Positions 1 through 64,000 of a stretch of 64,000 bases of DNA are shown piece by piece. A program made the translations under genes and the position numbers. How positions within the stretch are numbered: the first letter of the stretch is position 1; each line of letters starts with the position of its first letter. A model generated the notes under the pieces. The model saw only the letters and a program-made list of their open reading frames with translations. It had not been told where the DNA came from and searched no databases. This stretch comes from an uncultured Gammaproteobacteria bacterium. GTDB lineage: Bacteria; Pseudomonadota; Gammaproteobacteria; CAWCPV01. The stretch lies in assembly GCA_963797555.1 (NCBI GenBank), contig CAWCPV010000007.1, positions 512,001-576,000 of the forward strand. Direction: 5' to 3'.

Positions 1-3
1 GAG

Positions 4-741
4 ATGAGTGCCGAGGAACTCGCGAAGCTCGCGCAGAACCCGGTCGGCAACCTGATCAGCGTGCCGTTCCAGAACAATACCAACCTCAACTTCGGGCCGG
101 AGAAGGGGACGCAGAACATCCTCAACATCCAGCCGGTGATTCCGATTTCGGTGAACAGCGAATGGAACATCATCACCCGCACCATTCTGCCGGTGATCTC
201 GATGCCGCCGCTCTACCCGGGCGATGACCGGACGAATGGCATCGGCGACACGGTCTTCACCGCGTTTCTGTCGCCGGCGAAGCCCGGGCACTGGATTTGG
301 GGCGCGGGGCCGGTCATCCAGCTTCCGACGAACAGCAACTCGGAGCTCGGCAACAAGAACTGGGGCCTGGGTCCGTCGTTCGTGGTGTTGCACCTCGAAC
401 ACGGCGATCCCTGGGTCTACGGAGTGTTGGTCAACAATATCTGGTCGCTCACCAGCGACCAGCAGGGCGGGTCGTACAACAACGGCCTGATCCAGCCGTT
501 CGTCAATTACAACTTCGAGGGCGGCCTTTATCTCACCAGCGCGCCGATCGCGACCGTCGACTGGAAGGCGGACAGCGGCCAGCGATGGACAGTGCCGCTG
601 GGCGGTGGCGTCGGCAAGATATTCCACCTCGGAAAGCTGCCGGTGAACACGCAATTGTCCGCATACTACAACGTGGTGACGCCCGATCTAGGAGCGAACT
701 GGCAGATTCGCGCGCAGGTGCAGCTCATGTTCCCGAAGTAG
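4..741 (+). CDS. Outer-membrane beta-barrel protein ('neuromedin U'-annotated/transporter-like family), possibly 5'-truncated by the window edge
   Basis: ELAKLAQNPVGNLISVPFQNN start, alternating aromatic beta-strands, C-terminal QLMFPK; no signal peptide visible. Confidence 0.7.
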   Translation: MSAEELAKLAQNPVGNLISVPFQNNTNLNFGPEKGTQNILNIQPVIPISVNSEWNIITRTILPVISMPPLYPGDDRTNGIGDTVFTAFLSPAKPGHWIWGAGPVIQLPTNSNSELGNKNWGLGPSFVVLHLEHGDPWVYGVLVNNIWSLTSDQQGGSYNNGLIQPFVNYNFEGGLYLTSAPIATVDWKADSGQRWTVPLGGGVGKIFHLGKLPVNTQLSAYYNVVTPDLGANWQIRAQVQLMFPK

Positions 742-769
742 CGCGCCCACGAGGCGAACACAACGGATC

Positions 770-2434
770 CCTGGATCCGTGACTTCGAGTTCTGGGCATC
801 CGGGGCACGGGATAATGGGAGGTATTCTCAGTTGAGTTGGTTAGTGTTTAGCCAACTGGCGACATCGGCTGTGCACAGCAGGCGTGGAACCTGGTCGGCG
901 CAGGAGTGATGGCGGGGCTTTGACCTTTTGGCGCTGAATTTCAGGCATAGGTTTACACCGGGGCCTGGTGAGGCCCGGGTCGAGTTTCTAGGGATGTCGT
1001 CCTAGCTACCCGAAGGCGAGTTGGTAATACACCTGCTCGAAGGCGCGAAAGCCGGGACAGAGCCGGCTGAAGCGCAGCTTCAGTCTGCGGGCGGTGGCGA
1101 CCAACCGGGCGGCGAGGTACATCAGTTCCTGGAGGACGGTCTTGATCCGCCGGCGCTTGGCCGGATGGCGCAGGGGAGCCGACTCGCCGGTCAGCCCGAT
1201 GAGTCCGATGAAGCGCAGGATGTTGTAGGCGAACACGGCAAAGGCGAGCACCAGGTCATTGGTGTCGAATTTCCCGGAGGGCAGCCGTTCGATATCGAGG
1301 TCGGTCTTGAACTCGCTGTGGAACTGCTCGGAGGTGCCGTGGTCACGGTACAGGGCGACAATCTCCGCGTCCGGATAGGCGAGCGAGGTCCACCAGCCAT
1401 CGATCTCCAGCTCCGGTACCAACAGCGCCTGGCCCTTCTTGTCGATGGTGCGCTCGGTCACCCGCATCACCCGGCGAACGTGGTAGGTGTGCTCCCGATG
1501 GGGGTGCTCCTCGACGACGCTGAACAGCGCCACGCGCTTGCCGGGTCGGGGTGTCTCCCATGCCCCTTGGCGCTCGGCGCGCTCCAGCCAATGGGCAGGG
1601 TCCTCGCCCCGAGGGTTCCACTGGATAATGAAGTCCACCTCCTCTTCGAGGTAGCGCAGCCGGTTCTCCAAGGCGTCGTGGGCGCTGTCCTGGCGCACCA
1701 GCAGCGGCAGTTTGGTCAGGCGCCTGGCCCGCGGCAGGATGCGCTCCCAGACCTAGCCGAATTCCTTCTGACTGTGCTGCTTGCCTTCTCGCAGCTCACA
1801 GCCGACGCACCACCCTTCGGTTCCCACGTAGGTCGCGATCGGCGCATAACCGTCATAGCCGTGGTAGGTGCGCGAGACTCCTTCTTGCTTGGTCCCGGAG
1901 TTGTCCATGGGAAAGACATCGATGTCCACCGGCACATGACCGGTCTTGAGCGCACTGACCGGCGCCTTGGCGTTGACCATGAACTCGATATCGGCCTCGT
2001 CAATGACCTCCCGCAGGACCGCTGCGTGCTCGTCGAGACGCTGCCTCAGCGTTTCTGGCGAGGGTACCCGCTCCAGCCCCAACGCCTGGCGGAAGAAATC
2101 GTCCTCTCGGACGTTGGAGACCGCTTCGAAGTCGCTCTTGCCCAAACACATCAACCCCAGATAGCTCTTGGCTACGTCTTCATGGGAGATGCCGTGGCGT
2201 AGCGGGATGGCCTGCTTCAGCGCCTTGCCCAGGCCGCTGAAGCGGTTGACGCAAAGACCGACCAAGGCCAGACCAGAATGGGAGGTGTAGAATTCTTCGT
2301 CGGACTGCTCCAGGATGAACCGCTTCATCGTTCACCTGCCGGGTGAGTGGGCGTGCGGGCCGATTTTACCCGAACTGCCACGATAAATCAGCAGGTTGCA
2401 GCCACCCGCTAAGACGCGAAGTCACGGAATCAGG
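770..2434 (-). mobile_element. IS1380-family insertion sequence (1665 bp)
   Basis: Terminal IRs CCTGGATCCGTGACTTCG (770-787) and CGAAGTCACGGAATCAGG (2417-2434), 16/18 match; GGATC direct repeat at 765-769 and 2435-2439. Confidence 0.9.
1006..2328 (-). pseudogene. IS1380-family DDE transposase with one in-frame amber stop (1753-1755)
   Basis: ORFs 1753-2328 and 1006-1698 share a frame (EFG*VWERILPRA...VRQDSAHD); motifs DIDVFPMDNSGTKQEGVSRTYHGYDGYAP and YRDHGTSEQFHSEFKTDLD. Confidence 0.88.
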
Positions 2435-2442
2435 GGATCCTG

Positions 2443-2650
2443 ATGCCAGGAAAGATGACATGGCATGCGAAGTTCCTGGCCTTTCTGTGAGCCGCCATCC
2501 CGTGGGTTCCGGCGCTTGCATTCGCTGCAGACAGGAAGCCGAACGATCCTGAGATCATCCGGGCGGACAACGTCGGCTGGTTACAACGGCAGCGCATACA
2601 ACCTCGGCGTGATGGGCTACCGGACACCGAGCGCATCGCCGCGGACAAGC
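2443..2650 (+). pseudogene. Degraded arylsulfatase N-terminus
   Basis: Across shifting frames reads AADRKPN..I..ADNVGW.YNGSAYNLGVMGYRTP..ERIA, resembling the sulfatase KPNIL..DD.GW..SAYN.GMMGY.TPNIDRIA start. Confidence 0.6.
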
Positions 2651-3099
2651 CCGCGGCATACCCGACCGAGCATGGCTACCGCTGCTGACCCAACGTTTCG
2701 CGCCACGGATGGTGGACGGAATCCGCGAAGAAGGATTCCGGGGGCGCCGGCCGCTGGAAGTCTCCCATGCGCTGCGACGGGGGTGGATCGCGCTACCGCA
2801 ACACCGGGACGGTCAGGACGAGTGTAGTCCTCTGCTCCACGCTTCGGCCATCCGCACCGATATGAGGGTCTCGAGGAGGCGGAACGCCAGCTTGCTCACC
2901 ATATCCGTGGCGTCGATGGAATACCGCTATCCGTGACGCTTGACTGCGAACATCGACTGCTCGGGGCGCTGCTTCGAGCTACGGATGCGGTCCTCTGTCC
3001 GGCCGCTCTCGTCGGTGGCAGCCGCGGGGCCAACCCCGACTGGATGTGCTCCTCGGGCACTTCCAGAGAGTCCGCTGCGATGCTGAAGAGATCGTAGAC

Positions 3100-3240
3100 C
3101 GTGCCAGATTGATGCTGGATCGGGACGACGCCCAGGAAAGCTGCAGCCTGTTTGGCGGAGTGGAAACGGTGGGTGAAAAACAGGGCGAGAAACCAGGCCG
3201 AGAGCTTGGGGCGGCAAGGATGCTCCCCTTTGTCGGATAG
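3100..3240 (-). pseudogene. IS110-family transposase fragment
   Basis: RFHSAKQAAAFLGVVPIQHQSG matches the IS110 C-terminal domain motif. Confidence 0.6.
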
Positions 3241-3288
3241 CCAGACTCGGCCACGGATTTCGGTACCGTTGCCTCCGGGACTATTCGA

Positions 3289-3317
3289 TTGACGGTATAT
3301 ATGGATGTCGGTATATT
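3289..3317 (+). promoter_or_regulatory. sigma70 promoter of the ars operon with overlapping probable ArsR operator
   Basis: TTGACG-17 bp-TATATT; imperfect palindrome ATATATGGATGTCGGTATAT just upstream of arsR. Confidence 0.65.
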
Positions 3318-3324
3318 GACCGTC

Positions 3325-3681
3325 ATGGCATTGCATCCCGAGGTCTTTTACCAAGCACTTGCAGACCTGACGCGCCTGCGCTGTCTTCTGCTTTTGGAAT
3401 CGGAACAGGGGCTCTGCGTCTGCGAGCTGACCTATGCATTGAGGGTGCCCCAGCCCAAGATCTCCCGCCACCTCGCCCAGTTGCGGGAAGCCGGAATCGT
3501 GCGCGACCGGCGCCAGGGGCTGTGGGTCTACTACCGCCTGCATCCAGATCTGCCGGCCTGGGCACGTGCCGTGCTGGCTGAAACTGCCGCGGGCGTGGCG
3601 GGGGAGCTGCCGTTTGCCGAGGACCGCGCTGCGCTCCGGGAGATGCCGAACCGACCCCAAGGGCGCTGCTGCGTCGCCTGA
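3325..3681 (+). CDS. arsR: ArsR/SmtB arsenic-responsive repressor
   Basis: LCVCEL metal site, QPKISRHLAQLREAG helix-turn-helix, C-terminal CC; first gene of the ars cluster. Confidence 0.92.
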   Translation: MALHPEVFYQALADLTRLRCLLLLESEQGLCVCELTYALRVPQPKISRHLAQLREAGIVRDRRQGLWVYYRLHPDLPAWARAVLAETAAGVAGELPFAEDRAALREMPNRPQGRCCVA

Positions 3682-3715
3682 CATAGTCCTGACCATCCCT
3701 TGCCAGGAGTTGCTC

Positions 3716-4246
3716 ATGAGCGGTAACAAGGTCTACAACGTCCTCTTCCTGTGCACCGGGAACACTGCCCGCAGCATCCTGGGCGAGTGCCTGATCAATC
3801 GCTGGGGCGGGGGGAGGTTTCGGGGCTTCAGTGCGGGCAGCCACCCCAAGGGCTATGTCCACCCCCTGACCTTGGAGCTGCTGAGGCGCTTAGATTTCGA
3901 CGCCAGTGGTCTACGCAGCAAGGACTGGGCCGAGTTCGCGGAGCCGGGCGCGCCCCGGATGGATTTCGTGTTCACAGTCTGCGACAAGGCGGCTGCCGAG
4001 GTCTGCCCGATATGGCCGGGCCAGCCCATCACAGCCCACTGGGGGGTGCCCGACCCAGCCGCCGTCGAGGGTGATGAGATCACCCGTCTCAACGCGTTCC
4101 GCCGCACCTTTCGAGAGCTAGAGAACCGTATCAAGATCTTCGTGAGCCTCCCCATCGCCGCGCTGGACCGCCTCAAGCTTAAGCGGGAGCTCGATCGCAT
4201 CGGGCAGGCCAAGCTAGACGACAGCGACGGCGGAACGGCTCCATGA
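3716..4246 (+). CDS. arsC: Arsenate reductase, LMW-PTP fold
   Basis: VLFLCTGNTARS P-loop, TVCDKAAAEVCPIWPG, HWGVPDP; AGGAG RBS. Confidence 0.92.
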   Translation: MSGNKVYNVLFLCTGNTARSILGECLINRWGGGRFRGFSAGSHPKGYVHPLTLELLRRLDFDASGLRSKDWAEFAEPGAPRMDFVFTVCDKAAAEVCPIWPGQPITAHWGVPDPAAVEGDEITRLNAFRRTFRELENRIKIFVSLPIAALDRLKLKRELDRIGQAKLDDSDGGTAP

Positions 4247-5376
4247 GCGCGCAATCCGAAGTCACCGCGAAGAAGGCATCGAGTGCCCGCATGGGCGTCT
4301 TCGAGCGCTACCTCACCGTGTGGGTGTTCTTGTGCATCCTGGCCGGGATCGGCCTGGGCCATCTCTTCCCCGGCGCTTTCCAGGCCGTGGGGAGGCTGGA
4401 GCTCGCCCGCATCAACCTACCCGTGGCGCTGCTCATCTGGCTCATGATCATCCCCATGCTGCTGAAGATCGACCTCAAGGCGCTCAGGGGCGTGGCCCAG
4501 CACTGGCGCGGAGTGGGGGTGACGCTGCTCGTCAACTGGGGCGTGAAGCCGTTCTCGATGGCGCTGCTCGCCTGGCTGTTCATCGGCGGGCTGTTCCGCG
4601 GCTACCTGCCCGCGGGGCAGATCGACTCCTACATCGCCGGCCTCATACTGCTGGCCGCCGCCCCCTGCACCGCCATGGTGTTCGTCTGGAGCCACCTGTC
4701 ACGCGGGGAGCCGCATTTCACGCTCTCCCAGGTGGCGCTGAACAACGTCATCATGGTGTTCGCCTTCGCACCGATCGTGGGGCTGCTGCTGGGGCTCTCC
4801 AGCATCAGCGTGCCCTGGGACACCCTGCTGCTCTCGGTGGCCCTTTACATCGTCGCACCCCTGGCAGTGGCCAGCCTCTGGCGCCGCTCCCTGTTGAACC
4901 ACGAACAAGGCTACGCCCGGCTCGACCGGCTGCTGAAGATCTTGCACCCGCTCTCGCTCTCGGCTCTGCTCGTAACGCTGGTGCTGCTGTTCGGGTTTCA
5001 GGGCGAGCAGATCGTGGCCCAGCCGCTCATCATCGCGCTGCTCGCGGTGCCCATCCTGATCCAGGTGTTCTTCAACGCGGGGCTCGCCTATCTGCTCAAC
5101 CGGGCGGTGCGCTCGCCCCACTGTGTGGCCGGTCCCTCGGCCCTCATCGGCGCGAGCAACTTCTTCGAGCTGGCGGTCGCGACAGCCATTGCGCTGTTCG
5201 GCTTCGAGTCCGGCGCCGCGCTTGCCACGGTCGTGGGCGTGCTCATTGAAGTGCCAGTGATGCTCGCGGCGGTGGGGGTGGTGAACAGGACCCGCGCGTG
5301 GTATGAGCGCCGCGACGGCGTGGTGCCGTACGAAGTGTGCTGTCCGGCGGACCTGCGCCTGCACGCCGGGCATTGA
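4243..5376 (+). CDS. acr3: ACR3-family arsenite efflux permease
   Basis: FERYLTVWV, AAAPCTAMVFVWS, GASNFFELAVA, VGVLIEVPVML. Confidence 0.95.
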   Translation: MSAQSEVTAKKASSARMGVFERYLTVWVFLCILAGIGLGHLFPGAFQAVGRLELARINLPVALLIWLMIIPMLLKIDLKALRGVAQHWRGVGVTLLVNWGVKPFSMALLAWLFIGGLFRGYLPAGQIDSYIAGLILLAAAPCTAMVFVWSHLSRGEPHFTLSQVALNNVIMVFAFAPIVGLLLGLSSISVPWDTLLLSVALYIVAPLAVASLWRRSLLNHEQGYARLDRLLKILHPLSLSALLVTLVLLFGFQGEQIVAQPLIIALLAVPILIQVFFNAGLAYLLNRAVRSPHCVAGPSALIGASNFFELAVATAIALFGFESGAALATVVGVLIEVPVMLAAVGVVNRTRAWYERRDGVVPYEVCCPADLRLHAGH

Positions 5377-5408
5377 ACCCATTATGGGTAATCGGAGGCA
5401 ATGAAGCC

Positions 5409-6074
5409 ATGAAGCAGGAACAGATCACCGCCATGCGCGAGTTCGGCGCCAAGGGTCGGGCCTTCGGCGATCTCTGGGACACGTTCCTGGAGTCCGCCTT
5501 CTTCATCCACGGCCACATCTGCGGCGGCATGCCGCTCGGCTTCCGCGCCGCGCGCAAGGCGCTGGAGGCGCTGGGTGCGGAGCGCGAGCTCAACATGGCG
5601 AAGCTCGCGTTCGTGGAGACGGGCACCGGCCACGCCGCGGGCTGCTTCGCTGACGGCGTGCAACTGGGCACGGGTTGCACCTTCGGCAAGGGACTCATCG
5701 AGCGCACCCAGTACGGCAAGTGGGCACTCACTCTGGTGGACCGTGACAGCGGCAAGGCCGTGCGCGTGTCCGTGCGCCCCGAGGTCATCCAGGCTTCCTT
5801 CCAGTCGCCCTTCGTGCAGCAGCGCAAGCAGGGTGTGCCCCCGACCGAGGTTCCGCTGGAGCTGAGCAAGCCGCTGGTGGAGAAGCTGCTCGCGCGCAGC
5901 GCCGCGGAGCTGTTCAGCGTCTCGGAGGTCTTCGACTATGCGCCGCCGCCGCGCCAGCCGGCGACCTTCAACCTCGTCACCTGCAGCACCTGCGGCGAGG
6001 CGGTGGCAGAGAACAAGGTCCGCATCAAGGACGGCCGGCCGGTGTGCATCCCGTGCTCGGGCTACGGCGGCTGA
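5409..6074 (+). CDS. FmdE-family protein with C-terminal zinc finger
   Basis: HGHICGGMPLGFRA, CFADGVQLGTGCTFGKG, C-terminal CSTCGE...CIPC. Confidence 0.85.
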   Translation: MKQEQITAMREFGAKGRAFGDLWDTFLESAFFIHGHICGGMPLGFRAARKALEALGAERELNMAKLAFVETGTGHAAGCFADGVQLGTGCTFGKGLIERTQYGKWALTLVDRDSGKAVRVSVRPEVIQASFQSPFVQQRKQGVPPTEVPLELSKPLVEKLLARSAAELFSVSEVFDYAPPPRQPATFNLVTCSTCGEAVAENKVRIKDGRPVCIPCSGYGG

Positions 6075-6077
6075 GGC

Positions 6078-6857
6078 ATGACCGCTGCGCCAGAGACCTA
6101 CGTCCTGGCGACCGCGCTGGTGTTCGTCGTCTCGGCGGTGTTCGCGGCCCTGGGGCTCGGCGGCGGCATGCTCTATGTCCCCATCCTCAAATGGCTGGGG
6201 CTGCCGCTCAAGACCGCTGCCATCCCGCTCGGCCTGCTCCTGAACGGCCTCAACACCCTACTCGCCTTCCTGCGCTACGCACGCGAAGGTTTGGTGGACT
6301 TCCGCGGCGGGGCGCCGGCGGCCGTGGCGGCGCTCCTGACCGCGCCGCTCGGTGCTTACTGCGTGCGTTACCTGCCGCGCAATATGCTGATTGCACTGTT
6401 CGCCCTGATGGTAGCGCTCGCGGGGCTACGCAGCCTCGCCGGCCGCAAGCCGGCCATGCGGGTCTTGTCGGGGTTGAAACGCCTCGGGATCGGAGGGGGG
6501 ACCGGTGCCGCCGCCGGCTTTCTCGGCGGGCTGCTCGGCATCGGCGGGGGGTTTCTCATCGCCCCGGTGCTCATGGATCTCGGCTACGAACCCAAGCAGG
6601 CCGCCGGCACCACCGCCTTCGTAGTGACCTTCTCCTCGTTCTCGGGTTTCCTGGGGCACGCTTTCGGGGCGCTGCCGCCGCTGCGGCTCCTACTGCTTAC
6701 GGTGTTCGCGGTGATTGTGGGATCGCAGCTCGGGGCCTGGTTCATGGCGCGCAAGGCGCAGCCGCAGTGGGTGCGGGCGGCTTATGGGGTGCTGCTCCTC
6801 GGGGTGGCCGTGAGGCTCGGCTGGGAGCTTCTCGCGCCGCGGCTTCTGGGAGGATGA
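6078..6857 (+). CDS. TauE/SafE sulfite exporter-family membrane protein
   Basis: Duplicated GLGGG/GIGGGF motifs, hydrophobic, AAGTT motif. Confidence 0.85.
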   Translation: MTAAPETYVLATALVFVVSAVFAALGLGGGMLYVPILKWLGLPLKTAAIPLGLLLNGLNTLLAFLRYAREGLVDFRGGAPAAVAALLTAPLGAYCVRYLPRNMLIALFALMVALAGLRSLAGRKPAMRVLSGLKRLGIGGGTGAAAGFLGGLLGIGGGFLIAPVLMDLGYEPKQAAGTTAFVVTFSSFSGFLGHAFGALPPLRLLLLTVFAVIVGSQLGAWFMARKAQPQWVRAAYGVLLLGVAVRLGWELLAPRLLGG

Positions 6858-7079
6858 GATGCAAGCCCATCTTGAGTTCCGTGCTCACCTGTCCGCACTG
6901 CGGCGTGCGCACCGAGGAGACCATGCCCGACGGACGCCTGCCAGTGGTTCTACGAATGCGCTGGTTGCGGGCGGCTGCTGCGGCCCAAGCCGGGCGACTG
7001 CTGCGTGTTCTGCTCCTATGGCAGTGCGCCCTGCCCCCCGATGCAGCAGGAGCTGACCCATGTTCGAGATCCTCGCTAA
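6854..7079 (+). CDS. GDCCVxC-domain small Cys-rich protein (one frameshift near 6926)
   Basis: LTCPHCG..EETMP, then in a shifted frame TDACQWFYECAGCGRLLRPKPGDCCVFCSYGSAPCPP; ATGA overlap with the TauE stop. Confidence 0.8.
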
Positions 7080-7551
7080 CCGCCTCGTCTATCAGGCGTT
7101 GGGCTAGGACCCACAGAGCATAGCGGGGGCGGCGTTACACTTCTTGGTCATGGGACGTCACCAGATCCTGGTGTTGCTGACCGCGGTTATCTACACGACC
7201 AAGTGTACTCCTACGCAGCGTACACGTTGGATCATCCCGGAATGGCGGAGCATCCCTGTGCCGAAGGCGGCGTTCAACTGGACGCCGAGGTAGCCCATCA
7301 CCTTGGTGAAGACCAGGCTCCTGGCGATGGGTCCGATGTCCATGTAGAGCATCCGGGGCGGCCGAGGCGAATGCCTGGCTGATGCGCTTCCTGACCCGCA
7401 GTGACGGGGGTCCAGGAATGAGCCGTGCAAAAGGGAAGCCTTTTGCGCGGTTTGTTGTTGATCTTTAAGACGTTGATTTATTTAATGCTCGAAGCGAGCA
7501 AAAGGGTCTGGCACGGATACGGATAACGGGCACGGACCCGACGGCGGCAAG

Positions 7552-7836
7552 TCATTTCTTCATTTCCTCCTGCTTCATCTTTTCGTCCATGACGGCTTCT
7601 TTCTTCATGGCGTGCGCTTTAACGTCACCTTTCTTCATATCTTTTCTGGCCATGCCGGTCGGCATCGGTTGGTTCATGTTCATGGGCTGTTGCGATTCGG
7701 TCCGTGTCATCTTGTTCAACTCGATGTCGCCCGCATCGGTTTGGCCGGGCGCCGGCGGCGTGTTCTTCTCGGCGGCGAGCGACGGCAGAGGCCACGCCAG
7801 CGCCAGGACGAGCGCGGCGATGAAGCGTTTTTTCAT
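7552..7836 (-). CDS. Secreted methionine-rich small protein (MXKDX/MrpX-like)
   Basis: Signal peptide MKKRFIAALVLALAWPLPSLA; Met/Lys-rich mature part; directly downstream of the MsrP-like gene. Confidence 0.75.
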   Translation of the reverse strand: MKKRFIAALVLALAWPLPSLAAEKNTPPAPGQTDAGDIELNKMTRTESQQPMNMNQPMPTGMARKDMKKGDVKAHAMKKEAVMDEKMKQEEMKK

Positions 7837-7844
7837 GCCGTGCC

Positions 7845-8606
7845 TCACAAGCCGGAGAACCAGTTGTAACCCATGTCCTCCCAGTAGCCGCCCGGGTAGA
7901 CGTTGGTGACGAAGATTTCCGCGATATGTTTCGGGTTCTTGAAACCGAGCTTGGTGGGAATCCGCAGCTTCATGGGGAAGCCATACTTGGCGGGCAATAT
8001 CTCGTCGGCGTACTTGAAGGTCAATTGCGTCTGCGGGTGCAGCGCAGTGGCCATGTCGATGCTGGTGTAATAGTAGTCGAGGCAGCGGAAACCGACGTAT
8101 CTGGCCGACAGGTCGGCGCCGACGCGCTCGAGGAAGTAGCGGAACGGCACTCCGCTCCATTTGCCGATGGCGCTCCAGCCCTCGACGCACACGTGGCGGG
8201 TGATCTGCGACACCTGGGGTAGGGCGTAGAGCTGCGGCAGCGACCAGGGTTTTCGGTCGCGGATCAGGCCGCCGAGCATCAGCCGGTATCGCGCGGCGTC
8301 GACCCGGGGGACCTCGTCTTCGGCGTAATAGGCGTTGAACGGAAACGGCTTGGTGATCGCGCTTTCCGGGTAGACCGGCGCGAGCTTGTCGGGATTGAAC
8401 AGCCAGCCTTGCACGCGGTCGTTCCATTTCGACATGGCCCACAGCGTCTTATGCACCGCGTTGACGTCGGTGACGTCACATCCGGTGAGCAACGCCAGGG
8501 CCCCGAGGCTCAGCGAACGCTTGAGGAACAGCCGGCGCTCGATGAGCTGGATTTGTTTCGGGGGAACGGTCGCGAGAGCGGTGTAGCGGCGCGGGCGTTG
8601 CTTCAT
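7845..8606 (-). CDS. Molybdopterin-dependent oxidoreductase, sulfite oxidase/MsrP-like
   Basis: Tat-like RRLFLK plus LLTGC lipobox, HVCVEGWSAIGKWSG, YGFPMKLRIPTKLGFKNPK, GGYWEDMGYNWFSG. Confidence 0.88.
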   Translation of the reverse strand: MKQRPRRYTALATVPPKQIQLIERRLFLKRSLSLGALALLTGCDVTDVNAVHKTLWAMSKWNDRVQGWLFNPDKLAPVYPESAITKPFPFNAYYAEDEVPRVDAARYRLMLGGLIRDRKPWSLPQLYALPQVSQITRHVCVEGWSAIGKWSGVPFRYFLERVGADLSARYVGFRCLDYYYTSIDMATALHPQTQLTFKYADEILPAKYGFPMKLRIPTKLGFKNPKHIAEIFVTNVYPGGYWEDMGYNWFSGL

Positions 8607-9262
8607 GTTGCTGTCGTGCCTTCCGGCAACGTGGAATCGCGCGGTGCGCGGCCGGTGAATATGGGCGGGAGCGTGCTCGGCACCAGGACCACCAGGGTGA
8701 GGTGGATCACGATGAAGCCGACGACGCCGGCCATGGCGAAAAAGTGCACCAAGCGCGCGCCTTCGTATCCGCCCATCAGCGCGGCCAAGCCCTGGAACTG
8801 CACCGGTTTCCAGATGCTGAGCCCGGACAGCACCAACACCACGCCGAGCAGGATGACCACGACGTAGGCCAACTTCTGTATCGCGTTGTAACTGCCGAGG
8901 CGATGTGAAAGGTGCCCGCGCAGCAGGTTGCCGAATTCGCGCGCGATGGCGCGCGGCGTGAGCGGGAAGAAGTTGTGCCGATAATGGCCGGAGAAAATGC
9001 CATAAAGCACGTACACGACGCCGTTCGTCACCAGCAGCCACATCGCCGCGAAATGCCATTGCAGCGCGCCGGCGAGCCAGCCGCCCAGGGTCAGGCTGTC
9101 CGGAAATTGAAAGGGGAACAGCGGCGAGGCGTCGTAGATGCGCCACCCGCTCAGAATCATGACGAAGATCGCGAACGCGTTGACCCAGTGGCCGATGCGC
9201 ACCGCTAGCGGGTGGATCACGGCGCGCGGTGGTTCAGGCGGATGGTCGACGTCAGACTCCAT
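8603..9262 (-). CDS. Cytochrome b/b6-domain membrane partner
   Basis: VRIGHWVNA, QWHFAAMW, YNAIQKLAY, ARLVHF, FIVIHL heme-ligand histidines. Confidence 0.85.
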   Translation of the reverse strand: MESDVDHPPEPPRAVIHPLAVRIGHWVNAFAIFVMILSGWRIYDASPLFPFQFPDSLTLGGWLAGALQWHFAAMWLLVTNGVVYVLYGIFSGHYRHNFFPLTPRAIAREFGNLLRGHLSHRLGSYNAIQKLAYVVVILLGVVLVLSGLSIWKPVQFQGLAALMGGYEGARLVHFFAMAGVVGFIVIHLTLVVLVPSTLPPIFTGRAPRDSTLPEGTTAT

Positions 9263-9334
9263 TGACGCTCTCCGATCTGACCGCGTAACGGGTCAGGCAG
9301 GCAACACAATAGGACGGTCACGCGTGAAATGCCA

Positions 9335-9535
9335 TGTATAGCTCCGATTTCTCTGGACACGAGGAGAAGTGATACTTGAAGTGTCGTGCAGAGGAGATCG
9401 GAGATGACCAAGAAGTCTGCGTTGAGCGGAGAGCAGCGTTCGCAGCTTGTGTTGCGGCTCTTGAGCAAGGAAGAACCGGCGGCCCAGATCGCGCGCCGGG
9501 CTGGGGTGTCGGAGCAGAGCCTGTACCGCTGGCGT
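9335..9535 (+). mobile_element. IS3-family left end and truncated OrfA
   Basis: TG-starting end TGTATAGCTCCGATTTCTCTGGACAC; ORF from 9404 with AAQIARRAGVSEQSLYRWRE HTH, cut at 9536. Confidence 0.6.
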
Positions 9536-9683
9536 GAGAGGGTTGTGAAGAAATCGTCGCGAGCGGATCCGGGAATGCAAGGCGCCCGGCAGCGAGGGAC
9601 GAGACAATACAAGGGACTACGAGGATGCGAGCGGGGAGGGACGCTGCACACGGGCTCCGCAGCAGATTTGTTCACAACCTCTC
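9536..9683. mobile_element. ~148-bp MITE-like element
   Basis: Imperfect terminal IRs GAGAGGGTTGTGAAGAAATC and GATTTGTTCACAACCTCTC; no coding capacity; related partial copies at ~20057-20073 and 43104-43125. Confidence 0.6.
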
Positions 9684-10026
9684 AGCGGGCTTCGGGCCGG
9701 GTCGGAGGCTCGGCGCCTTGCACCAGCGGGATCACGCGCTCGCCGCCGGCGCCTCGCAGGACCACCCGTCCGAGATCGATGGCCTGCACTCTCAGCCCGC
9801 TGACCTGGTCTCCTACGCGGCAGGGGCGTCCGTCGATAATGGCGATGGCGTGATGATCATTCACCATGATGGCGCTTACGTGAAGCGATCCACCCAGAAA
9901 ACGCGTCGGAAGCCTATGAGGTGTCGGGGACGCACCGCGCCGCGTAACCAGTCCCGACCGCGGAAGGACCCACTGCCGCCCGCCGGTCCTTTCTCCCGAT
10001 CCCCGATAAATGATTACTGATGCCGT

Positions 10027-10887
10027 ATGGTACTGCCCGCCTTCCACCCGGCGGTAGCTGCCTGGTTCGGCAGGAACTTCCCGCAGCCCACCGCCCCGCA
10101 GACTGCCGCCTGGCCCGCGATCCAGGCGCGGCGGCACACGCTCATCGCCGCCCCCACCGGGTCCGGCAAGACCCTGGCGGCGTTTCTCGCCGCCATCGAC
10201 GACCTGGTGCGGCAGGGAGAGGTCGCAACGCTGCTCGACGCCACCCAGGTCGTCTACGTCTCTCCGCTCAAGGCGCTCAGCAACGACATCCAGCGCAACC
10301 TCGAGGCTCCGCTGGAAGGCATCCGGCAGGAGCTGGCCGCGGGCGGCTATCCCGATGTCGTCGTCCGCACCCTGGTGCGCACCGGGGACACCCCCCCGGC
10401 GGTGCGCCAGGCCATGCTGCGCCGCCCGCCGCACATCCTGGTGACCACGCCCGAATCGCTTTATATCCTGCTTACCAGCGACGGCGGTCGCAGGATGCTG
10501 GCGACGACGCGCACCGTCATCGTCGACGAGATCCATGCCGTCGCCGGAGCCAAGCGCGGCTCGCACTTGGCGCTCACGCTGGAGCGCCTGGAGGCTCTGA
10601 CCGGACCGGGGCTAGTGCGCATCGGGCTGTCGGCCACGCAGCATCCTATCGAGGAGGTGGCGCGGTTTCTGGTGGGGAGCGCAAGCTCCTCGTCGGAGTG
10701 CGCGATCATCGATTCCGGCCATATCCGCGATCGCGATCTGGCCATCGAGGTTCCCGGCTCTCCGCTGGGAGGCGGTGATGTCGGCCGAGGTGCGCGAGGA
10801 GGTGTACGACCGCGTGGCCGAGCTGATCCAATCTCATCGCACCACGCTGGTGTTCGTCAACACCCGGCGCATGGCGGAGCGGGTTGA
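10027..10887 (+). pseudogene. lhr: Lhr-like DEAD/DEAH helicase, N-terminal part only
   Basis: [42 protein letters not shown]; frameshift near 10770, then [13 protein letters not shown] and truncation. Confidence 0.85.
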
Positions 10888-11340
10888 ATCCAGGCCCGAC
10901 ACTCCTGGGTTATCCTGGACGCACAGCGCAGCGGGTGGCTGAGCCGCGGGCTGTGACATGGCACCGCGCATCGCCGTTGGACACGTCCTGCGGACGCGCG
11001 GCCGGGTCCAAGACAGGATGAACAGGATATGCGGGCGTGCTCCGGGCGCGGGGCTGGGTTCGGGCTCGGCAGGGCATTCCTGACGCCCGGCGGGCCGGGC
11101 CGTATCCTGCGCAGGCCCGGTGCTTTCCACCAACGTGCCGTACTCCCTGTCCGCACGCGCTGGGGGGATGCTTCGTCAGTCCAGCGTTCGGGGAGCAGGG
11201 TCCGCGCCGCCCGGCCCACGGCATGGGCATGGCAGCCGATCAGCGGGGCCGGCACGCCCGCGTATCGCCGGCGTCTGTCAGGCTTCAGGGCGTCAGGCCC
11301 GCTAATTTGCGGTGTCACGGCTGCGTGGCAGGAGGAAGAG

Positions 11341-12297
11341 ATGCGCGCGATGGTGCTTCCCAAGTTTGGTGGTCCGGAGCTCTTCGAGCTTCGCGAGATG
11401 GACCGGCCCCGGCCCGGACCCGGCGAGGTGGTGGTCCGCGTGATCGCGTCGGGGACCAACCCGGTGGACGCGAAGCTGCGGGCGAACGGGACATGGGCGA
11501 AGCTGACACCGCCCGTGGTACTGGGCTACGACGCGGCGGGCGTGGTCGCGGAAGTGGGCGCGGGTGTCAGCGCCTTCAAGCCGGGCGATGAGGTGTGGTA
11601 CACCCCCGAGGTCCTCGGCAACCCGCTCGGCACCTATGCGGAGTACAACGTCACCCGAGCCTCGATTGTCGCCAAGAAGCCCAAGGGGCTGTCGTTCGTG
11701 GAAGCCGCCGCCATCCCTCTGGCCGGCGGCACGGCTTGGGAGGCGGTGCTCCGGCGGCTTCAGGTGCGCCCGGGCGAGACCGTCCTGATCCACGGTGCCG
11801 CGGGCGGCGTGGGCTCGTTCGCCGTGCAGTTCGCCAAAGCGGCCGGAGCGCGGGTCCTGGCCACGGCGAGCCCCAATAATCTCGGTACGCTGCGCGAGCT
11901 GGGGGCCGACGTGGCGATCGACTATCGCGGGCAGGACGTTTCGGAGGTGGCGCTCGCCGAGACCGACGGCCAGGGGGTCGACGCCGCCTTCGATATCGAG
12001 GGAGACAACCGCGTGGCGCGCTGCTTGCCGGCGCTGCGGCCGTTCGGGCGCGTCGCTTGCATCCTGCCGCCTCAAGGAGATCTGACACTCCTCTATCAGA
12101 AGAACATCGCCGTCCACGGGGTGTTCTTGACCCGCGAACGTCGCCGCTTGGACGAGATGCGCCCGCTGTTCGAGCGCGGACAAGCGCGCCCGCTGATCGA
12201 TGCGGTGCTGCCGCTCGAAGAGGTGCGCAAGGCGCACGAGCGCCTGGACTCCCACCACGGTCGGGGCAAGCTGGTTCTGCAGGTCGCCGACGGCTGA
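11341..12297 (+). CDS. MDR-superfamily NADPH:quinone oxidoreductase/zinc-type alcohol dehydrogenase-like protein
   Basis: GTNPVDAK, LGYDAAGVV, IHGAAGGVGSFAVQ, HGRGKLVL. Confidence 0.9.
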   Translation: MRAMVLPKFGGPELFELREMDRPRPGPGEVVVRVIASGTNPVDAKLRANGTWAKLTPPVVLGYDAAGVVAEVGAGVSAFKPGDEVWYTPEVLGNPLGTYAEYNVTRASIVAKKPKGLSFVEAAAIPLAGGTAWEAVLRRLQVRPGETVLIHGAAGGVGSFAVQFAKAAGARVLATASPNNLGTLRELGADVAIDYRGQDVSEVALAETDGQGVDAAFDIEGDNRVARCLPALRPFGRVACILPPQGDLTLLYQKNIAVHGVFLTRERRRLDEMRPLFERGQARPLIDAVLPLEEVRKAHERLDSHHGRGKLVLQVADG

Positions 12298-12641
12298 CCG
12301 CCTCGGCCCATCCCGCCGGTTTTACCCAGCGCCAGACGCAGGAGGCGCTGGTCTGCCCGCAGAGGAAGCTCTCTCAACGGCAGCCGCAGCAGCGGCCACA
12401 GCAACGGGGTGTTCCTCTGGCCGCAGAGAAGGTGGCGTTGCGAGCAGCCGGCGCGTGCGGGTTACGGGTAGGGTAAGCTACTGGCGAGCCGGAGCCTCGG
12501 ACCCGCGGACACGCATCCGACGGGAGAATGTCCGTGGCAGGGGGTCGCGGGCTTCCCCATCGCTCCGGGGAAAGCGCACGGGCGCGCGGTCGGGTGCGGT
12601 CGTGACCGACCGCTTCCGACCCAGAGAAGCTGGGGATGAGG

Positions 12642-13691
12642 ATGAGCAAGACACGCTTGAGAGTGACGCTGCTGCTCCTGCTGGTGGTGGGCGGGCTGGG
12701 AGCGGGCGCATGGTTCTGGCGGTCGCGGTCGGGAGGCGCCGCCCCCGATGTCCTCGTGATCTATGGGAACGTGGACATCCGCCAGGTGCAGCTCGCCTTC
12801 AACGGCGCCGAGCGGATCGCCCGGATGCTGGTGCAGGAGGGCGACCCGGTGCGGGCGGGTCAGCTCGTGGCGGAGCTGGACACCCGGCGTCTGGATCTGG
12901 CGGTGGCCAATACGGCGTCCCAGGTGGAATCCCAGCGGCAGGTGCTGGCCCGCCTGGAGGCGGGCACGCGCCCGGAGGATATCAAGAAGGTTCGCGCCGA
13001 CTTCGAGGCCGCCCAGGTGGAAGCCGGCAACGCCCAACGCAACGACCAGCGGCTGCGGGACCTGGCAGCCAGGCACCTCGCCTCCCAGGAGCAGGCCGAC
13101 AACGCGCGCGCGGCAGCCGATGCAGCCGCGGCCCGGCAACGGGCGGCCGCGGAGACGCTGGCTCTGGCAGTGGCCGGGCCCCGCAAGGAGGACATCGCCG
13201 CTGCGCGGGCCACGCTGGAGGCCCTCCAGGCCCAGCTCGCCCTGGAGCGCCGCAAGCTGGCGGATGCGGAGCTGTATGCGCCGGCCAGCGCCGTCGTCCA
13301 GGACCGCCTTCTCGAGCCGGGAGACATGGCCTCCCCGGACCGGCCGGTGTACACGCTGGCCCTCGTCGACCCCCTCTGGGTGCGGGCCTACGTCAGCGAG
13401 CCCGACCTCGGGAAGATCCGACCTGGAATGGCCGCCCGGGTGACCACGGACAGCTTCCCAGGGAGGACCTACCGGGCCTGGATCGGCTTCATCTCGCCTA
13501 CTGCCGAGTTCACCCCCAAGTCCGTGGAGACGAGGGAGGTGCGCACGCAACTCGTCTATCAGGTCCGAGTGTACGTCTGCAACCCCCGGAACGAGCTGCG
13601 CCTCGGTATGCCGGCCACCGTCACCATTCCTCTGCAGCAGCCCCCAGTCAAGGCAGGGAGTGCGGCGACCGGCCATTGCCAGGGCTCCTGA
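12642..13691 (+). CDS. ybhG: HlyD-family membrane fusion protein
   Basis: N-terminal TM, YGNVDIRQV, coiled coil, ISPTAEFTPKSVET. Confidence 0.85.
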   Translation: MSKTRLRVTLLLLLVVGGLGAGAWFWRSRSGGAAPDVLVIYGNVDIRQVQLAFNGAERIARMLVQEGDPVRAGQLVAELDTRRLDLAVANTASQVESQRQVLARLEAGTRPEDIKKVRADFEAAQVEAGNAQRNDQRLRDLAARHLASQEQADNARAAADAAAARQRAAAETLALAVAGPRKEDIAAARATLEALQAQLALERRKLADAELYAPASAVVQDRLLEPGDMASPDRPVYTLALVDPLWVRAYVSEPDLGKIRPGMAARVTTDSFPGRTYRAWIGFISPTAEFTPKSVETREVRTQLVYQVRVYVCNPRNELRLGMPATVTIPLQQPPVKAGSAATGHCQGS

Positions 13692-13707
13692 GCACGAGGG
13701 GGCGGAG

Positions 13708-15480
13708 ATGGAGGTGAGGGACCGCCCCTCGGCGCCGCAGGGCGTCGCCCTGGAGCTGCACGAGGTGAGCAGGAGCTTCCAGGCGGGCGGGCGCCATGTG
13801 GAGGCGCTCCGCGGCGCCAGCCTGCGCGTCCGCCACGGGCGGGTGACCGGGCTGATCGGCCCGGACGGCGCCGGCAAGACCACGCTCATGCGCTTGGCGG
13901 CGGGCTTGCTTCTGCCAGATGCCGGCGACATCACCGTGCTCGGGCTGGACGTGCAGCGCGAGCCGCTGGCGGTCCAGGCCACGGTAGGCTACATGCCACA
14001 GCGCTTCGGTCTCTACGAAGACCTCACGGTGCAGGAGAATCTGGACCTGTACGCCGACCTGCAGGGCGTCCCGCTCACCGAGCGAGCGGAGCGTTACCGG
14101 AGTCTGACCCGCATGACCGGCCTCGATCCGTTCACCCGGCGGCTCGCCGGGCGCCTGTCGGGCGGCATGAAGCAGAAGCTGGGCCTGGCCTGCACGCTGG
14201 TGCGGGCGCCGCGTCTTCTGCTCCTGGACGAGCCCACGGTGGGGGTGGACCCGGTGTCGCGGCGCGAGCTGTGGACCATCGTTTACGGCCTGGTGGAGCA
14301 GCAGGGGATGACCGTGCTGCTGAGCACCGCTTACCTGGACGAGGCCGAGCGCTGCGCCGAGGTGGTCCTGCTGCACGAGGGTCAGGTGCTGGGCAGCGGG
14401 CCGCCCGAGAGTTTCAGCGCCGGCCTGCGAGGCCGCACCTATGCGGTGCGTGCCCCCGCCGACCGCAAGCGTGCCGTGCAAGAGGCCCTCGCCGGCAGCC
14501 CGGGCGTGGTGGATGCGGTGATTCAGGGTGGGCACGTCCGCGTGGTCATGGAGGGGGAATCGCCACCGGCCCTGGAGCGAATCTCGGACGTCGCCGGCGG
14601 TCTCTCATCGGAGCCCGTACCTCCGCGCTTCGAGGACGGGTTCGTCGCCACCCTGCGGGGCCGCGGCGGCTCGCCGCACCGCGGCCGTTCCGTGACCCCC
14701 GCGCCCGGCAGCCGAGACCGGCCGGGGGACGAGCCGATCATCCAGGTGGACCGCCTGCAAAGGCGCTTCGGGGACTTCTACGCGGTGAAGGACATCAGCT
14801 TCCACGTGGACCGCGGCGAAGTATTCGGTCTGCTGGGCGCCAACGGGGCGGGGAAGTCCACCACCTTCCGCATGCTCTGCGGACTGCTCCCGCCCAGCGG
14901 CGGCGCGCTGCGCGTTGCCGGGGTGGATCTGCGTCACGCCGCCGCGGCGGCGCGCGCCCGCATCGGCTACATGTCCCAGAAGTTCTCCCTGTACGGCAAC
15001 CTCAGCGTGTACGAGAACCTGCGTTTCTTCAGCAGCACGTACGGGCTGGGGGGGCGGCACCGCGTGGAGCGCACGGACTGGGCACTGGAGCAGTTCTCCC
15101 TGAGCCCGGTGCGCGACGCCCCCAGCGCGGACCTCTCGCTCGGCTACAAACAGCGCCTGGCGCTGGCCTGCTCGCTGATGCACGAGCCGGAGATCCTGTT
15201 TCTGGACGAGCCGACCTCGGGCGTGGACCCGCTGGCCCGACGGGAGTTCTGGGCGCGCATCAACACCCTCGCCGAGGACGGGGTGACTGTGCTGGTGACC
15301 ACGCACTTCATGGAAGAGGCCGAGTACTGCGACCGTCTCGCCATCATGGCGGCCGGCGAGATCCTGGCCCTGGGCACTCCGGAGGCGATCAAGGAACGCG
15401 CGCGGTCGGAGGAGCAGCCTGCGCCCACCATGGAAGACGCCTTCATCGGGCTCATCGAGGCCCACGGCACGGTGCAATGA
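13708..15480 (+). CDS. ybhF: ABC transporter with duplicated ATPase domains
   Basis: Two Walker A motifs (GPDGAGKT, GANGAGKS), LSGGMKQKL, DEPT twice. Confidence 0.88.
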   Translation: MEVRDRPSAPQGVALELHEVSRSFQAGGRHVEALRGASLRVRHGRVTGLIGPDGAGKTTLMRLAAGLLLPDAGDITVLGLDVQREPLAVQATVGYMPQRFGLYEDLTVQENLDLYADLQGVPLTERAERYRSLTRMTGLDPFTRRLAGRLSGGMKQKLGLACTLVRAPRLLLLDEPTVGVDPVSRRELWTIVYGLVEQQGMTVLLSTAYLDEAERCAEVVLLHEGQVLGSGPPESFSAGLRGRTYAVRAPADRKRAVQEALAGSPGVVDAVIQGGHVRVVMEGESPPALERISDVAGGLSSEPVPPRFEDGFVATLRGRGGSPHRGRSVTPAPGSRDRPGDEPIIQVDRLQRRFGDFYAVKDISFHVDRGEVFGLLGANGAGKSTTFRMLCGLLPPSGGALRVAGVDLRHAAAAARARIGYMSQKFSLYGNLSVYENLRFFSSTYGLGGRHRVERTDWALEQFSLSPVRDAPSADLSLGYKQRLALACSLMHEPEILFLDEPTSGVDPLARREFWARINTLAEDGVTVLVTTHFMEEAEYCDRLAIMAAGEILALGTPEAIKERARSEEQPAPTMEDAFIGLIEAHGTVQ

Positions 15481-16649
15481 GGCGGGGCGCGCCGCAGGCG
15501 AGCCCGGCAGCCGCCGCGGCGGCGCCACGCGGCGCTGCCCTCATGCGCCTGCGCGGCCTGGTGCGCAAGGAGTTCCTGCAGATCCTGCGCGACCCCAGCA
15601 GCATCGCCATCGCGTTCCTGATGCCCGTGGTCCTGCTGCTGATCTTCGGCTATGGCGTTTCCCTGGACGCGAAGCACGTCCCGATCGCCGTGGTAGTGGA
15701 TCAGCCCACGGCCGATACGGCGAGCTTCACCGGCGCACTGGGAGGCACCGACTACTTCGCCGCGCGGCCGATGGCGAACATGCGGGAGGCCCAAAGGGCG
15801 CTGCTGGCACGGCGCGTGGACGCCATCGTGCGCTTGCAGGAGGATTTCGGGAGCCGCCTCAGGCGGCCCGCCGGAGCCCCCATCCAGCTCATCGTGAACG
15901 GGGTGGACGCCAACAACGCGCGCCTCGTCCAGGGCTACGTCGAGGGGGCGTGGAGCGCCTGGCTCCAACATCAGGCCGTAGCGCGGGGCGAGACGCTGCA
16001 GACCCCGGTGCAGGTGCAGCAGCGCGTGTGGTTCAACAGCGAGGTGCGCAGCCGCAACTTTCTCGTGCCGGGACTCATCGCCGTGATCATGACGCTCATC
16101 GGCGCGCTGCTCACGGCGATGGTGATGGCCCGGGAGTGGGAGCGGGGGACCATGGAGGCTCTACTGGTGACGCCTGTGGCCATGCGCGAGGTCCTGGTGG
16201 GCAAGCTCATCCCGTATTTCATTCTGGGCATGGGGGGTATGGCGCTGTCCGTGGCCATGGCGGTGTGGCTGTTCGACGTGCCCCTGCGCGGCTCCCCACT
16301 GGTGCTGTTCGCCGCGGCCTCGCTGTTCCTGCTGGTGGCTCTGGGGATGGGACTTCTCATCTCCATCGTGGCCAGGAACCAGTTCGTCGCGGGGCAGGTG
16401 GCGATCATCGTCACCTTCCTGCCGGCCTTCCTGCTCTCCGGGTTCATCTTCGACGTCGACAGCATGCCCGCGGTGGTGCAGGCGATCACCCATGTCATCG
16501 CGGCGCGCTACTTCGTCGCCATCCTGCAGACGGTGTTCTTGGCCGGAGACGTGTGGTCGGTCATCGTGCCGAACGCCCTCGCCCTCATGGTGATGGCGGC
16601 CATCTTCCTGGGTCTCAGCCGGCGCAAGGCTCGCAAGCGTCTGGATTAG
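15477..16649 (+). CDS. ybhS: ABC-2 permease
   Basis: KEFLQILRDPSS, AREWERGTMEALL. Confidence 0.85.
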   Translation: MRRGAPQASPAAAAAAPRGAALMRLRGLVRKEFLQILRDPSSIAIAFLMPVVLLLIFGYGVSLDAKHVPIAVVVDQPTADTASFTGALGGTDYFAARPMANMREAQRALLARRVDAIVRLQEDFGSRLRRPAGAPIQLIVNGVDANNARLVQGYVEGAWSAWLQHQAVARGETLQTPVQVQQRVWFNSEVRSRNFLVPGLIAVIMTLIGALLTAMVMAREWERGTMEALLVTPVAMREVLVGKLIPYFILGMGGMALSVAMAVWLFDVPLRGSPLVLFAAASLFLLVALGMGLLISIVARNQFVAGQVAIIVTFLPAFLLSGFIFDVDSMPAVVQAITHVIAARYFVAILQTVFLAGDVWSVIVPNALALMVMAAIFLGLSRRKARKRLD

Positions 16650-16657
16650 GAGGGGCC

Positions 16658-17776
16658 GTGGGGAGCACTTGGCGGCGCATCGTGGCCTTGACGAAGAAGG
16701 AATTCCTGGCCGTCCTCAAGGACAAGAAGAGCCGCTTCGTGCTCGTCGGTCCGCCCATCATCCAGGTACTGGTGTTCGGCTACGCCGCCACGTTCGACCT
16801 CAGCCACGTCCCGTTCGCCGTGTACAACGAGGACCCCGGGGCGGCGTCGCGGGACCTCCTCGCCCGCTTTCGCGGCTCCCCCAGCTTCCGCGAGCTGGCT
16901 CCCGTCACCCGCGAGGGCGAGATCGCCCCGCTCGTCGACCGCAAGGAGGCATTGCTCGTGCTGCACTTCGGGCCGCATTTCAGCCGCGACCTGCTCCTGG
17001 GCCGGCCCGCCGACGTGCAAGCGATCGTCGACGGCCGCAACTCCAACACCGCTCTGCTGGTGCTGAATTACACCCGCGCTATCGTGCTCGCCTTCAACGA
17101 GCAGTGGGCCGCGCGCACTGGACAACGAGGCCCCCCGGCCCAACTGGAGACGCGGGCCTGGTTCAATCCCAACCTGGAGAGCCGCTGGTTCTTCGTTCCG
17201 GGCATCGTGGGGCTGCTCACGTTAGTCGTCACCTTGCTGGTGACGGCTCTGTCCGTGGCGCGGGAGCGCGAGCAGGGGACCTTCGATCAGCTCCTGGTGA
17301 CTCCGCTGCGTCCGGTCGAGATCCTCGTCGGCAAGGCTTTGCCCGGATTCCTCATCGGGCTCGGCGAAGCCACGGTCATCATCCTGATCGCGGTGTTCTG
17401 GTTCCGCATCCCGCTGCTCGGGGGTCTGCTCACCCTCTACACCGGCGTGCTCCTGTTCCTGCTGTCGGGTATCGGCGTCGGGCTCATGATCTCGTCGCTG
17501 GCGGTGACCCAGCAGCAGGGGCTCTTAGGGGCCTTTCTGTTCCTGGTGCCCAGCGTTATCCTGTCAGGCTTCGCCACCCCCATCGCCAACATGCCGCCGG
17601 CGGTGCAGGACATCACCCTGCTCAACCCGATGCGCTACTTCATGGTGGTGCTGCGAGGAGTGTTTCTGGAGGGGACGCCCTTCGATCTGCTGGTCAGCCA
17701 GTTCTGGCCGATGGCGCTCATCGGCGTGCTGACCCTGTCGGTGGCGGCCTGGCTGTTCCGCCACAGGATGTACTGA
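16658..17776 (+). CDS. ybhR: ABC-2 permease
   Basis: KEFLAVLKD, AREREQGTFDQLLVTP, LSGFATPIANMP. Confidence 0.85.
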   Translation: MGSTWRRIVALTKKEFLAVLKDKKSRFVLVGPPIIQVLVFGYAATFDLSHVPFAVYNEDPGAASRDLLARFRGSPSFRELAPVTREGEIAPLVDRKEALLVLHFGPHFSRDLLLGRPADVQAIVDGRNSNTALLVLNYTRAIVLAFNEQWAARTGQRGPPAQLETRAWFNPNLESRWFFVPGIVGLLTLVVTLLVTALSVAREREQGTFDQLLVTPLRPVEILVGKALPGFLIGLGEATVIILIAVFWFRIPLLGGLLTLYTGVLLFLLSGIGVGLMISSLAVTQQQGLLGAFLFLVPSVILSGFATPIANMPPAVQDITLLNPMRYFMVVLRGVFLEGTPFDLLVSQFWPMALIGVLTLSVAAWLFRHRMY

Positions 17777-17782
17777 GCCACC

Positions 17783-19900
17783 TTGCTGAGGCTCCGCGCA
17801 CAACGGTTTCAGACGACGCCCGGCTGCCCGCTGCCGCTGGGGGCATGGCCGCGGGGGGAGGGCTTCAACTTCGCCCTGTTCAGCCGCAGCGCCACACGGG
17901 TGGAGCTCCTCCTGTATCGTTCGCCCGCCGACGCGGAGCCGTACCAGACGGTCGATCTCCGCCCCGACCGTCACCGCACCGGGGATATCTGGCACGTATG
18001 GGTGTCCCACGTCGGTCTCGGACAATGCTACGCCTTCCGAGTGGACGGCCCTTACCGCCCCGAGCTCGGGCTGCGCTTCGACCCCCGCCGTCTCTTGCTG
18101 GACCCCTACGCCATCGGCGTCAGCGGCGCCTCCACCTGGGACTTCCATGCCGCCCGCGACGATCGTGCGGGTCCTTCGCCAGAGCGGTCTCCTTCCGTTG
18201 GCGATGCTGCAGCCTCTGCCGGGAAGGCGGTGCTGGTCGGCAACGATTTCGACTGGGGAGAGGACCGCTTCCCGAAACGCCCCTGGTCGCAGACCGTGAT
18301 TTACGAGACGCACGTGCGGGGTCTGACGGTCCATCCGTCTTCCCGCGTGGGGCACCCCGGCACCTACCGCGCAGTGGCGGAGAAGATCCCCTACCTCCGC
18401 GACCTCGGGATCACCGCCGTGGAGCTGATGCCGGTGCAGGAGTTCAATGAGAACGAGCTGGCGCTGTCCAATCCGGACACCGGTGAGCCCCTGCGCAACT
18501 ACTGGGGTTACAGCCCGATCGCGTTCTTTGCGCCCAAGCAAAGCTACGCCTACAGGCAGGGAGCGCACGATGTGCTGCGCGAGTTCAAGGAGATGGTGCG
18601 GGCGCTGCACCGGGCGGGCATCGAGGTCATCCTGGACGTGGTGTTCAACCACACGGCCGAGGGGAATGAGCGGGGTCCCACCTTGAGCTTCCGCGGGTTC
18701 GGCAACTCCATCTATTACCTGCTGGGCGCGGACCGAAGCACCTACCTGAACTACACCGGGACCGGCAACACTCTGAACTGCAACCATCCGGTGGTGCGGG
18801 ACCTGATCCTCGACTGTCTGCGTTACTGGGTGGTCCAGATGCACGTCGACGGCTTTCGCTTCGACCTGGCATCCGTGCTGGGCCGCGACGAATCGGGCAA
18901 CATCGCGCACAATCCCCCGCTGCTCGCGCACATCGCTGAGGACCCCATCCTGCGCGATACCAAGCTCATCGCCGAGGCATGGGATGCCGGCGGAGCGTAC
19001 CAGGTGGGCAGCTTCCCGGGGGGCCGCTGGTCGGAGTGGAATGGCCGTTTCCGCGATGACGTGCGCCGCTTCTGGCACGGCGATCCGGGGATGATCGGCG
19101 AGCTTGCCAGCCGCATTGGCGGCAGTGCGGACCTTTACCAGCGCAGCGAGAAGGTGCCCATCAACAGCATCAATTTCGTGACCTGCCACGACGGGTTCAC
19201 GCTCAACGACCTGGTCAGCTACGAGCACAAGCACAACCGGGCGAACGGCGAAGGCAACCGGGACGGCAGCGACGAGAATTTCAGTTGGAACTGCGGGGTG
19301 GAGGGACCGACGGACGATCCGACGGTCGAACGGCTGCGCCTGCGCCACATCAAGAACCTGCTGGCGACGCTGCTGCTCTCGCGCGGCGTGCCGATGCTCC
19401 TCGGCGGCGACGAGTTCCGCCGCACCCAGCACGGCAACAACAACGCCTACTGCCAGGACAATGAGACCTCCTGGTACGACTGGCGTCTGGTCGACCGTCA
19501 CCGCGAGCTGCTGAGCTTCACGCGCAGCATGATCGCTTTCCGGGCGCGACACCCCACCCTGTCGAGGGAGGCCTTCTATACCGAGCAGGACGTGCGCTGG
19601 TTCGACGCGGCCGGCGGCGTCCCGGGCTGGGGCGGCACCGACCGCACGCTGGGATGCGTTCTCCATGCGGCCAATGGCCAGGACATGGATCTCTGCCTCT
19701 TGTTCAACGCTCGAGAAGTCGCCGTGGAGTTCCGGCTTCCCCCCACGCACGCCCGGACGCACTGGCGGGTCGCCGTGGATACCGCCGCCCCGTCACCCGA
19801 CGACATCTGCACGTCGGGCCGCGGCAAGCCCGTACCGGACCCCGAACGCCACTGCGTCGCCGCCCACTCTCTGGTCGTCCTGCTCGCAGACAGGCGCTGA
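17783..19900 (+). CDS. glgX: Glycogen debranching enzyme (isoamylase, GH13)
   Basis: NYWGY, DVVFNHTAEG, VDGFRFDLAS, IAEAWD, TCHDGFTL, GNNNAYCQDNE. Confidence 0.95.
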   Translation: MLRLRAQRFQTTPGCPLPLGAWPRGEGFNFALFSRSATRVELLLYRSPADAEPYQTVDLRPDRHRTGDIWHVWVSHVGLGQCYAFRVDGPYRPELGLRFDPRRLLLDPYAIGVSGASTWDFHAARDDRAGPSPERSPSVGDAAASAGKAVLVGNDFDWGEDRFPKRPWSQTVIYETHVRGLTVHPSSRVGHPGTYRAVAEKIPYLRDLGITAVELMPVQEFNENELALSNPDTGEPLRNYWGYSPIAFFAPKQSYAYRQGAHDVLREFKEMVRALHRAGIEVILDVVFNHTAEGNERGPTLSFRGFGNSIYYLLGADRSTYLNYTGTGNTLNCNHPVVRDLILDCLRYWVVQMHVDGFRFDLASVLGRDESGNIAHNPPLLAHIAEDPILRDTKLIAEAWDAGGAYQVGSFPGGRWSEWNGRFRDDVRRFWHGDPGMIGELASRIGGSADLYQRSEKVPINSINFVTCHDGFTLNDLVSYEHKHNRANGEGNRDGSDENFSWNCGVEGPTDDPTVERLRLRHIKNLLATLLLSRGVPMLLGGDEFRRTQHGNNNAYCQDNETSWYDWRLVDRHRELLSFTRSMIAFRARHPTLSREAFYTEQDVRWFDAAGGVPGWGGTDRTLGCVLHAANGQDMDLCLLFNAREVAVEFRLPPTHARTHWRVAVDTAAPSPDDICTSGRGKPVPDPERHCVAAHSLVVLLADRR

Positions 19901-20123
19901 CGGGCGGCGTCCGCCGCGCGGACGTGCGGACCCCACCGATTGCCGAAAGCCTCGACCTTGCAGAGGGCGCCGCTCGGTCCCCCGGCCAGATCGAGCGGCT
20001 GCCGCCGTCAACAGGGAGCGGCGCAGAGAGAGTGCGCAGCCGAGACGCACCCCACGGATTTTTTCACACGCTCCCGGCGCCGCCTGCGGCTCGCCGGATG
20101 ACTTCCGACGCGCCACGCGAGCC

Positions 20124-20393
20124 TCAGCGGACGTCGTTTTCGCCCGTGCGCTGCGCGAAGAGATTGTAAAGCCACGCAAAGACGAATCCGCCGACCGTTC
20201 CGTCAACGAAGGCCCAGGCCAGACCGATGACGCTGCCCAAGGGGCTTATGCTGTAGCCGCGGTAGATGCGCCCGATGAAGGTGATCTCTCCTGTGACGCC
20301 GTCGAAGGCGATGATCCACCAGGTCAGGAAGAACAGGCCCAAACCCCAGATAATCCCGCAGGCGAGCGCGAACGCTTTTGCATTGAGTTTCAT
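20124..20393 (-). CDS. Small two-TM membrane protein of a family often annotated 'bacteriophage holin'
   Basis: MKLNAKAFALACGIIWGLGLFFLTWW...YRGYSISPLGSVIGLAWAFVDG...FAWLYN; GGAGG RBS. Confidence 0.65.
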   Translation of the reverse strand: MKLNAKAFALACGIIWGLGLFFLTWWIIAFDGVTGEITFIGRIYRGYSISPLGSVIGLAWAFVDGTVGGFVFAWLYNLFAQRTGENDVR

Positions 20394-20608
20394 CTCGACA
20401 CCTCCATGAAGCGGGTTATAGGACGAACGCCATCTTATCCGTCCAGCGCCTCCGCGGTGAGCTTTAAGTAGACCGACCGCAGGTCCGGAGGCGGACGTTT
20501 CGATTCGCCCGGGCCGAGGCAATAGCCTTGGCCCCGGCGCGCGGTGCCGTGTATCCTTGGCCCATCCTCAGGGGAAAACCGCGCGAAGACGCGGCTCGAA
20601 CAGGGAGC

Positions 20609-23285
20609 ATGGACGACTCGGCACCCCGCTATGATTTGTTCCTGAGCTACCACTGGCGCGACCGCCAAGCGGTCGAGTCGGTCGCGAAGGCGCTCACGGC
20701 GCGGGGGCTCAAGGTCTTCCTGGATCGCTGGTACCTCCCCGCCGGCCAGCCCTGGCCGCTCGCGCTCGAACAAGCGCTCGGCACCTGCCGCGCGGCGGCG
20801 GTGTTCCTCGGGCCGAACGGCGTGGGGAGCTGGCAGCAGCGGGAGAAGTGGCTCGCGCTCGACCGCCAGGCGCGGGAGCCGGGCTTTCCCGTGATCCCGG
20901 TGCTGCTGCCGCGCGCGGAGCAGCCAGCCCTGGAGTTCCTCTCCCTCAACACCTGGGTGGACCTGCGTGCCGCGCTGGACGATGCCGAGGCCCTGGACGT
21001 GCTCGTGCACGCCGCGCGCGGCGAGGCGCCGGGACCTACCCTGTCGGTGCGCCTGAGCGCCACGCTCGCGAGCATCGCCCCCTACCGCGGCCTCGGCGTG
21101 TTCCGCGAGGAGGACGCCCCCTTCTTTTTCGGCCGCGACGAGTTCATCGATCAACAGCTCCGGCCTACCGTCGAGGGGTGCTCGCTGGTCGCGGTGGTGG
21201 GGGCCTCGGGCAGCGGCAAGTCCTCGGTGGTCCGAGCGGGATTGCTGCCGCGGCTGCGCCGCGGCGAGGGCGGCAAGGTGTGGGAGATCGCGACCCTGCT
21301 CCCCGGCGACCGGCCGCTGCACGCGCTGGCCGCCGCCCTGCTGCCCTTGTTGGAGCCGGAGCGGGCCGAGCTGACCGAGACCGACCGGCTCGCCGAAGTG
21401 GGCAAGCTCGCCGGGCACCTCGCCGCGGGCACGGTGGCGCTGCGCGACGTGGTGGGTCGGGTGCTGGAGAAGCAGCTCGGGACCGAGCGCCTGCTGCTGG
21501 TCGCCGATCAGTGGGAGGAGCTTTACACGCTCACTCGGGAAAGCTCGGCTGCGCAGCGCTTCATCGAGGAGGTGCTGGACGCCACCGCCACCGCGCCGCT
21601 CACCGTGGTGCTGACCTTGCGCGGCGATTTCTTCGGCGAGGTGCTGGCGCACCGCGGGCTCGCCGATCGGCTGCAGGGCGGGGTCGTCAACCTGGGACCC
21701 ATGAATCGGGAGGAGATCGCGCAAGTGGTGGTGCGGCCGGCCGAGAAGGTCGGGCTCGCCTTCGAGCCGGGGCTGCCCGAGCGCATCCTGGACGAAGTCG
21801 GCGAGGAGCCGGGCCACCTGCCGCTGCTGGAGTTCGTGCTGACGGGGCTATGGCAGGACCGCCAAGCCGGCCGGCTGCTGCACGAGGCATACGATGCCAT
21901 GGGCGGCGTGCAGGGGGCGATGGCGCAGCGCGCGGAGGAGGTCTGGAAAAAGCTAGGTGAGCGTGAGGAGACCACGCTGCACCATCTCTTCCTGCAACTG
22001 GTCAGCGCCGGTGCGGGGACCGCGGACACGCGCCGACGTGCGGTACTCGCCGACCTTGCGCCCGCCGTGCGACCGGTGGTGGCGAAGCTCGCCCGCGAGC
22101 GGCTGCTGGTGATCGGGCGCGACGAGGCGAGCGGCGAGGAGACGGTGGAGGTCGCCCACGAGGCGTTGATCCGTCACTGGGATCGGTTGGGGAAATGGCT
22201 CGACGAGGACCGCGAGTTTCTGCTCTGGCGCCAGCGCCTGGAGGTAGCGCTCGCCCAGTGGAAACGTGCCGGCCGCAAGGACTCCGGCACCCTGCTGCGC
22301 GGGGCCCCGCTGGCCGAGGCCGAACGCTGGCTGGGGGAGCGTGGGGACGACCTGACCGAGGAGCAGCGCGCCTACGTGCGCGCGAGCCTCGCGGCGAGGG
22401 ACCGCCGCCGCTGGCTCACGGGAAGCGCGGCGGCGCTGGTCTTGCTCGCCTCTCTAGCGGTCGCCACCTGGCAGTATGGCGTGGCTGAGCGGCTGCGGCG
22501 TGAGCGGGCGCCGATCCCGCCCGCGATGGTCCTGATCGAGCCCCGCCCCTTCATGATGGGCTCCCCCGAGGGTGACAAGGAGGCACATCCCGATGAGTGG
22601 CCCGCCCACGACGTGGTGATCGCCAAGCCGTTCAAGATCGGCAAGTACGAGGTAACCTTCGAGGAATACGACCGCTTCGCGCTCGCCACCGGCCGTCGCC
22701 CGCCCAGCGACCAGGGCTGGGGCAGCGGCCAGCGCCCGGTGATCAATGTCTCCTGGGACGACGCCGTCGCCTATGCCCAGTGGCTGTCGAAAAAAAACCG
22801 GCCAGCGCTTTCGGCTGCCCACCGAGGCGGAGTGGGAGTATGCCGAGCGGGCGGGCAGCGTCACCGCACGCTTCTGGGGCGACGATCCGAAGCAGGCGTG
22901 CCGCTACGCGAACGTCTATGACAAGACGGGCGAGGCCGGAGGCAAGGAGAAATACGCGATCACCTGGGAGGCGCACGACTGCGAGGATGGCTTCGTCGAG
23001 ACCGCGCCGGTAGGTCGCTTTCAGCCCAACGCCTTAGTACTGTACGACATGCTGGGGAACGTCTGGGAGTGGGTGCAGGACTGCTGGCACGAGAGCTACC
23101 GTGACGATCCGCCGCGGGACGGCTCGGCCTGGCTGGAGGCTGATGGCGGCGATTGCGGTCGGCGCGTGGTCCGCGGCGGCTCCTGGAACTACGGACCGAG
23201 GGACGTGCGCTCGGCGGTGCGTGACAGGATACCGGCCGACTACCGGACCAACTACCTCGGTTTCCGCCTCGCCCAGGACTTGTAG
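20609..23285 (+). CDS. TIR-nSTAND1 NTPase-TM-FGE-sulfatase (CLec-fold) receptor, DGR target; frameshift in A8 run 22790-22797
   Basis: TIR (YDLFLSY, WQQRE); PYRGLGVF..FFGRD, GASGSGKSS, DQWEELY, LTLRGDF, LPLLEF, EVAHEALIRHW; TM helix; EVTFEEY, PVINVSWDDA, RLPTEAEWEY, DMLGNVWEW, RGGSW...GFRLAQDL. Confidence 0.9.
23165..23285 (+). other. Putative DGR variable region (VR)
   Basis: RGGSWNYGPRDVRSAVRDRIPADYRTNYLGFRLA with many NNC codons (TAC, GAC, GCC, ACC, AAC) at positions that are AAC in CLec-type template repeats. Confidence 0.7.
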
Positions 23286-23319
23286 CCCTTTGCTCTTTAT
23301 CCTTTTACCCTTTCGGGGG

Positions 23320-23342
23320 TCCAGGGGGCGGAGCCCCCTGGA
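23320..23342 (+). promoter_or_regulatory. DGR target-recognition hairpin (10-bp stem, GGA loop)
   Basis: TCCAGGGGGC-GGA-GCCCCCTGGA about 35 bp after the VR stop, preceded by a pyrimidine tract; no U-tract on the + strand. Confidence 0.75.
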
Positions 23343-23357
23343 GCGTCGGCTGAGCCG

Positions 23358-23632
23358 GTGAAGGACCTCACCCCCCACGCCGTGCAGTCCTGCCACGAGC
23401 TGCTGCTGTGGCTGCTGCCGCTGTTGGACAAGCTGCCTCGGGTACGGCGCTTCACGCTCGGGGAGCGCATCGAGAGCGCGCATCCTGGATGTGCTGGAGG
23501 CGCTCGTGGAGGCCGGCTACAGCGCCGGCGGGGCAAAGCGGACGGCGCTCAAACGGGCGAACCTGAGGCTGGAAGTGACGCGCCACCTCTGGCGCCTGTG
23601 CCACGAATCCCAGCTCGTATCCGCGCGGCGCT
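23358..23632 (+). pseudogene. avd: DGR accessory variability determinant Avd, frameshifted (~23478) and 3'-truncated
   Basis: AVQSCHELLLWLLPLLDKLPRVRRFTLGERIES / ILDVLEALVEAGYS..ANLRLEVTRHLWRLCHE..VSARR; the final helix ending GRQIGGW is missing. Confidence 0.82.
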
Positions 23633-23857
23633 CTTCCCCCACCGACGGCGCGGCGTCATCGAATCTCAACTCCCCCCGGACCACGACGGTGGGCGAAGGC
23701 GCGCTCGGGCACCTATATACTACGTAGCAAGGACGCCCTCCGGGCCGGTTCGCGGCCGAAACTACCGGCTCGAAAACGTAGCGCAGCCTGGGCAGCGCCC
23801 GCGCGAGGCCCCAACGCAGCGAGGCCACCCAGACAGGTCTGCAACAAGGAGAAACGC

Positions 23858-25192
23858 ATGAACCGCCCCCTTTGCTTCGTCCTCATGCCCTTCGGCAAGA
23901 AGCCGGATGCCGGGGGCTCGGTGGTCGACTTCGACGCCGTCTACCGGGAGCTGATCGCCCCGGCCATTGAGGAGGCCGGGTTGGAGCCCCTGCGCGCCGA
24001 CGAGGAGATGACCGGCGGCATCATCCACAAGCCGATGTTCGAGCGCCTGATCCTCTGCGAGTATGCGGTGGCCGACCTCACCACGGCCAACGCCAATGTG
24101 TTCTACGAGCTGGGCGTGCGCCATGCGGTGCGCCCGTTCAGCACGGTCCCGCTATTCGCCGCAGGCGGCAGCCGCTTGCCCTTCGATGTGGCACCGCTGC
24201 GGGCGATGCCTTACCGGCTGACCCCCGAGGGCAAGCCTGCGGAAGTGGAGGCCGACAAGAAGGCATTGGTGGAACGTCTCGAAGCGGCCGAGCAAGAGGC
24301 CGCTACCGACAGCCCCGTGTACCAGCTCGTCGAGGGGTTCCCGGACGTCGACCACGCCAAGACCAACGTCTTCCGCGACCAAGTGCGATACGCGGCCGAG
24401 ACCAAGCAACGGCTCGCGGCGGCCCGCAAGCAGGGGGCCGAGGCGGTGCGGGCGGTGGAGCGGGAGCTCCGGGACATCCGTAACCAAGAGGCCGGCGTGG
24501 TGATCGACCTTTTCCTGTCCTACCGCGCCGTCAATGCCTGGGAGGACATGATCGCCCTGGTGCCGAAGATGTCTCCGGCACTCGCTCCCACCGCCATGGT
24601 GCAGGAGCAGCTCGCGCTCGCACTCAACCGTGCGGGGCGCGGGGAAGAGGCCGAGCGAGTGCTCCTCGACCTTATCCAGAGGCGCGGGCCGAGCAGCGAG
24701 ACCTACGGCATCCTGGGGCGGGTATACAAGGACCGCTGGGAGGCCGCAGCCAAGGCCGGTGATCGCTTCCTCGCCCGCGGGCTGCTGGACAGAGCGGTCG
24801 AGGCGTACCTCAAGGGCTTCGAGGCCGACTGGCGCGACGCCTATCCCGGCATCAACGCCGTCACCCTGATGGAGCTGAAGGACCCGCCCGACCCGCGGCG
24901 CGGGGCGCTCCTACCGGTGGTCTCCTACGCCGTGGAGCGGCGCATCGCCGCCGGCAAGCCCGACTACTGGGACCACGCCACCCGCCTGGAGCTGGCGGTG
25001 CTGGCCAGGGAGGAGCAGAAGGCGAAGGCAGCGCTCTCCGACGCGCTCCCTGCGGTGCGCGAGCCCTGGGAGCCCGAGACCACCGCGCGCAACCTGCGTC
25101 TGATTCGAGAGGCCAGGGAGGGGCGGGGGGAAGAGGTGCCGTGGGCGAGGGAGATCGAACGGGAGTTGGAGCGGCGATCGCAGCGGCGCTAG
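23858..25192 (+). CDS. Nucleoside deoxyribosyltransferase-like domain + TPR-S (DUF4071/MAP3K TRAFs-binding) protein
   Basis: CFVLMPFG, LRADEE, VADLTTANANVFYELGVRHA; EQLALALNRAG, SETYGILGRVYKDRW, YPGINAVTL, DYWDHAT, WEPETTARNL. Confidence 0.85.
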   Translation: MNRPLCFVLMPFGKKPDAGGSVVDFDAVYRELIAPAIEEAGLEPLRADEEMTGGIIHKPMFERLILCEYAVADLTTANANVFYELGVRHAVRPFSTVPLFAAGGSRLPFDVAPLRAMPYRLTPEGKPAEVEADKKALVERLEAAEQEAATDSPVYQLVEGFPDVDHAKTNVFRDQVRYAAETKQRLAAARKQGAEAVRAVERELRDIRNQEAGVVIDLFLSYRAVNAWEDMIALVPKMSPALAPTAMVQEQLALALNRAGRGEEAERVLLDLIQRRGPSSETYGILGRVYKDRWEAAAKAGDRFLARGLLDRAVEAYLKGFEADWRDAYPGINAVTLMELKDPPDPRRGALLPVVSYAVERRIAAGKPDYWDHATRLELAVLAREEQKAKAALSDALPAVREPWEPETTARNLRLIREAREGRGEEVPWAREIERELERRSQRR

Positions 25193-25460
25193 TGCCCCAC
25201 AGCCGCGACCTCACTTAGCGCTCTGAGGGGATCGAGATCCCAGGTGCGCCAGCGTAACGCACCAGGCATACAGACCAAGGTCGGTTCGTTACGTTATGCT
25301 CGGGCGGTTGGCGCTGAGACGCCGACCAAGCTGCCAGAGCGCTCCGACGACAGGATATGAATGCGGTGCGTGGGCAGGCGCAGATGCGTCGGTCAGGTGT
25401 ACTTTGGGCACTTTATTGGGGCTGGATTGGGGCTGAGCGGGGAGTTTCGGCGGAGCATCG

Positions 25461-26111
25461 ATGCGGATCAAGAACGCATGTTTCATCAGCTATTGCCACG
25501 GTCAGAATGAGCTGATCAAGGGTTTCATCGAGCAGCTCTGTAGAGCACTCAAGAACTACCTGGAGCCGCTGATGGACGAGGGGGTATATGTCGATTACGA
25601 GCGGCTTCAGCCCGGTTACCGATTCAACGAAGCCCTGGCCAGAGATATTTGCGAGAGCGTTTGCATGATCGTGGTCTACTACCCCAGATACGAGCAGCAC
25701 TCGTATTGCCGGCGCGAGTTCGCGGCCATGGAGATCATGGAGGAGCACCGCAAGGCCCTACTGGGTGCCCACCTACATGGACGTGGCTTCATTATTCCGG
25801 TGATTCTCACTACCGGCGCTGACGGAGTCCCCGACAAGATCAAAGGTGCCCTCCACTACTCCGATTTCTCTGGGTGGACCCTTGCCAGCAGCGATATTAG
25901 CCGTAACCCGGACTTCATACCGGCCATTAAGGACATCTGCACAGCTATCCACGAGCTCTACGAGCTGCTGCGGCAGAAGATTGCCGCCGGAAATCAGCAT
26001 ATGGACTGCGTCGACTTCCGGGTTCCCGCTGAAGCCGACGCGCCGCCTTGGCAACACGGGGGGACAGTGCCTGGCCCATTGCCCTTTCCCGGCCGGAAGT
26101 CCGCCCCGTGA
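25461..26111 (+). CDS. Standalone TIR-domain protein (FxsC-like)
   Basis: CFISYCH, VYVDYERLQPG, YYPRY..SYCRREF (catalytic Glu), IIPVIL. Confidence 0.82.
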   Translation: MRIKNACFISYCHGQNELIKGFIEQLCRALKNYLEPLMDEGVYVDYERLQPGYRFNEALARDICESVCMIVVYYPRYEQHSYCRREFAAMEIMEEHRKALLGAHLHGRGFIIPVILTTGADGVPDKIKGALHYSDFSGWTLASSDISRNPDFIPAIKDICTAIHELYELLRQKIAAGNQHMDCVDFRVPAEADAPPWQHGGTVPGPLPFPGRKSAP

Positions 26112-28912
26112 AGCCAGCCATCGCGGGCGAGGTAATCACCTTCTATTCCTACAAGGGTGGTACGGGCCGCTCCATGGCGCTGGCCAATATCGCTTGCCTG
26201 CTTGCTGCCTCGAGTGCAGACGGCCGTGAGGTGCTTATAGTGGACTGGGATTTGGAGGCGCCAGGCCAGCACTGGTTCTTCCTCCGCTCGCAGCTTCCTG
26301 GGGCGAACGACGGATGGCGTGCGGCCGGGAGTGACGAGCGACCAGGGTTGATGGAACTGCTTGAGATGCTAGAACGCAAGGTGCCGAAGACCGATGCGGA
26401 GTCGGTCGTCGAGGCTGAAGCGCAGGCCGAGAAGCTATTTGAAGGCCTGTCGCTCGAAACCTACGTCACTCCGACGGCCTTTCCCAAAGTCCATTTGCTC
26501 AAGGCCGGACGGCTCGACTCGGGCTATCCAGAACGGGTCAACACCTTCGCCTGGGAGGGCCTCTACCGGCGTGCGCCGTACCTTTACCAGACCTTAGCCA
26601 GGCACCTTGCGGCGCGGTACCGCTACGTCATCATCGACGCGCGCACCGGGCTTGCGGACATGAGCGGGATATGCACGACCCTCATGCCGGAAAAGCTGGT
26701 CGTGGTGTTTACCCCTAATCGACAAAGCCTGACCGGTATGTCGGAGGTAATCAAGCGAGCTACCACGTACCGTCGCCGTTCCGACGACCTGCGGCCCCTG
26801 CTCGTCTACCCTCTGCCATCGCGCATCGATTCAGAGCGGGACGAGTTGCGCAAGCGTTGGCGGTATGGGGACTCCACGCATGGAGTCGACGGTTACCAGC
26901 CACTCTTCGAGCGGCTGTTCCAGAACGTCTACGGGCTGAAGCAATGCGACCTGGGGGCCTATTTCGATGAGGTGCAGATCCAGCACAGCCCCGATTACGC
27001 CTATGGTGAAGAGATCGCCGTCAACGTGGAGACGAGCGAGGACCGCTTTTCCCTCGTTAGGAGCTACAAGGCGTTGCTGGAATGGCTGGCCAACTCCTAC
27101 GCGCCTTGGGAAGGTCTGGAGCAGGCACGCGCGATCCGCGACCTCGGCGTACTGGAGGTGAAGGAGCGCGAGTTGCGGGCTCGGGCCGGGGCGGACGCCG
27201 AGGCGAGGCGCGAGCTAGCGTCGTTGCGAGAGGAAATCTTCACCCGCAAGGCAAAGTTAAAGGGCGAGCAGGATCCCGATACCCTGGCGGCAATGGACCG
27301 GCTGGCCCGAACCGTCTGGGAGCAAGGTGACTGGAACGCAGCGCGACGGCTGCAGGAGCAGGCGATCGAGGCCCGCCGCCGGGTGCTGGGCGAGGAGCAC
27401 CCCGACACCCTGACCAGCATGGGCAACCTGGCCGCGACGCTCCGGGCCCAGGGCGACCTCCCCGGCGCCCGCGCCCTTCAGGAAAAGGTCCTGGAGGTCA
27501 GCCGCCGGGTGCTGGGCGAGGAGCACCCCGACACCCTGACCAGCATGGGCAACCTGGCCGCGACGCTCCGGGCCCAGGGCGACCTCCCCGGCGCCCGCGC
27601 CCTTCAGGAAAAGGTCCTGGAGGTCAGCCGCCGGGTGCTGGGCGAGGAGCACCCCGACACCCTGACCAGCATGGGCAACCTGGCCGCGACGCTCCGGGCC
27701 CAGGGCGACCTCCCCGGCGCCCGCGCCCTTCAGGAAAAGGTCCTGGAGGTCAGCCGCCGGGTGCTGGGCGAGGACCACCCGGACACCCTGAGGAGCATGG
27801 GCAACCTGGCCGCGACGCTCCGGGCCCAGGGCGACCTCCCCGGCGCCCGCGCCCTTCAGGAAAAGGTCCTGGAGGTCCGCCGCCGGGTGCTGGGCGAGGA
27901 CCACCCAAACACCCTGACCAGCATGGGCAACCTGGCCTGGACGCTCCGGGCCCAGGGCGACCTCCCCGGCGCCCGCGCCCTTCAGGAAAAGGTCCTGGAG
28001 GTCCGCCGCCGGGTGCTGGGCGAGGACCACCCAAACACCCTGACCAGCATGGGCAACCTGGCCTGGACGCTCCGGGCCCAGGGCGACCTCCCCGGCGCCC
28101 GCGCCCTTCAGGAAAAGGTCCTGGAGGTCAGCCGCCGGGTGCTGGGCGAGGACCACCCGGACACCCTGACCAGCATGAACAACCTGGCCGGGACGCTCTG
28201 GGCCCAGGGCGACCTCCCCGGCGCCCGCACCCTTCAGGAAAAGGTCCTGGAGGTCCGCCGCCGGGTGCTGGGCGAGGACCACCCGGACACCCTGACCAGC
28301 ATGAACAACCTGGCCGGGACGCTCTGGGACCGGGGCGACCTCGCCGACGCCCGCGCCCTTGAGGAAAAGGTTCTCGAGGTCCGCCGCCGGGTGCTGGGCG
28401 AAGACCACCCAAACACCCTGACCAGCATGGGCAACCTGGCTGGCACGCTTGGGGCCCAGGGCGACCTCCCCGGCGCCCGCGCCCTTCAGGAAAAGGTCCT
28501 GGAGGTCCGCCGCCGGGTGCTGGGCGAGGACCACCCAAACACCCTGACCAGCATGGGCAACCTGGCCTGGACGCTCCGGGCCCAGGGCGACCTCCCCGGC
28601 GCCCGCGCCCTTCAGGAAAAGGTCCTGGAGGTCCGCCGCCGGGTGCTGGGCGAGGACCACCCAAACACCCTGACCAGCATGGGCAACCTGGCCTGGACGC
28701 TCCGGGCCCAGGGCGACCTCCCCGGCGCCCGCGCCCTTCAGGAAAAGGTCCTGGAGGTCCGCCGCCGCCTGCTCGGCCCTGAGCACCCCGACACACTTCG
28801 GGCAATGGCCCAGCTCGCCGAAACACTCGATAAGTCGGACGACAAGGCTGCCCTCGCCGCGCTGCAGAAAGAGATCATTGCCTCAGTACAGCGTTTGCAG
28901 AAAACGCCCTAG
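26108..28912 (+). CDS. ParA/MinD-like (KGGxGR-variant) ATPase fused to a 42-aa TPR array (FxsT-like)
   Basis: TFYSYKGGTGRSMALAN, VDWDLEAPG, IIDARTGLAD, FTPNRQSL; GTG start overlaps the TIR stop (GTGA). Confidence 0.85.
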   Translation: MKPAIAGEVITFYSYKGGTGRSMALANIACLLAASSADGREVLIVDWDLEAPGQHWFFLRSQLPGANDGWRAAGSDERPGLMELLEMLERKVPKTDAESVVEAEAQAEKLFEGLSLETYVTPTAFPKVHLLKAGRLDSGYPERVNTFAWEGLYRRAPYLYQTLARHLAARYRYVIIDARTGLADMSGICTTLMPEKLVVVFTPNRQSLTGMSEVIKRATTYRRRSDDLRPLLVYPLPSRIDSERDELRKRWRYGDSTHGVDGYQPLFERLFQNVYGLKQCDLGAYFDEVQIQHSPDYAYGEEIAVNVETSEDRFSLVRSYKALLEWLANSYAPWEGLEQARAIRDLGVLEVKERELRARAGADAEARRELASLREEIFTRKAKLKGEQDPDTLAAMDRLARTVWEQGDWNAARRLQEQAIEARRRVLGEEHPDTLTSMGNLAATLRAQGDLPGARALQEKVLEVSRRVLGEEHPDTLTSMGNLAATLRAQGDLPGARALQEKVLEVSRRVLGEEHPDTLTSMGNLAATLRAQGDLPGARALQEKVLEVSRRVLGEDHPDTLRSMGNLAATLRAQGDLPGARALQEKVLEVRRRVLGEDHPNTLTSMGNLAWTLRAQGDLPGARALQEKVLEVRRRVLGEDHPNTLTSMGNLAWTLRAQGDLPGARALQEKVLEVSRRVLGEDHPDTLTSMNNLAGTLWAQGDLPGARTLQEKVLEVRRRVLGEDHPDTLTSMNNLAGTLWDRGDLADARALEEKVLEVRRRVLGEDHPNTLTSMGNLAGTLGAQGDLPGARALQEKVLEVRRRVLGEDHPNTLTSMGNLAWTLRAQGDLPGARALQEKVLEVRRRVLGEDHPNTLTSMGNLAWTLRAQGDLPGARALQEKVLEVRRRLLGPEHPDTLRAMAQLAETLDKSDDKAALAALQKEIIASVQRLQKTP
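27374..28759 (+). repeat. 11 tandem 126-bp near-identical repeats encoding kinesin-light-chain-type TPRs
   Basis: Unit (R/S)RRVLGE(D/E)HP(D/N)TL(T/R)SM(G/N)NLA(A/W/G)TL(R/W/G)AQGDLPGARALQEKVLEV; 11 x 126 = 1386 bp. Confidence 0.97.
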
Positions 28913-29302
28913 CCGACAGCGCCTGAGTGCCGGGGCATCATCCGCGGCGGCCTGACGAAACAGTGCGTCCCTCAGCTCGATGGGGTGGATGTGGGCGGCC
29001 CTGGCCTCGGGATTCACGACCAGCACTCGACACCTCGGATCGCCCTCGCGGCTTGTGGCGAGAAAGCCCGCCGTCGGCTCCCACTGGCAGGCGCGGGAGC
29101 GCGCGTAGTGCTCGGAGTAATAGGCGAACACGGCCTTGGAATTGGCGATGCCCTCGACGATGGCGCGGGTGATGCTGGAGTAGTCCCGGATGTCGCTCTC
29201 GTCCTGCCAGACCGCCAGGCCGGAGGCTCGCAGCGCCTCGACGATGGGACGCACCGCGCCCCGGTTCTTGTGCGGATAGCTGAGGAATAAGTCACAGGAC
29301 AT
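28883..29302 (-). pseudogene. TIR domain, probably the truncated N-terminus of a larger TIR-NTPase protein
   Basis: DLFLSY, GLAVWQDESDI, YYSEHYARSRACQWE; frame runs into the 3' end of the convergent TPR gene. Confidence 0.7.
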
Positions 29303-29359
29303 CGCGGACTCTTGGCTGTGCATGCAGCGCGGGCCGCCGTTGGATCGAAGCCGACGGTC

Positions 29360-29803
29360 TCAGGGAGCCAGCAACCGATGCTTGACGCTGAGGGAAGCGG
29401 CCGATCGGGCCAGCAGTACATCGCAGGTCACCAGCACGGCGCCCAGCGCATGTGCACAGGCGAGGTGCAGTGCATCCAGGGTGCGCAACGGTGTCATCCG
29501 GGCGAGCAGCCAGCGCTCTGCCTGCCGATAATGGCGTGCATCGAGCGCAACGACCCGAAAGCAGCCGCTCTCCAAATCCTCGCGGTAGGCGGATTCGACT
29601 TCTGCGGCCTGAGCGGGGGTCAATTCACCCATTCGCACCCATCGGGCCAGTGCCGAGGCAAGCTCGATCTGGGTCAGGAGGGTCAGCAGCGCCGGGCGGG
29701 TCAACGACATCAACAGCGCCTGCACAGCATCACTCACGGCCTCCTCACGGTAGTAAGGCAGCAGCGCGCTGGTGTCCAGGTACAGCTCCTCAGTAGCGCT
29801 CAT
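29360..29803 (-). CDS. vapC: VapC PIN-domain toxin
   Basis: LYLDTSALL, IELASAL, LRTLDALHLA, LVTCD. Confidence 0.9.
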   Translation of the reverse strand: MSATEELYLDTSALLPYYREEAVSDAVQALLMSLTRPALLTLLTQIELASALARWVRMGELTPAQAAEVESAYREDLESGCFRVVALDARHYRQAERWLLARMTPLRTLDALHLACAHALGAVLVTCDVLLARSAASLSVKHRLLAP

Positions 29804-30032
29804 CCTCTCTCAGACCGCGTACGATCTCGGCGCTGGTGATCTGGCTGACAGGTAGCCGCTGGCGGAACGCCCGCCGGTCCGGAAAGCACACGCCCTGCGG
29901 CTGTGGAGCGATAGCCACCAGGCGTGCTATCGCTTTGCCGCGGCGCTCGATGACGACCTCCTCGCCAGCCTCGACGGCATCCAGAAGCCGGCCTATCTGG
30001 GCCCGCAGTTCGCGGATATTGACTACGTGCAT
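29790..30032 (-). CDS. Phd/YefM-family antitoxin
   Basis: VNIRELRAQIGRLLDAVEAGEEVVIERRGKAIARLV; overlaps vapC. Confidence 0.9.
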   Translation of the reverse strand: MHVVNIRELRAQIGRLLDAVEAGEEVVIERRGKAIARLVAIAPQPQGVCFPDRRAFRQRLPVSQITSAEIVRGLREDERY

Positions 30033-30047
30033 CGTGTCCTCCCCGGA

Positions 30048-30069
30048 ATGTACACCGAGCAGTGTACAT
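30048..30069. promoter_or_regulatory. Probable toxin-antitoxin operator
   Basis: Perfect inverted repeat ATGTACAC-N6-GTGTACAT immediately upstream of the antitoxin. Confidence 0.65.
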
Positions 30070-30245
30070 GCACTAACGGCGGATTGCCGGGGGCCGACGA
30101 CAGCGTTCTGGCAAAAGCTTGCGGCGGCAAGGGGTTGCCGCCCTAAAGGCTCCGCGGAGTCATGTCTCGTCGATCTGAGGGCCTCGCCAGCGCGATGCTT
30201 GCGACGTGTACCGACTTACGGACTCGATGCCGCAGCTACCAGGAC

Positions 30246-30418
30246 GAGCAGAAGGCGATACCGGCGCTCGCGGACGCGCTGGCCGCGGTGCGGAGCCCTG
30301 GGAGCCCGAGACCACCGCGCGCAACCTGCGGCCCATCCGAGAGGCCAGGGAGGGGCGGAGGGACGACGTACCGTGGGCGAGGGAGATCGAGGGGGAGTTG
30401 GAGCAACGGGCACGGTAA
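30246..30418 (+). repeat. Diverged orphan copy of the 3' end of the DUF4071/TPR-S gene (25013-25192)
   Basis: 38-bp exact block 30293-30330 = 25061-25098; encodes PWEPETTARNLRPIREAREGRRDDVPWAREIEGELEQRAR*. Confidence 0.88.
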
Positions 30419-30632
30419 TAACTAAGTCTTTGCGGCTGGCACATCGCTGAAAGGATGCTGCGTTACTCGACGTACGCCGGCAAGAAACACGATACTGCGG
30501 ACTTCAGCACGGCTCGATTATCATAAACGGTGCGCCCTCGGCTTTTTGTGTGAGTCCAACTGCGAAGGGTCCGCAGAGGCTCTTGCAGGCCAGCCATGTC
30601 AAAATCACTGCTCCGTAGGTGGGGTTACGTGC

Positions 30633-33600
30633 GTGCAGCACCCTGATCACTTCGAGTGGGACGTGTTCCTGAGCTACAGCCATGCGGACAAGCCGCGAGT
30701 TCTCCGTCTGGCCGAAAGGTTGCGCGATGCCGGGTTGCACGTTTGGCTGGATGACTGGGTAGTCCGGCCCGGCGATGACTTCAATCTTGCAATACAAGAG
30801 GGGCTTCAGCGCTCCCGGCGGCAGGTGTTCTGCATTTCGAAAGAATCGGTCGAATCTGACTGGGCCCGCGCTGAGCAGAATAGCGTTCTTTTCCGGGACC
30901 CTCTCAACCGCGAGCGCCGGTTCATACCGTTCTTTTGGAAGACTGCGGCATACCCGATTTCGTCGGGCGCTTCCATCGTGTCGACCTCCGCTCGGAAACC
31001 GAAGAGGCATGCCGCCAGCCCATCGACGCCTGCTCACCGGCACATTACGGGACCATGGCCGCAAACGCGCCAGGTACCGCGACTCGGGAGGAGCTTGACG
31101 TCCTTCGCGACAGGTTCGCCCATGCATCGCAGGACCTCCTCCGCTGGCCCGCATCTCTCCCCGGAGGCACATGGTTGGAGCGGCCGGAGCTGGACGATAT
31201 CCTGCGCTCGATCGAAACCACACGATCCTCCTTGACCCTTCTGCTCGGTGAACCAGGGGGCGGCAAGTCGGCCCTGTTGGCCCGCCTTGGTGCGCTTCTC
31301 CAGGAGCGCGCTATAGCCCTGCTGGCGATCAAGGCTGACTTCCTGCCCAGCAACGTCCTGACGCTCTCGGATCTGTCGACCTATCTGCAGTTTCCCGTCA
31401 CGGTGGACCGGGCATTCCCACTGCTCGCAGCCCAAGGGCCCGTGGTGCTCCTCGTCGATCAGCTCGATGCCTTGGCCGACATGGTGGTGCAGCATGCAGA
31501 GCGCCTGAAGCCCCTGCTCGAACTCATCGAGACTCTCGCTGAGATCGATACCGTCCATATCGTGGCATCGTGCCGTACCTTTGAGCACCGCCACGATCCA
31601 CGCCTGCGGAGCCTTGCTGCGGAGCCCCTGCAACTCTCCCTCCCTGGCTGGGAATCTGTGGCGTCCACATTGCGCCATTGGGGTATCGAAGCAGGAGCCT
31701 GGAGCGCTTCGATCCGCGAAGAACTCCGTAGTCCTCACGTATTGGCGCTGTTCCTCGACTTGCTGAAAGACAGGCACGAAGCGCACGTGCTCTCTTGCTA
31801 CCAGGCGATGCTGGATACCCTCTGGCAGCAACGGGTGCTGCACGACACGACCGGGGCACGACGCCAACTGCTATTCGACATGGCGGAACAGATGGCCGAA
31901 CGAGAGACGCTATGGTTGCCGTTGGCGATGTACGAGGACCGGCGGGAGACGGTTCACGCGCTGGCGCGCGATGGAATCCTCACCACGGACGACGCGGGTC
32001 TGCGCGTCGGCTTCCGACACCAGACCCTATTCGAATTCGTGCGCGCTCGCAGTTTTCTCGAGGAGTCGGGTCGGCTTACCAATGCCGTCGTCGCCCGGCA
32101 AACCAGCCTGCGCGTTCGTCCGCAACTGTGGCATGCCCTGGGCTATCTGCGCGCAGCCGATCGCAGCACGTATCTTGGGGAGATCGAACTCCTTTGGCAC
32201 GCCGATCTGCGTGCCCATTTGCGCGCGCTCGTCATCGAGTTCCTGGGGCGGATGCACGATCCCGAGCAGCGCGAAGCTCATCTGCTACTCGCGAGCTTCG
32301 ATGACCCTTGGCACAGGCGTCGGATCTTGTCCGCCGTTGTCGGTAGCCCCGGCTGGTTTCGGTTGCTGATGCCCGGTCACTTGCCGATGCTGATGTCCGG
32401 AACTGCTGAGGAAGCGTCGCAGGCACTCCCAGTTCTGCAAGCGGCTCTCGTCTTCGCCCGCGACGATGTACTTGAGCTGGCGGATTCCCATTGGATGGCT
32501 CACATGGAACGGGACGTGGTGATATGGCGCCTGCTGGAAGAGGTACCGCAGTGGGACAATGCGGTGGTGGACCGGTTCTGCCGCGTTCTCGGCCGGACGG
32601 AGATCGCCGCGTGGGCCGTGAACGCACTCGCGAGCAAGGTGAGCGCGGCACTGCCCAACGAGGCGCCTCGACTTGTCGCCGCATGGCTGCATCGCCAGCT
32701 CAGATCTATTGCGACCAATGCCTCTGCCACAACATCAAACCGCGATGCCGACCCCACCGAGACCGCGGCGGGAGATATCAGCCAGATGGACCCGCACGCG
32801 GGCTACCGCAAACTAGTCGGCGAGCAGCGACTGCACGACCTGCCCGCGGTCGCCGAGGCTGCCCCGTGGTCGTTCCTCAATGCTGTCTGGCCATGGTTCC
32901 TCACGGTGCTGCAGCAAGCGGCCGAAGAACCGCACCCGTTCGTTATCGGGTACCGCGACGACCACGGTTTGGTTACGGACTGGGAGAACGACGCAGACCT
33001 CGAGCGCGAGCACCCACTTCTCAAAGCGCTGGAGATCGCAGTGGACGGAGTCGCGGCGCGAGAACCCCGCGCCTTCCTCGAGTTCGTCGAGACCCATCGC
33101 CGGCACGACTTGCTTATGCTTCTGGTACAGCGCCTGCTGGCCCGCGGAATGTTGCAGCTCGTCGATGCGTGGCCTAACGAGGTGCTTGAGTTTCTCACCG
33201 AGGATCCGCGGCGGTTTGCGCTGGAACCGTCGGCCAATGAGCACGCCGATTCACAGCGGTTGATAAGGGCCGTCGTTCCTCGCCTGGACGCGAGCGGCCG
33301 CCGGCGGCTGGAAGAGGCCCTTATTCGTTGGAGCCACTATACTCGTCATCCGGAGGACGAACCCGACGTTCGTTTACGCCGCCTGCGATGGAGCCGCGAG
33401 CACCGGCTCCGGCTGCTGCGCGCATTCCCGAGGGAGTACATGAGCGAGGATTGCCGCCAACTCCTCGATGCGGAAACGCGGGCTTTCCCCGACTTGAGTG
33501 ACCGAGATACGTGGTTTTCCGGCGTACGCGTGGTCGGTAGCCCAATGAGTCCAGAGCAGATGGCAAATGCAAAGGACGAGCACATTCTGAATCTCTTCGA

Positions 33601-35069
33601 AGAGCTTACCGATGACCATGGCTGGGACCACCCACAAAGCTGGGGCCGGGGTGGTCCGATACAGGCGGGGCGAGCTGGCATCGAAAGACCCGGAGCGAGG
33701 CGTCCGGATTGCTCGACTGCTACGACCAGTCCGAAACGAGTATCCGGTAAGCCAAGTGTTGGAAGGCTTGGTGAAGGGCGGCTACGCTCCCGAATCACTC
33801 TACACTTTGATCTTAGAACTTAGCCAGCGTGGATTCACAGGCGATGCATTCAGGCACGCCGCGGCTCGCGCCATAGCAACGGTCGTCTCCAGCGCACAAC
33901 CGTTGCCCGACGAGGTATTCCAACTGCTTGAGGGTTGGTTGGTCCCTGCGGATCGGATTTCTCGAGAGCGCTCGGAGGATCGGGATGATGTGAGAGAGAG
34001 GACAGCATTCTTTGGGGATATGCACGGATGCGGGTCCTGCCGCACGGAAACTATCCGATCCTGCAGGCGCTCTCGGAGGCTTGCCTCGTTGCCCAACCCA
34101 CTCAAGCGGTCCGTTGGCGCACTTTGTTGGAACGGCATCTGGGGCACGACGAAGATATTGAAGTGTGGGCGGCTATGGGGACCTATCTACAGTGGCTGCA
34201 TTTCGCGGACCGTAACCGAGCCGAAGATTTCATGCAGCGCCTGTGGGGCCGCTATCCTGAGCTTCTCGAACGAGTCGAGGGTATCCATCTCTTAGCCCAT
34301 GCACAGCACTGGGTGGGAGCAGAGCGGCTACGCCTGGCTAGAGACCACGCGCGGCAGGGGATCTCGCCTTGCCTGTCAGGGCTACGGTGAAGTCGCCATG
34401 CTGCGGCACGGCTTGTTCCCGCGCGAACAGTGGGCAACGGAGCGGGTCCGATCCATCGTGTACGGTGCGGCCTCCGATACATGCGTTCGAGCGGCTCGCG
34501 TCGGGGTGGCGCATAGTGCTGCCGCGCTGTGGAAGGAGGCTGAGTACCGTCCAGTGGCTCACCCGACCGTGGTCGCGCTGATCGCCGACAAGGATCCTGG
34601 CGTACTCAAAGCGCTAAGGGCCATATTTCGGGTCAAGGCCCTATTCCCAGACGACATGACTCGCGAGCTTTTGGATGCCATCTCCGCCAACCCGGCCATT
34701 CTTGGTCAGAACGACACAGAATTTCTGCTCGGACACCTCGAAGGACTAGTTGTAGGGGAGCCCGAGCGCGTCCACCGCGTGTGCCTCGCACTGCTCGACC
34801 GTTTCGGCGAACAGTTCGCCAGTCCCCATTCCCGGGCGTATCTCGATGGGGATATCTTGATTTCGATCGCCCTACGACTGCTAGAGCTGGGGCCATCGCA
34901 GCAGGAGCACGGCACCGAGCTATTCGAGCGGATGATGGAGCTCAACTTGCCGGGGATTACCGGAGTGCTGGTCGACCTCGACAAGCGGATGCCCAATACA
35001 CCGGCTTATGGACGCAATAGACCTCGGAGGCGCAGGAGACGGCAGGCAGACCGCGCTGACAACGGATAG
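30633..35069 (+). CDS. Large TIR-STAND/NACHT-like NTPase with long helical C-terminus (Avs-like), split by about 4 frameshifts
   Basis: TIR WDVFLSYSHAD..WARAE; GEPGGGKS Walker A; VLLVDQLDAL Walker B; IVASCR; FRHQTLFEF; contiguous ORFs join near 30935, 33670, 34010 and 34320. Confidence 0.75.
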
Positions 35070-35210
35070 CCCCTGAACCGAAAAATCCGTGCCTTCCTAT
35101 CCTGTGCTTAATACGCCGTGCAGCCACAATTGCCCCGATCGTCGGGCCACGAGTGCATACCGATGGGGGTGCCTAGCGTGACCGCGGTCATCGTGCCAGG
35201 CTGAACGCAT

Positions 35211-35624
35211 TTACCGTCGATATCCAACGCCCCAGACGCGCAACAGGGCCTGGCAGCCCGCATCAAAGGTGTCTGTGAAGTCCACGTGCTCGAAGCTCGA
35301 AAGCGTCCAAGAGAGCTGCTCGAAATCGCAGTCCTGGTGCAAGACGGGCACGATGCGCTCGTCGAAGCGCTCGTGCTGCAGCGCGTAAAGCAGCTCCCGC
35401 TTTACCCACCGGGACGCTACCGCGGCCGGGGACAACACCAGGACGAACCAATCACAACGCCGCAGGGCGGCGCCGATCTCGTCGTGCCATTGCCGGGCGC
35501 CCAGGATCGCCCGCCGACTGTACCACACCGGTAGCCCGTGCCTGACAAGCATGCCCGCCAAGCGCTCGGCGAACGCATGGTCCTGGTCGGAGTGGGACAG
35601 GAATAGTTCCTGGGGTGGTGCCAC
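35211..35624 (-). CDS. Standalone TIR-domain protein
   Basis: LFLSHSDQD, LSPAAVASRWVKREL, IVPVL. Confidence 0.88.
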   Translation of the reverse strand: MAPPQELFLSHSDQDHAFAERLAGMLVRHGLPVWYSRRAILGARQWHDEIGAALRRCDWFVLVLSPAAVASRWVKRELLYALQHERFDERIVPVLHQDCDFEQLSWTLSSFEHVDFTDTFDAGCQALLRVWGVGYRR

Positions 35625-35645
35625 GGAAGCGCGTGAACAGGCTTA

Positions 35646-36050
35646 TCAGGCGGCTTCCGTGAGCAGGCTTGCGACGCGACGCAGACCTTCCCGGTCATCC
35701 CGGCCAAGTCTCACCGTTTGAAGACGTTTCAGGATCCAGGGTAGCTCCTCGTCCGGGACCTCTTGGGGCGTTCCTACGATGATGGGGACGAGTCGGCCCT
35801 TGAAAGTCTTCTCACCCAGGGCATACTCCAGCTCCGCCCGTACGAAACGCGAACGGACCCCCGCGGGCGTGAACAGGACCACCATGGCGTCCGAGTTCTG
35901 GAGCGCCTGCCCCGCCTCCAGCGCCAGGTTGTCTCCAGGCAGCACATCCCGCTCGGCGTCCCACACCTCGAGACCGGCTTCCTGCAGCGCGTCGCCCACA
36001 CGGCGCGCCAGATCCACGTCTTCGTGCGCGTGACTTAGGAAGACTTTCAT
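35646..36050 (-). CDS. Standalone TIR-domain protein
   Basis: MKVFLSHAHED, FTPAGVRSRFVRAELEYAL, LVPII. Confidence 0.88.
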   Translation of the reverse strand: MKVFLSHAHEDVDLARRVGDALQEAGLEVWDAERDVLPGDNLALEAGQALQNSDAMVVLFTPAGVRSRFVRAELEYALGEKTFKGRLVPIIVGTPQEVPDEELPWILKRLQTVRLGRDDREGLRRVASLLTEAA

Positions 36051-36344
36051 GGAAAGAGCCTACTCGAACCCCAAATGGACTACAACCACCGTAGCAGGGC
36101 CCCACCGGCGCTGTTTTGGGTCCGTGCTGGCAGGCGCTGCTATCAAGGCTTCAGACCCCAGGCGAGAACTATCGGCAGCGTCGATCCGAATGAGCCGAAG
36201 CCCGAAGATCGCGTTGGCGGGTGCCCAACCGGGGCTGGCTGCCCTCCGGCCCAGAGCCGCATGAATACGTCTCTCCCATGGACCTGGGCCGATAAGGGCC
36301 TCGACCCCAGGAGATCTTCCTCCGGCAAGCGCTCTAGCCTCGCG

Positions 36345-36773
36345 TCACTGCCCCTCCAGAACCAGCCGGAGCGCTTCCTCCTTGATGCGTTCCTCGTTGA
36401 CCCTCTCGGCAAGCTCCAAGTCGCTGTACCGGCCGCCGAAGGCATCGAGAGAAGCCTGCCGCAGCGAAGAGGGGTAGATCTCCTCGATGCTCTGCCGCAG
36501 ATCATCGACACCGAGATAAGACCCCCCGGCCCTCCTGCGCCGGTTGACGCGCAGCACCCCGTCGACGGCGTTCTTGATGGAGACCTCCCAAGACCGTGTG
36601 GAGCGTTCCTCGGCGTGCTGTTTGACGAGGTGGACGAGGAGGATGTGCAGGAAGGCTTCGACCTTGTTTATCTTGTCGTCCCGGCTCATCTCCTCCATTT
36701 CCCCCAGAAGGGCAAGGGCCTCGGCATAACGGCCCTGTTCGATGTGCGCACGCAGCTCCAGAAGCTCTTCCAT
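36345..36773 (-). CDS. DUF29-family protein
   Basis: EMEEMSRDDK..LHILLVHLVK..RSTRSWEVSIKNA. Confidence 0.75.
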   Translation of the reverse strand: MEELLELRAHIEQGRYAEALALLGEMEEMSRDDKINKVEAFLHILLVHLVKQHAEERSTRSWEVSIKNAVDGVLRVNRRRRAGGSYLGVDDLRQSIEEIYPSSLRQASLDAFGGRYSDLELAERVNEERIKEEALRLVLEGQ

Positions 36774-37151
36774 TAGGCTGTCCTCGATTTCGTTCCCGGC
36801 GCGGAGAACCCTGTGGCCGCCCTCGACCGGCCATCGCTCCTCGCCCACCTCATGATACCGTGACTCTCCCGAGCCCAGGTGCGCTGGGCGCACTGCGTCT
36901 GGCCCGCGTACCTGCGCGAACCGGTGGAGCCGCGCCACCGCCTGTAGCCGCAGCTCGCGCTGGGCTTGCGCCGCTTTCACTTCGCCAGTCGAACCAAATC
37001 CTGAGGGTCCGATATTCCAGCGCCATTCTCCTCCGTGCCGGCGCCGAGCGAGGGGCGGCACGGACTTCTACGCAATGCAGGGCCAGGCCCGCGGCGCGCG
37101 CCGACTCACGGGCTCGCTTGCCCACGCGGGGCGGCTTGTGCGCCCAGGAAG

Positions 37152-39806
37152 TCAACGTCCGGGGCGGCTGGGCGCGCCACCGCGCTTGGCGAGCAGTCTC
37201 TTCAGCCGGCCCTGCGCGAGGAACAGCCGGTCGAACACGTGCAGGTGCAGGCGGGCGAGGGCGGCGCCGATCACCGCCATGCCCAGCCCGATCAGAAACT
37301 GCTGGACCGTCTTGCGGTAGTTCACGAGCTTCGAGACGATGCCGAGCCCCGCCAATGCGAGCACGGTGGTGCCTACCACCATCGCCGCGCCTCCCAGTGT
37401 CAGGCGCAAGATCTCACGGGTCCACCAACCGTAGAGGGCATAGCCCAGCAGCACCAGAAGCAGCAGGGCGAGCGCGCCGGCGGCGATCTGAAGCCGCCGG
37501 GACAGCAGCCAGATTTTGAAGAAGAGCTTATCGGCGACTTTGAGCTGGCGGACAAGCAGATTGCCGGGCGTCGGGTCTTTGAGCAAGGGCTCGCTCACAA
37601 GAAACTTCCACTCCTCGCGAGGCGGCTGCTTCACCTCGAAGCCCAGGATGGGCTCCTTGAGTGCGTGCTCGGTCATCAGATAACCGCTGGTCATGAGTGC
37701 ATACGCCTCTGCTTCCGAGAAGGAGTCGAGGTCGGTGCGGATGGCGGCCAGCCGACGCTGGACGTGCTTCTGCACTCCGTATTCGGTGAGTGGGTTGGCG
37801 CGTTGCGGCTCGGACGGGTCCTGCGAGCCGATCCAGTCCACGGGCGTGGTCTCCAGGCCCTTCTTTAGGTGCACGAACATCAGCCCCTTCAGCAGCCCGC
37901 CGCGCCGCCGCCCCTCCAAGTCCTGGAACTGGCTCACGCGGACGCGCGCCTGCAGGATGCTGTTCGAGCGGAGCGGCACCCCCAGCAGCCCGTTGCTCGG
38001 GAAGTCCTGCGCATCCATCTGCCCGCTGGCGTCGCTCACCAGCAATACCGAGCAGCCTTGCTCCAGCAGCGCCGCTACACCCTGATTGTCGTGCACTCCG
38101 CCATCGACCAGTCTCACCACCGGCTGAACCTTCCGATCCCCCTCCTCGGGCATGTACTCGTAGAGATTCGCCAGGGGCAGCGGCTCGAAGATGCCCGGCA
38201 CGCAGGACGAGGCCGCGACGGCGTAACCCAGGCGCACGCGCTGGTGGGGCTCGGGCGCCTGCTCGTAGTACATGCGCCTCAGGCGGTAGTTGGCATCGAC
38301 CTCGGAGTCGATGCCGGCGGGCGGCTCGCCCATCCAGGTCGCGGTGAACTGCCAGTTGTGGCCGGTGTTGAGCGAGGTGGCGTTGAGCATCAGGATGGGC
38401 ACCTTCGCCGAGCGGCGCCAGTTGCCATCCTTGGGTACGAAGCCCTCGGGCTCGCCTTTCGGGAAGACCTTGAGCTCGTTGAGCCACCGCTCGCGGCCGC
38501 CCTCGCCGTCCTCGACCTTGGAGAAGATCTCGGTCTCGTACAGCTCTCCGGCGCGCTTGGTGCGAGAGTAGTCGCGCACGAACATCATCTTGATGTTGGT
38601 GAGCCACTCGGCGGCGATGCGGGTGCGGATGTTGCGCTCCACGCCTGCCAAAAACCGTTCGGTGGTGCGCTGCACGATGGCGATATAGTCGTCGCGCGTG
38701 ATCGCCGAGTCGGCCTTGTCCTGCAGCAGCTTACGCACCTCCAGGTAGAAGTGGGCCCCGATGATGGAGCCGCCGGAGACGCAGGAGAGGTATTCGACGT
38801 GGCGCAGCAGATCCAGCTCGGCGAGCTTGGCGAGCACCCCGATATGGTACAGAGAGGCCCGGAAGCCGCCGCCCGAGAGCGCGAGCCCCACCTTGCCGCG
38901 AATCACCGAGGCGACGGCGGCAAAGCTGTCCCCGAGGAACTTGCGCAGCGCCTCCTGTCCCCGCGTATCGACCGGCTCGCTGCGGCGGGCCGCTCCGTCT
39001 TGCTTCAAGCGCAGCAGGGTAGCGAGCTGCCGCGCGGTGCTCTCCCGCTCCCAGTCCGCCACTCCCTCCAGCGCATTCGCCCGCGTCAGCCATTCCTCGG
39101 CCTTCTCGTAGTCATCGAGACCGAAGTACGCCTCGCCGAGCGTGACCAGGAACCACCAGGTCTCGTTGAGCCATGCCTCTTGCGCGGGCAAGTCCGGCAG
39201 GGCTGCCACGATGGCCTCGCGGATGGCGCGCGCCTGCGCCCGCCGCAGCGCGGCCGTGCTCTCGGAGGCGCCCGAAAGTTCGGCGGCGAGCTGAGCCTCC
39301 GGGCTCTCCAGGTCGGCCAGCAGGTCGAGCACGAAGGCGGCGTTGATCCCCGTGTAGCCGTAGTCGGAAACGACGCCCTGCTGGTAGCCCCGGAGGTAGT
39401 AGGCGAGCGAGGTCTCGAGCTGGCGCTCCTGCGCAGTCAGCTCCCACATCCGCTTGTGGATGGCACCCGCGAGCCCGAGTGTCTCCTGGTTCACCGTCTT
39501 GCCGAGGTCGTCCGCCTCGCGCAGGATGCGCAGCGCCCGCTCGAGCTTCTCGTCGGCTTGCAGGTCCGGGTCCTTGTAGGTCGAGAGAGCGCGTTTCTGC
39601 GCGAACACGAGACGCTGGTCGGGACTGCCGGCGACGCGGACATCCGCGCTGTAGCGGTCGAGGAGCTTGCGGGCAGGCCCGAATACGCGATCCCGGTGCA
39701 GGCACTTGACGAGGTCCAACACTTCGTCGGGCGTCGCCGACGCGCCGCTCAGGATGCCGTTGACCCTCTCTTTGCACCGCTCCAATGAGGCGGACTGATC
39801 TGCCAT
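37152..39806 (-). CDS. TPR-S + patatin-like phospholipase with C-terminal TM helices
   Basis: LALSGGGFRA, SCVSGGS, LVDGGVHDNQG; N-terminal ETLGLAGAIHKR, YTGINAAF, WERESTARQL; three hydrophobic C-terminal segments. Confidence 0.88.
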   Translation of the reverse strand: MADQSASLERCKERVNGILSGASATPDEVLDLVKCLHRDRVFGPARKLLDRYSADVRVAGSPDQRLVFAQKRALSTYKDPDLQADEKLERALRILREADDLGKTVNQETLGLAGAIHKRMWELTAQERQLETSLAYYLRGYQQGVVSDYGYTGINAAFVLDLLADLESPEAQLAAELSGASESTAALRRAQARAIREAIVAALPDLPAQEAWLNETWWFLVTLGEAYFGLDDYEKAEEWLTRANALEGVADWERESTARQLATLLRLKQDGAARRSEPVDTRGQEALRKFLGDSFAAVASVIRGKVGLALSGGGFRASLYHIGVLAKLAELDLLRHVEYLSCVSGGSIIGAHFYLEVRKLLQDKADSAITRDDYIAIVQRTTERFLAGVERNIRTRIAAEWLTNIKMMFVRDYSRTKRAGELYETEIFSKVEDGEGGRERWLNELKVFPKGEPEGFVPKDGNWRRSAKVPILMLNATSLNTGHNWQFTATWMGEPPAGIDSEVDANYRLRRMYYEQAPEPHQRVRLGYAVAASSCVPGIFEPLPLANLYEYMPEEGDRKVQPVVRLVDGGVHDNQGVAALLEQGCSVLLVSDASGQMDAQDFPSNGLLGVPLRSNSILQARVRVSQFQDLEGRRRGGLLKGLMFVHLKKGLETTPVDWIGSQDPSEPQRANPLTEYGVQKHVQRRLAAIRTDLDSFSEAEAYALMTSGYLMTEHALKEPILGFEVKQPPREEWKFLVSEPLLKDPTPGNLLVRQLKVADKLFFKIWLLSRRLQIAAGALALLLLVLLGYALYGWWTREILRLTLGGAAMVVGTTVLALAGLGIVSKLVNYRKTVQQFLIGLGMAVIGAALARLHLHVFDRLFLAQGRLKRLLAKRGGAPSRPGR

Positions 39807-39978
39807 CGTTCTTCCTCCCTATATTTCAAGTGGTTCGTAGAGGCGCCGGCCCGAACCCTCCCGCCGCACTTCTCAGGACCCCATCTCGACATAGAGTCGT
39901 CGGGCCATCAAACCCCGGGCCGAACGGCCGGACCGCTGTGAAAGCCGGTCCAGACAGATGCTTACCCGCCCCGTGGTA

Positions 39979-40700
39979 TCAGAACGCCAAGTACACATGA
40001 TGCACCACCGTGCGGGGGCCAACTATTTCGGCGCAACACATCGGCCAGGCCGCTTCGGCTGAAGCACTCGCCGCCTTCATGACCGCTCCTTGGCCTGCTG
40101 CACCGCCCAGCGGTATACCTGGTCGAATTTGGTCTCTCCATGCGCGGGCGGGGCCAGCAACGGGCGGAACTTGGGATCGTAGAGGAAGTATTGCCCCTCG
40201 GACGGAAACAGCGTTGGGGCGTGGGGCCGGGGCTTGGACGTTGAGCCCGCCCACATCGAGTTGCCACAGGAACCGCGCGGCGTCCATGAGGGCCAGCCAG
40301 ACGGGGGAGGCGTCGTTGCGCTGGAGAAGCAACGAAAGCAGGCGGATATCCCACAGCCCCACGGTTCTGTCTAAAGACCCCGAGGAGAGCGTGAGCCCAT
40401 CGGGGCTGAAGGCGACGCTGCTCACGCCAGCGCCGAGGTCCAGGGCCGGAGAGGCCCAGCGCTGGTCGAAGGCGGAGCCTGCCACCGCCGGATCAAGGAA
40501 CTTGCCCACCGTTGCCAGCTCAAGCGCGGGGCAGACCCGGTGCGATGCGCTGGTCCAGCTCTGCCGCGGCATACAACCAGGCGCGCCAGTGGGCCATGGT
40601 GTCATGGGCGATGCTCGCCTCGTTCAGTGCGTTCAGGGCCTTTTCCTCGTACGCTTTGGCAAGGTTGAAGTTGGCGGCGAACGCTCGCGGGCTGGAGTCG
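39979..40700 (-). pseudogene. Fragments of a WD40-repeat (probably STAND-WD40) gene
   Basis: One WD40 unit VSSVAFSPDGLTLSSGSLDRTVGLWD; broken frames on either side. Confidence 0.55.
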
Positions 40701-40702
40701 GT

Positions 40703-40779
40703 TGTCACGGGGACGGCGCTCGAGTGCCTCGGACACGCTGGATTTCGATAGGCGCGTCTGCCAGCTTCGCCACCCCGGC
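40703..40779 (-). pseudogene. Decayed tRNA, most likely tRNA-Leu
   Basis: 5' GCCGGGGTGGCGAAGCTGGCAGACGCGC (acceptor 5' strand plus class II D-arm); 3' remnant CTCGAGCGCCGTCCCCG; anticodon arm not foldable; divergent from queA. Confidence 0.6.
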
Positions 40780-40858
40780 GATGGCCGACTCACCCTTGTC
40801 AGGGTATCTCAAGAACGCCGTCAGGCGGTGCGCGCCGCCTCTGCTATAGTATCCGGCC

Positions 40859-43061
<2,203 letters not shown>

Positions 43062-43442
43062 TCGCGAGGGGGGTTTTGCCAAGAGTGCTTTCGCTCAGAG
43101 TTCGTGAAGAAATCGTCGCGAGCGGCCCCACGCGAGGCGCATGGAGCGCGGCGACGAGGCATATCGAGTCGCCCATCAAGTCATGGTCGAGGAGCGACCG
43201 GTCCTCCATCGTTTGGCCCTCCGCCTCGGCCCCTCATCCTCGCCCGACCGCCAAGTCCACCCCTTGAACCCGGTAGTCATCGACAGACTTTAGGCACCGT
43301 GGAGAGTTCCACGACATGCGCGCGCAATCCGCGCCGCCTGTGGCATAATACGCGGCCATCAGTGGCCGCGCCCTGGTTCGGTGCCGCTGCCACCGAGCGC
43401 GTCAGGCAAACCCGTCAACGACCCGACTAGAAAGGGCACTCC

Positions 43443-43775
43443 ATGAGCTTCTCGATATCCCAGGCGTGGGCGCAAGGCGGCGCCACGACGGCTGCACCCA
43501 ACTATCTGAGCTTCGCGCCGCTCGTCATCATCTTCGTGGTCTTCTACCTGCTCCTGATTCGCCCGCAGATGAAGCGAACCAAAGACCACAAGAAGATGGT
43601 GGAGACCCTCGCGAAGGGCGACGAGGTCGTGACCCAGGGCGGGCTGCTGGGACGCATCGTCGAGGTGGGGGAGAACTTCCTCGTCGTGGAGGTGGCCGAA
43701 GGCGTCCGGGTGAAGGTGCAGAAGCATGCCGTCGCGACCCTGATGCCGAAGGGGACTGTGAAGTCCCCGGACTGA
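43443..43775 (+). CDS. yajC: Preprotein translocase subunit YajC
   Basis: FYLLLIRPQMKR, GDEVVTQGG; synteny. Confidence 0.95.
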   Translation: MSFSISQAWAQGGATTAAPNYLSFAPLVIIFVVFYLLLIRPQMKRTKDHKKMVETLAKGDEVVTQGGLLGRIVEVGENFLVVEVAEGVRVKVQKHAVATLMPKGTVKSPD

Positions 43776-43799
43776 CGCCCGCCCCGGTCGCAGCTTCCC

Positions 43800-45653
43800 A
43801 TGAACCGTTATCCCTGGTGGAAGTACGTGCTCATCGCGGTGGTCGTCGTGGTGGGCGTCATCTACGCGCTGCCCAATCTCTACGGCGACCAGCCCGCGCT
43901 GCAGATTTCCGCGACCCGCGGGGCGCCCGTCGACGCAGCGCTCGTGACGAGGGTCGAGGGTCTCCTGAAGGGCGCAAATGTGCCCTATACGTCGGTGCGC
44001 GTAACCGGCGCCCAGATCCTGGTCAGGTTCAGCTCCACCGAGCCCCAGCTCAAAGCCCTCGACTTGGTGCGTCAGGGATTGGGGGACGACTACGTGGTGG
44101 CGCTGCATCTCGCCTCCACGACGCCCGGCTGGATGCGTGCCCTCAATGCGCAGCCGATGTATTTAGGGCTCGACCTGCGAGGCGGCGTCTATTTCCTGCT
44201 GGAAGTCGACATGCAGGCCGCCGTGCATCAGGCCGAGGAGCGGTATCTGGGCGACATACGGTCCCTGCTGCGGGAGAAGCGTATCCGCTACCAGCGCGCC
44301 GAGCTGGTTCCGGGTGGCGTAGAGGTCACGTTCGGCAATCGGGAGCAGCTCGATGCGGCACGGGAGGCGATTCATGGGGAGTACCGTGACTTGCTGCTGC
44401 GCGAGCCTTCCACGGAGGGCGGGCTCACGTTCGTGGCGGCTATAAGCGAGCGTGAGAAGACGGCCATCAAAGGGCTGGCCCTGCAGCAGAACATCACCAC
44501 GCTGCGCAACCGCGTCAACGAGCTTGGAGTCGCCGAGCCGCTCATCCAGCAGCAGGGCCAGGAGCGCATCGTGGTGCAGCTCCCGGGGGTGCAGGACACG
44601 GCACGGGCGAAGGAAATCCTGGGCGCCACCGCGACCCTGGAGTTCCGCATGGTCGACATGGAGCACGACGCGCAGCAAGCGGTCGCGGGACACGTCCCGC
44701 CAGGCTCGCGTCTCTACTACGAGCGCAATGGCCGGCCGGTGCTGCTGAAGAACCAGGTGATGTTGACGGGCGACTACATCACCGATGCGAATTCGGGGGT
44801 CGACCAGCAGACCGGCAGCCCGGCGGTGTTCATCACCCTGGACGGCCGGGGCGCTCGCATCTTCAGCGACACCACCAAGCAGAATGTGGGCAAGCTGATG
44901 GCGGTGGTCTTCATCGAGACCAAGAGCGAGACCCGAACCGTCGACGGCAAGCCGGTGAAGACGCATAAGAAGACCGAAGAGGTCATCAGCGTGGCCCGCA
45001 TCCTGCAGCCGCTCGGAAGACGCTTCCAGATCACCGGACTGGAGAGCATGAACGAGGCCCACAATCTCGCGCTGCTGCTGCGCGCCGGAGCCTTGGCCGC
45101 GCCCATGGACATCGTCGAGGAGCGCACGGTCGGTCCGAGCCTGGGCCAGGACAATATCAACCAGGGGTTTCGGTCCACCATCATCGGCTTTGTGCTGGTG
45201 CTTATTTTCATGGCCGTCCGCTATCGGGTGTTCGGGCTGGTGGCAAACTTGGCGCTTACTCTGAATCTAGTGCTGATCGTGGCCATCATGTCCATGCTCC
45301 AGGCGACCCTCACCCTGCCGGGCATCGCCGGCATCGTGCTGACTCTCGGTATGGCGGTGGATGCCAACGTGCTGATCAACGAGCGCATCCGCGAGGAGCT
45401 TGCGGCCGGCAACAGTCCCCAAGCGAGCATTCACGCCGGCTATGAGCGTGCGATGGCCACCATCGCGGACGCCAACCTCACCACCCTGATCGCCGCCGTC
45501 GTGCTATTCGGATTCGGGACGGGGCCTATCAAGGGCTTCGCCGTCACCCTGACGATCGGCATCCTGACCTCCATGTTCACCGCCATCATGGGGACCCGGG
45601 CGGTAATCAATCTGGCGTTCGGCGGCCGGCGCCTGCGCGCCCTGCCGGTCTGA
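43800..45653 (+). CDS. secD: Protein translocase subunit SecD
   Basis: LGLDLRGG, RNRVNELGVAEP, VGPSLG, GMAVDANVLINERIREE. Confidence 0.97.
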   Translation: MNRYPWWKYVLIAVVVVVGVIYALPNLYGDQPALQISATRGAPVDAALVTRVEGLLKGANVPYTSVRVTGAQILVRFSSTEPQLKALDLVRQGLGDDYVVALHLASTTPGWMRALNAQPMYLGLDLRGGVYFLLEVDMQAAVHQAEERYLGDIRSLLREKRIRYQRAELVPGGVEVTFGNREQLDAAREAIHGEYRDLLLREPSTEGGLTFVAAISEREKTAIKGLALQQNITTLRNRVNELGVAEPLIQQQGQERIVVQLPGVQDTARAKEILGATATLEFRMVDMEHDAQQAVAGHVPPGSRLYYERNGRPVLLKNQVMLTGDYITDANSGVDQQTGSPAVFITLDGRGARIFSDTTKQNVGKLMAVVFIETKSETRTVDGKPVKTHKKTEEVISVARILQPLGRRFQITGLESMNEAHNLALLLRAGALAAPMDIVEERTVGPSLGQDNINQGFRSTIIGFVLVLIFMAVRYRVFGLVANLALTLNLVLIVAIMSMLQATLTLPGIAGIVLTLGMAVDANVLINERIREELAAGNSPQASIHAGYERAMATIADANLTTLIAAVVLFGFGTGPIKGFAVTLTIGILTSMFTAIMGTRAVINLAFGGRRLRALPV

Positions 45654-45662
45654 GAAGCCATC

Positions 45663-46586
45663 ATGGCCAGGGAGTACACACAGTTTCACTTCGACTTCAT
45701 GGCGCAGCGCAAGCTCTGGCTGATGGTGTCGGCGCTGATGTTGGTCGTGTCCGTGCTGTCCGTCGCGATTCGCGGACTGAACTTGGGTATCGACTTCACG
45801 GGAGGCACGGTGATCGAGCTCGGCTACCGCGAGCCCGTCGAGCTTCACGGAGTGCGCTCGGCCCTGGAAACGGGCGGGTTGAGCGGTGCCGTTGCGCAGC
45901 ACTTCGGGACCGCCCGCGACGTGCTGGTGCGGCTGCCTCCGCGGGAGGCGACCAGCGCCAAGCTGAGCACCCAGGCCATGGACCTTCTGACGCGCGCCTC
46001 GCCCCAGAATCCACCCGAGCTTCGGCGCGTGGAGTACGTGGGTCCGCAGGTGGGCGGCGAGCTGGTGGAGGCCGGGGGGTTGTCCCTCATTTTGGTGCTG
46101 CTGGGGATCCTGATCTATATCGCTCTGCGTTTCGAATATCGCTTCGCGGTCGGGGCCGTGATCGCCACCGTGCACGACCCGGTGCTCATCGTCGGCGTGT
46201 TCTCGCTATTCCAGATTGAGTTCGACCTCACGGTGCTGGCGGCCGTCCTGGCGGTCATCGGTTACTCGGTGAACGACACCATCGTGGTCTACGACCGCAT
46301 CCGGGAGAACTTCCGCAAGATGCGCAAGGGGACCACTCTCGAGATCGTCAACGCCTCCGTCAACCAGACGCTCACGCGCAGTATCATGACCTCCGTCACC
46401 ACGATGCTGGTCGTCGTGGCCCTGTTCTTCTTCGGCGGTGAGATCATCCACGGATTCTCCCTCGCGCTCATCCTGGGCATCGTGGTCGGCACGTACTCTT
46501 CCATCTACGTGGCGAGTGCGGCCGCGGTCATGCTAGGGGTGAGCCGGGCCGATCTGATGCCGGTGAAGAAGGAGGGGGCCGGCTGA
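45663..46586 (+). CDS. secF: Protein translocase subunit SecF
   Basis: GIDFTGG, VGPQVG, GYSVNDTIVVYDRIRE, GTYSSI. Confidence 0.97.
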   Translation: MAREYTQFHFDFMAQRKLWLMVSALMLVVSVLSVAIRGLNLGIDFTGGTVIELGYREPVELHGVRSALETGGLSGAVAQHFGTARDVLVRLPPREATSAKLSTQAMDLLTRASPQNPPELRRVEYVGPQVGGELVEAGGLSLILVLLGILIYIALRFEYRFAVGAVIATVHDPVLIVGVFSLFQIEFDLTVLAAVLAVIGYSVNDTIVVYDRIRENFRKMRKGTTLEIVNASVNQTLTRSIMTSVTTMLVVVALFFFGGEIIHGFSLALILGIVVGTYSSIYVASAAAVMLGVSRADLMPVKKEGAG

Positions 46587-46665
46587 CCCGAAGGGGCTTA
46601 CCAGAGGGTGAGCTGTGCGCCGTGAAGGCGCGGGCTTTGGTCTTTGCCTTGCAAAGGCTGGCGGC

Positions 46666-47466
46666 CTAGCGCCGCAGAGCGGGCGGCAGGCAAGGCCCGA
46701 GCACCTCGAGCATCGCCTCGGCGACGGGCGGGGTGCCCGCAATGATGTTGCCCGTGGCGAGGAAATCGCCACCCCCGGCAAAGTCACTGACGAAGCCCCC
46801 GGCCTCCTGTACCAGAAGGGCGCCGGCGGCCATGTCCCACGGGCTCAGCCCGATCTCCCAGAAGCCGTCCAGGCGCCCGGCCGCCACATAGGCCAAGTCC
46901 AGGGCCGCGGAGCCTGTCCGGCGTATCCCGGAGGTCTGCGGAAACAGTGCTCGGAACGTGCACAGGTAGTCGTCGAGGTATTCCTGGCGCCGGAACGGAA
47001 ATCCCGTCCCCAGAAGGGCCGCGTCCAGGTGTTTGACCTTGCTGACGCGGAGGCGACGGTCGTTGAGGGCTGCGCCGCCCCCGCGGGAGGCGGTGAACAG
47101 CTCGTTGCGAAGGGGGTCGAAGATCACCCCGTGCTGCAGGTTTCCGCGATGGCGCAGGGCGATGGCGACGGCGAACTGGGGAAAGCCGTGCAGGAAGTTC
47201 GTGGTGCCGTCCAGAGGGTCGATGACCCACTGATACTCGTCACCGCTCTGGCTGCCGCTCTCCTCGGCCAGAATCGAATGGTCGGGATAGGCTTTGTGGA
47301 GCACGGCGATGATGGTTCGCTCGGCCAGGCGATCCACCTCGCTCACGAAGTCATGGTGGTCCTTCTCGGCTACGGCGACGCTGTCCACGCGATCGACGTA
47401 TCGCAGGATCATGTTGCCGGCGCTGCGTGCGGCGCGGACAGCCATATTCAGCATGGGGTGTTGCAT
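46666..47466 (-). CDS. suhB: Inositol monophosphatase family SuhB
   Basis: WVIDPLDGTTNFLHG, WDMAAG; divergent from trmJ. Confidence 0.95.
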   Translation of the reverse strand: MQHPMLNMAVRAARSAGNMILRYVDRVDSVAVAEKDHHDFVSEVDRLAERTIIAVLHKAYPDHSILAEESGSQSGDEYQWVIDPLDGTTNFLHGFPQFAVAIALRHRGNLQHGVIFDPLRNELFTASRGGGAALNDRRLRVSKVKHLDAALLGTGFPFRRQEYLDDYLCTFRALFPQTSGIRRTGSAALDLAYVAAGRLDGFWEIGLSPWDMAAGALLVQEAGGFVSDFAGGGDFLATGNIIAGTPPVAEAMLEVLGPCLPPALRR

Positions 47467-47741
47467 GGGGGCGATTCCGGGGATGGCCGAGCCGGCTGTG
47501 ACGTTGCGAGCGATGCCCGGCCGGTCGCGCGGGCGTTACGCTATGGGGCACGAAGGGCGAGCACTGCCGGGCTCAAACCGTGCCGCCGTTCCGGCTGGGC
47601 GGCCCGCCTGCGGCAGTCCAGGGCGAGGCGTGTCTATTATCTCCGAACGCGCTTGCCAAGTCATCGGCTGAATATGGTACCCGAGCGTGCAAGGCGGGCC
47701 TGAGCCCCATCTCGGGCTCGGTGCGTCGGTTGCTAACAGGC

Positions 47742-48531
47742 ATGTCGAGATCCAACCTCGGGCAAGGGCCCAGCGACCCCCGTCCACGTATCCGATTCGT
47801 GCTGGTGAATACGTCGCATCCGGGGAACATCGGCGCGGCGGCCCGCGCCATGAAGACCATGGGCTTGCACCAGCTCTATCTGGTCAATCCGAAGACCCCC
47901 CTGAACGCCGAGGCGACGGCCCGTGCCTCGGGTGCGGACGACGTTCCTGGCCGCCGCAACGGTTTGCGGTGAGCTGGACGAGGCGCTCGGCGACTGTGTC
48001 TTGATATGCGGCACCAGCGCACGGTCTAGGCACCTCCCGTGGCCGCAACTGGAGCCCCGTGAGGCTGCGAGGGAGGTCGCTCGGCAGGCGGGGTGTGGGG
48101 CGGTGGCGGTGGTGTTTGGCGGCGAGCACTCGGGCTTGAGCAACGCGGAGCTGGAACGGTGTCACTTCCTGGTATCCATCCCTACGGGCGAAGAGTACCG
48201 TTCTCTGAACCTCGCGGCGGCTGTCCAGGTTGTCGCCTACGAGATCCTGCTCGCGGCCAGAGCGCCCATGACGGGGGAGGGGCCGCGTGCGGACTATGCG
48301 ACAGCGGAGGACATGGAGCGGCTCTACGCCCACCTGCAGCAGACACTCGTCTCGATCGGCTTCCTGGACCCCACCAATCCGCGCCACTTGATGCGGCGCC
48401 TCAAGCGCCTGTTGGTCCGTGCGCGACCGGACAAGGTGGAGGTGAGCATCTTGCGGGGCATATTGACGGCCGCGCAACGGCTCGCGCGGCCGGCAAGAGC
48501 GCTCGGTGACAGGGGCAATGATGTTGAGTAA
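47742..48531 (+). CDS. trmJ: tRNA C32/U32 2'-O-methyltransferase (frameshift near 47946)
   Basis: [54 protein letters not shown]. Confidence 0.9.
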
Positions 48532-48544
48532 CATAGTCAGGTAT
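48520..48544 (+). promoter_or_regulatory. Putative IscR type-1 site upstream of cysE
   Basis: GATGTTGAGTAACATAGTCAGGTAT matches 20/25 positions of ATASYYGACTRWWWYAGTCRRSTAT. Confidence 0.55.
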
Positions 48545-48560
48545 GAAGTCGGAGTGAACG

Positions 48561-49367
48561 ATGTTTGACCGTCTGCGCGAAGATGTGCGCTGCGTATTCG
48601 AGCGGGATCCTTCCGCACGAACGACCTGGGAGGTACTGACCACTTATCCGGGGTTCCACGCGATACGGCTGCATCGGCTCAGCCACGCCCTGTGGAGTGC
48701 GAACTGGAAATGGCTGGCACGGTGGTTATCGGCCGTGGGCCGTTGGCTGACGGGCATCGAGATTCACCCGGCGGCGCAGATCGGACGTCGTTTCTTCGTC
48801 GATCACGGCATGGGTGTGGTGATCGGCGAAACGGCGGAGATCGGCGACGACTGCACCCTCTACCATGGGGTCACTCTGGGGGGCACGAGCTGGCAGAAGG
48901 GGAAGCGACATCCGACCCTGGGTGACAACGTGGTGGTCGGGGCGGGGGCTACGGTTCTCGGCCCCATCACGGTAGGTGACGGGGCTCGCATCGGCTCCAA
49001 CGCGGTGGTCGTCAAGGAGGTACCCGCGGGTGCGACAGTAGTCGGTGTGCCCGGCCACGTGGTGAGCGGCTTCGGCGGAGAGTTGGAGGAACGCCGCCGC
49101 GCCGTGGCCAAGAGGATGGGATTTGACGCATACGGGATGAAGCGTGACATGCCCGACCCCCTGGCGCACGCCATCAACTGCATGCTGGACCATATCCATG
49201 CCATGGACCAACGCATGGACGCGATGGCGCAGACGTTACACAGACTGGGCATCGAGGTAGATGGCGGGGACCTCCCCAGCCTGGACGCGTGCGAGATCGA
49301 CGAGGCCCACGTACCGTCGGGAACCCCTTCGGAAGAGGCCGTAAGAGCGAGGGCCTCGGGTAAATAG
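48561..49367 (+). CDS. cysE: Serine O-acetyltransferase
   Basis: [34 protein letters not shown]. Confidence 0.95.
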
Positions 49368-49397
49368 TTGAATAAAATGCTAAGGTTAAGGTATGAT
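49364..49397 (+). promoter_or_regulatory. iscR promoter with autoregulatory IscR site
   Basis: ATAGTTGAATAAAATGCTAAGGTTA (19/25 to the type-1 consensus); TTGAAT-18 bp-TATGAT. Confidence 0.6.
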
Positions 49398-49425
49398 GTC
49401 TTGCCACCAAATGAGGTGATCGATC

Positions 49426-49923
49426 ATGAAGTTGACGACGAAGGGCCGCTATGCGGTGACGGCGATGCTGGATCTTGCGCTGCACCAGGCCGAAGGCCCC
49501 ATCACGCTGGCGGACATTTCTGAGCGCCAGGGTATTTCGGTCTCCTACTTGGAACAGCTATTCGCTCGACTGCGGAAGAAGGGCTTGGTAGAGAGCACCC
49601 GCGGGCCGGGGGGAGGTTATCGGCTGAGCCGTGACGGGGGCCAGATCGCCGTCGCCAACGTCATCTCGGCCGTGGACGAAAAGGTGGATGCCACCCGCTG
49701 CGGCGGAAAGGTCAACTGCCAGGACGAGCAGCAGTGTCTGACCCATGACCTGTGGATGGATCTGAGCCATCAGATCCAGAGCTTCCTCTCCTCCATCACC
49801 CTGAGCGACCTCGTCGCGCGCCGTGGCGTCAAGGAGGTCTCTCGGCGCCAGGATCACCTGTTTCGGGGCCGTTATTCCGCGCATGGGCCGAGCCTGAAAG
49901 GGGCGCGCGTGGGGCCTGCCTGA
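49426..49923 (+). CDS. iscR: Fe-S cluster assembly regulator IscR
   Basis: [34 protein letters not shown]. Confidence 0.95.
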
Positions 49924-49935
49924 CCGCGTCAGGTC

Positions 49936-51093
49936 GTGGGAGTCTCTACTTATCTGGATCACAACGCCAGCACTCCTCTGGACCCGCGGGTGCTGGATGC
50001 CATGACGCCCTATCTGAGCGGGTGCTGGGCCAATCCTTCAAGCATACACGCCCCCGGCCGTCAAGCCCGACAGGCCATAGACCAGGCGCGGGAGCAGGTG
50101 GCGGCCCTGGTGGGCGCGCACCCTACCCGAGTCGTGTTCACCTCGGGCGGCACCGAGGCTAACAATCTAGCTCTCAAGGGATATGCTCAGGTCGTCGGCC
50201 GCGGATGCTTCGCGGTAAGCGCGGTGGAGCATGCCTCCGTGCTCGGACCTGCCCTGGCGCTGGAACATCGGGGCTGGCAGGTGGACATCCTTCCGGTGGA
50301 CGGCGAGGGACGCCTGATCCTGACGGCTCTCGTCGAGAGTCTGGATCATTGCACTGGGCTGGTGTCGGTCATGATGGCGAACAACGAGACCGGCGTTCTG
50401 CAAGAACTCCCCGCCATCAGCGATGCGGTGCGGGCCGCGGGAGGTCTGTTGCATACGGACGCCGTACAGGCCGCCGGCAAGGTGCCCGTTGATTTCCAGC
50501 GCTGCGGCGCCCATATGTTGAGCTTGTCCGCCCATAAGCTCGGAGGCCCCAAAGGGGCCGGTGCGCTCATCGTAAACAACGCGGTGGAGCTGGAGCCCAT
50601 ACTCGTCGGCGGCGGACAGGAGCGCGGCTTGCGCGGCGGCACGGAAAACGTTCCGGCGATCGTCGGATTCGGCGTGGCGGCAGAGCTGGCCGCCTCCGAG
50701 ATCGGGCAGCGTCGCGAGCAAATGCTGGCGCTGCGCCGCAAGCTGGAAGCGGAGCTTGCCGCCATGCCGGAGGTGCGGGTATTCGGGCAAGAGGCGGAGC
50801 GACTTCCCAACACGGTCATGTTCAGCCTGCCGGGTATCGCGGGTGAGACCTTGCTGATGGGTCTCGACCGTGCGGGCTTTGCGCTCGCCAGCGGCTCTGC
50901 CTGCTCCAGCCAAGGGGCAAACCCGAGCCACGTGCTTCTTGCCATGGGTGTCGATGCGGCCCTCGCCCACGGCGCGGTGCGGGTGAGCTTTGGCCCGACC
51001 AATGAGCTGCAGGACGTGGAGCGCCTTTGCCGGGAGCTGGGCGCGGCGCAGCGACCGCAGGTGGGGTCCGCCGTGGCGGCTTGGGAAGGATGA
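49936..51093 (+). CDS. iscS: Cysteine desulfurase (IscS/NifS family)
   Basis: YLDHNASTP, FTSGGTEANN, SAHKLGGPKG, SGSACSS. Confidence 0.88.
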   Translation: MGVSTYLDHNASTPLDPRVLDAMTPYLSGCWANPSSIHAPGRQARQAIDQAREQVAALVGAHPTRVVFTSGGTEANNLALKGYAQVVGRGCFAVSAVEHASVLGPALALEHRGWQVDILPVDGEGRLILTALVESLDHCTGLVSVMMANNETGVLQELPAISDAVRAAGGLLHTDAVQAAGKVPVDFQRCGAHMLSLSAHKLGGPKGAGALIVNNAVELEPILVGGGQERGLRGGTENVPAIVGFGVAAELAASEIGQRREQMLALRRKLEAELAAMPEVRVFGQEAERLPNTVMFSLPGIAGETLLMGLDRAGFALASGSACSSQGANPSHVLLAMGVDAALAHGAVRVSFGPTNELQDVERLCRELGAAQRPQVGSAVAAWEG

Positions 51094-51185
51094 GAACCTT
51101 GTGCTGCGGGTGTTCCGACGCTGGCGCGTGGGGTACTCGCGGCGCGTTGCCGTAGATATCGAGGCAGTACTCAGGAGGTTCAGCT

Positions 51186-51509
51186 ATGTCTATCACACTG
51201 ACCGAGGCGGCTGCACAGCACGTGCAGAAGTCGCTGACCAAGCGCGGAAAGGGCCAAGGACTGCGCGTCGGGGTGCGTAAGTCAGGTTGCTCGGGCCTCG
51301 CTTACGTCGTGGAGCTGGCGGACGTAGCCGCCCCGGAGGATGAGGTCTTCGAGAACCACGGCGTCCGGTTGTTCGTCGACCGCAGGAGTCTGGTCTACCT
51401 AGACGGCACGGAGCTGGACTACCGCAAGGAGGGCCTGAACGAGGGGTTTCGTTTCAACAACCCCAACGTCCGCAGTCAGTGCGGCTGCGGCGAGAGCTTC
51501 AACACCTAG
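51186..51509 (+). CDS. iscA: A-type Fe-S carrier
   Basis: [22 protein letters not shown]. Confidence 0.93.
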
Positions 51510-51787
51510 CACGCATCCTGTTTTCGGGATGCGCGCGGTGCATCGCCGTGCGCTACTGGCCCACCGCCCGCCCTCGCATCCCAGGCATCAGCGCTGCGCG
51601 CGTTGCTAAGCCCAGCCTCCCGGCAGCCCAGCCGTTTGCCTCCTCCGTTCATCTGGCGCTAGACTAAGTGCCGCGCGGGTCTCAGGCCAGCCTTTTGGGC
51701 CAGCCTAGCGCCCGCCGAGCCTCGTCGGGGCAAGGTGAAGGGCGACGGCGCATGCGACGGCCTACGCGGTCGCGTAGGCGAGGGTCA

Positions 51788-51979
51788 GTGGTGCCAAGAA
51801 GGGAGTTGGTGGTCATCAAGCCTGAGTCGGTGGCTAAGAAACTCGGCGCACGAGCGTTCACGGGCGTAGACTGCGGTGGCACTCGCGATGCCGCCGCCCC
51901 AGGGTGCACCCTCGACGGCGGCAGGTGGAGGTGGTTTCACGATGTCCGCCGGCTTGGCCCGTCCTGTCGGTGCGCATGA
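51788..51979 (+). pseudogene. ndk: Highly degraded nucleoside-diphosphate kinase remnant
   Basis: RELVVIKPESVAKKLG resembles Ndk RTLSIIKPDAVAKN.IG; [10 protein letters not shown] resembles GATNP..AAPGT; sits at the usual ndk position before rlmN. Confidence 0.55.
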
Positions 51980-52013
51980 TCCCGCCAGACATGGCATCGG
52001 TTCTCCAAGTCTG

Positions 52014-53129
52014 ATGCATTCTTCTCCTGCTGACATCCATTCTCGGCCCGCCAGGGTCAATCTCCTGGGATTGGACCGAGCGGCCCTAGCGGGCTTTTTC
52101 GCGCAGAACGGCGAGAAGCCGTTCCGCACCGACCAGGTCATGAAATGGGTCCACCAGTTGGGCGTCGCGGACTTCGCTGCGATGACGAATCTCAGCAAGG
52201 ACCTGCGCGTCCGCCTGCATGAGGTGGCCGAGGTGCGAGCGCCCGAACTGGTGACAGAAGATGCGGGGCAGGACGGCACGCTGAAGTGGCTGCTTCGCCT
52301 CGACGGCGGCAACTGCATCGAGACGGTGTTCATTCCGGAAGCCGGGCGCAACACCCTTTGCGTCTCATCCCAAGTGGGATGTGCCCTGGAATGCGCGTTC
52401 TGCGCCACGGGAAGCCAGGGCTTCAACCGCAACTTGACTAGCGCCGAGATCATCGGCCAGCTTTGGCTCGCACGCCGGATGCTGCGCGCGCGTGACCCGC
52501 GTCTGGGCATCAGTAACCTGGTGCTGATGGGCATGGGCGAGCCGCTGTTGAACTTCCACAACGTGGTGGCAGCATTGCGTTTGATGCTGGAAGACCTGGC
52601 CTACGGCCTGTCCTGGCGCCGCGTTACGCTGAGTACGGCTGGCGTCGTGCCGGCCATCGACCGCTTGGCGGAAGCCTGCCCGGTGAACCTCGCGGTCTCG
52701 CTTCACGCGCCCGACGACGCGCTGCGCAGCGAGCTGGTCCCATTGAACAGGAAGTATCCTTTGGGCGCGTTGCTGGATGCATGCCGCCGCTACGCAAGAC
52801 AGGATCGGCGGTGCAGGATAACGTTCGAATACGTGTTACTCGACGGAGTCAACGATTCACCCACCCAAGCGCGCTCGCTGGTCCGCCTGCTCCAGGACAT
52901 CCCCGCGAAGGTCAATTTGATTCCGTTCAACTCTTTCCCTGGAACGCGATTCCAATGCTCGGGGGCGGAGGCCATCGAGCGCTTTCGGGGGGTTCTCATG
53001 GCTGCGGGCCTGGTCACGGTCACGCGCAGGACGCGAGGTTCGGATATCGCTGCGGCATGCGGGCAACTGGCGGGCCAAGTGGCCGACCGTACCAAGCGCC
53101 GCCTCGGGCGCGGGGATCTGGTGCATTGA
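52014..53129 (+). CDS. rlmN: Dual-specificity RNA methyltransferase (radical SAM)
   Basis: [37 protein letters not shown]. Confidence 0.96.
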
Positions 53130-53890
53130 CGAGGCGGCGGTTGCTCTGCGGGCTCGCGCTGGCGGCCGCACTGGCAGGCTGCACCAACCAGCCGACACGG
53201 CCAACGTCCGGTGAGAGCCCGGGCGCGCCCTTGATCAAGCTCGGTGTGGCGTACATGGAGCGGGGGGATCAGGCGGTGGCGCTGCAGAAGCTGCAGCGCG
53301 GTCTGGAGCTGGACCCGAACCTGCCCACCGGGCACTATGCGATTGCGTTGCTCTACGAGCAGTTGGGGGAGCTGGACAAGGCGGAGAAGCATTTTCGCCG
53401 CGCCATCTCTCTGCAGCCGGATTATGCCGAGGCACACAATGCCTACGGCGCGTTCCTGTGCCGCAAGGGGCAGTTCGATGCGGCGGACAAGCAGTTCATG
53501 ATCGCTGCCCAGAACCCCCTGTACAGCACGCGAGGCCTGGCTTACGCGAACGCAGGACTGTGCGCTCTCAGGCGGCCCGACGCGGCCTCGGCGGAGAAGT
53601 ATTTCCGGGAGGCATTGCGCATCAACCCGACGCAGTCCACTGCCCTGTTTCAGATGGCCGCGCTGAGCTATGAAGCCGGTCGCTACCTCAATGCACGGGC
53701 GTACCTGCAGCGCTACCAGGAGGTCGGGCCGCAGACCCCTGAGACGCTGTGGCTCGGTGTGCGCACGGAGCGTCAGTTGGGCGACGGGAAGGCAGCGGCG
53801 GGTTACGCGCTCCTCCTGCGGGAGCGATACCCGGACTCCGAGCAGGCGCAGCAGCTCCAAGCGATCGACAAGGGAGGAGCGGAGCAGTGA
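53126..53890 (+). CDS. pilW: Type IV pilus biogenesis TPR lipoprotein PilW/PilF
   Basis: LAGC lipobox, TPRs, [13 protein letters not shown]; synteny rlmN-pilW-rodZ. Confidence 0.9.
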
Positions 53891-54876
53891 GCGAGGGCGA
53901 GATTCTCGAGCAAATCCTTGATCCGGCCATGGCCGAAGTGGGTAGCCCTGGACGGCGGCTGAGGGAGGCGCGCGAGGCCTACCGCTGGACCCGGGAGGAC
54001 GTGGCTTCTCAGCTACGCTTACCGGCCGCCGTCATCGGGGCGCTGGAGCGTGACGATTACAAGAGTCTGCCGCCGCCAGCCTACGTGCGCGGTTATCTGC
54101 GCAGCTATGCCCGTCTCCTGGACCTGCCGGAGGCGATGGTGAGCGAAGCTTACCAGAGCCTTCAGATCGTGGTTCCAGGTCGGGAGCCGGCGAGTCTGAG
54201 GACTGGCCGCCAAGCCACTAGCCGGGATCGGCGGGTGCGCTGGTTCACTTACCTGCTCACGGTCGTCCTCATCGCGCTACCGGTCATCTGGTGGCAGACG
54301 CAGGGCTCGTTCCGGTTCTGGGAGACCTCGCCGGCTGACGCCGGTCCGGCCCTGCCGAACCCGCTGGTACCGACGGAAGAGCCTCGGGCGGCGACAACTT
54401 CGCAGACTCCCCAACCCGATACGGCCTCCAGCACTGCAGTCCCCGAAGACACTGCCCCAACCGTGGACGAGAACGAGCTGGCGGCGGTGGAGACCGCGGA
54501 GCTTGCGACGGACCACGAAGTGAGTGGCGAGGCTGCCTCCGCGGCGCAGCCGGGGCCCGCTCACCCCGCACCCGCCAAGCCGCGAGCGGCCGCCGTGACG
54601 AGCTCGGCAACTGCGCCAACGGTGCAGCTCGACGTGTTGACGCTGCGTGCTCGATCCGGGTCCTGGGTGTCTGTCCGCGACGCCGACGGAAAGAGGCTTA
54701 TGTACCGAGTGATCTCCCGCGGCGGCGTCAAGACTTTGAAGGGAAGAGCGCCATTCCAGGTGGTGCTGGGTAACCCGCATGACGTGTCGGTCGATTACAA
54801 CGGCAAGCCGGTGGATTTACAGCGCTATGCCCGCGAGGGGGTGACGCGCTTCGAGGTCGGGTCCGGCCACGAGTAG
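53887..54876 (+). CDS. rodZ: Cytoskeleton protein RodZ
   Basis: PGRRLREARE HTH, YVRGYLRSYA, TM, C-terminal SWVSVRDADG..VLGN. Confidence 0.9.
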   Translation: MSEGEILEQILDPAMAEVGSPGRRLREAREAYRWTREDVASQLRLPAAVIGALERDDYKSLPPPAYVRGYLRSYARLLDLPEAMVSEAYQSLQIVVPGREPASLRTGRQATSRDRRVRWFTYLLTVVLIALPVIWWQTQGSFRFWETSPADAGPALPNPLVPTEEPRAATTSQTPQPDTASSTAVPEDTAPTVDENELAAVETAELATDHEVSGEAASAAQPGPAHPAPAKPRAAAVTSSATAPTVQLDVLTLRARSGSWVSVRDADGKRLMYRVISRGGVKTLKGRAPFQVVLGNPHDVSVDYNGKPVDLQRYAREGVTRFEVGSGHE

Positions 54877-55074
54877 CTGCGCTCACTGGCGCTGGCAAGG
54901 CCGTCGAGTGTGACCACGGATTGGCGCCCGCGGTGAGGGCTTGTGAATGAAGCTTGCTGAGGACCTCTCTGGCGGCGTGGTGCGACGCTGGCTCTACCGG
55001 CGAGGTGGCTGCTCACAATACCTCGTGAGGCTCCCTCGCTCGCGGGGGGCAATACAGACGGGGTAGGCAAGGCG

Positions 55075-55737
55075 GTGCGTTGTTTTGACGCAGACTTCGA
55101 CCAAGGGCGGGCTGAGGGCTCGCCTTTCCCGAGGAACCCCGATATTACAGGCGTCGTTCTGGCGGGCGGACGTGCGCGCCGCATGGGCGGTGCGGACAAG
55201 GGGCTCATCGAGCTTAATAGCCGGCCGATGATCCAATACATTCTGGAGGCACTGCAGCCCCAGGTGGCTGCAGTGCTGGTGAATGCCAACCGTAATCGGG
55301 ACGCCTACGCGCGGCTCTGCGGCTGCCGCGTGGTCCCCGACACGCATGGGGACTATGCCGGACCGCTGGCGGGGATGGTGAGCGCCATGCAGGCGGCGGC
55401 GACCCGCTACGTGCTCACGGTCCCCTGCGACTGCCCTTTCGTGCCACCGGATCTCGCCGACCGTCTGCTGACGGGACTCCTGACGGAGGGGGCGGAGCTT
55501 GGCGTGGCCCACGACGGGCAACGCCTCCAGCCGGTCTTCGCTCTGCTGCGGCGCGACCTCTCCCCCAGTCTGCTGGCGTATCTGGAGACCGGCCAGCGGA
55601 AGATCGACCTGTGGTATGCGCGCCATCGCATGGCCCGAGTGGACCTGTCCGACGTGCCGGACGCCTTCATCAACGTCAATACCCCGGAGGAGCGTTCGTC
55701 CCTGGAGCAGCGCCTGATGCAGGCCAACGCATGCTGA
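55075..55737 (+). CDS. mobA: Molybdenum cofactor guanylyltransferase
   Basis: LAGGRARRMGGADKG, GPLAG, PCDCP, NVNTPEE. Confidence 0.93.
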   Translation: MRCFDADFDQGRAEGSPFPRNPDITGVVLAGGRARRMGGADKGLIELNSRPMIQYILEALQPQVAAVLVNANRNRDAYARLCGCRVVPDTHGDYAGPLAGMVSAMQAAATRYVLTVPCDCPFVPPDLADRLLTGLLTEGAELGVAHDGQRLQPVFALLRRDLSPSLLAYLETGQRKIDLWYARHRMARVDLSDVPDAFINVNTPEERSSLEQRLMQANAC

Positions 55738-56279
55738 AGCACGCTGCGGTTCCGGTCATCGGCTTCGCGGCCTTCAGCGGCACCGGCAAGACCACCTTGC
55801 TGTGCCGTCTGCTGCCGCTGCTGAAGGCGCAGGGCCTGCGGATCGGGATGGTGAAGCACGCCCACCACAGCTTCGACATCGACCAGCCGGGCAAGGACAG
55901 CTACGATCTGCGCAAGGCAGGCGCCACCCGGATGCTGGTGGCATCACGGCGGCGCTGGGCATTGATCGTGGAAACCGACTCCCCGCAGGAGGCGAGGCTC
56001 GACGACCTGCTCGCCGAGCTTGACCAGACAGGGCTCGACTTGGTTCTCGTCGAGGGCTTCAAGTACGAGGATTTCCCCAAGATCGAGCTGCACCGTACAG
56101 CCCTCGGGCACCGGTTGCTGTTTCCGGACGATCGATCGGTCATCGCCGTGGCGACCGACGGGCCCCTGGCGGTGGACACTGCCCTGCCAATCCTCGACAT
56201 CACCCTCCCGGAGCAGCTCGCCGGCTTCATCGTGGAGCGTCTAGGCGTCAGAGCCCCGAAGAGCGAAGGCGCCGGATAG
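55731..56279 (+). CDS. mobB: Molybdopterin-guanine dinucleotide biosynthesis protein B
   Basis: AFSGTGKTTL, KHAHHSFDIDQPGKDS, LVEGFK. Confidence 0.93.
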   Translation: MLKHAAVPVIGFAAFSGTGKTTLLCRLLPLLKAQGLRIGMVKHAHHSFDIDQPGKDSYDLRKAGATRMLVASRRRWALIVETDSPQEARLDDLLAELDQTGLDLVLVEGFKYEDFPKIELHRTALGHRLLFPDDRSVIAVATDGPLAVDTALPILDITLPEQLAGFIVERLGVRAPKSEGAG

Positions 56280-56483
56280 CCCGGCGGGCGCGGAGCCCAG
56301 CTGTGCCACGGATGGTTTGACACGGCACGACCGAGGCCGCGTGGGCAGATCTGCTCTATGGCAAGCGTTCCGGCTTTGCGGCGTGGAGCAGATCTATAAT
56401 GGAGTATAAACATCGTTTCGTTGACCGGATGGCCCGTCCGGGCCTGACCGCTGCGAGTTTCATCCCACTGCAGCCGACCCAAA

Positions 56484-58414
56484 ATGGACGCAAAGCGCGA
56501 GGATCCCGCTGGGCTCGATACCACGCTCCTGCGGGCGATGGTCGAGAACGCGGTGGATGGTATCATCGCCATCGACCAGCGCGGTCTGATGAAGATGGTC
56601 AACCCGGGGGCTGAGCATCTGTTTCGCTACACCGCGCAGGAGATGCTCGGGTGCAACGTGTCCATGTTGATGCCCGAGCCTTATCATTCGGAGCACGACC
56701 AGTACCTGCGCAGGTACCTGGAGACCGGCCAGCGCCGGATCATCGGCATCGGCCGCGAGGTCGAGGGTAGACGCAAGGACGGAACGACCTTTCCAATGTA
56801 CCTGTCTGTGGCCGAAGCGCGGCACGGCGACGAGATACTGTTCACCGGCATCGTCCACGACCTCACGGAGATCAAGCGCGCCGAGCAGCAGATCCGGTGG
56901 CTGCAGCGCCAGCAGCAACTGATCCTCGACGCCGTCGGTGACGGCATCTTGGGCGTGGATGCGGATGGGCGCATCATCTTCGCCAATCCGGCGGCCCAAG
57001 TCCTGCTGGGCTCCGAGCAAGGGGATCTCGTGGGACAGTCGCTGGAGTCGATTTGGCGATCCAGTGATGCGACGGAGCCTTTCCCGCGACATGCCATCGC
57101 CGCCGGCGAGCCCTATCGCGCCGACGAGGCATGGTTTGCCCGCCGCGGCGGAGGACCCATCCCCGTAGCGCTGGTCAGCACACCCATGCGCGACGGCGAC
57201 AGACCGGTCGGTGCCGTGCTCAGCTTTCGGGACATCACCGAGCGCAAACAGGCATCCCAAGAGATGCAGCGCATCCGCTCGTACCTCAAGAACATCATCG
57301 ACTCCATGCCCTCCATCCTCGTGGGCGTGGACGATCAGGGCAGCATCACCGAATGGAATACGGAGGCGGAGCATGCGACCGGCGTCCTTGCGGATCGGGC
57401 CTTGGGGCGGGGGTTCGTGGAACTGCTGCCGCAGCTCGTCTCGCGCCTGGACAAGGTGCACGAGGCGCTGCGCCTGCGTCAGTTTGCACGCATCGAGCGC
57501 TTGGCGTCGGAAGACGGCGGCGAGGTCCGTTACTTCGACGTGATGGTCTATCTCCTCATCGGGGAAGGTGTGGCGGGGGCGGTCATCCGTGTCGACAACG
57601 TCACCAACCGGGTGCGTATCGAGCAGATGATGGTGCAAACGGAGAAGATGATGTCGGTGGGCGGCCTTGCCGCCGGAATGGCCCATGAGATCAACAATCC
57701 CCTGAGCGGCATTCTGCAGAGCTGCCAGAACATCCAGCGTCGGCTGTCGCTCGATCTGCCCGCCAATCGGGCCGCGGCCGAGGACTTGGGTCTGGACCTG
57801 GAGAAACCCAGGATTTCCCTGCGCTCCAGATAGCGTCGCAAGGAATGCAGGCGGCGGCCATCCGAGCCACCGGAATCGTATCGGACATGCTGGCCTTCAG
57901 TCGCCGCAGCGCCGCGGACTTCGAGCCCGCGCGCATGCACGAACTACTCGAAGCGGTGCTCCGACTCGCCGACAGCGACTACGACCTTAACAAGCGCTAC
58001 GACTTCCGTCAGATCGAGGTCATCCGTGACTACGACGCGGAGCTCGGCGAGGTCTACTGCAACCGCATGGAGATGGAACAGGTATTCATGAACGTCATCA
58101 AGAACGCCGCCGAGGCCATGGCGGGCAACGGCGCGCGCCCCGCGCGCATCGCGCTGCGCACGCGGCGCGAGGGCGACTATGTGCGCGTGGAGATCGAGGA
58201 CACCGGGCCGGGCATAGACCAGAAGGTTCGCAGCCGCCTGTTCGAGCCCTTCTTCACCACCAAGCCGGTGGGGGTGGGCACCGGCCTAGGTCTGTCGGTG
58301 TCTTATTTCATAGTGACAGAGCGGCACCACGGCAGCATTGCGGTATCCGGCGCAGCGGGGGAGGGTGCTTGCTTCGTGATTCGACTACCGCTCCATGGTA
58401 GGGGCGGGTCATGA
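56484..58414 (+). CDS. Multi-PAS sensor histidine kinase (FixL-like first PAS), disrupted at ~57804-57843
   Basis: MPEPYHSEHDQYL..IIGIGREV PAS; GMAHEINNPL H-box; NVIKNAAEAM, DTGPG, FEPFFTTK, GTGLGLS in the downstream ORF. Confidence 0.88.
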
Positions 58415-58788
58415 GCCTCCGCGTGCTAGTGGTGGACGACGAGCCGCTGGTCGCGCAAACGCTGCAGGCGTTCCTGGAAGACGAAGGCATGCGCGTACAC
58501 ATCGAGCACTCGGCCGAGCAGGCTCTGGACACCGTCCGGGGCGGTGCGGCGTTCGACGTGTGCATCATGGACCTGCGCCTGCCCGGGATGGACGGTGACG
58601 CGGCCGCGCGCGCCCTCCACCAGCTTTGCCCCGGCCTGCGCTTCGTCATCCACACGGGGTCCGCGGATTACGCCGTGCCGGCTCAGCTGCAGGCCATCGG
58701 TGTCGGCGAAGCCCATCTCTTCAGGAAGCCCCTCGTGGACATGACGGCTCTGGCCGATGCCCTGCGATCGATGGCCAGGGCCGGCTGA
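58411..58788 (+). CDS. Single-domain response regulator
   Basis: VLVVDDE, MDLRLPGMDG, HTG, KP. Confidence 0.9.
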   Translation: MSLRVLVVDDEPLVAQTLQAFLEDEGMRVHIEHSAEQALDTVRGGAAFDVCIMDLRLPGMDGDAAARALHQLCPGLRFVIHTGSADYAVPAQLQAIGVGEAHLFRKPLVDMTALADALRSMARAG

Positions 58789-58798
58789 GAAGGAACTG

Positions 58799-59985
58799 GT
58801 GAGCGACAACGTCACGGTAGTCACCATCGAGGACGAGCCCGCGGTACGCCGCGGGCTCGCGGCCTATCTCGAGGACAGTGGTTACCAGGTTCTGGAGGCC
58901 GGCGATGGGGCCGCCGGGATCGCGCTGGTCCGTGCGTGCCGTCCCGATGCCGTGCTGTGCGACCTGCGTCTGCCCAAGATGGACGGGCTGGAGGTCCTAT
59001 CGACGATCACCACGGAGTTCCCGGAGACACCCGTCATAGTGGTCTCCGGTGTCAGTGACCTGAGCTATGCGGTGCAGGCGCTCAAACGGGGCGCCTGGGA
59101 CTACGTCACCAAGCCCATCCTGGACATGGGCGTGCTGGAAGGTGCCTTGGGGCGGGCACTGGAGCGTTCGCGGTTGCTGGGCGAGAACCGCCGCTACCGG
59201 CTGCACCTGGAGGCCCTGAACCGGGAGCTGACCCGGACGCTGCATCAACTGCAAGCGGACGAGGAGGCCGCGCGCAGGATCCAGTTCCAACTTCTTCCGG
59301 CGGATCGCTGGAGCTTCGGGGACTATCTGTTTACCCGCCAGCTCTACCCGTCCAAGCTGCTGAGCGGCGATCGTCGACTATTTCGCCATCGACGACCGCT
59401 ACGCCGGGTTCTACATGGCCGACGTGTCCGGGCACGGCGCTGCCTCCGCTTTCGTGACGGTGATGATCAAGACGCTGGTCGGCCAGTATTCCGACGCTTG
59501 CCGCGAGGAAGGCGATGCGACGATACTCAGCCCCGAGCTCATGCTGCAGCGGCTGAATCGGGACGTGTGCCGGCAGAACCTCGATCAGTACCTGACCATC
59601 GTTCTATGGCGTCATCGATGCGGAGCGAGGCGACATGACCTGTAGCAACGGTGGGCACTTTCCCTACCCCATCCTCTGCGAAGGGCAAGCGGCCCGGATT
59701 CTGACCTGCCGCAGCCGCCCGCTCGGGCTGTTCGACAACCCTCACTACGAAACCCAGCAGTTTCAGCTCCCTCCGGCATTCGCCCTCTGGCTCATCTCGG
59801 ACGGTGCTCTGGAGCTCCTGCCACAAAGGACTATGCGCGAAAAGCGGGAAGCGCTCTGTAGCTGCCTGCGTCACTCGGGCAGCGGCGTCGAGCGGCTCGC
59901 GACTGGGCTGGGTCTGGGCGACAGCTCCAGGCTCGTGGACGATGTCACCTTTCTCGCCGTGAGCAGGCAGGTCGGCCATGGATGA
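58799..59985 (+). CDS. rssB: REC-PP2C response regulator (Pseudomonas RssB-like); frameshifts near 59370 and 59600
   Basis: IEDE, CDLRLP, AWDYVTKP; PSKLLSGD / ADVSGHGAASAF / SDG / DDVTFL. Confidence 0.75.
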
Positions 59986-60483
59986 GGGGAGGGTGCTGCA
60001 CGCGAGCCATCAAGGCGTCCAGGTGCTGCGCTACATCGGGGACGTCCGCTACACCCTCGCGCCTTCCCTGGGACGTTTCTTGGAGGATCTGTTCGCGCGG
60101 GTCAGGCCCGCTGGCTTTGTCACAGACCTTCAGCAGGCGAGCGGTATCGACAGCACCAATCTCGGACTCCTCGTCAGGATCGCCAAGCACATGCAGGAAC
60201 TGGGTGGGCCCAGGGTGACGATCATCTCAGGCCACGAGGACACCGACGAGATCCTCTTGGCGCTCGGTCTGGACGAAGTCTTCGATATCGTGAAGGGCCG
60301 GACCGCCGAGGGGAAGACGGGCAGGTGGGGCCGGTGGGGGATCCCAACCCGCAGGAGTTGGCCCGCACGGTGCTGGCGGCGCATCGTGCGCTGATGGCTC
60401 TGAACGAGCAGAACCGGGACCTGTTTCAGGACGTGGTGGCGGCCTTCGAGAGAGAAGGCATTGAAGACGCCGCACCGCAGTGA
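59978..60483 (+). CDS. STAS-domain anti-sigma-factor antagonist (RssC-like); frameshift near 60330
   Basis: LRYIGDVRYTL, IDSTNLGLL; C-terminal VLAAHRALMALNEQNRDLFQDVV in a shifted frame. Confidence 0.8.
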
Positions 60484-60561
60484 TCCCCCTGTCCGTGGCT
60501 CGCGACGTGGGGGCCTGTTTGCGAGACCGCCGCAGACCACATGCAGGGTGGGAGACCAGAT

Positions 60562-61131
60562 ATGTTCGATCCAGGGACTTACGGCACGATTTTCGCCGCT
60601 CTGATCGATGCCGAAAGGCTCAACCCACTGGACGCGGGATCGCCCCAGGGTGCGGCACGGACGGCGTTGGGGACTCTGAGCGCGGAGCGTGCATTCGCGC
60701 CCCGCGCCATCGTAGACGCCGACATGGCCCAGCTCTGCTTGGCGGGGCTGTGGCTGCATCAGGACTTCCTCGACGAATGCCATCGCATCAGCCAGTCCAT
60801 TGGCACTACCAGCGGCAGCCACTGGCACGCGCTGATGCATCGCCGGGAAGGGGACTTCTGGAACGCCAAGTACTGGTTCCGACAGGTGGGCCGACACTCG
60901 ATCTACCGATCGCTGGCTGCGGAGGGTGCGCGTCTCGCCGCGAGTGGCGGTCCGGAGCAGGCTCCGCAGTTCCTGCTGCACCAGACGGGGTGGGATTCGG
61001 CGGCATTCGTCGACCTGTGCGAGGCGACCGTGCAGGGGCGCGCCCCACACGACATGCTCTGTCGACGCATCCAGCAGCGGGAGTGGCAGCTTCTCTTCGA
61101 CCACTGTTACCGACATGCCGTGGGTGCATAG
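60562..61131 (+). CDS. Conserved hypothetical protein
   Basis: LAGLWL..D.LDECHRISQ..SHWHALMHRREGDFWNAKYWF motif; GGAG RBS. Confidence 0.7.
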   Translation: MFDPGTYGTIFAALIDAERLNPLDAGSPQGAARTALGTLSAERAFAPRAIVDADMAQLCLAGLWLHQDFLDECHRISQSIGTTSGSHWHALMHRREGDFWNAKYWFRQVGRHSIYRSLAAEGARLAASGGPEQAPQFLLHQTGWDSAAFVDLCEATVQGRAPHDMLCRRIQQREWQLLFDHCYRHAVGA

Positions 61132-61189
61132 CTCAGACGCGGCGGACCGCCGACGCGCCTGTTCGCCGTGCCGTGGGTGTTTGCCCCGC

Positions 61190-62104
61190 ATGAGATTCCT
61201 CGGGAGGCCCGTTGCGGTGTTGTTCTTGCTGCTCGCTGCACCCGCGCTCGGCGCCGGGCCGGCCAGGGTCGTCGACCGCTATTTCCTGAGCGGTGATGGG
61301 AGCATCCGCCTGACCAACGACAAGAGCGCGGAATCGGCGCACATTCGCTATCGCCTGGCCGACGGCACCTACCCGGAAGCGGCGCGGCGCCGGATCGACC
61401 GCCTGTTCGGCGTACCGGCCGGCTCCGAGGACCATATCTCCTTGCGCCTCATCTCCCTTCTGGACTACATGGAGGATCGCTACCACGACCCCATCGACAT
61501 CATCTCCGGCTACCGCAGCCCGGAATACAACGAGGGACTGCGCGCTCAGGGGCGGCTAGCCGCGCGGGCAAGCCTGCACATGGAGGGCATGGCGGCCAAC
61601 GTCAAGCTGGGGAAGACTCTCGCGCCCAGAGCCTTCGAAGGGATCAAGGCCCTCGACTGCTGCGGCATCGGCTACTACCATGGCGACTCGGTGCATGTGG
61701 ATACCGGGCCGGCGCGGTTCTGGGATGAAACCTCGTCCAAGGTCCGCACCGATATCTCGACCCACGACAAGCGGGTCATGGTGCGCACCGACCGGGACAT
61801 CTACCTGGCGGGCGAGAGGGTCGAGCTGAAGCTTGCCCGCATCACCGACTATCCCCTCGGGCTGGTCTCCAGGTTCTCAGTGGTTCGCGACGGGGCCACG
61901 CTGCAGTCCTACTCGCTGGATCGCAGTAGCTCGGACTGCCTGCCCGTGACGGATCCCGAGCAGAGGACGTGGGTCTGGACCATCCCCGGTGAGGTTGTGG
62001 CCGAACGGCGCGTCCAGATCCGCCTCCGCTTCTGCACGAAGCCATTTCCCGAGATGCCGGATCAGATCGACTCGAATCCCATCCTCATCCTCAAGCCGGG
62101 TTGA
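61190..62104 (+). CDS. YcbK/DUF882 (peptidase M15 family) secreted protein with C-terminal extension
   Basis: Signal peptide; IISGYRSPEYN, SLHMEGMAA, GIGYY..VHVDTG; the usual Zn-ligand Asp reads Asn. Confidence 0.8.
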   Translation: MRFLGRPVAVLFLLLAAPALGAGPARVVDRYFLSGDGSIRLTNDKSAESAHIRYRLADGTYPEAARRRIDRLFGVPAGSEDHISLRLISLLDYMEDRYHDPIDIISGYRSPEYNEGLRAQGRLAARASLHMEGMAANVKLGKTLAPRAFEGIKALDCCGIGYYHGDSVHVDTGPARFWDETSSKVRTDISTHDKRVMVRTDRDIYLAGERVELKLARITDYPLGLVSRFSVVRDGATLQSYSLDRSSSDCLPVTDPEQRTWVWTIPGEVVAERRVQIRLRFCTKPFPEMPDQIDSNPILILKPG

Positions 62105-62282
62105 CGGGAACCGCCCCCTCCGTCCCTGCGCGCAGCCGCAGCCCTGCGTTCGGACGGGCTGCCCTCCCTGCCCACCGCCGGGCGGTTCCCCTGTCTGCCT
62201 GGGTCAGCTCTCGCCCAGGCGCCGGTGCGGCCGCCGGCCTCCGCCGTGGGTACCTCGGGTGATGCAGCACTTATGAGGTCGC

Positions 62283-62507
62283 GTGCCGCTAGTACGGGGC
62301 ATTACAAGACCAACATACCTGGCCTGGAAGGCGCGAGGCGAGAAGGCGCAGGAAGGCCCTTTTTTTGAGTTTCTTAACGCTGTCCGCGATGCAGAAGCCA
62401 AGGCCGAGGTCCGCATCGTGGGATTGTGGCGGGCTGCTGCGCTGCGGGACTGGCGTGTTGCCCGCGACTTCCTGGCCAGACGCTACCCCGAGCACTGGAG
62501 AAAATAG
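62283..62507 (+). pseudogene. Phage terminase-small-subunit-like fragment
   Basis: GITRPTYLAW..FFEFLNAVRDAEAKAE..DWRVARDFLARRYPEHW pattern; lacks N-terminus. Confidence 0.45.
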
Positions 62508-62518
62508 AGGCAAAGAAA

Positions 62519-62828
62519 GGCTCTTTCGACAATTGTGTGGGTGGTGGTAGTCAAGTAGCATCTGTTCTGACCGGTCGCTTATCACAGCATCTTGTGGTTG
62601 GGGTGGTGGGCGAGAGGCCCTCGCGTGGGGCCGCTCCGCAGGACTCGTCCACAAATCCACAGGCCGTCATCCAAGGGGGGAGCACCGTGCGGCTCACGCA
62701 TCTGTTTACCACGGCACTGGGCCTGACAGCGCCTTGGGAGGTCACCGACGTGCGGTTCGACCCCGAGGCTGGGCGCATCGACCTCGATGTGGCGTTTGCC
62801 AAGGGCAGCCGCTTTGCCTGCCCGGATG
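62519..62828 (+). mobile_element. ISL3-family left end and truncated transposase
   Basis: End GGCTCTTTCGACAATT; from 62687 LFTTALGLTAPWEVTDVRFD..FACP. Confidence 0.7.
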
Positions 62829-62864
62829 GTGCCGTGTGGCCTCTGTTCTTCATCGGCCATGAAC

Positions 62865-63002
62865 TCACCCCAGTCTGCCATCTTTTCCATAACGAGTAGT
62901 GCTGACAATCGTGGAATTTCCGAAGACCGCGATGTAGAAGCTCGCCGCTTCTTGGTCGTCGAACCACAGGAAGGGAGTGATCTTTTGAATGCTCGCTTGC
63001 AT
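62865..63002 (-). pseudogene. PhnB-like VOC protein N-terminal fragment
   Basis: [30 protein letters not shown]. Confidence 0.7.
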
Positions 63003-63108
63003 CGCGCATCTCCTCGTAGCCTCTTCTAGCCTGCCCACACGTACGACCGTCTCTCACGATGACCGTGATATCGGCCTAACATTCATGCGCGCGGCAGAGC
63101 TGATTCCC

Positions 63109-63522
63109 TCACTCCGACTTCGCCGCATGCCAATTCCGCGGGATGGGCTGGAGCATACTCACACGGTTGCCCTCGGTGTCGGTGAACGAGACATATTGCC
63201 CCACACTGGGTATTTCCATGGGCTCGCCGAGCACTTTACCTCCCGCATCCGTCACCTTCCTTGATGATTCTTTGATATCGTCCACCGCGATAACGATGGA
63301 CGGATATTGCGCGGGCCAATCGGGCTGTTTCGGGAAAAAGCCGCCGTTAATCGCGCCGGGCGTTTTCGGACCGTTCTCGTCGGTCTCGGTGGTGGTTGCA
63401 AGGACATAATTACCCATCTCCTGGCCCAGCATCTGCGTCTGCCAGCCGAATGCTGACTCATAAAACGTTGCCATCCTTTTCCGATTGTCATATGGCATCT
63501 CAAAGTGAACGACGGGATGCAT
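63109..63522 (-). CDS. VOC/glyoxalase-family protein
   Basis: MHPVVHFEMP, FYESAFGW, PGAINGG, FTDTEGNRVSMLQ. Confidence 0.88.
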   Translation of the reverse strand: MHPVVHFEMPYDNRKRMATFYESAFGWQTQMLGQEMGNYVLATTTETDENGPKTPGAINGGFFPKQPDWPAQYPSIVIAVDDIKESSRKVTDAGGKVLGEPMEIPSVGQYVSFTDTEGNRVSMLQPIPRNWHAAKSE

Positions 63523-63602
63523 TGCCTTTTCCTCCGTATCGGTTAAGGGGGATTTCCCTGTTTTCGGGGTAGCCGTCTGACCCTCGAACGCGTGGTTGTG
63601 TG

Positions 63603-63690
63603 TCACCAGGGATCGTAGCTGCCAAAGTTCCATATGTGCCCCTCGAGGTCACGACAAGCGAAGCCATGGCCACCGTGGTCTTCGGGGCCG
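63603..63690 (-). pseudogene. VOC-family C-terminal fragment
   Basis: EDHGGHGFACRDLEGHIWNFGSYDPW*. Confidence 0.65.
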
Positions 63691-63700
63691 CGAGCACGAG

Positions 63701-64000
63701 TTAGACGGACCGCTCGGCGCGTTCGCCGTTCCCGCGTGAGGCCGTCCGCGCGTGGGCGATTGCGCAAAAGCCGTCGGATTCGATCGCGAGCGGCAGGTTG
63801 ATGAGGTTGTAATAGTTCTCCAGCGCGTTCAGCCAAGTGATCTCGGCGATCTCCCACTCGCTGAAGTGCTTGCGGAGCACTTCGAATGTGGCGTCGGCGA
63901 CGCGCTTGTGGCGCGTGGCTTCCTCCACGTAGGCGAGCGCCGCGCGCTCCCGATCGGAGAAGAGCGGGCTCGTCCGGCACTCCGAGAGCGCGTTGAACTT
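63701..64000 (-). CDS. Carboxymuconolactone decarboxylase/AhpD-like protein (partial, runs off the window)
   Basis: FSDRERAALAYVEEAT..VADATFEVLRKHFSE.EIAEIT..ENYYN. Confidence 0.8.
   Translation of the reverse strand, partial: KFNALSECRTSPLFSDRERAALAYVEEATRHKRVADATFEVLRKHFSEWEIAEITWLNALENYYNLINLPLAIESDGFCAIAHARTASRGNGERAERSV

Follow-up and report, generated by a model that had tools for sequence, protein, structure and literature searches.

The genome of an uncultured, deep-branching gammaproteobacterium contains a stretch in which six TIR domains are interspersed with STAND and ParA-like NTPases, TPR proteins and a patatin, raising the question of whether these genes form one immune network, several systems at a shared site, or the remains of systems no longer functional. 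The window analysed, a 64,000-nucleotide stretch of DNA, places the cluster between glgX on one side and queA-tgt-yajC-secDF on the other. We consider it fairly probable that the cluster is a chromosomal anti-phage defence island made up of five or more modules, each of a kind already published. With comparable confidence these are taken to be (1) a Thoeris-like set of TIR5, TIR6, a ThsI-like protein and a TPR-S-patatin lipase; (2) a TIR-nSTAND1-CLec sensor; (3) an FxsC-like TIR with a ParA-TPR protein; (4) an Avs-like TIR-STAND sensor; and (5) a Phd-PIN pair with a small TIR. Rich as it is, the island is largely accounted for by types of anti-virus system reported since 2020, grouped around a Thoeris-like pair of proteins that would sense an alarm signal and kill the cell.

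Setting of the island and its TIR domains

Within the island, no integrase, tRNA gene or att-like repeat was found, and the island borders share no 12-mers. The genome assembly is 84.6% complete and consists of 20 large contigs. All six TIR domains matched the Pfam TIR_2 profile (E range 1e-10 to 2e-25) and lie within 15,406 bases; the starts proposed from the sequence alone (20609, 25461, 29302, 30633, 35624 and 36050) all coincide with Met codons in these frames. The whole genome (5.35 Mb) contains 18 TIR_2 matches, six of them in the island; the Poisson probability of such clustering by chance is 2.6e-11 per genomic window and about 9e-9 over the ~347 genomic windows. An alignment of the six domains has a single invariant Glu column (6/6), which aligns with the W-x-x-x-E glutamate of solved AbTIR chains (7uxr, 7uwg and 8g83), a residue we take to be catalytic. 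Retention of this residue in all six is as would be expected of enzymes. Pairwise identity among the six TIRs is 23–37%; they are therefore not recent duplicates.

These results uphold much of a first-pass annotation made from the nucleotide sequence, which had described six TIR domains with the conserved Glu, a non-chance cluster and a conflict or defence island that no single named system covers. Its nSTAND1, CLec (FGE), 42-aa TPR array, ParA, two TPR-S proteins, patatin and PIN were likewise recovered, and its DUF29 weakly; a third TPR-S piece and the avd gene had escaped it (Table 1). Its statement that the stretch matches no named system was not sustained, since nearly every module fits a published kind, an outcome that the annotation had in part named as counting against it. 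PADLOC, a check it had proposed, gave matches to PDC-M28B, PDC-M54A and, weakly, ThsB and "Effector TIR", and none for the patatin protein.

Table 1. Features of the island, in positions of the window
Feature	Position	Strand	Evidence or remark
TIR-nSTAND1-CLec (FGE-sulfatase) sensor gene, ~915 codons	20528..23285	+	Pfam domains
TIR1	ORF 20528-22921, residues 38-157	+	TIR_2 5.9e-22
avd (DGR accessory gene)	23373..23631	+	NCBIfam DivGenRetAVD; alignment to C14 Avd
ThsI-like protein, 444 aa	23858..25192	+	MAP3K_TRAF_bd 1.3e-50, TPR-S 9.5e-28 (Pfam)
TIR2	25461-26111	+	TIR_2 1.1e-10
ParA-like NTPase (KGGVGR type) with 42-residue TPR array, FxsT-like	26048..28912	+	NCBIfam, Pfam
TIR3	28883-29323	-	TIR_2 7.6e-18
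PIN toxin	29360-29803	-	PIN 2.6e-14; type II TA pair with Phd
Phd/YefM antitoxin	29790-30032	-	PhdYeFM_antitox 5.7e-11; phd_fam 5.9e-7
3' remnant of second ThsI-like gene	30240..30415	+	residues 384-442 of 444
TIR-STAND-helical sensor gene, Avs-like, ~1,500 codons	30546..35069	+	TIR_2, PADLOC, threaded homologues
TIR4	30546-31235	+	TIR_2 2.7e-25
TIR5	35211-35624	-	TIR_2 1.7e-25
TIR6	35646-36050	-	TIR_2 4.1e-24
DUF29-like ORF	36345..37061	-	DUF29 1.1e-5, weak; between patatin gene and TIR6
TPR-S-patatin effector, 884 aa	37152..39806	-	TPR-S 1.6e-15, Patatin 6.7e-13 (Pfam)
Single-WD40-repeat ORF	39979..40605	-	WD40 4.5e-7, residues 60-86; right edge of island

A probable Thoeris-like set built on two TPR-S proteins

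The ThsI-like protein combines a flavodoxin-like, N-hydrolase-like N-domain, in which an invariant E84 lies within a "YELG" motif, with an ASK1-type TPR region (TPR-S, PF20308). It matched ASK1 (8qgy) at E 1.6e-9 over 432 columns; in comparisons of structure (model pLDDT 81), the TPR region matched the ASK1 CRR (5ulm; Z 22.1) and the N-domain the TIR of TIR-STING (9lmq; Z 11.2). Searched against the PDB, the N-domain profile returned Rcl/DNPH1 in 11 of 12 matches, weak ones (E 0.07-2) in which the YELG Glu was aligned. Identity to the N-terminal regulatory region of human ASK1 (MAP3K5) is 18–20%; unlike ASK1, the bacterial protein lacks a kinase domain, and its head domain carries an invariant Glu. 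The closest published counterpart by build, as opposed to sequence identity, is ThsI of type VIII Thoeris (Yirmiya et al.), likewise a nucleotide N-hydrolase-like head followed by TPRs. In the available text of that preprint, the system is an experimentally validated pair of a TIR and ThsI (CMP hydrolase plus TPR), activated by cADPR and abundant in Pseudomonadota, the phylum of the present host (10.64898/2025.12.03.692087). The TPR is of the type predicted by Aravind's group to sense TIR signals and is common to the 444-aa protein. Unlike in type VIII Thoeris, the TIR adjoining the ThsI-like gene here is FxsC-type and belongs with ParA, and a second TPR-S effector, the membrane patatin, accompanies the ThsI-like protein; in the preprint text available, "patatin" occurs 0 times and "phospholipases" figure generically among 29 putative effector types.

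This second protein, whose sensor domain belongs to the same PF20308 family, consists of a helical TPR-S head (1-300) and a patatin lipase core, followed towards the C terminus by three hydrophobic helices (772-795, 805-828 and 836-855). The patatin motifs GGGFR 312-316 (oxyanion), S344 and D568 are invariant in 18/18 orthologues, and the fold (model pLDDT 75.5) weakly matched PlpD and CapV. None of the curated models (NCBIfam, PADLOC) names either TPR-S protein: NCBIfam had 0 matches for both, and PADLOC returned a weak "Effector TIR" match alone for the ThsI-like protein (2.2e-6). TIR5 (137 aa; weak PADLOC matches to ThsB and further TIR models) and TIR6 (134 aa; ThsB_TIR 2.5e-3; alignable to AbTIR structures) are small stand-alone TIRs, 36.6% identical to one another, and sit in the patatin operon, 10 kb from the ThsI-like gene. 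The arrangement recalls TPR-S-centred assemblies with TIR or patatin neighbours (Burroughs & Aravind 2020, J Bacteriol). In the portion of the BcTir/Tpr preprint available, the core "Tpr" protein has TIR neighbours in 28/78 operons and patatin neighbours in 4/78, and the BcTpr N-terminal domain has anti-phage activity and NADase/cADPR-isomer production (10.1101/2023.05.26.542521). Unlike those assemblies as summarised there, the patatin here carries a fused TPR-S head of its own and ends in three hydrophobic helices, and the two TPR-S proteins recur together in other genomes.

Such recurrence was counted from both sides. Full-length TPR-S-patatin loci flanked on each side by 5 kb or more numbered 35; a ThsI-like orthologue (53–73% identity) was present in 10, nine of them with the two genes within about 1 kb, in several phyla and varied orientations. 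A TIR lay within 5 kb in 12/35, TIR and ThsI-like together in 7/35 and neither in 20/35; the linkage is therefore facultative. The closest patatin orthologues (L013 and L014; 72–74% identity) have no partner in 7 kb upstream and 2.6–7 kb downstream. Among 16 ThsI-like loci with at least 3 kb of flank on both sides, a TIR, the commonest neighbour, was found within 3 kb in 10, a TPR-S-patatin in 3 and neither in 6, as compared to a background TIR rate near 2.7% for spans of this length in the TIR-rich host genome. Co-occurrence of the sub-modules, on which the first-pass annotation had staked its reading, is thus real for a part of the loci and absent from the rest. The new observation is that the TPR-S pair, neighbours in many other genomes, is here separated by modules 3 to 5, the two genes standing 12 kb apart. 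A second ThsI-like gene survives as a 3' remnant, a direct repeat of 25009-25172 (80–91% identity; tblastn in two frames, 80% over 41 aa and 61% over 23 aa); this remnant marks an old rearrangement.

TIR-headed sensors and their partners

The first gene of the island (likely start 20609) matched nSTAND1 (8.6e-119) and the N and C halves of FGE (1.1e-16 and 3.5e-33), the "CLec" of the first-pass annotation being FGE-sulfatase in Pfam. It is split over two frames at an A8 run, where GC3 phase switches; five same-genome paralogues follow frame 3 to about 22798 and frame 1 from about 22791. In the available texts, the TIR-nSTAND1-FGS architecture is already described (Kaur et al. eLife 2021, PMC8195603) and listed as a class of DGR target (Dore et al. 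PNAS 2024, PMC10907252), and the order TIR-nSTAND1-FGS/CLec, then avd, resembles the DGR-diversified STAND-CLec sensors of multicellular bacteria. The avd gene has a frame break near 23461-23480. DivGenRetAVD matched it in two frames (3.4e-4 and 1.7e-4; profile positions 4-36 and 40-85), both under cut-off, as did Avd of an intact DGR on contig C14 (residues 43-78, 75% identity; residues 72-126, 58% identity). Unlike those sensors, the window's copy lacks both a reverse transcriptase on its contig (C7; RVT_1 search, no match) and, anywhere in the assembly, a cognate TR. Between its VR and every candidate TR (72–74% identity), mismatches involve all four bases, while in the control C14 locus VR/TR mismatches fall at adenines in 12/12 and 16/17 cases. 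On contig C4 of the same genome, an intact counterpart comprises RT, bAvd and two TIR-nSTAND1-FGE targets. The gene is an orphaned DGR target that has kept avd and lost RT and TR, and as assembled its hypermutation appears not to be operating; RT and TR may act in trans, because the genome is incomplete. The description "actively diversifying" in the first-pass annotation is not supported, given these absences and the divergence of the six TIRs.

TIR2 is an FxsC-like TIR (FxsC_Nterm 2.1e-10, under the NCBIfam cut-off) upstream of its partner ParA-TPR gene, and its best relatives among the loci compared are TIRs upstream of ParA-like genes (L019 and L038). The partner, whose true start is probably near 26108-26129, matched FxSxx_TPR (5.2e-153; 511 bits, cut-off 300) and AAA_KGGVGR (4.5e-35; 121.7 bits, cut-off 90) in NCBIfam, as well as ParA-type AAA_31 and PDC-M28B of PADLOC (4.1e-16). 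Its TPR array matched TPR_10 in 12 stretches and comprises 11 tandem 126-nt copies. TIR-ParA dyads of FxsC/FxsT type are described in the available part of a preprint on TIR-ParA "apoptosis" systems (10.64898/2026.10.19.760177), with which the pair shares an upstream conventional TIR with Glu, followed by a variant-Walker-A ParA fused to a sensor, here TPRs. Unlike the systems presented there, the island's ParA has neither the C-terminal inactive TIR (TIR-FT) nor a STAND module, and unlike in FxsC/FxsT systems the FxsAB peptide genes are absent from the island. Converging on this pair is the co-oriented run Phd-PIN-TIR3, which ends in a small TIR; PIN is not one of the six toxin classes that the same preprint text gives for TA-ParA. 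One related contig spans 28959-30068 in the TIR3 region. The vapBC pair of the first-pass annotation holds for the PIN toxin; its antitoxin matches Phd/YefM, and a VapB type was rejected.

The TIR-STAND gene (likely start 30633) runs in alternating frames with breaks near 30926, 33665, 34020 and 34331, through which full-length homologues thread. Related contigs have an additional C after 30926 and AA after 34331. What had been taken for a separate "Avs-like helical" region and two unknown ORFs (33.6-35.1 kb) is part of this one gene, the ORFs being its C terminus. There are 706 homologues; among the matches listed they are mostly 1,450–1,600 aa long, with swappable DUF4062, TIR or alpha/beta-hydrolase heads. 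The layout of NAD-targeting head, STAND NTPase and long helical sensor resembles single-chain Avs/AVAST sensors (e.g., NIR/DUF4062-Avs2, 10.64898/2026.09.04.749371). Unlike these, it hits the PADLOC candidate family PDC-M54A (9.3e-17, the sole match at E <= 0.01), with no Avs model among its PADLOC matches.

At the right edge, the "WD40 remnant" of the first-pass annotation retains a single repeat only; it is possibly what is left of a WD40 sensor gene, and it aligns with WD40 genes of contig C3 over no more than 28–31 aa. No relative of the DUF29-like ORF was found in 80 + 80 related loci, and the ORF is thus not conserved next to homologues of the other genes.

Network, coincidence or decay

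By analogy with the systems above, TIR5 and TIR6 would respond to infection by making a signal derived from NAD, probably of cADPR type, to which the ThsI-like nucleotide N-hydrolase and the patatin phospholipase may respond through their common ASK1-type TPR-S sensor; these effectors, the latter with its predicted membrane helices, could then starve or lyse the infected cell. Signal, sensing partners and cell death are what we infer from such likeness; the domains, the conservation of catalytic residues, the recurring neighbourhoods and the missing RT and TR are direct observations. In the TIR-nSTAND1-CLec, TIR plus ParA-TPR and TIR-STAND modules, the TIR is most simply read as an effector that consumes NAD+ and would be released when its fused or partnered NTPase sensor oligomerises. 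A tentative alternative, possible in our estimate but not favoured, is that the large TIR receptors, instead of acting as terminal NADases, are themselves signal generators whose products activate the shared TPR-S effectors, so that several sensors would converge on two executioners, like plant TIR-NLRs on EDS1 complexes. Large TIR-headed sensors do often adjoin ThsI-like genes elsewhere at operon-like spacing (7–170 nt): a 927-aa TIR-nSTAND1-FGE lies 24 nt upstream (L124), a 997-aa TIR-NACHT-TPR 47 nt upstream with a TPR-S-patatin 80 nt on (L155), and a 1,175-aa TIR-WD40 protein 7 nt downstream (L138). In L023 a 961-aa TIR-NACHT/NB-ARC-TPR is followed by the ThsI-like gene after 167 nt and a patatin after 79 nt, in L070 a 999-aa TIR-nSTAND1 lies 110 nt after a TPR-S-patatin, and in L172, L129, L151 and L141 a TIR with NTPase, WD40, TPR or HEAT lies beside the ThsI-like gene. 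(The TIRs of L138 and L142 were detected by a local profile alone and are not among the Pfam matches listed.) In the window, the ThsI-like gene directly follows the first gene and avd, and 130 nt separate the ThsI remnant from the TIR-STAND gene downstream of it. As far as its available text goes, the Thoeris survey removed Avs-type TIRs before analysis and would thus have missed such couplings. This adjacency lends partial support to the receptor-to-effector network of the first-pass annotation, but defence genes cluster anyway, so that adjacency alone is weak, and the TIRs found beside ThsI-like genes are mostly small (of 35 TIR matches within 1.5 kb, 26 have open frames under 450 aa and 9 reach 450 aa or more; median 271 aa). 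In addition, STAND TIR heads are generally regarded as NAD+-depleting, the ground given in that text for their removal, and the available TIR-ParA text proposes NAD+ depletion for those systems also.

That all modules, both TPR-S proteins included, are independent and merely accumulated at a permissive chromosomal site we consider unlikely. The TPR-S-patatin and ThsI-like loci without either partner and the divergence of the six TIRs would fit such accumulation, and a drop in GC to ~0.60-0.63 over 29.3-36.3 kb, versus 0.65-0.69 further left in the island, suggests separate acquisitions. Among the other class genomes searched, the STAND family occurs in 0/399 and ThsI-like proteins in 11/399; their distributions are therefore independent. 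Set against this are the close ThsI-like/patatin pairs in several phyla, the excess of TIRs near ThsI-like genes over background and the PF20308 domain in both effectors. More doubtful still is a graveyard in place of a working arsenal, in which six real frame breaks (22790-22797, about 23470, 30926, 33665, 34020 and 34331) would make pseudogenes of most large sensors (TIR-nSTAND1-CLec, avd and TIR-STAND). The truncated ThsI-like and WD40 remnants and the lost RT and TR are consistent with decay, and related populations read intact through 30926 and 34331, so an intact form exists elsewhere; several island genes could be dead. However, at least one break lies in a long homopolymer and others at short base runs, a pattern consistent with errors in the consensus of such a large-contig assembly, and the 100%-identical pieces (run X4) among the matches listed do not cover the break sites. 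The six breaks are probably technical, because ordinary genes elsewhere in the window, a histidine kinase (about 57.83 kb) and a SpoIIE phosphatase (about 59.64 kb), show the same splitting, as does one of the C4 DGR targets.

Composition and setting of the TIR-rich island

The stretch of the window from ~20.5 to 40.7 kb contains six TIR domains (TIR1 to TIR6, numbered left to right), as the first-pass annotation had proposed from sequence; all six were recovered by Pfam TIR_2 (E 1.1e-10 to 1.7e-25), and the starts it assigned each coincide with a Met codon. Its claim that every domain retains the conserved Glu agrees with the alignment, in which one Glu column is invariant (6/6 TIRs) and coincides with the W-x-x-x-E Glu of solved AbTIR chains, presumably the catalytic residue. 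The island TIRs keep the Glu expected of NAD+-processing TIR enzymes, an activity predicted here from sequence. The domains are 23–37% identical to one another, the closest pair being TIR5 and TIR6, two small stand-alone TIRs (36.6% identity over 112 residues). Their clustering is far from random: 6 of the genome's 18 TIR_2 matches fall inside 15,406 bases (Poisson P 2.6e-11 for one span of this size, ~9e-9 over ~347 such spans). Also present as annotated are nSTAND1, the FGE-sulfatase fold ("CLec"), a 42-residue TPR array, a ParA-type NTPase, two TPR-S proteins and a patatin, while DUF29 is present through a weak match and the "WD40 remnant" is a WD40 match of a single repeat only. The accompanying interpretation proved right in half: non-random clustering is borne out, as is linkage of several sub-modules in other genomes, but the parts belong to kinds already published. 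The island is not a new class of system, because every building block was described or predicted in 2020–2026.

The host is an uncultured, deep-branching gammaproteobacterium, given that its SecD is 69–72% identical to Nitrosococcus and Gammaproteobacteria MAG counterparts and that the comparison genome set holds "same class" relatives only. The assembly comprises 5.35 Mb in 20 contigs and is 84.6% complete. G+C content dips to ~0.60–0.63 at 29.3–36.3 kb, as compared to 0.65–0.69 further left in the island. No tRNA was found in the island, no integrase or transposase among the island ORFs scanned, no common 12-mer between the left and right borders, and no match in a PHROGs search of the border ORFs. 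A broken insertion-sequence gene lies ~18 kb left of the island, as two adjoining DDE_Tnp_1_4 transposase fragments (1006–2328, minus strand) that cover profile positions 310–430 and 19–197.

Features of the island and its flanks (positions in the window)
Feature	Position	Strand	Remarks
glgX-type isoamylase	17783–19900		left flank of island
TIR-nSTAND1-CLec, one gene	20528–23285	+	five same-genome paralogues, two frames
DGR accessory gene avd, read in two frames	23373–23631	+	NCBIfam and alignment with Avd of contig C14
ThsI-like protein	23858–25192	+	444 aa, TPR-S
TIR2	25461–26111	+	upstream of ParA-TPR gene
ParA-TPR	26048–28912	+
Phd, PIN, TIR3, head to tail	30032 down to 28883	-	convergent with ParA-TPR gene
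3' remnant of second ThsI-like copy	30240–30415		residues 384–442
TIR-STAND-sensor, one gene	30546–35069	+	~1,500 codons; homologues thread alternating frames
TPR-S-patatin	37152–39806	-	884 aa
queA-tgt-yajC-secD-secF housekeeping run	40859–46586		right flank of island

The ThsI-like and TPR-S-patatin proteins and their neighbourhoods

The TPR region of the ThsI-like protein matches TPR-S (9.5e-28) and MAP3K_TRAF_bd (1.3e-50) in Pfam, and the full-length protein aligns with human ASK1 (8qgy, E 1.6e-9, 432 columns). In the predicted structure (pLDDT 81), the TPR region appears closest to the central regulatory region of ASK1 (Z 22.1; next family 16.1), while the N-terminal alpha/beta domain is modelled with a flavodoxin/TIR-like fold that resembles the TIR of TIR-STING (Z 11.2). 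Assignment of this head as a TIR was rejected, as profile-profile comparison with the island TIR alignment gave a probability of 2.7%; the head is TIR-like in fold only. It has no Pfam match, and its profile returned 12 weak matches in the PDB (E 0.07–2), 11 of which are Rcl/DNPH1 nucleotide N-hydrolases aligned at the invariant "YELG" Glu (E84) of the head. With a putative N-hydrolase head joined to its TPR, the protein would have the two-part build of ThsI in type VIII Thoeris, which the accessible part of a preprint (10.64898/2025.12.03.692087) describes as a TIR plus ThsI, the latter a "CMP hydrolase" with TPR as predicted by Aravind's group, and as activated by canonical cADPR, phage-validated and abundant in Pseudomonadota. 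A TIR gene adjoins the effector gene, as ThsB does in type VIII Thoeris, TIR2 starting 269 nt downstream of the ThsI-like gene on the same strand, with the caveat that TIR2 is FxsC-like and overlaps the ParA-TPR gene. No bacterial study of DUF4071, PF13281 or PF20308 was found in a literature search.

Residues 5–143 of the ThsI-like protein (23858–24290) match two phage families of unassigned function, phrog_3634 (5.3e-22) and phrog_10872 (5.9e-12). Relatives of this head are therefore encoded by phages, where they could act as decoys or in counter-defence. A match to the head alone, over approximately the first 160 residues, was obtained in six further genomes from the class (G237, G270, G339, G303, G192 and G248; loci L182–L187), within open frames of 352–699 aa, so that the head evidently occurs with different C-terminal fusions as well.

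In the model of the TPR-S-patatin, a helical TPR-S head predicted with confidence is joined to a patatin core (Patatin, 6.7e-13). All 18 orthologues preserve GGGFR (312–316), S344 (in C-V-S-G-G) and D568-G-G, which we take to be the oxyanion hole, nucleophile and catalytic Asp of patatin phospholipases. The C terminus contains three strongly hydrophobic segments, and the protein is read as a putative lipase that is anchored in the membrane and has its sensor in the cytoplasm. Neither PADLOC, a check that the first-pass annotation had advised, nor NCBIfam has a name for it, Foldseek returned no match to the patatin model at E <= 0.001, and this patatin-TM effector is uncharacterised in the accessible literature; Burroughs & Aravind 2020 or the supplementary material of Yirmiya et al. 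(10.64898/2025.12.03.692087) may already list it, which would lessen its novelty. Complex prediction between its TPR-S head (residues 1–300, 18-row alignment) and the ThsI-like protein (9-row alignment) gave 0.00 (mark 0.32) and speaks neither for nor against an interaction.

Neighbourhoods were compared from both sides. The patatin-side set held 80 loci from many phyla, 56 of them full-length and 35 of those with at least 5 kb on both sides. A ThsI-like orthologue (53–73% identity) occurs in 10 of these 35 loci, nine times within ~1 kb and in varied orientations, a TIR occurs in 12, and seven have both. The ThsI-like-side set consisted of 80 loci kept from at least 531 metagenome loci; of the 16 whose flanks reach 3 kb or more on either side, 10 have a TIR inside that distance, three have a TPR-S-patatin and six have neither, where the background chance of a TIR in such a span is ~2.7% in the TIR-rich genome under study. 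Within the class, a ThsI-like match was obtained in 11 of 399 other genomes (5 full-length, 1 partial), and the five full-length loci, taken with 1.5 kb flanks, include one with a TIR and one with a TPR-S-patatin directly downstream. From the locus counts on both sides, TIR plus ThsI-like protein, with or without TPR-S-patatin, is a recurrent, facultative module. The conservation of sub-modules that the first-pass annotation had advised to check is found for these three genes, which recur together, but 20 of the 35 TPR-S-patatin loci contain neither partner within 5 kb.

In the window, the two TPR-S effector genes are convergent, and the 12 kb that separate them hold the ParA dyad, Phd-PIN-TIR3, the ThsI remnant, TIR-STAND, TIR5, TIR6 and DUF29; a related locus (L071) is also convergent, at 393 nt. 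Two strains of Pseudoalteromonas rubra (L037, L040) carry a TPR-S-patatin, a small TIR ~400 nt on, and then a ThsI-like gene, a compact set in a cultured genus that could serve for experiments.

NTPase-coupled TIRs and a possible shared-effector network

The "Avs-like helical" region and two "unknown" ORFs of the first-pass annotation are one protein, since homologues thread alternating frames; the Avs likeness stands, and the division into separate ORFs does not. The TIR frame passes into the STAND frame near 30926, and full-length homologues (~1,480 aa) switch frame near 33665, 34020 and 34331. Reconstructed across frames, the product would comprise a TIR, an NTPase and ~900 helical residues. 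The NTPase part has 706 homologues, which among the matches listed are mostly of 1,450–1,600 aa and bear DUF4062, TIR or alpha/beta-hydrolase heads. The product is built like Avs (AVAST) proteins, with effector, STAND NTPase and long sensor following one another from N to C terminus on one chain, but no named Avs type was matched, the sole PADLOC match at E <= 0.01 being the candidate family PDC-M54A (9.3e-17). DUF4062-headed Avs proteins are described, in the accessible part of a preprint, as NADase sensors of phage terminase (10.64898/2026.09.04.749371). The STAND family had no match at E <= 1e-30 in any of the 399 other genomes of the class.

Two NCBIfam models, FxSxx_TPR (511.5 bits, cut-off 300) and AAA_KGGVGR (121.7 bits, cut-off 90), match the ParA-TPR protein above their cut-offs. 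TIR2 reaches 40.8 bits with FxsC_Nterm against a cut-off of 130, which rules it out as an FxsC equivalog and leaves it FxsC-like only; it keeps the active-site Glu, and its ORF overlaps that of ParA-TPR by 63 nt. A TIR-ParA dyad is described in a 2026 preprint (10.64898/2026.10.19.760177), with which the island pair shares, as far as the preprint's accessible part goes, a conventional Glu-bearing TIR gene preceding a ParA-clade NTPase gene. It differs in that the inactive C-terminal TIR (TIR-FT) and FxsAB, both given there for a subset only, are missing in the island; the ParA-TPR protein has no TIR match, and no radical-SAM or peptide genes were found among the island ORFs scanned. In three Acidobacteriota loci, a TIR plus ParA-like dyad adjoins a TPR-S-patatin. 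The 42-residue TPR array of ParA-TPR is encoded by eleven head-to-tail 126-nt copies (27262–28821) that are 77–85% identical to the first copy, and repeat arrays of this kind are prone to copy-number change through recombination.

The neighbouring gene pair annotated as vapBC does contain a PIN toxin (2.6e-14), but its antitoxin is of Phd type (Phd/YefM, 5.7e-11) rather than VapB type. A PIN toxin after a small antitoxin, with ORFs overlapping by 14 nt, is shared with VapBC-like type II toxin-antitoxin systems, from which the Phd-type antitoxin differs. A reading of the pair as a TA-ParA system would be speculative, as none of the ParA-like genes in the loci compared has a relative of PIN or Phd next to it and PIN is missing from the toxin list in the accessible part of 10.64898/2026.10.19.760177.

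In the metagenome loci, TIR matches no further than 1.5 kb from a ThsI-like gene fall mostly in open frames below 450 aa (26 of 35), with nine in larger frames. Twelve loci supplied 15 open frames of 400 aa or more for a Pfam run, which found a TIR with sensor-type parts in nine and a TIR alone in six. These sensors include a TIR-nSTAND1-FGE protein encoded 24 nt upstream of a ThsI-like gene (L124), a TIR-NACHT-TPR protein 47 nt upstream of one with a TPR-S-patatin 80 nt on (L155), and, near ThsI-like genes, TIR-NTPase-TPR (L172), TIR-WD40 (L129, L138, L142 and L151, the TIR of L138 and L142 coming from a local profile), TIR-TPR (L151) and TIR-HEAT (L141). Two genome loci add a three-gene operon of TIR-NACHT/NB-ARC-TPR, ThsI-like and TPR-S-patatin genes (L023) and a TIR-nSTAND1 gene 110 nt after a TPR-S-patatin (L070). 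Couplings of TIR-STAND genes with ThsI-like and TPR-S-patatin genes would fall outside the scope of the Thoeris survey, because, according to its accessible part, the TIRs of Avs proteins were taken out before analysis (10.64898/2025.12.03.692087).

Because such sensor/effector couplings recur elsewhere, it is plausible, though unproven, that some TIR-headed sensors feed TPR-S effectors. Extension of this idea to the whole island is tentative and on balance rather doubtful: the island might be a multi-receptor, shared-effector TIR signalling network, comparable in prokaryotes to the signalling of plant TIR-NLRs to EDS1. The ParA-coupled TIR and the NLR-like TIR-STAND sensors would each sense a different phage cue and release a common NAD-derived messenger, which would be read by the TPR-S domains of the ThsI-like nucleotide hydrolase and the membrane-anchored patatin; the compact form elsewhere would be the three-gene operon of TIR-STAND-TPR, ThsI-like and TPR-S-patatin genes (L023, L155). 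What is new here is a testable link between two separately analysed fields, TIR-headed STAND sensors and Thoeris-type effector signalling, and the main value lies in the pairing of an NLR-like TIR sensor with a Thoeris-type TPR-S effector, which can be tested, together with the patatin-TM effector. If the TIR heads make messengers and do not only burn NAD+, the receptor, small-molecule and executioner logic would be that of plant TIR-NLR immunity. A ligand of TPR-S would be of interest beyond phage biology because the domain is a bacterial relative of the human ASK1 regulatory region.

Frame breaks and the TIR-nSTAND1-CLec gene

Five same-genome paralogues follow the TIR-nSTAND1-CLec gene as far as ~22798 in one frame and continue in a second from ~22791, and this switch sits in an A8 run; others of the island's breaks occur at short base runs. 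In contigs of three related populations (~95–98% identical), an extra C after 30926 yields a continuous TIR-STAND frame, and in two of the three, two extra bases after 34331 join the last two frames. Since related contigs carry the unbroken reading, intact genes exist in nature. Ordinary genes of the window are split too (a histidine kinase near 57.83 kb and a SpoIIE phosphatase near 59.64 kb), as is one target of a diversity-generating retroelement (DGR) on contig C4 of the same genome, which suggests that the breaks belong to the assembly at large rather than to defence genes only. Four public read runs, with read joints having sides under 30 nt ignored, contained no indel at the A8 run among the rows listed, where the FGE domains of other organisms dominate coverage; the runs matched in part only (shares 0.05–0.13), and in the run with 100%-identical pieces the break sites lie outside the pieces shown. 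Split-ORF signatures number 673 genome-wide (12.6 per 100 kb), a count that includes gene junctions along with frame breaks. Consensus errors seem the likelier cause of the breaks. The PAS histidine kinase (56484–58414) and SpoIIE-type phosphatase (59415–59985) each consist of two adjoining open frames. The assembly also contains one 92-T run and one 29-A run, both unexpected at 65% G+C and perhaps artefacts of assembly.

The CLec part matches FGE-sulfatase at 3.5e-33, and the architecture of the gene is exactly the TIR-nSTAND1-FGS one that Kaur et al. 2021 (PMC8195603) reported, a DGR target class in Dore et al. 2024 (PMC10907252), as presented in the accessible parts of both papers. Downstream, avd has two weak NCBIfam matches at contiguous profile positions and is 75% and 58% identical, in its two frames, which break near 23470, to Avd of the intact DGR on contig C14; it was not found with bAvd of C4 as query. 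The next gene is that of the ThsI-like protein. A CLec/FGE-fold target and an avd are features shared with DGRs; the window differs in having no reverse transcriptase (RT) nearby and no template/variable repeat (TR/VR) pair differing at TR adenines. All 19 RVT_1 matches of the genome lie on contigs other than that of the window (C7), which has none, and no TR cognate to the window VR (23125–23300) was found in the assembly, at its 84.6% completeness, the best candidates being 72–74% identical with mismatches at all four bases. In the C14 control, which has two VRs, all 12 mismatches of one VR with the TR and 16 of the 17 of the other fall on TR adenines. The island had been called actively diversifying, a claim not borne out for a CLec gene that lacks both an RT on its contig and a cognate TR in the assembly. 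As assembled, TIR-nSTAND1-CLec is, by these sequence comparisons, an apparent orphaned DGR target, and its position beside intact DGRs of the same genome would show that hypervariable sensors can be uncoupled from their mutator.

The DGR at C14:5700–10000 has two CLec targets whose VR/TR differences lie almost only at template adenines, a pattern that suggests recent activity. On C4, an RT and bAvd are flanked by two TIR-nSTAND1-FGE genes, and neither as query matched in 160 related loci. This second TIR cluster of the genome (L093, C4:368001–388000) contains an intact-looking DGR, with the RT at 7240–8577 (minus strand) and one TIR-nSTAND1-FGE gene whole (993 aa), the other being split over three open frames. 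Beyond the DGR targets lie genes for a SLOG-cluster2 protein and a TIR protein, and these two may form another pair of Thoeris-like type.

What the first reader, a model, noticed from the sequence alone, without database searches (positions are those of the whole stretch)
23165..23632. Orphaned DGR: a TIR-STAND-CLec receptor keeps its variable region and hairpin, but the retroelement is cut off inside avd
Seen: the FGE-sulfatase C-terminus ends in a VR-like segment rich in NNC codons, followed by a pyrimidine tract, a perfect 10-bp stem with GGA loop (23320-23342) and an avd gene that stops before its last helix. I find no second VR-like copy (template repeat) and no reverse transcriptase in the window. 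Known: DGRs mutate adenines of a template into CLec-fold VRs, need such a hairpin, and can act on remote targets in trans. Inference: this is a hypermutable membrane-spanning immune receptor (cytoplasmic TIR+NTPase, exported variable lectin fold) that is either frozen or served by a DGR elsewhere in the genome.
Basis: partly seen in the sequence, partly recalled or inferred. Interest (0 to 1): 0.8.

Follow-up and report, generated by a model that had tools for sequence, protein, structure and literature searches.

The report
Decayed orphan DGR target locus
This is the leftover of a bacterial hypermutation cassette: a TIR/STAND sensor gene keeps its once-variable tip and DNA hairpin, but the mutating machinery is gone and the sensor gene itself is now broken.

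Summary
A TIR + nSTAND1 + one TM helix + FGE-sulfatase (CLec-fold) gene (20528-23285) ends in a segment homologous to the variable repeats of intact DGRs in the same genome. It is followed by a conserved pyrimidine spacer, a perfect 10-bp/GGA hairpin (23320-23342) and an Avd remnant that loses homology at 23631.

- The receptor gene is split by a +1 frameshift in an A8 run (22790-22797).
- The avd remnant carries its own +1 frameshift (about 23461-23482).
- The genome (84.6% complete) holds six TR/VR sets with adenine-specific mismatches, and none matches this VR. The best TR gives 32 mismatches, only 14 of them at adenines.

There is no DGR reverse transcriptase on this contig.

A paralogue on contig C20 has a VR that differs from this one at 15 of 123 aligned positions. 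Thirteen of those lie where the homologous TR has adenine (P = 2e-8). Both VRs were therefore once written from one template that is not in the assembly.

Verdict: a recently orphaned, frozen and pseudogenised DGR target. Degenerate DGR loci and TIR/STAND-CLec targets are already described (Doré 2024, Kaur 2020), and the scan noted a similar orphan on other DNA before. It is a new member of a known kind, of modest interest.

The parts
20528..22921 (+). Upstream reading frame of the receptor: TIR_2 (aa 38-157), nSTAND1 (aa 185-585), one TM helix (aa 629-651, about 22412-22480), and the first 110 of 255 profile positions of FGE-sulfatase (aa 665-755). It then runs out of frame to a stop at 22919-22921.
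22790..22797 (+). A8 run, the site of the +1 frameshift that splits the receptor gene.
   Evidence: the Pfam FGE match breaks at profile position 110; this is the only one of 109 homopolymers of 8 nt or more in the genome flagged as a frame break; metagenome contigs of relatives have one base fewer here.
22798..23285 (+). C-terminal part of the FGE-sulfatase (CLec-fold) domain in the second frame (the ORF as listed runs 22746-23285); stop TAG at 23283-23285.
   Evidence: FGE-sulfatase profile positions 110-254, E 3.5e-33.
23150..23272 (+). Former variable repeat (VR). The block shared with the C20 sister VR extends over 23128-23279.
   Evidence: 74% identity to the C14 TR over 123 nt; near-identity block with C20; 13 of 15 window/C20 differences lie at adenines of the homologous TR, P = 2.4e-8.
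23286..23319 (+). Pyrimidine-rich spacer; its core TTTTACCCTTT (23303-23313) is shared with the C14, C20 and C4 copies.
23320..23342 (+). Perfect 10-bp GC-rich hairpin with a GGA loop, of the DGR target-recognition type.
   Evidence: z = -3.86, 0 of 200 shuffles fold as well; both VRs of the intact C14 DGR carry the same loop and a near-identical stem at the same distance; no terminator-like site, no Rfam match.
23358..23480 (+). avd remnant, piece 1 (Avd profile positions 4-36).
   Evidence: NF033474, E 2.6e-5; 75% identity to residues 1-36 of the C14 Avd.
23461..23631 (+). avd remnant, piece 2, in the next frame (Avd profile positions 38-85 of 104). One extra base lies somewhere in 23461-23482, and homology ends at 23631.
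   Evidence: one 117-nt contig of a relative lacks one base at 23482.
23632..23857 (.). Sequence beyond the breakpoint. It has no similarity to Avd, TR or RT and no repeat elsewhere in the genome. The next gene starts at 23858 (MAP3K_TRAF_bd / TPR-S protein).
   Evidence: blastn finds self only.; a 157-nt soil-metagenome contig with 1 difference bridges 23564-23720.

Best explanation
This is a degenerate, orphaned DGR target locus.

The gene encoded a membrane-spanning conflict-system sensor with four parts: a cytoplasmic TIR effector, an nSTAND1 NTPase, one TM helix, and an extracytoplasmic FGE/CLec-fold domain. The C-terminal roughly 125 nt of that domain was rewritten by mutagenic retrohoming from a template repeat. 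The cis recognition module (VR 3' end, pyrimidine spacer, GC hairpin with GGA loop) survives.

The cassette that followed it was cut after Avd residue 84. The rest of avd, the TR and the RT were replaced by unrelated DNA that leads into another conflict-system gene.

The same lost template also wrote the VR of a second receptor on contig C20. The deletion may therefore have orphaned both at once.

Since then the locus has been decaying. One extra A (A7 to A8) breaks the receptor frame upstream of the VR, and one extra base breaks the avd stub. The VR is frozen and, in this genome, is not translated together with the TIR-NTPase part.

Shown: the anatomy, the homologies, the absence of a cognate TR or RT in the assembly, and the adenine-site footprint. 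Inferred: the order of events, that the lost TR sat at this locus, and the topology.
For: - Domains and the split of the FGE match at profile position 110.
- Avd remnant in two frames, ending at profile position 85 of 104.
- No RVT_1 match on C7 among 19 in the genome. No RT or Avd C-terminal match in 23000-30000 at E below 0.1.
- Six TR/VR sets elsewhere have 12 of 12 to 20 of 20 mismatches at TR adenines. This VR has 11-14 of 32-38 mismatches at adenines against each of them.
- Window and C20 VRs differ at 15 of 123 aligned positions. Thirteen are at adenines of the homologous C14 TR (28 A in 123; hypergeometric P = 2.4e-8), and 13 of the 15 are at codon positions 1-2. The flanks are only 41-77% identical.
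- The hairpin has the same loop and a nearly identical stem as both VRs of the intact C14 DGR.
- The assembly is not indel-noisy. Frame breaks were flagged at 1 of 109 homopolymers of 8 nt or more (this one), 2 of 518 of 7 or more, and 6 of 2703 of 6 or more, against 10 of 3000 random sites.
- Two frameshifts lie within 700 nt at one locus.
- A 157-nt soil-metagenome contig with 1 difference spans the breakpoint.
Against: - The genome is only 84.6% complete, so a cognate TR and RT could lie in the missing part.
- The perfect hairpin, and a VR scaffold that differs from C20 at only 1 non-variable site within 23150-23272 (a second third-position T/C difference, at 23141, lies in the wider shared block), show that orphaning was recent. 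They are equally what a live trans-target would look like.
- The A8 frameshift sits in a homopolymer, and no raw reads of the source sample were available. A single assembly error cannot be excluded.
- The metagenome contigs that show one base fewer at 22790 and 23482 are short and 85-95% alike. They may come from other strains or from paralogues.
Confidence: 0.65

Rival explanations
1. The locus is a live remote target. A DGR in the unassembled roughly 15% of the genome carries the cognate TR and still diversifies this VR (and the C20 VR) in trans. The receptor frameshift is either an assembly error or is bypassed.
For: - The hairpin is perfect.
- The VR scaffold differs from the C20 VR at 1 non-variable site, while the flanks are 41-77% identical.
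- Trans-diversification of degenerate DGR loci is documented in Thiohalocapsa PB-PSB1 (PMC10907252, passages read).
- Genome completeness is 84.6%.
Against: - No TR among the six in the assembly fits, and no other blastn hit to the VR region reaches 80% identity except the C20 VR itself.
- The receptor frame is broken upstream of the VR in an assembly that otherwise shows background-level frame breaks.
- The local avd stub carries a second frameshift.
Confidence: 0.15
2. The receptor is intact but frozen. The A8 run is a one-base assembly error. The cell makes a full-length TIR-nSTAND1-TM-FGE sensor with a fixed specificity, a former DGR target kept by selection without its diversifier.
For: - The frameshift lies in a homopolymer.
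- Contigs of relatives show one A fewer at this site: X1, 2 contigs, depth 24.1 of 24.1; X5, 1 contig, 6.81 of 12.6.
- The sister receptor on C20 is an intact 989-aa ORF with no cis DGR.
- 13 of 34 homologous nSTAND1-FGE loci elsewhere have neither avd nor RT nearby.
Against: - Only 1 of 109 homopolymers of 8 nt or more in the assembly is flagged, and it is this one. A systematic homopolymer error is therefore unlikely.
- A second, non-homopolymer frameshift in the adjacent avd stub suggests relaxed selection on the whole locus.
Confidence: 0.12
3. The A-run is a contingency switch. Slipped-strand changes (A7/A8) or transcriptional slippage turn production of the full-length sensor on and off, or keep it at a low level.
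For: - An 8-nt A run is rare in a 65% GC genome: 11 A8 and 9 T8 runs in 5.3 Mb.
- It sits inside a coding region.
- Relatives' contigs carry a different run length.
- That long A-runs cause polymerase slippage is established knowledge; it was not tested here.
Against: - At the aligned position the C20 paralogue has no A-run, so the tract is not conserved between these two copies. The other paralogues were not compared at this site.
- No population data show both lengths in one strain.
- The neighbouring avd frameshift points to plain decay.
Confidence: 0.05

Closest known systems
Degenerate or remote DGR loci of Thiohalocapsa sp. PB-PSB1 (Doré et al. 2024, PNAS, PMC10907252; passages read)
   Same: - One genome carries many DGR loci, some complete and some 'degenerate', where key machinery is missing or pseudogenised.
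- Targets are CLec-fold sensors fused to nSTAND1/NACHT NTPases, some with N-terminal TIR or peptidase effectors.
- One locus (DGR 1) shows no current diversification.
   Different: - There, the VRs of most degenerate loci still match a TR elsewhere in the genome at all non-adenine sites. Here no TR in the assembly matches.
- The PB-PSB1 loci are degraded by IS/MITE elements. No repeat or IS signature was found at this breakpoint.
- Here the target gene itself is frameshifted.
The intact DGR on contig C14 of the same genome (avd, RT, TR 7804-7928, two caspase-FGE targets)
   Same: - Its Avd is 75% (residues 1-36) and 58% (residues 30-84) identical to the window's remnant.
- It has the same spacer core and the same GGA-loop hairpin about 45 nt after the VR.
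- Its TR is 74% identical to the window's VR, with adenines at the window's variable codons.
   Different: - It is complete, and its VRs differ from its TR only at adenines (12 of 12 and 16 of 17 mismatches).
- Its targets carry Peptidase_C14 instead of TIR-nSTAND1.
- Its TR has 18 non-adenine mismatches to the window's VR, so it is not the cognate template.
BPP-1 phage DGR target site: IMH plus hairpin/cruciform (Guo et al. 2011, PLoS Genet, PMC3240598; passages read)
   Same: A GC-rich 7-10 bp stem downstream of the VR. In BPP-1 it is required for efficient retrohoming, and the stem structure matters rather than its sequence.
   Different: - The phage consensus loop is 4 nt (GRNA) and the hairpin lies 4-34 bp from the VR.
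- Here, and in most of the intact DGRs of this genome, the loop is 3 nt (GGA, GAA, GCA, AGA) and lies about 45 nt from the end of TR homology.
- Function was not tested here.
FGS/CLec effectors of NTP-dependent conflict systems (Kaur, Burroughs, Iyer, Aravind 2020, eLife, PMC7159879; passages read)
   Same: The FGS domain always sits at the C-terminus of variable N-terminal modules, is linked to DGRs, and occurs in conflict-system islands together with TIR, caspase and TPR proteins.
   Different: That paper centres on MoxR-vWA ternary systems. This gene is a single-chain TIR-nSTAND1-TM-FGE protein and has lost its DGR.

Membership tests
Diversity-generating retroelement (complete cassette) | DGR-clade reverse transcriptase at the locus | tested here: not met
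   19 RVT_1 matches in the genome, none on contig C7; tblastn with the C14 DGR RT gives no C7 hit at E <= 1e-5; nothing better than E 0.1 in 23000-30000.
Diversity-generating retroelement (complete cassette) | Template repeat whose mismatches to the VR lie at template adenines | tested here: not met
   no second copy in the window or on the contig; against the six TRs of the assembly there are 32-38 mismatches, 11-14 of them at adenines. The genome is 84.6% complete, so this is not exhaustive.
Diversity-generating retroelement (complete cassette) | VR at the C-terminus of a CLec/FGE-fold target gene | tested here: met
   (FGE-sulfatase, E 3.5e-33); homology to a real TR, and an adenine-site footprint against the sister VR (P = 2.4e-8).
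Diversity-generating retroelement (complete cassette) | GC-rich hairpin/cruciform downstream of the VR | tested here: met
   The loop is 3 nt rather than the 4-nt GRNA of phage DGRs (PMC3240598), but it is the same as in the intact C14 DGR.
Avd (NF033474 DivGenRetAVD / PF22296 bAvd) | Profile match above the curated cut-off over the whole four-helix bundle | tested here: not met
   two fragments score 24.5 and 24.6 bits against a cut-off of 80, covering positions 4-36 and 38-85 of 104; bAvd scores 14.2 bits against a cut-off of 40. The intact C14 Avd scores 60.4 bits.
Avd (NF033474 DivGenRetAVD / PF22296 bAvd) | Homology to an Avd encoded next to a working DGR RT | tested here: met
   75% identity over 36 aa and 58% over 57 aligned columns to the C14 Avd (joint E 4e-19).
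STAND-NTPase CLec sensors diversified by DGRs (Doré 2024) | nSTAND1 or NACHT NTPase fused upstream of a C-terminal CLec/FGE domain, optionally with an N-terminal effector | tested here: met
   TIR_2 78.9 bits, nSTAND1 398 bits, FGE-sulfatase 61.8 + 115.8 bits.
STAND-NTPase CLec sensors diversified by DGRs (Doré 2024) | One uninterrupted reading frame | tested here: not met
   the frame changes at the A8 run 22790-22797. argues against a systematic assembly error. Raw reads were not available.
STAND-NTPase CLec sensors diversified by DGRs (Doré 2024) | Ongoing diversification of the VR in the population | not testable with these tools
   no run holds more than 0.08 of the sampled words, and only short contigs of relatives could be laid.

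The most novel reading that the evidence does not exclude
One template repeat, now deleted or unassembled, served two receptors with different N-terminal parts in trans: TIR-nSTAND1 here, and an unnamed 250-aa N-terminus plus nSTAND1 on C20. On this reading the retained VR-spacer-hairpin module is a portable landing pad that stays competent after its own cassette dies. The locus would still be rewritable, and the A7/A8 tract would act as an on/off switch for the sensor.
Probability: 0.12. Interest if true: 0.55.

Novelty: new member of a known kind. Interest (0 to 1): 0.3.

Why it matters
The locus shows how DGR-diversified immune-type sensors go out of service. The diversifier is lost first, by deletion inside avd. 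The target keeps its recognition hairpin for a while. Then the target gene itself decays.

With its two paralogues the genome offers a small decay series:
- C20: receptor intact, avd stub of 31 aa.
- C4: receptor frameshifted, no avd, hairpin degraded.

The sister-VR comparison gives a way to infer a lost template, and past trans-homing, from the targets alone.

None of this changes the current picture of DGRs. It adds one well-resolved example to it.

Tried and rejected
- Close relatives for synteny. The 40 nearest held genomes are only 'same class', each in a different family. None has the locus (best foreign hit 75% over 233 nt). L021 from the unpublished G039 was fetched automatically and not used.
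- Orthologous loci in public collections. The best protein identity is 63-70%, so there is no true ortholog that would show the ancestral junction.
- Sequencing runs. Five runs were listed, with shares of 0.04-0.08, none of them the source sample. Laying four of them gave only short contigs, 85-99% alike. VR polymorphism could not be assessed. The single listed VR difference (23194 G>A in X1 and X5) is not interpretable.
- Mobile-element signature at the breakpoint. blastn of 23600-23870 against the genome finds only itself.
- Synteny of the downstream genes. tblastn with five of the window's flanking proteins (four downstream, plus the upstream GlgX-like enzyme) found no match in the 160 fetched loci.
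- Other readings of the hairpin. No terminator-like or promoter-like site lies in 23100-24000, and there is no Rfam match in 22500-24500 at E <= 1.
- PF05635 (23S_rRNA_IVP) as an Avd detector. It gives 4 matches in the genome and none at this locus. NF033474 and PF22296 were the informative models.
- -1 ribosomal frameshifting at the A run. Considered and rejected, because the downstream frame needs a +1 shift.
Full report
**Anatomy of the receptor.** The window is G000:C7:512001-576000, from a 5.35-Mb, 20-contig, 65% GC assembly that is 84.6% complete. On the + strand a 797-aa frame starts at 20528. It matches TIR_2 (aa 38-157), nSTAND1 (aa 185-585, 398 bits) and the first 110 of 255 profile positions of FGE-sulfatase (aa 665-755). 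A different frame, 22746-23285, matches FGE-sulfatase positions 110-254. The two frames meet at a run of eight A at 22790-22797, so the receptor gene is split by a +1 frameshift. The only strongly hydrophobic stretch is residues 629-651, preceded by RDRRR. By the positive-inside rule this places TIR and the NTPase in the cytoplasm and the FGE/CLec domain outside; that topology is inferred.

**The target module.**
- Positions 23150-23272 align without gaps to the template repeat of an intact DGR on contig C14 (74% identity).
- The stop codon is at 23283-23285.
- A pyrimidine spacer follows. Its core TTTTACCCTTT (23303-23313) is shared with the C14, C20 and C4 copies; the C6 copy differs.
- Next comes a perfect 10-bp stem with a GGA loop at 23320-23342. 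Folded as DNA it gives z = -3.86, and 0 of 200 shuffles fold as well.
- It is not followed by a T run. No terminator-like or promoter-like site and no Rfam family is found here.
- Both VRs of the intact C14 DGR carry CCAAGGGGGC-GGA-GCCCCCTTGG at the same distance. Most other intact DGRs of this genome also have GC stems with 3-nt loops (GAA, GCA, AGA) after their VRs.
- Guo et al. 2011 (PMC3240598, passages read) showed that such a hairpin is needed for efficient retrohoming in phage BPP-1. Their consensus is a 4-nt GRNA loop 4-34 bp from the VR, so the version here is a variant of that form.

**The avd remnant.**
- 23358-23483 matches NF033474 DivGenRetAVD positions 4-36 (E 2.6e-5). The next frame, 23482-23724, matches positions 38-85 of 104 (E 2.4e-5). 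Both scores are far below the whole-protein cut-off, as expected for fragments.
- The Avd of the C14 DGR aligns to 23373-23480 with residues 1-36 at 75% identity, and to 23461-23631 with residues 30-84 at 58%. Nothing matches residues 85-109, and nothing matches the RT anywhere in 23000-30000.
- The stub therefore has one extra base somewhere in 23461-23482 and loses homology at 23631, before the last helix.

**Beyond the breakpoint.** 23632-23857 has no similarity to anything else in the genome. At 23858 a MAP3K_TRAF_bd/TPR-S gene starts. It is followed by a TIR gene and a ParA-like/TPR gene.

**No cognate template.**
- None of the 19 RVT_1 matches in the genome lies on C7.
- A scan for repeat pairs with adenine-biased mismatches found six TR/VR sets. 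Their TRs are at C14 7804-7928, C14 227735-227860, C6 61146-61272, C4 376905-377038, C3 47654-47783 and C4 520444-520577. Between 12 of 12 and 20 of 20 mismatches lie at TR adenines in the cleanest pairs.
- Against each of these TRs the window's VR shows 32-38 mismatches, of which only 11-14 are at adenines. The true VRs of C14 show 12 of 12 and 16 of 17.
- No other genomic hit to 23000-23360 reaches 80% identity except a paralogous VR on C20.

**Footprint of past diversification.**
- The C20 paralogue is an intact 989-aa protein with an unnamed N-terminus, nSTAND1 and FGE.
- It is nearly identical to the window across 23128-23279, while the flanks are 41-77% identical with indels.
- Within 23150-23272 the two differ at 15 of 123 positions. 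Thirteen lie where the homologous C14 TR has A (28 A in 123; hypergeometric P = 2.4e-8), and 13 of the 15 are at codon positions 1-2. Five of the differences are adjacent doublets.
- Neither sequence is all-A at these sites, so both are VRs, written from one and the same template that is not in the assembly.
- C20 has its own 31-aa avd stub, only 61% identical to the window's. The two cassettes are therefore not recent duplicates, and a shared template implies homing in trans at some time. That is inference.

**Are the frameshifts real?**
- I tested every homopolymer in the genome for a change of the high-GC3 open frame across it. Frame breaks were flagged at 1 of 109 runs of 8 nt or more (this one), 2 of 518 runs of 7 or more, and 6 of 2703 runs of 6 or more. 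Random sites gave 10 of 3000. The assembly is therefore not indel-noisy.
- The second frameshift, in avd, is not in a homopolymer.
- No run holds the source sample (shares at most 0.08).
- Short metagenome contigs that are 85-99% alike show one base fewer at 22790 (X1: 2 contigs, depth 24.1 of 24.1; X5: 1 contig, 6.81 of 12.6) and at 23482 (X1: 1 contig, 4.81 of 4.81). This fits intact ancestral frames, but these contigs may come from other strains or from paralogues.
- One 157-nt soil contig with a single difference bridges 23564-23720. The truncation junction therefore exists outside this assembly.

**How usual is this state?**
- Among 160 loci fetched with the receptor's N-terminal part (identities of the best segment 40-70%), 60 have the FGE C-terminus fused or adjacent, and 34 of these have at least 3 kb downstream.
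- Of those 34:
  - 12 have avd plus a DGR RT.
  - 2 have an RT but no detected avd.
  - 7 have only an avd fragment of 25-60 residues: the first part of avd in six, an internal piece (residues 29-59) in L139.
  - 13 have neither.
- L040 and L112 are the same contig filed twice, so the loci are not all independent.
- A perfect hairpin of at least 7 bp within 150 nt of the FGE end occurs in 6 of the 12 complete loci, 0 of the 7 avd-fragment loci and 3 of the 13 loci with neither. The background is 49 of 1020 windows. A hit in L146 is an artefact of masked N bases.
- Orphaned nSTAND1-FGE genes with avd stubs are therefore common. The window is unusual only in still having a perfect hairpin, which points to a recent loss.
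- Within this genome a third paralogue, on C4, is frameshifted, has no avd and has a degraded hairpin.

**Literature.**
- Doré et al. 2024 (PMC10907252; passages read) describe nine DGR loci in one Thiohalocapsa genome. They include 'degenerate' loci with missing or pseudogenised machinery, trans-diversification, one locus that is not diversified, and targets with nSTAND1/NACHT plus CLec and N-terminal TIR or peptidase effectors.
- Kaur et al. 2020 (PMC7159879; passages read) describe C-terminal FGS domains linked to DGRs in conflict systems.
- The scan itself noted an orphan DGR-type FGE protein on other DNA before (e1-2334249; not tested here).
- I made no literature search aimed at inferring a lost TR from sister VRs, so I make no claim that this is new.

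**Reading.** Most likely (about 0.65) this is a recently orphaned, frozen and pseudogenised DGR target. The rivals are:
- a live trans-target of an unassembled DGR (0.15);
- an intact but frozen receptor, with the frameshift being an assembly error (0.12);
- an A-tract switch (0.05).

Raw reads of the source sample and a closed genome would decide among them.

Noticed in passing
window 30240-30415: A fragment 80% identical (41 aa, plus 61% over 23 aa) to the C-terminus of the 444-aa MAP3K_TRAF_bd/TPR-S protein encoded at 23858-25192. It is a remnant of a second copy, so this island has been rearranged more than once.
   Followed up: no
window 20500-39800: A conflict-system island with four TIR-domain genes (20639-20998 within the receptor; 25461-26108; 28883-29323 minus strand; 35211-35624 minus strand). 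It also holds a MAP3K_TRAF_bd/TPR-S gene, a ParA-like + TPR gene (26048-28912) and a TPR-S + patatin gene (37152-39806, minus strand). Upstream of 20000 are housekeeping genes (GlgX-like debranching enzyme, ABC transporter).
   Followed up: partly
G000:C20:84672-87889 (L185): A sister orphan: an intact 989-aa protein (unnamed N-terminus + nSTAND1 + FGE), a hairpin with an 8-bp stem, and only a 31-aa avd stub. A DDE transposase gene lies directly upstream.
   Followed up: partly
G000:C4:543551-546533 (L186): A third paralogue. Its nSTAND1 part and FGE part are in different frames, it has no avd, and its hairpin is degraded. It is a more advanced stage of the same decay.
   Followed up: partly
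G000:C3:48588-49437: The RT of the C3 DGR matches in two pieces in different frames (residues 77-233 and 228-347 of the C14 RT). Even so, its TR still has two VRs with adenine-biased mismatches (16 of 18 and 14 of 16).
   Followed up: no
G000:C4:520444-520846: A TR/VR pair with 20 of 20 mismatches at adenines but no DGR-type RT match within about 100 kb on that contig.
   Followed up: no
L054, L117, L126, L128, L132, L139, L174: Short avd stubs (25-60 residues; the start of avd in six, an internal piece in L139) downstream of nSTAND1-FGE genes without an RT recur in other genomes. Several are labelled Nitrospira or Nitrospirota MAGs. None keeps a perfect hairpin of 7 bp or more.
   Followed up: partly
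G000, contig not noted: The assembly contains one T run of 92 nt and one A run of 29 nt.
   Followed up: no

Follow-up and report, generated by a model that had tools for sequence, protein, structure and literature searches.

The overlapping genes at positions 25461-28912 of the window (the whole stretch of 64 kb that was analysed) encode a small TIR protein and a ParA/MinD-fold NTPase carrying a C-terminal TPR array. With this composition the pair belongs to the TIR-ParA class, as it displays the hallmarks stated for this class in the compared sections of a recent preprint by Li, Burroughs & Aravind (bioRxiv 10.64898/2026.10.19.760177; 22 Oct 2026; hereafter Li et al., 2026), in which 'TIR-ParA apoptosis systems' with a ParA clade termed ConB2 were defined computationally. 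As these sections also already propose ParA as a STAND-like switch for an NAD+-degrading TIR, the pair is not a discovery, and the expectation of an undescribed system, which had been raised by a reading of the sequence only, did not hold. The same reading had described a two-gene TIR and ParA-TPR unit without a STAND domain in the ParA-TPR gene, and this description is supported by the analyses below.

The gene pair and its products

The features of the locus are as follows.

23858-25192, plus strand: possible accessory TPR-S / MAP3K_TRAF_bd gene, 444 aa, 268 nt upstream of the TIR gene
25461-26111, plus strand: TIR gene, an ORF of 216 aa with a TIR fold at about residues 1-175
26108-28912, plus strand: whole ParA-TPR gene, consisting of ParA/MinD-fold domain, linker and TPR repeats
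26108-27127, plus strand: ParA/MinD-fold NTPase domain, 340 aa, GTG start
27128-27268, plus strand: linker from the ParA domain to the TPRs, about 47 residues, charged and helix-rich
27269-28912, plus strand: TPR_10/TPR_12 array, the presumed sensor, with eleven near-identical 42-aa units at 27368-28767

The two genes overlap by GTGA, as had been noticed before, with the TIR stop codon TGA (26109-26111) sharing bases with the GTG at 26108 (...CCC CGT GAA GCC...). The longest open frame of the ParA-TPR gene begins upstream of this GTG, with a TTG at 26048. As the conserved domain begins mostly at about residue 5-10, and in a few cases up to about residue 27, among the 150 best relatives, which corresponds to a start at GTG 26108, this start and the resulting four-base overlap are the better reading.

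The product of the first gene matches Pfam TIR_2 (E 1.1e-10; 42.5 bits, cut-off 28). Its predicted structure (pLDDT 85.8) was matched by Foldseek to the TIR domains of SPARTA, RPS4, RUN1 and AbTir, of which SPARTA, RUN1 and AbTir are NADase TIRs. In an alignment of 24 homologues the candidate catalytic residue Glu86 (codon 25716-25718) never varies, and its counterpart in Roq1 is the second E of the catalytic-site motif 'CLEEL'. The protein is predicted to be a small enzyme with an intact catalytic glutamate. Also conserved is its C-terminal tail (C183..F186..P189..W197..FPGR), which is kept in the TIR of locus L001 even though no ParA gene follows there.

The ParA domain contains the deviant Walker A motif that had been pointed out before, KGGTGR at 26153-26170, with an Arg where a second Lys is usual, and reaches 121.7 bits with the NCBIfam model NF047398 ('KGGVGR-motif variant AAA ATPase'; cut-off 90). 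No exchange of K16, G17, G18, G20 or R21 was seen in alignments of 40 and of 58 relatives, and in the former set D48, D177, P203 and N204 are invariant as well, as are P52 and G53, which form a PG motif downstream of sensor-1. The other motifs are DWDLEAPG (sensor-1 DxD and PG), which is present in 100 of 146 paired relatives and has a closely similar form in most of the rest, the Walker B motif IIDARTG and FTPNRQS. A PDB profile search returned MinD (1g3q, E 1.1e-6) as best match, and among the Foldseek matches listed (to rank 50) for the AlphaFold model of residues 1-340 of the ParA-TPR protein (pLDDT 87.2, pTM 0.89) were proteins of the ParA/MinD/Soj/NifH type and one CapAB kinase chimera, and no STAND protein. 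As the signature Lys is present together with the sensor-1 DxD and the Walker B Asp, the domain belongs to the SIMIBI NTPases of the ParA clade. In 13 of the 146 paired ParA domains the glycine-rich loop is degenerate (e.g., QDGCGRS, RDDGSRS, ESGTARS). As the TIR partner is kept in these cases, nucleotide binding may not be required everywhere. Even most of these loops retain the Arg (...RS/RT).

A conventional STAND domain in the ParA-TPR protein was ruled out by Pfam, by the Foldseek matches listed (to rank 50) and by the length of the linker. Pfam found no NB-ARC, NACHT or nSTAND family in the protein (E <= 0.1) and no NTPase family in the linker. Only about 50 residues separate the ParA domain from the first TPR, which leaves no space for an AAA+ STAND module between effector and repeats. 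The earlier description of a ParA-TPR gene with a short linker and without NB-ARC or NACHT was therefore correct. The broader idea of a ParA switch instead of a STAND domain may apply to the ParA-TPR gene studied here and needs qualification for the family as a whole, as nSTAND1 coexists with the ParA domain in 13 of 58 relatives scanned. Across the family ParA is hence not simply a STAND replacement, and the presence of both NTPases in these proteins suggests that the ParA domain does something that a STAND switch does not.

Conservation of the pair and variability of the sensor

The pair is tightly conserved as an operon, in both directions, in many bacterial phyla and some archaea. The ParA gene lies directly downstream in 79 of 80 genome loci selected by their TIR, and a TIR lies upstream in 77 of 80 metagenome loci selected by their ParA domain, in 74 cases within 130 nt. 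Two of the three remaining ParA-selected loci leave no room for a TIR gene on the contig, and in the third (L171) the overlapping ORF upstream matches TIR_2 weakly (E 0.0014). In 91 of 102 loci, at most 60 nt lie between the TIR stop codon and the 'IITFYS' motif of ParA, and a true TIR-ParA fusion was seen only once (L188) among 157 loci with both domains. Both partners also share their history: for 103 dereplicated pairs the Mantel correlation between TIR and ParA is r = 0.79, a value reached by none of 999 permutations, and the two trees have 40 of 100 splits in common, where permuted labels gave 0.25 on average and 3 at most.

At least 1,502 cluster representatives (50% identity) match the ParA domain at E <= 1e-30. 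Its occurrence is patchy: of 401 genomes of the phylum, 42 exceed the NF047398 cut-off. In the Oxalobacteraceae (Duganella, Massilia, Rugamonas, Pseudoduganella) the pair is found in dozens of species and is syntenic, with flanking genes common to 54-59 of 64 loci, which makes it less like mobile defence genes in this family. Within the window, the neighbours of the pair include a TIR-nSTAND1-FGE gene (20528-22921), the TPR-S gene and a STAND-like gene of 962 aa.

The C-terminal part of the ParA protein is far less constant than the pair itself. Relatives carry TPR, TIR_2+PASTA, nSTAND1, FGE, NACHT, WD40 or other modules (TPR_12 21, TIR_2 16, nSTAND1 13, PASTA 9 and WD40 4 among the 58 scanned), so that the ParA domain is joined to a variable C-terminal 'sensor', which is a TPR array in the protein studied here. 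This array matches Pfam TPR_10 with 651 bits in 12 stretches, and TRF described 27368-28767 as 11.1 copies of a 126-nt period with 95% matches. The mean pairwise nucleotide identity of the repeat units is 94.4%. Their pairwise codon differences comprise 246 nonsynonymous and 91 synonymous ones and cluster at unit positions 3, 10, 13, 19, 23 and 26.

The 444-aa protein encoded upstream matches Pfam MAP3K_TRAF_bd (E 1.3e-50) and TPR-S (E 9.5e-28). Homologues with 69-70% identity are encoded directly after the ParA gene in two loci (L011, L014), with 49% identity for L189/L190, and in one relative (P0326) both PF13281 and PF20308 are part of the ParA protein.

Predicted contact of the partners and possible mode of action

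Binding of the TIR protein to the ParA domain, which had been assumed in the sequence-only reading, is supported by structure prediction. The modelled complex scored 0.75 (median of three runs) compared to 0.02 for the best of three controls, and in calibration 58 of 80 solved complexes and 2 of 110 mismatched pairs attained this mark, counts that apply here only roughly because self-made alignments were used. The runs agreed in at least 87% of contacts, with a partner pLDDT of at least 77. The predicted interface includes residues 184-192 (just after Walker B), 217-232 and 274-278 of ParA and residues 74-80, 116-122, 137-151 and 205-211 of the TIR protein, the last stretch being part of the tail. 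Interface residues were not better conserved than others, neither in ParA (0.57 vs 0.54; 1570 of 5000 random subsets as high) nor in the TIR protein (0.47 vs 0.47; 2103 of 5000). According to the model, the ParA domain serves as docking site for the TIR protein; to our knowledge there is no solved TIR-ParA complex.

On balance, we regard it as probable that the pair is an immune or programmed-death cassette with the TPRs as sensor, ParA as a switching or multimerising part and the TIR as the enzyme that depletes NAD+. Synthesis of the second protein would be translationally coupled to that of the first. The TPR array would recognise a ligand from an invader or from stress, and this recognition would alter how the ParA domain dimerises or multimerises in dependence on nucleotide. 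In this domain the signature Lys16 for sandwich dimers is retained, while the P-loop with Arg21 probably permits binding with slow hydrolysis. Bound TIR subunits may thereby be gathered, or released, into an active assembly that would use up NAD+, so that the infected cell stops growing or dies. That binding to the TPRs gates ParA dimerisation and TIR activation is what we infer from the arrangement of the domains.

It appears quite unlikely that the TIR instead makes an ADP-ribose-derived signal, as in Thoeris or plants, and does not kill by NAD+ depletion, with the Arg-P-loop ParA being the receptor of this signal and not of ATP, and with ParA multimerisation or an unlinked protein as effector. 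The invariant exchange of the P-loop Lys for Arg, kept in most degenerate loops, hints at a ligand role that differs from standard ATP hydrolysis, and the TIR model is as close to signal-making plant TIRs as to NAD+-depleting ones. However, sensor-1 DxD and Walker B Asp are kept, as is the Asn of a degenerate NKxD, all as expected for ordinary Mg-ATP binding, only TIR and ParA recur at the loci whereas no SLOG, SIR2, Macro or other known receptor or effector gene is conserved beside them, and PADLOC gave no Thoeris match. We give even less credit to the idea that ParA itself is the effector, which when triggered would multimerise on DNA or another structure and block replication or division, the TIR being an accessory amplifier or scaffold. 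Such a role is argued for other ConB2/ConB1 systems in section 41 of the preprint, whose compared sections also ascribe conserved DNA-binding surfaces to immune ParA domains (Li et al., 2026), a MinD/ParA-like domain is named among effector domains in the part of Kaur et al. 2020 (PMC7159879) that was consulted, and ParA occupies the N-terminal 'effector' position in relatives with a STAND module. Yet the TIR Glu is kept in 24 of 24 homologues and the TIR is almost never missing, which would fit a working enzyme and not a scaffold.

The preferred reading as an immune or death cassette also has to be weighed against a function other than anti-phage defence, namely regulated self-killing or signalling for development, kin discrimination or stress, with the pair being a vertical core gene in some lineages. 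The synteny in the Oxalobacteraceae and the enrichment of TIR-ParA systems in multicellular bacteria, reported in the compared sections of the preprint (Li et al., 2026), agree with this idea, as does the fact that PADLOC recognises no named defence system. We nevertheless consider it improbable for the pair, as its patchiness elsewhere, its position among NLR-like conflict genes of the window, the freely swapped sensor domains and the nonsynonymous variation of the repeats are typical of immune genes. A more detailed reading, which we put forward as doubtful, joins several of these points: the TIR would be held on ParA via the predicted surface, including the FPG(R) tail, an ATP-latched and slowly hydrolysing ParA dimer would set TIR assembly, the TPR array with its near-identical, nonsynonymously varying units would be a quickly re-programmable sensor, TPR-S would be a third component in some lineages, and in the Oxalobacteraceae the system would be a vertical core death switch and not mobile defence. 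All of these points are absent from the preprint sections compared.

TIR-ParA systems form a very large family, in which a ParA/MinD SIMIBI switch appears to replace the STAND role of NLR-type immunity. The pair is a compact member with two genes, and its sensor is a plain TPR array, which makes it a convenient minimal model that could address ATP binding and hydrolysis by an Arg-P-loop ParA, the control of the TIR NADase and protection against phages. The literature searched contained no experiment on any TIR-ParA member.

Comparison with known systems

Like STAND/NLR-like proteins with TIR effectors, the pair combines an effector, an NTPase switch and a repeat sensor, with TPR_10/12-type repeats. 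In contrast to them, the NTPase has a SIMIBI ParA/MinD fold and not an AAA+ STAND fold, and the effector is a separate polypeptide. The ParA domain resembles the partition and division ATPases MinD, Soj and ParA in its fold and in having the signature Lys, a sensor-1 DxD and a Walker B Asp, but an Arg takes the place of the P-loop Lys, insertions add about 90 residues, and TM-scores on query length are 0.45-0.59. It lacks a ParB, MinE or MinC partner, carries TPRs in the same polypeptide and forms a pair with a TIR. Thoeris (ThsB TIR and ThsA) resembles the pair in its small stand-alone TIR gene and short operon, but for neither protein did PADLOC or NCBIfam give a Thoeris match above noise, with a 12-bit NCBIfam trace as the only sign, and no gene for a ThsA-type SIR2/SLOG or Macro effector neighbours the pair. 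The sole PADLOC assignment is the candidate PDC-M28B, which matches the ParA domain (E 4.1e-16; profile positions 129-318 of 438), while PDC-M28A matches neither the TIR nor the ParA-TPR protein. No paper describing PDC-M28 was found in the literature searched.

The likeness to actinobacterial FxsC/FxsT pairs (FxSxx-COOH; NF040588, NF040586), which the sequence-only reading had drawn, is apt, as both consist of a TIR protein and an N-terminal Arg-P-loop ParA with C-terminal TPRs, and FxsC/FxsT are placed in the TIR-ParA class in the compared sections of the preprint (Li et al., 2026). The TIR protein is, however, short (216 aa), lacks an FxsC-C domain and reaches only 40.8 bits with FxsC_Nterm (NF040588; cut-off 130). 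Only the TPRs account for the match to the FxSxx_TPR model (NF040586; profile 433-739 of 830), and FxsT has an inner TIR, NB-ARC and TPRs, whereas the ParA-TPR protein has neither NB-ARC nor inner TIR. The radical SAM/SPASM enzyme FxsB is absent near the pair, in line with the earlier observation as far as the enzyme is concerned; the sole radical SAM gene of the window is that of RlmN (51876-53129), 23 kb from the pair.

The closest correspondence is that to the TIR-ParA (ConB2) systems as they are described in the compared sections of the preprint (Li et al., 2026). Both have an upstream active TIR gene (with activity being predicted for the present one) followed by the ParA gene, an exchange of the second Walker A Lys for Arg together with PG after the sensor-1 DxD, and a variable C-terminal sensor region, and the association with a TIR is supported by the 79 of 80 and 77 of 80 loci as well as by the invariant E86. 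Among the subtypes given in the main text sections compared are STAND-fused, receptor-like and ligand-binding ones. These sections mention TPRs for TA-ParA (section 24), and for TIR-ParA they list no protein in which ParA is directly followed by TPRs in the absence of both STAND and a second TIR. Relative to these sections, the predicted docking surface, the variability of the repeats, the TPR-S linkage and the Oxalobacteraceae synteny are possible additions to the description of the class.

The TIR gene and the ParA-TPR gene

Features of the pair (residues of the ParA-TPR protein are counted from GTG 26108)
25461-26111, + strand: TIR gene, an open reading frame of 216 residues
26108-28912, + strand: ParA-TPR gene, from GTG 26108 to the stop, in a frame open from TTG 26048
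ParA-TPR residues 46-53, + strand: motif DWDLEAPG, read from the sequence
ParA-TPR motif IIDARTG, + strand: Walker B with D177, read from the sequence
ParA-TPR residues 201-207, + strand: motif FTPNRQS, read from the sequence

The stop codon of the TIR gene (TGA, 26109-26111) shares the tetranucleotide GTGA with the GTG at 26108, so that the overlap of the two genes at 26108-26111 is present as the sequence-only reading had described it. GTG 26108 was taken as the start of the ParA gene because it fits the position of the conserved domain in the relatives, which starts some 5-10 residues into the protein in most of the best 150 and as far in as about residue 27 in a few.

Pfam TIR_2 covers residues 8-139 of the TIR protein (E 1.1e-10, 42.5 bits, cut-off 28), and the structure model (pLDDT 85.8) matches the TIR domains of SPARTA TIR-APAZ, RPS4, RUN1, MyD88, BtpA, AbTir and SARM1. 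Glu86 is invariant among 24 aligned homologues and lies, in a profile alignment, opposite the second Glu of the Roq1 motif 'CLEEL', which we take to be the catalytic Glu of plant TIRs. A tail motif, Cxx[F/Y]x[hydrophobic]P...W, was found in 113 and 104 of the 120 TIRs that were recognised by the core regular expression (38 others were left unscored). As this tail is retained by the TIR of locus L001, which has no ParA partner, it may have another role.

Residues 16-21 of the ParA-TPR protein read KGGTGR, a deviant Walker A of the ParA/MinD type with Arg at the position of the second Lys, just as it had been noticed from the sequence. By analogy with P-loop mutants in which Lys is changed to Arg, such as RecA K72R, ATP probably still binds to this loop and is hydrolysed slowly. 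The domain matches NCBIfam NF047398 ('KGGVGR-motif variant AAA ATPase') with 121.7 bits (cut-off 90), and Pfam AAA_31, CbiA and ParA below their cut-offs. With a profile of 40 relatives the best solved sequence was the archaeal MinD 1g3q (E 1.1e-6), which aligns at both Walker A and Walker B. The model of residues 1-340 (mean pLDDT 87.2, pTM 0.89) matched ParA, MinD, Soj, McdA, FlhG, BcsQ, CooC, NifH/BchL and one CapAB kinase chimera among the Foldseek PDB matches listed to rank 50, with E-values down to 4e-9 and target-length TM-scores up to 0.74, and a search of the ESM Atlas yielded solely clusters of the ParA/MinD family. STAND proteins were absent among these Foldseek matches to rank 50, and Pfam gave no NB-ARC, NACHT or nSTAND match in the ParA-TPR protein. 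A hidden STAND domain could be ruled out, as no such Pfam family is present and the entire 340-aa domain folds as ParA/MinD; by Pfam, model and Foldseek the protein contains no conventional STAND domain, in line with the claim of a ParA switch in its place.

A linker of about 47 residues leads into the remainder of the protein, which consists of TPR_10/TPR_12 repeats (651 and 564 bits). The array comprises eleven units of 126 nt with a mean identity of 94.4%, a copy number that is uncertain in a metagenome assembly. Pairwise codon differences between the units amount to 246 nonsynonymous versus 91 synonymous ones, concentrated at six positions. In the usual layout of TPRs, the 'NLA' of helix A has the two most variable positions on either side, and these therefore probably face the binding groove. 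Comparable arrays occur in the ParA genes of L007, L012 (99%), L171, L133 and L183. In L012, a Methanobacteriota MAG, an archaeal TIR-ParA locus lies at 10066-10618, and its 126-nt repeats, 99% identical, run into the contig end.

A complex of the TIR protein with the ParA domain was predicted with a score of 0.75 (median of three runs: 0.75, 0.62, 0.75), the best of three controls reaching 0.02. In the calibration, 58 of 80 solved complexes attained this mark, as did 2 of 110 mismatched pairs; these rates apply only roughly to the present prediction, which was run with self-built alignments. Contact agreement between runs was at least 87% and partner pLDDT at least 77. The predicted interface involves ParA residues 99-103, 150-158, 184-192, 217-232 and 274-278, and TIR residues 16-22, 74-80, 116-122 and 137-151 together with the tail (205-211); in neither protein were these residues conserved above the rest. 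The models support binding of the TIR to the ParA domain, an interaction that the sequence-only reading implied, but are not proof of it.

Conservation and inheritance of the pair

Among 270 candidates, 170 TIR homologues of about 200-230 aa were found at E <= 1e-3. A scan from the TIR side with one genome per species yielded 100 relatives among 111 pattern matches, of which the best 80 (loci L001-L080) stem from Gamma- and Betaproteobacteria (mostly Oxalobacteraceae), Acidobacteriota, Desulfobacterota, Binatia, Ignavibacteria, Chitinophagales and two archaeal MAGs. By tblastn, a ParA domain lies directly downstream of the TIR in 79 of these best 80; the exception is L001, with a 940-aa nSTAND1-FGE-sulfatase gene in its place. 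The scan from the ParA side, in metagenomes, gave at least 591 relatives among at least 600 pattern matches, and in 77 of the best 80 (L111-L190) an HMM of the TIR family identified a TIR reading frame upstream on the same strand. It lies within 130 nt of the start of the ParA domain in 74 loci and at 534-690 nt in L156, L189 and L190. L146 and L180 are contig ends with no sequence upstream of ParA, and the overlapping upstream frame of L171 (268 aa) matches TIR_2 weakly (E 0.0014). The pair is hence conserved as an operon from both sides, as had been expected. Where both regular-expression motifs were recognised (102 loci), the TIR stop is 13-176 nt ahead of the ParA motif 'IITFYS', with a distance of 60 nt or less in 91 of them.

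Only one of the 157 loci holding both domains has them in a single stop-free frame (L188:394-2163). Apparent fusions in L017, L071, L072 and L074 were dismissed by a stop-to-stop test, the tblastn match having overrun a stop codon, and Oxalobacteraceae show a normal boundary between two genes, the in-frame TAA of the TIR being followed 9 nt later by the ATG of ParA.

Distances of TIR and ParA are correlated (Mantel r = 0.79; 103 pairs, dereplicated at 85%), none of 999 permutations being as high, and the maximum likelihood trees of the two proteins have 40 of 100 splits in common versus 0.25 on average, and never more than 3, with permuted labels. This agreement shows co-inheritance and is not proof of interaction, because shared descent alone could yield much of the signal. 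Of the 64 loci L017-L080, 54-59 also contain the genes found beside the pair in L016, and in Oxalobacteraceae the pair is vertically inherited. Its chromosomal neighbourhood is conserved across Duganella, Massilia, Rugamonas and Pseudoduganella (L016-L080).

The P-loop of 146 paired ParA domains reads KGGxGR[ST] in 131 and KWGTGRT in 2, and is degenerate in 13 (L051, L053, L054, L059, L062, L066, L069, L071-L074, L182 and L184). Decayed versions such as RGGAGCT, RDDGSRS, QDGCGRS and ESGTARS retain the TIR partner and most of the other motifs.

The ParA domain alone matches 7,803 cluster representatives at E <= 1e-3 and at least 1,502 at E <= 1e-30. It is always N-terminal in the best 150 relatives, with total lengths of 380-1,584 aa, and the sensor attached to it is modular. 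Pfam detected AAA_31 (54), TPR_12 (21), TIR_2 (16), nSTAND1 (13), PASTA (9) and WD40 (4) in 58 of these 150, chosen outside alignment A2 and mostly from the longer ones; 120 further matches, taken from precomputed family lists, add FGE-sulfatase, NACHT, NB-ARC, cyclase, GGDEF, kinase, CHAT and TPR-S. As about ten of the latter 120 are plain ParA-TPR proteins according to the family table, this architecture recurs. NF047398 is above cut-off in 42 of 401 sampled genomes of the phylum, the genome of the window having one such protein. The 30 highest-scoring NF047398 loci of this phylum (L081-L110) were discarded as evidence on the subfamily, since they belong mostly to others; 27 of them match the ParA profile of the window weakly, and a TIR of the partner family was found in none within the 1.5 kb searched.

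Neighbouring genes

Features flanking the pair
20528-23285, + strand: TIR_2-nSTAND1-FGE-sulfatase gene (Pfam), FGE over two frames
23358-23861, + strand: reading frame of 167 aa, overlapping the start of the next gene
23858-25192, + strand: TPR-S/MAP3K_TRAF_bd gene, just upstream of the TIR gene
29312-29839 and 29836-30450, + strand: two overlapping reading frames directly after the ParA-TPR gene
30935-33823, + strand: protein of 962 aa, with sub-threshold STAND/NACHT and PADLOC candidate PDC-M54A (E 9.3e-17)

In L011 and L014 the gene directly behind ParA is a homologue of the TPR-S gene (69-70% identical); homologues in L189/L190 reach 49%, and one relative, P0326, carries its families on the ParA protein itself. 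The TPR-S protein is an occasional, not a constant, partner of the pair. None of the 190 loci holds a relative of the 167-aa frame or of the frames at 29312-30450, which are for this reason not conserved parts of the cassette. Weak leads connect the former to bAvd four-helix-bundle proteins (NCBIfam Avd, E 3.4e-4; ESM Atlas score 0.86). The latter two, for which Pfam, NCBIfam and PADLOC gave no family, may be spurious.

The FGE domain at 20528-23285 is split, with profile positions 3-110 in the frame 20528-22921 and 110-254 in 22746-23285, which points to a frameshift or to an error in the assembly. The TIR of this gene does not belong to the partner family (hhalign probability 3%). The 940-aa protein that follows a partner-type TIR in L001 (6816-9638) resembles this gene of the window in its nSTAND1 and FGE-sulfatase domains, its 235-aa N-terminus having no family. 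Judged by its sequence matches, the 962-aa protein appears to be another NLR-like gene of the same island. No RNA run is listed for the window; the runs listed are four DNA runs from soil metagenomes of one study (word share at most 0.24).

Proposed function and relation to known systems

In the account that we favour overall, and hold to be rather probable, the TPR array would sense a ligand, the ParA domain would switch as a nucleotide-dependent dimer or multimer, and the TIR NADase bound to it, a contact supported by the complex models, would be activated, with depletion of NAD+ and then growth arrest. The pair would presumably serve against phages. A TIR that makes a signal, with ParA as its receptor, is an arrangement we consider unlikely. 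That ParA multimers themselves are the effector appears slightly less likely still. A module for death or development unconnected with phages, which might be pictured for a pair inherited vertically in Oxalobacteraceae, is likewise improbable, the locus of the window lying beside other putative NLR-like genes.

Literature searches on an anti-phage pairing of TIR with ParA-like or MinD-like proteins found nothing, and those on KGGVGR ATPases or PDC-M28 nothing relevant; the name 'TIR-ParA' occurred, chance matches aside, only in one preprint (Li, Burroughs & Aravind, bioRxiv 10.64898/2026.10.19.760177, 22 Oct 2026). Bench work on TIR-ParA was found neither in the literature searched nor in the accessible part of this preprint, and the class is still a good target for experiments. 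An 'inactive MinD/ParA-like domain' is mentioned for related systems in the accessible part of Kaur et al. 2020 (PMC7159879).

Membership of the pair in the Fxs system (FxsC/FxsT) was rejected, as was an assignment to Thoeris or another named defence system. The accessible part of the preprint describes 'TIR-ParA apoptosis systems' (ParA clade ConB2), in which a gene for a conventional active TIR lies upstream of a ParA fused to variable sensors, given as STAND modules, ligand-binding domains and receptor-like PASTA-type domains, and of which FxsC/FxsT are one actinobacterial example (bioRxiv 10.64898/2026.10.19.760177). The interpretation offered by the sequence-only reading already stands there: its architecture was largely right, its proposal of an uncharacterised system was not, the class having been described computationally. 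All four hallmarks of the TIR-ParA (ConB2) systems, as the accessible part of the preprint presents them, are present in the pair, and the locus of the window adds a member to this class.
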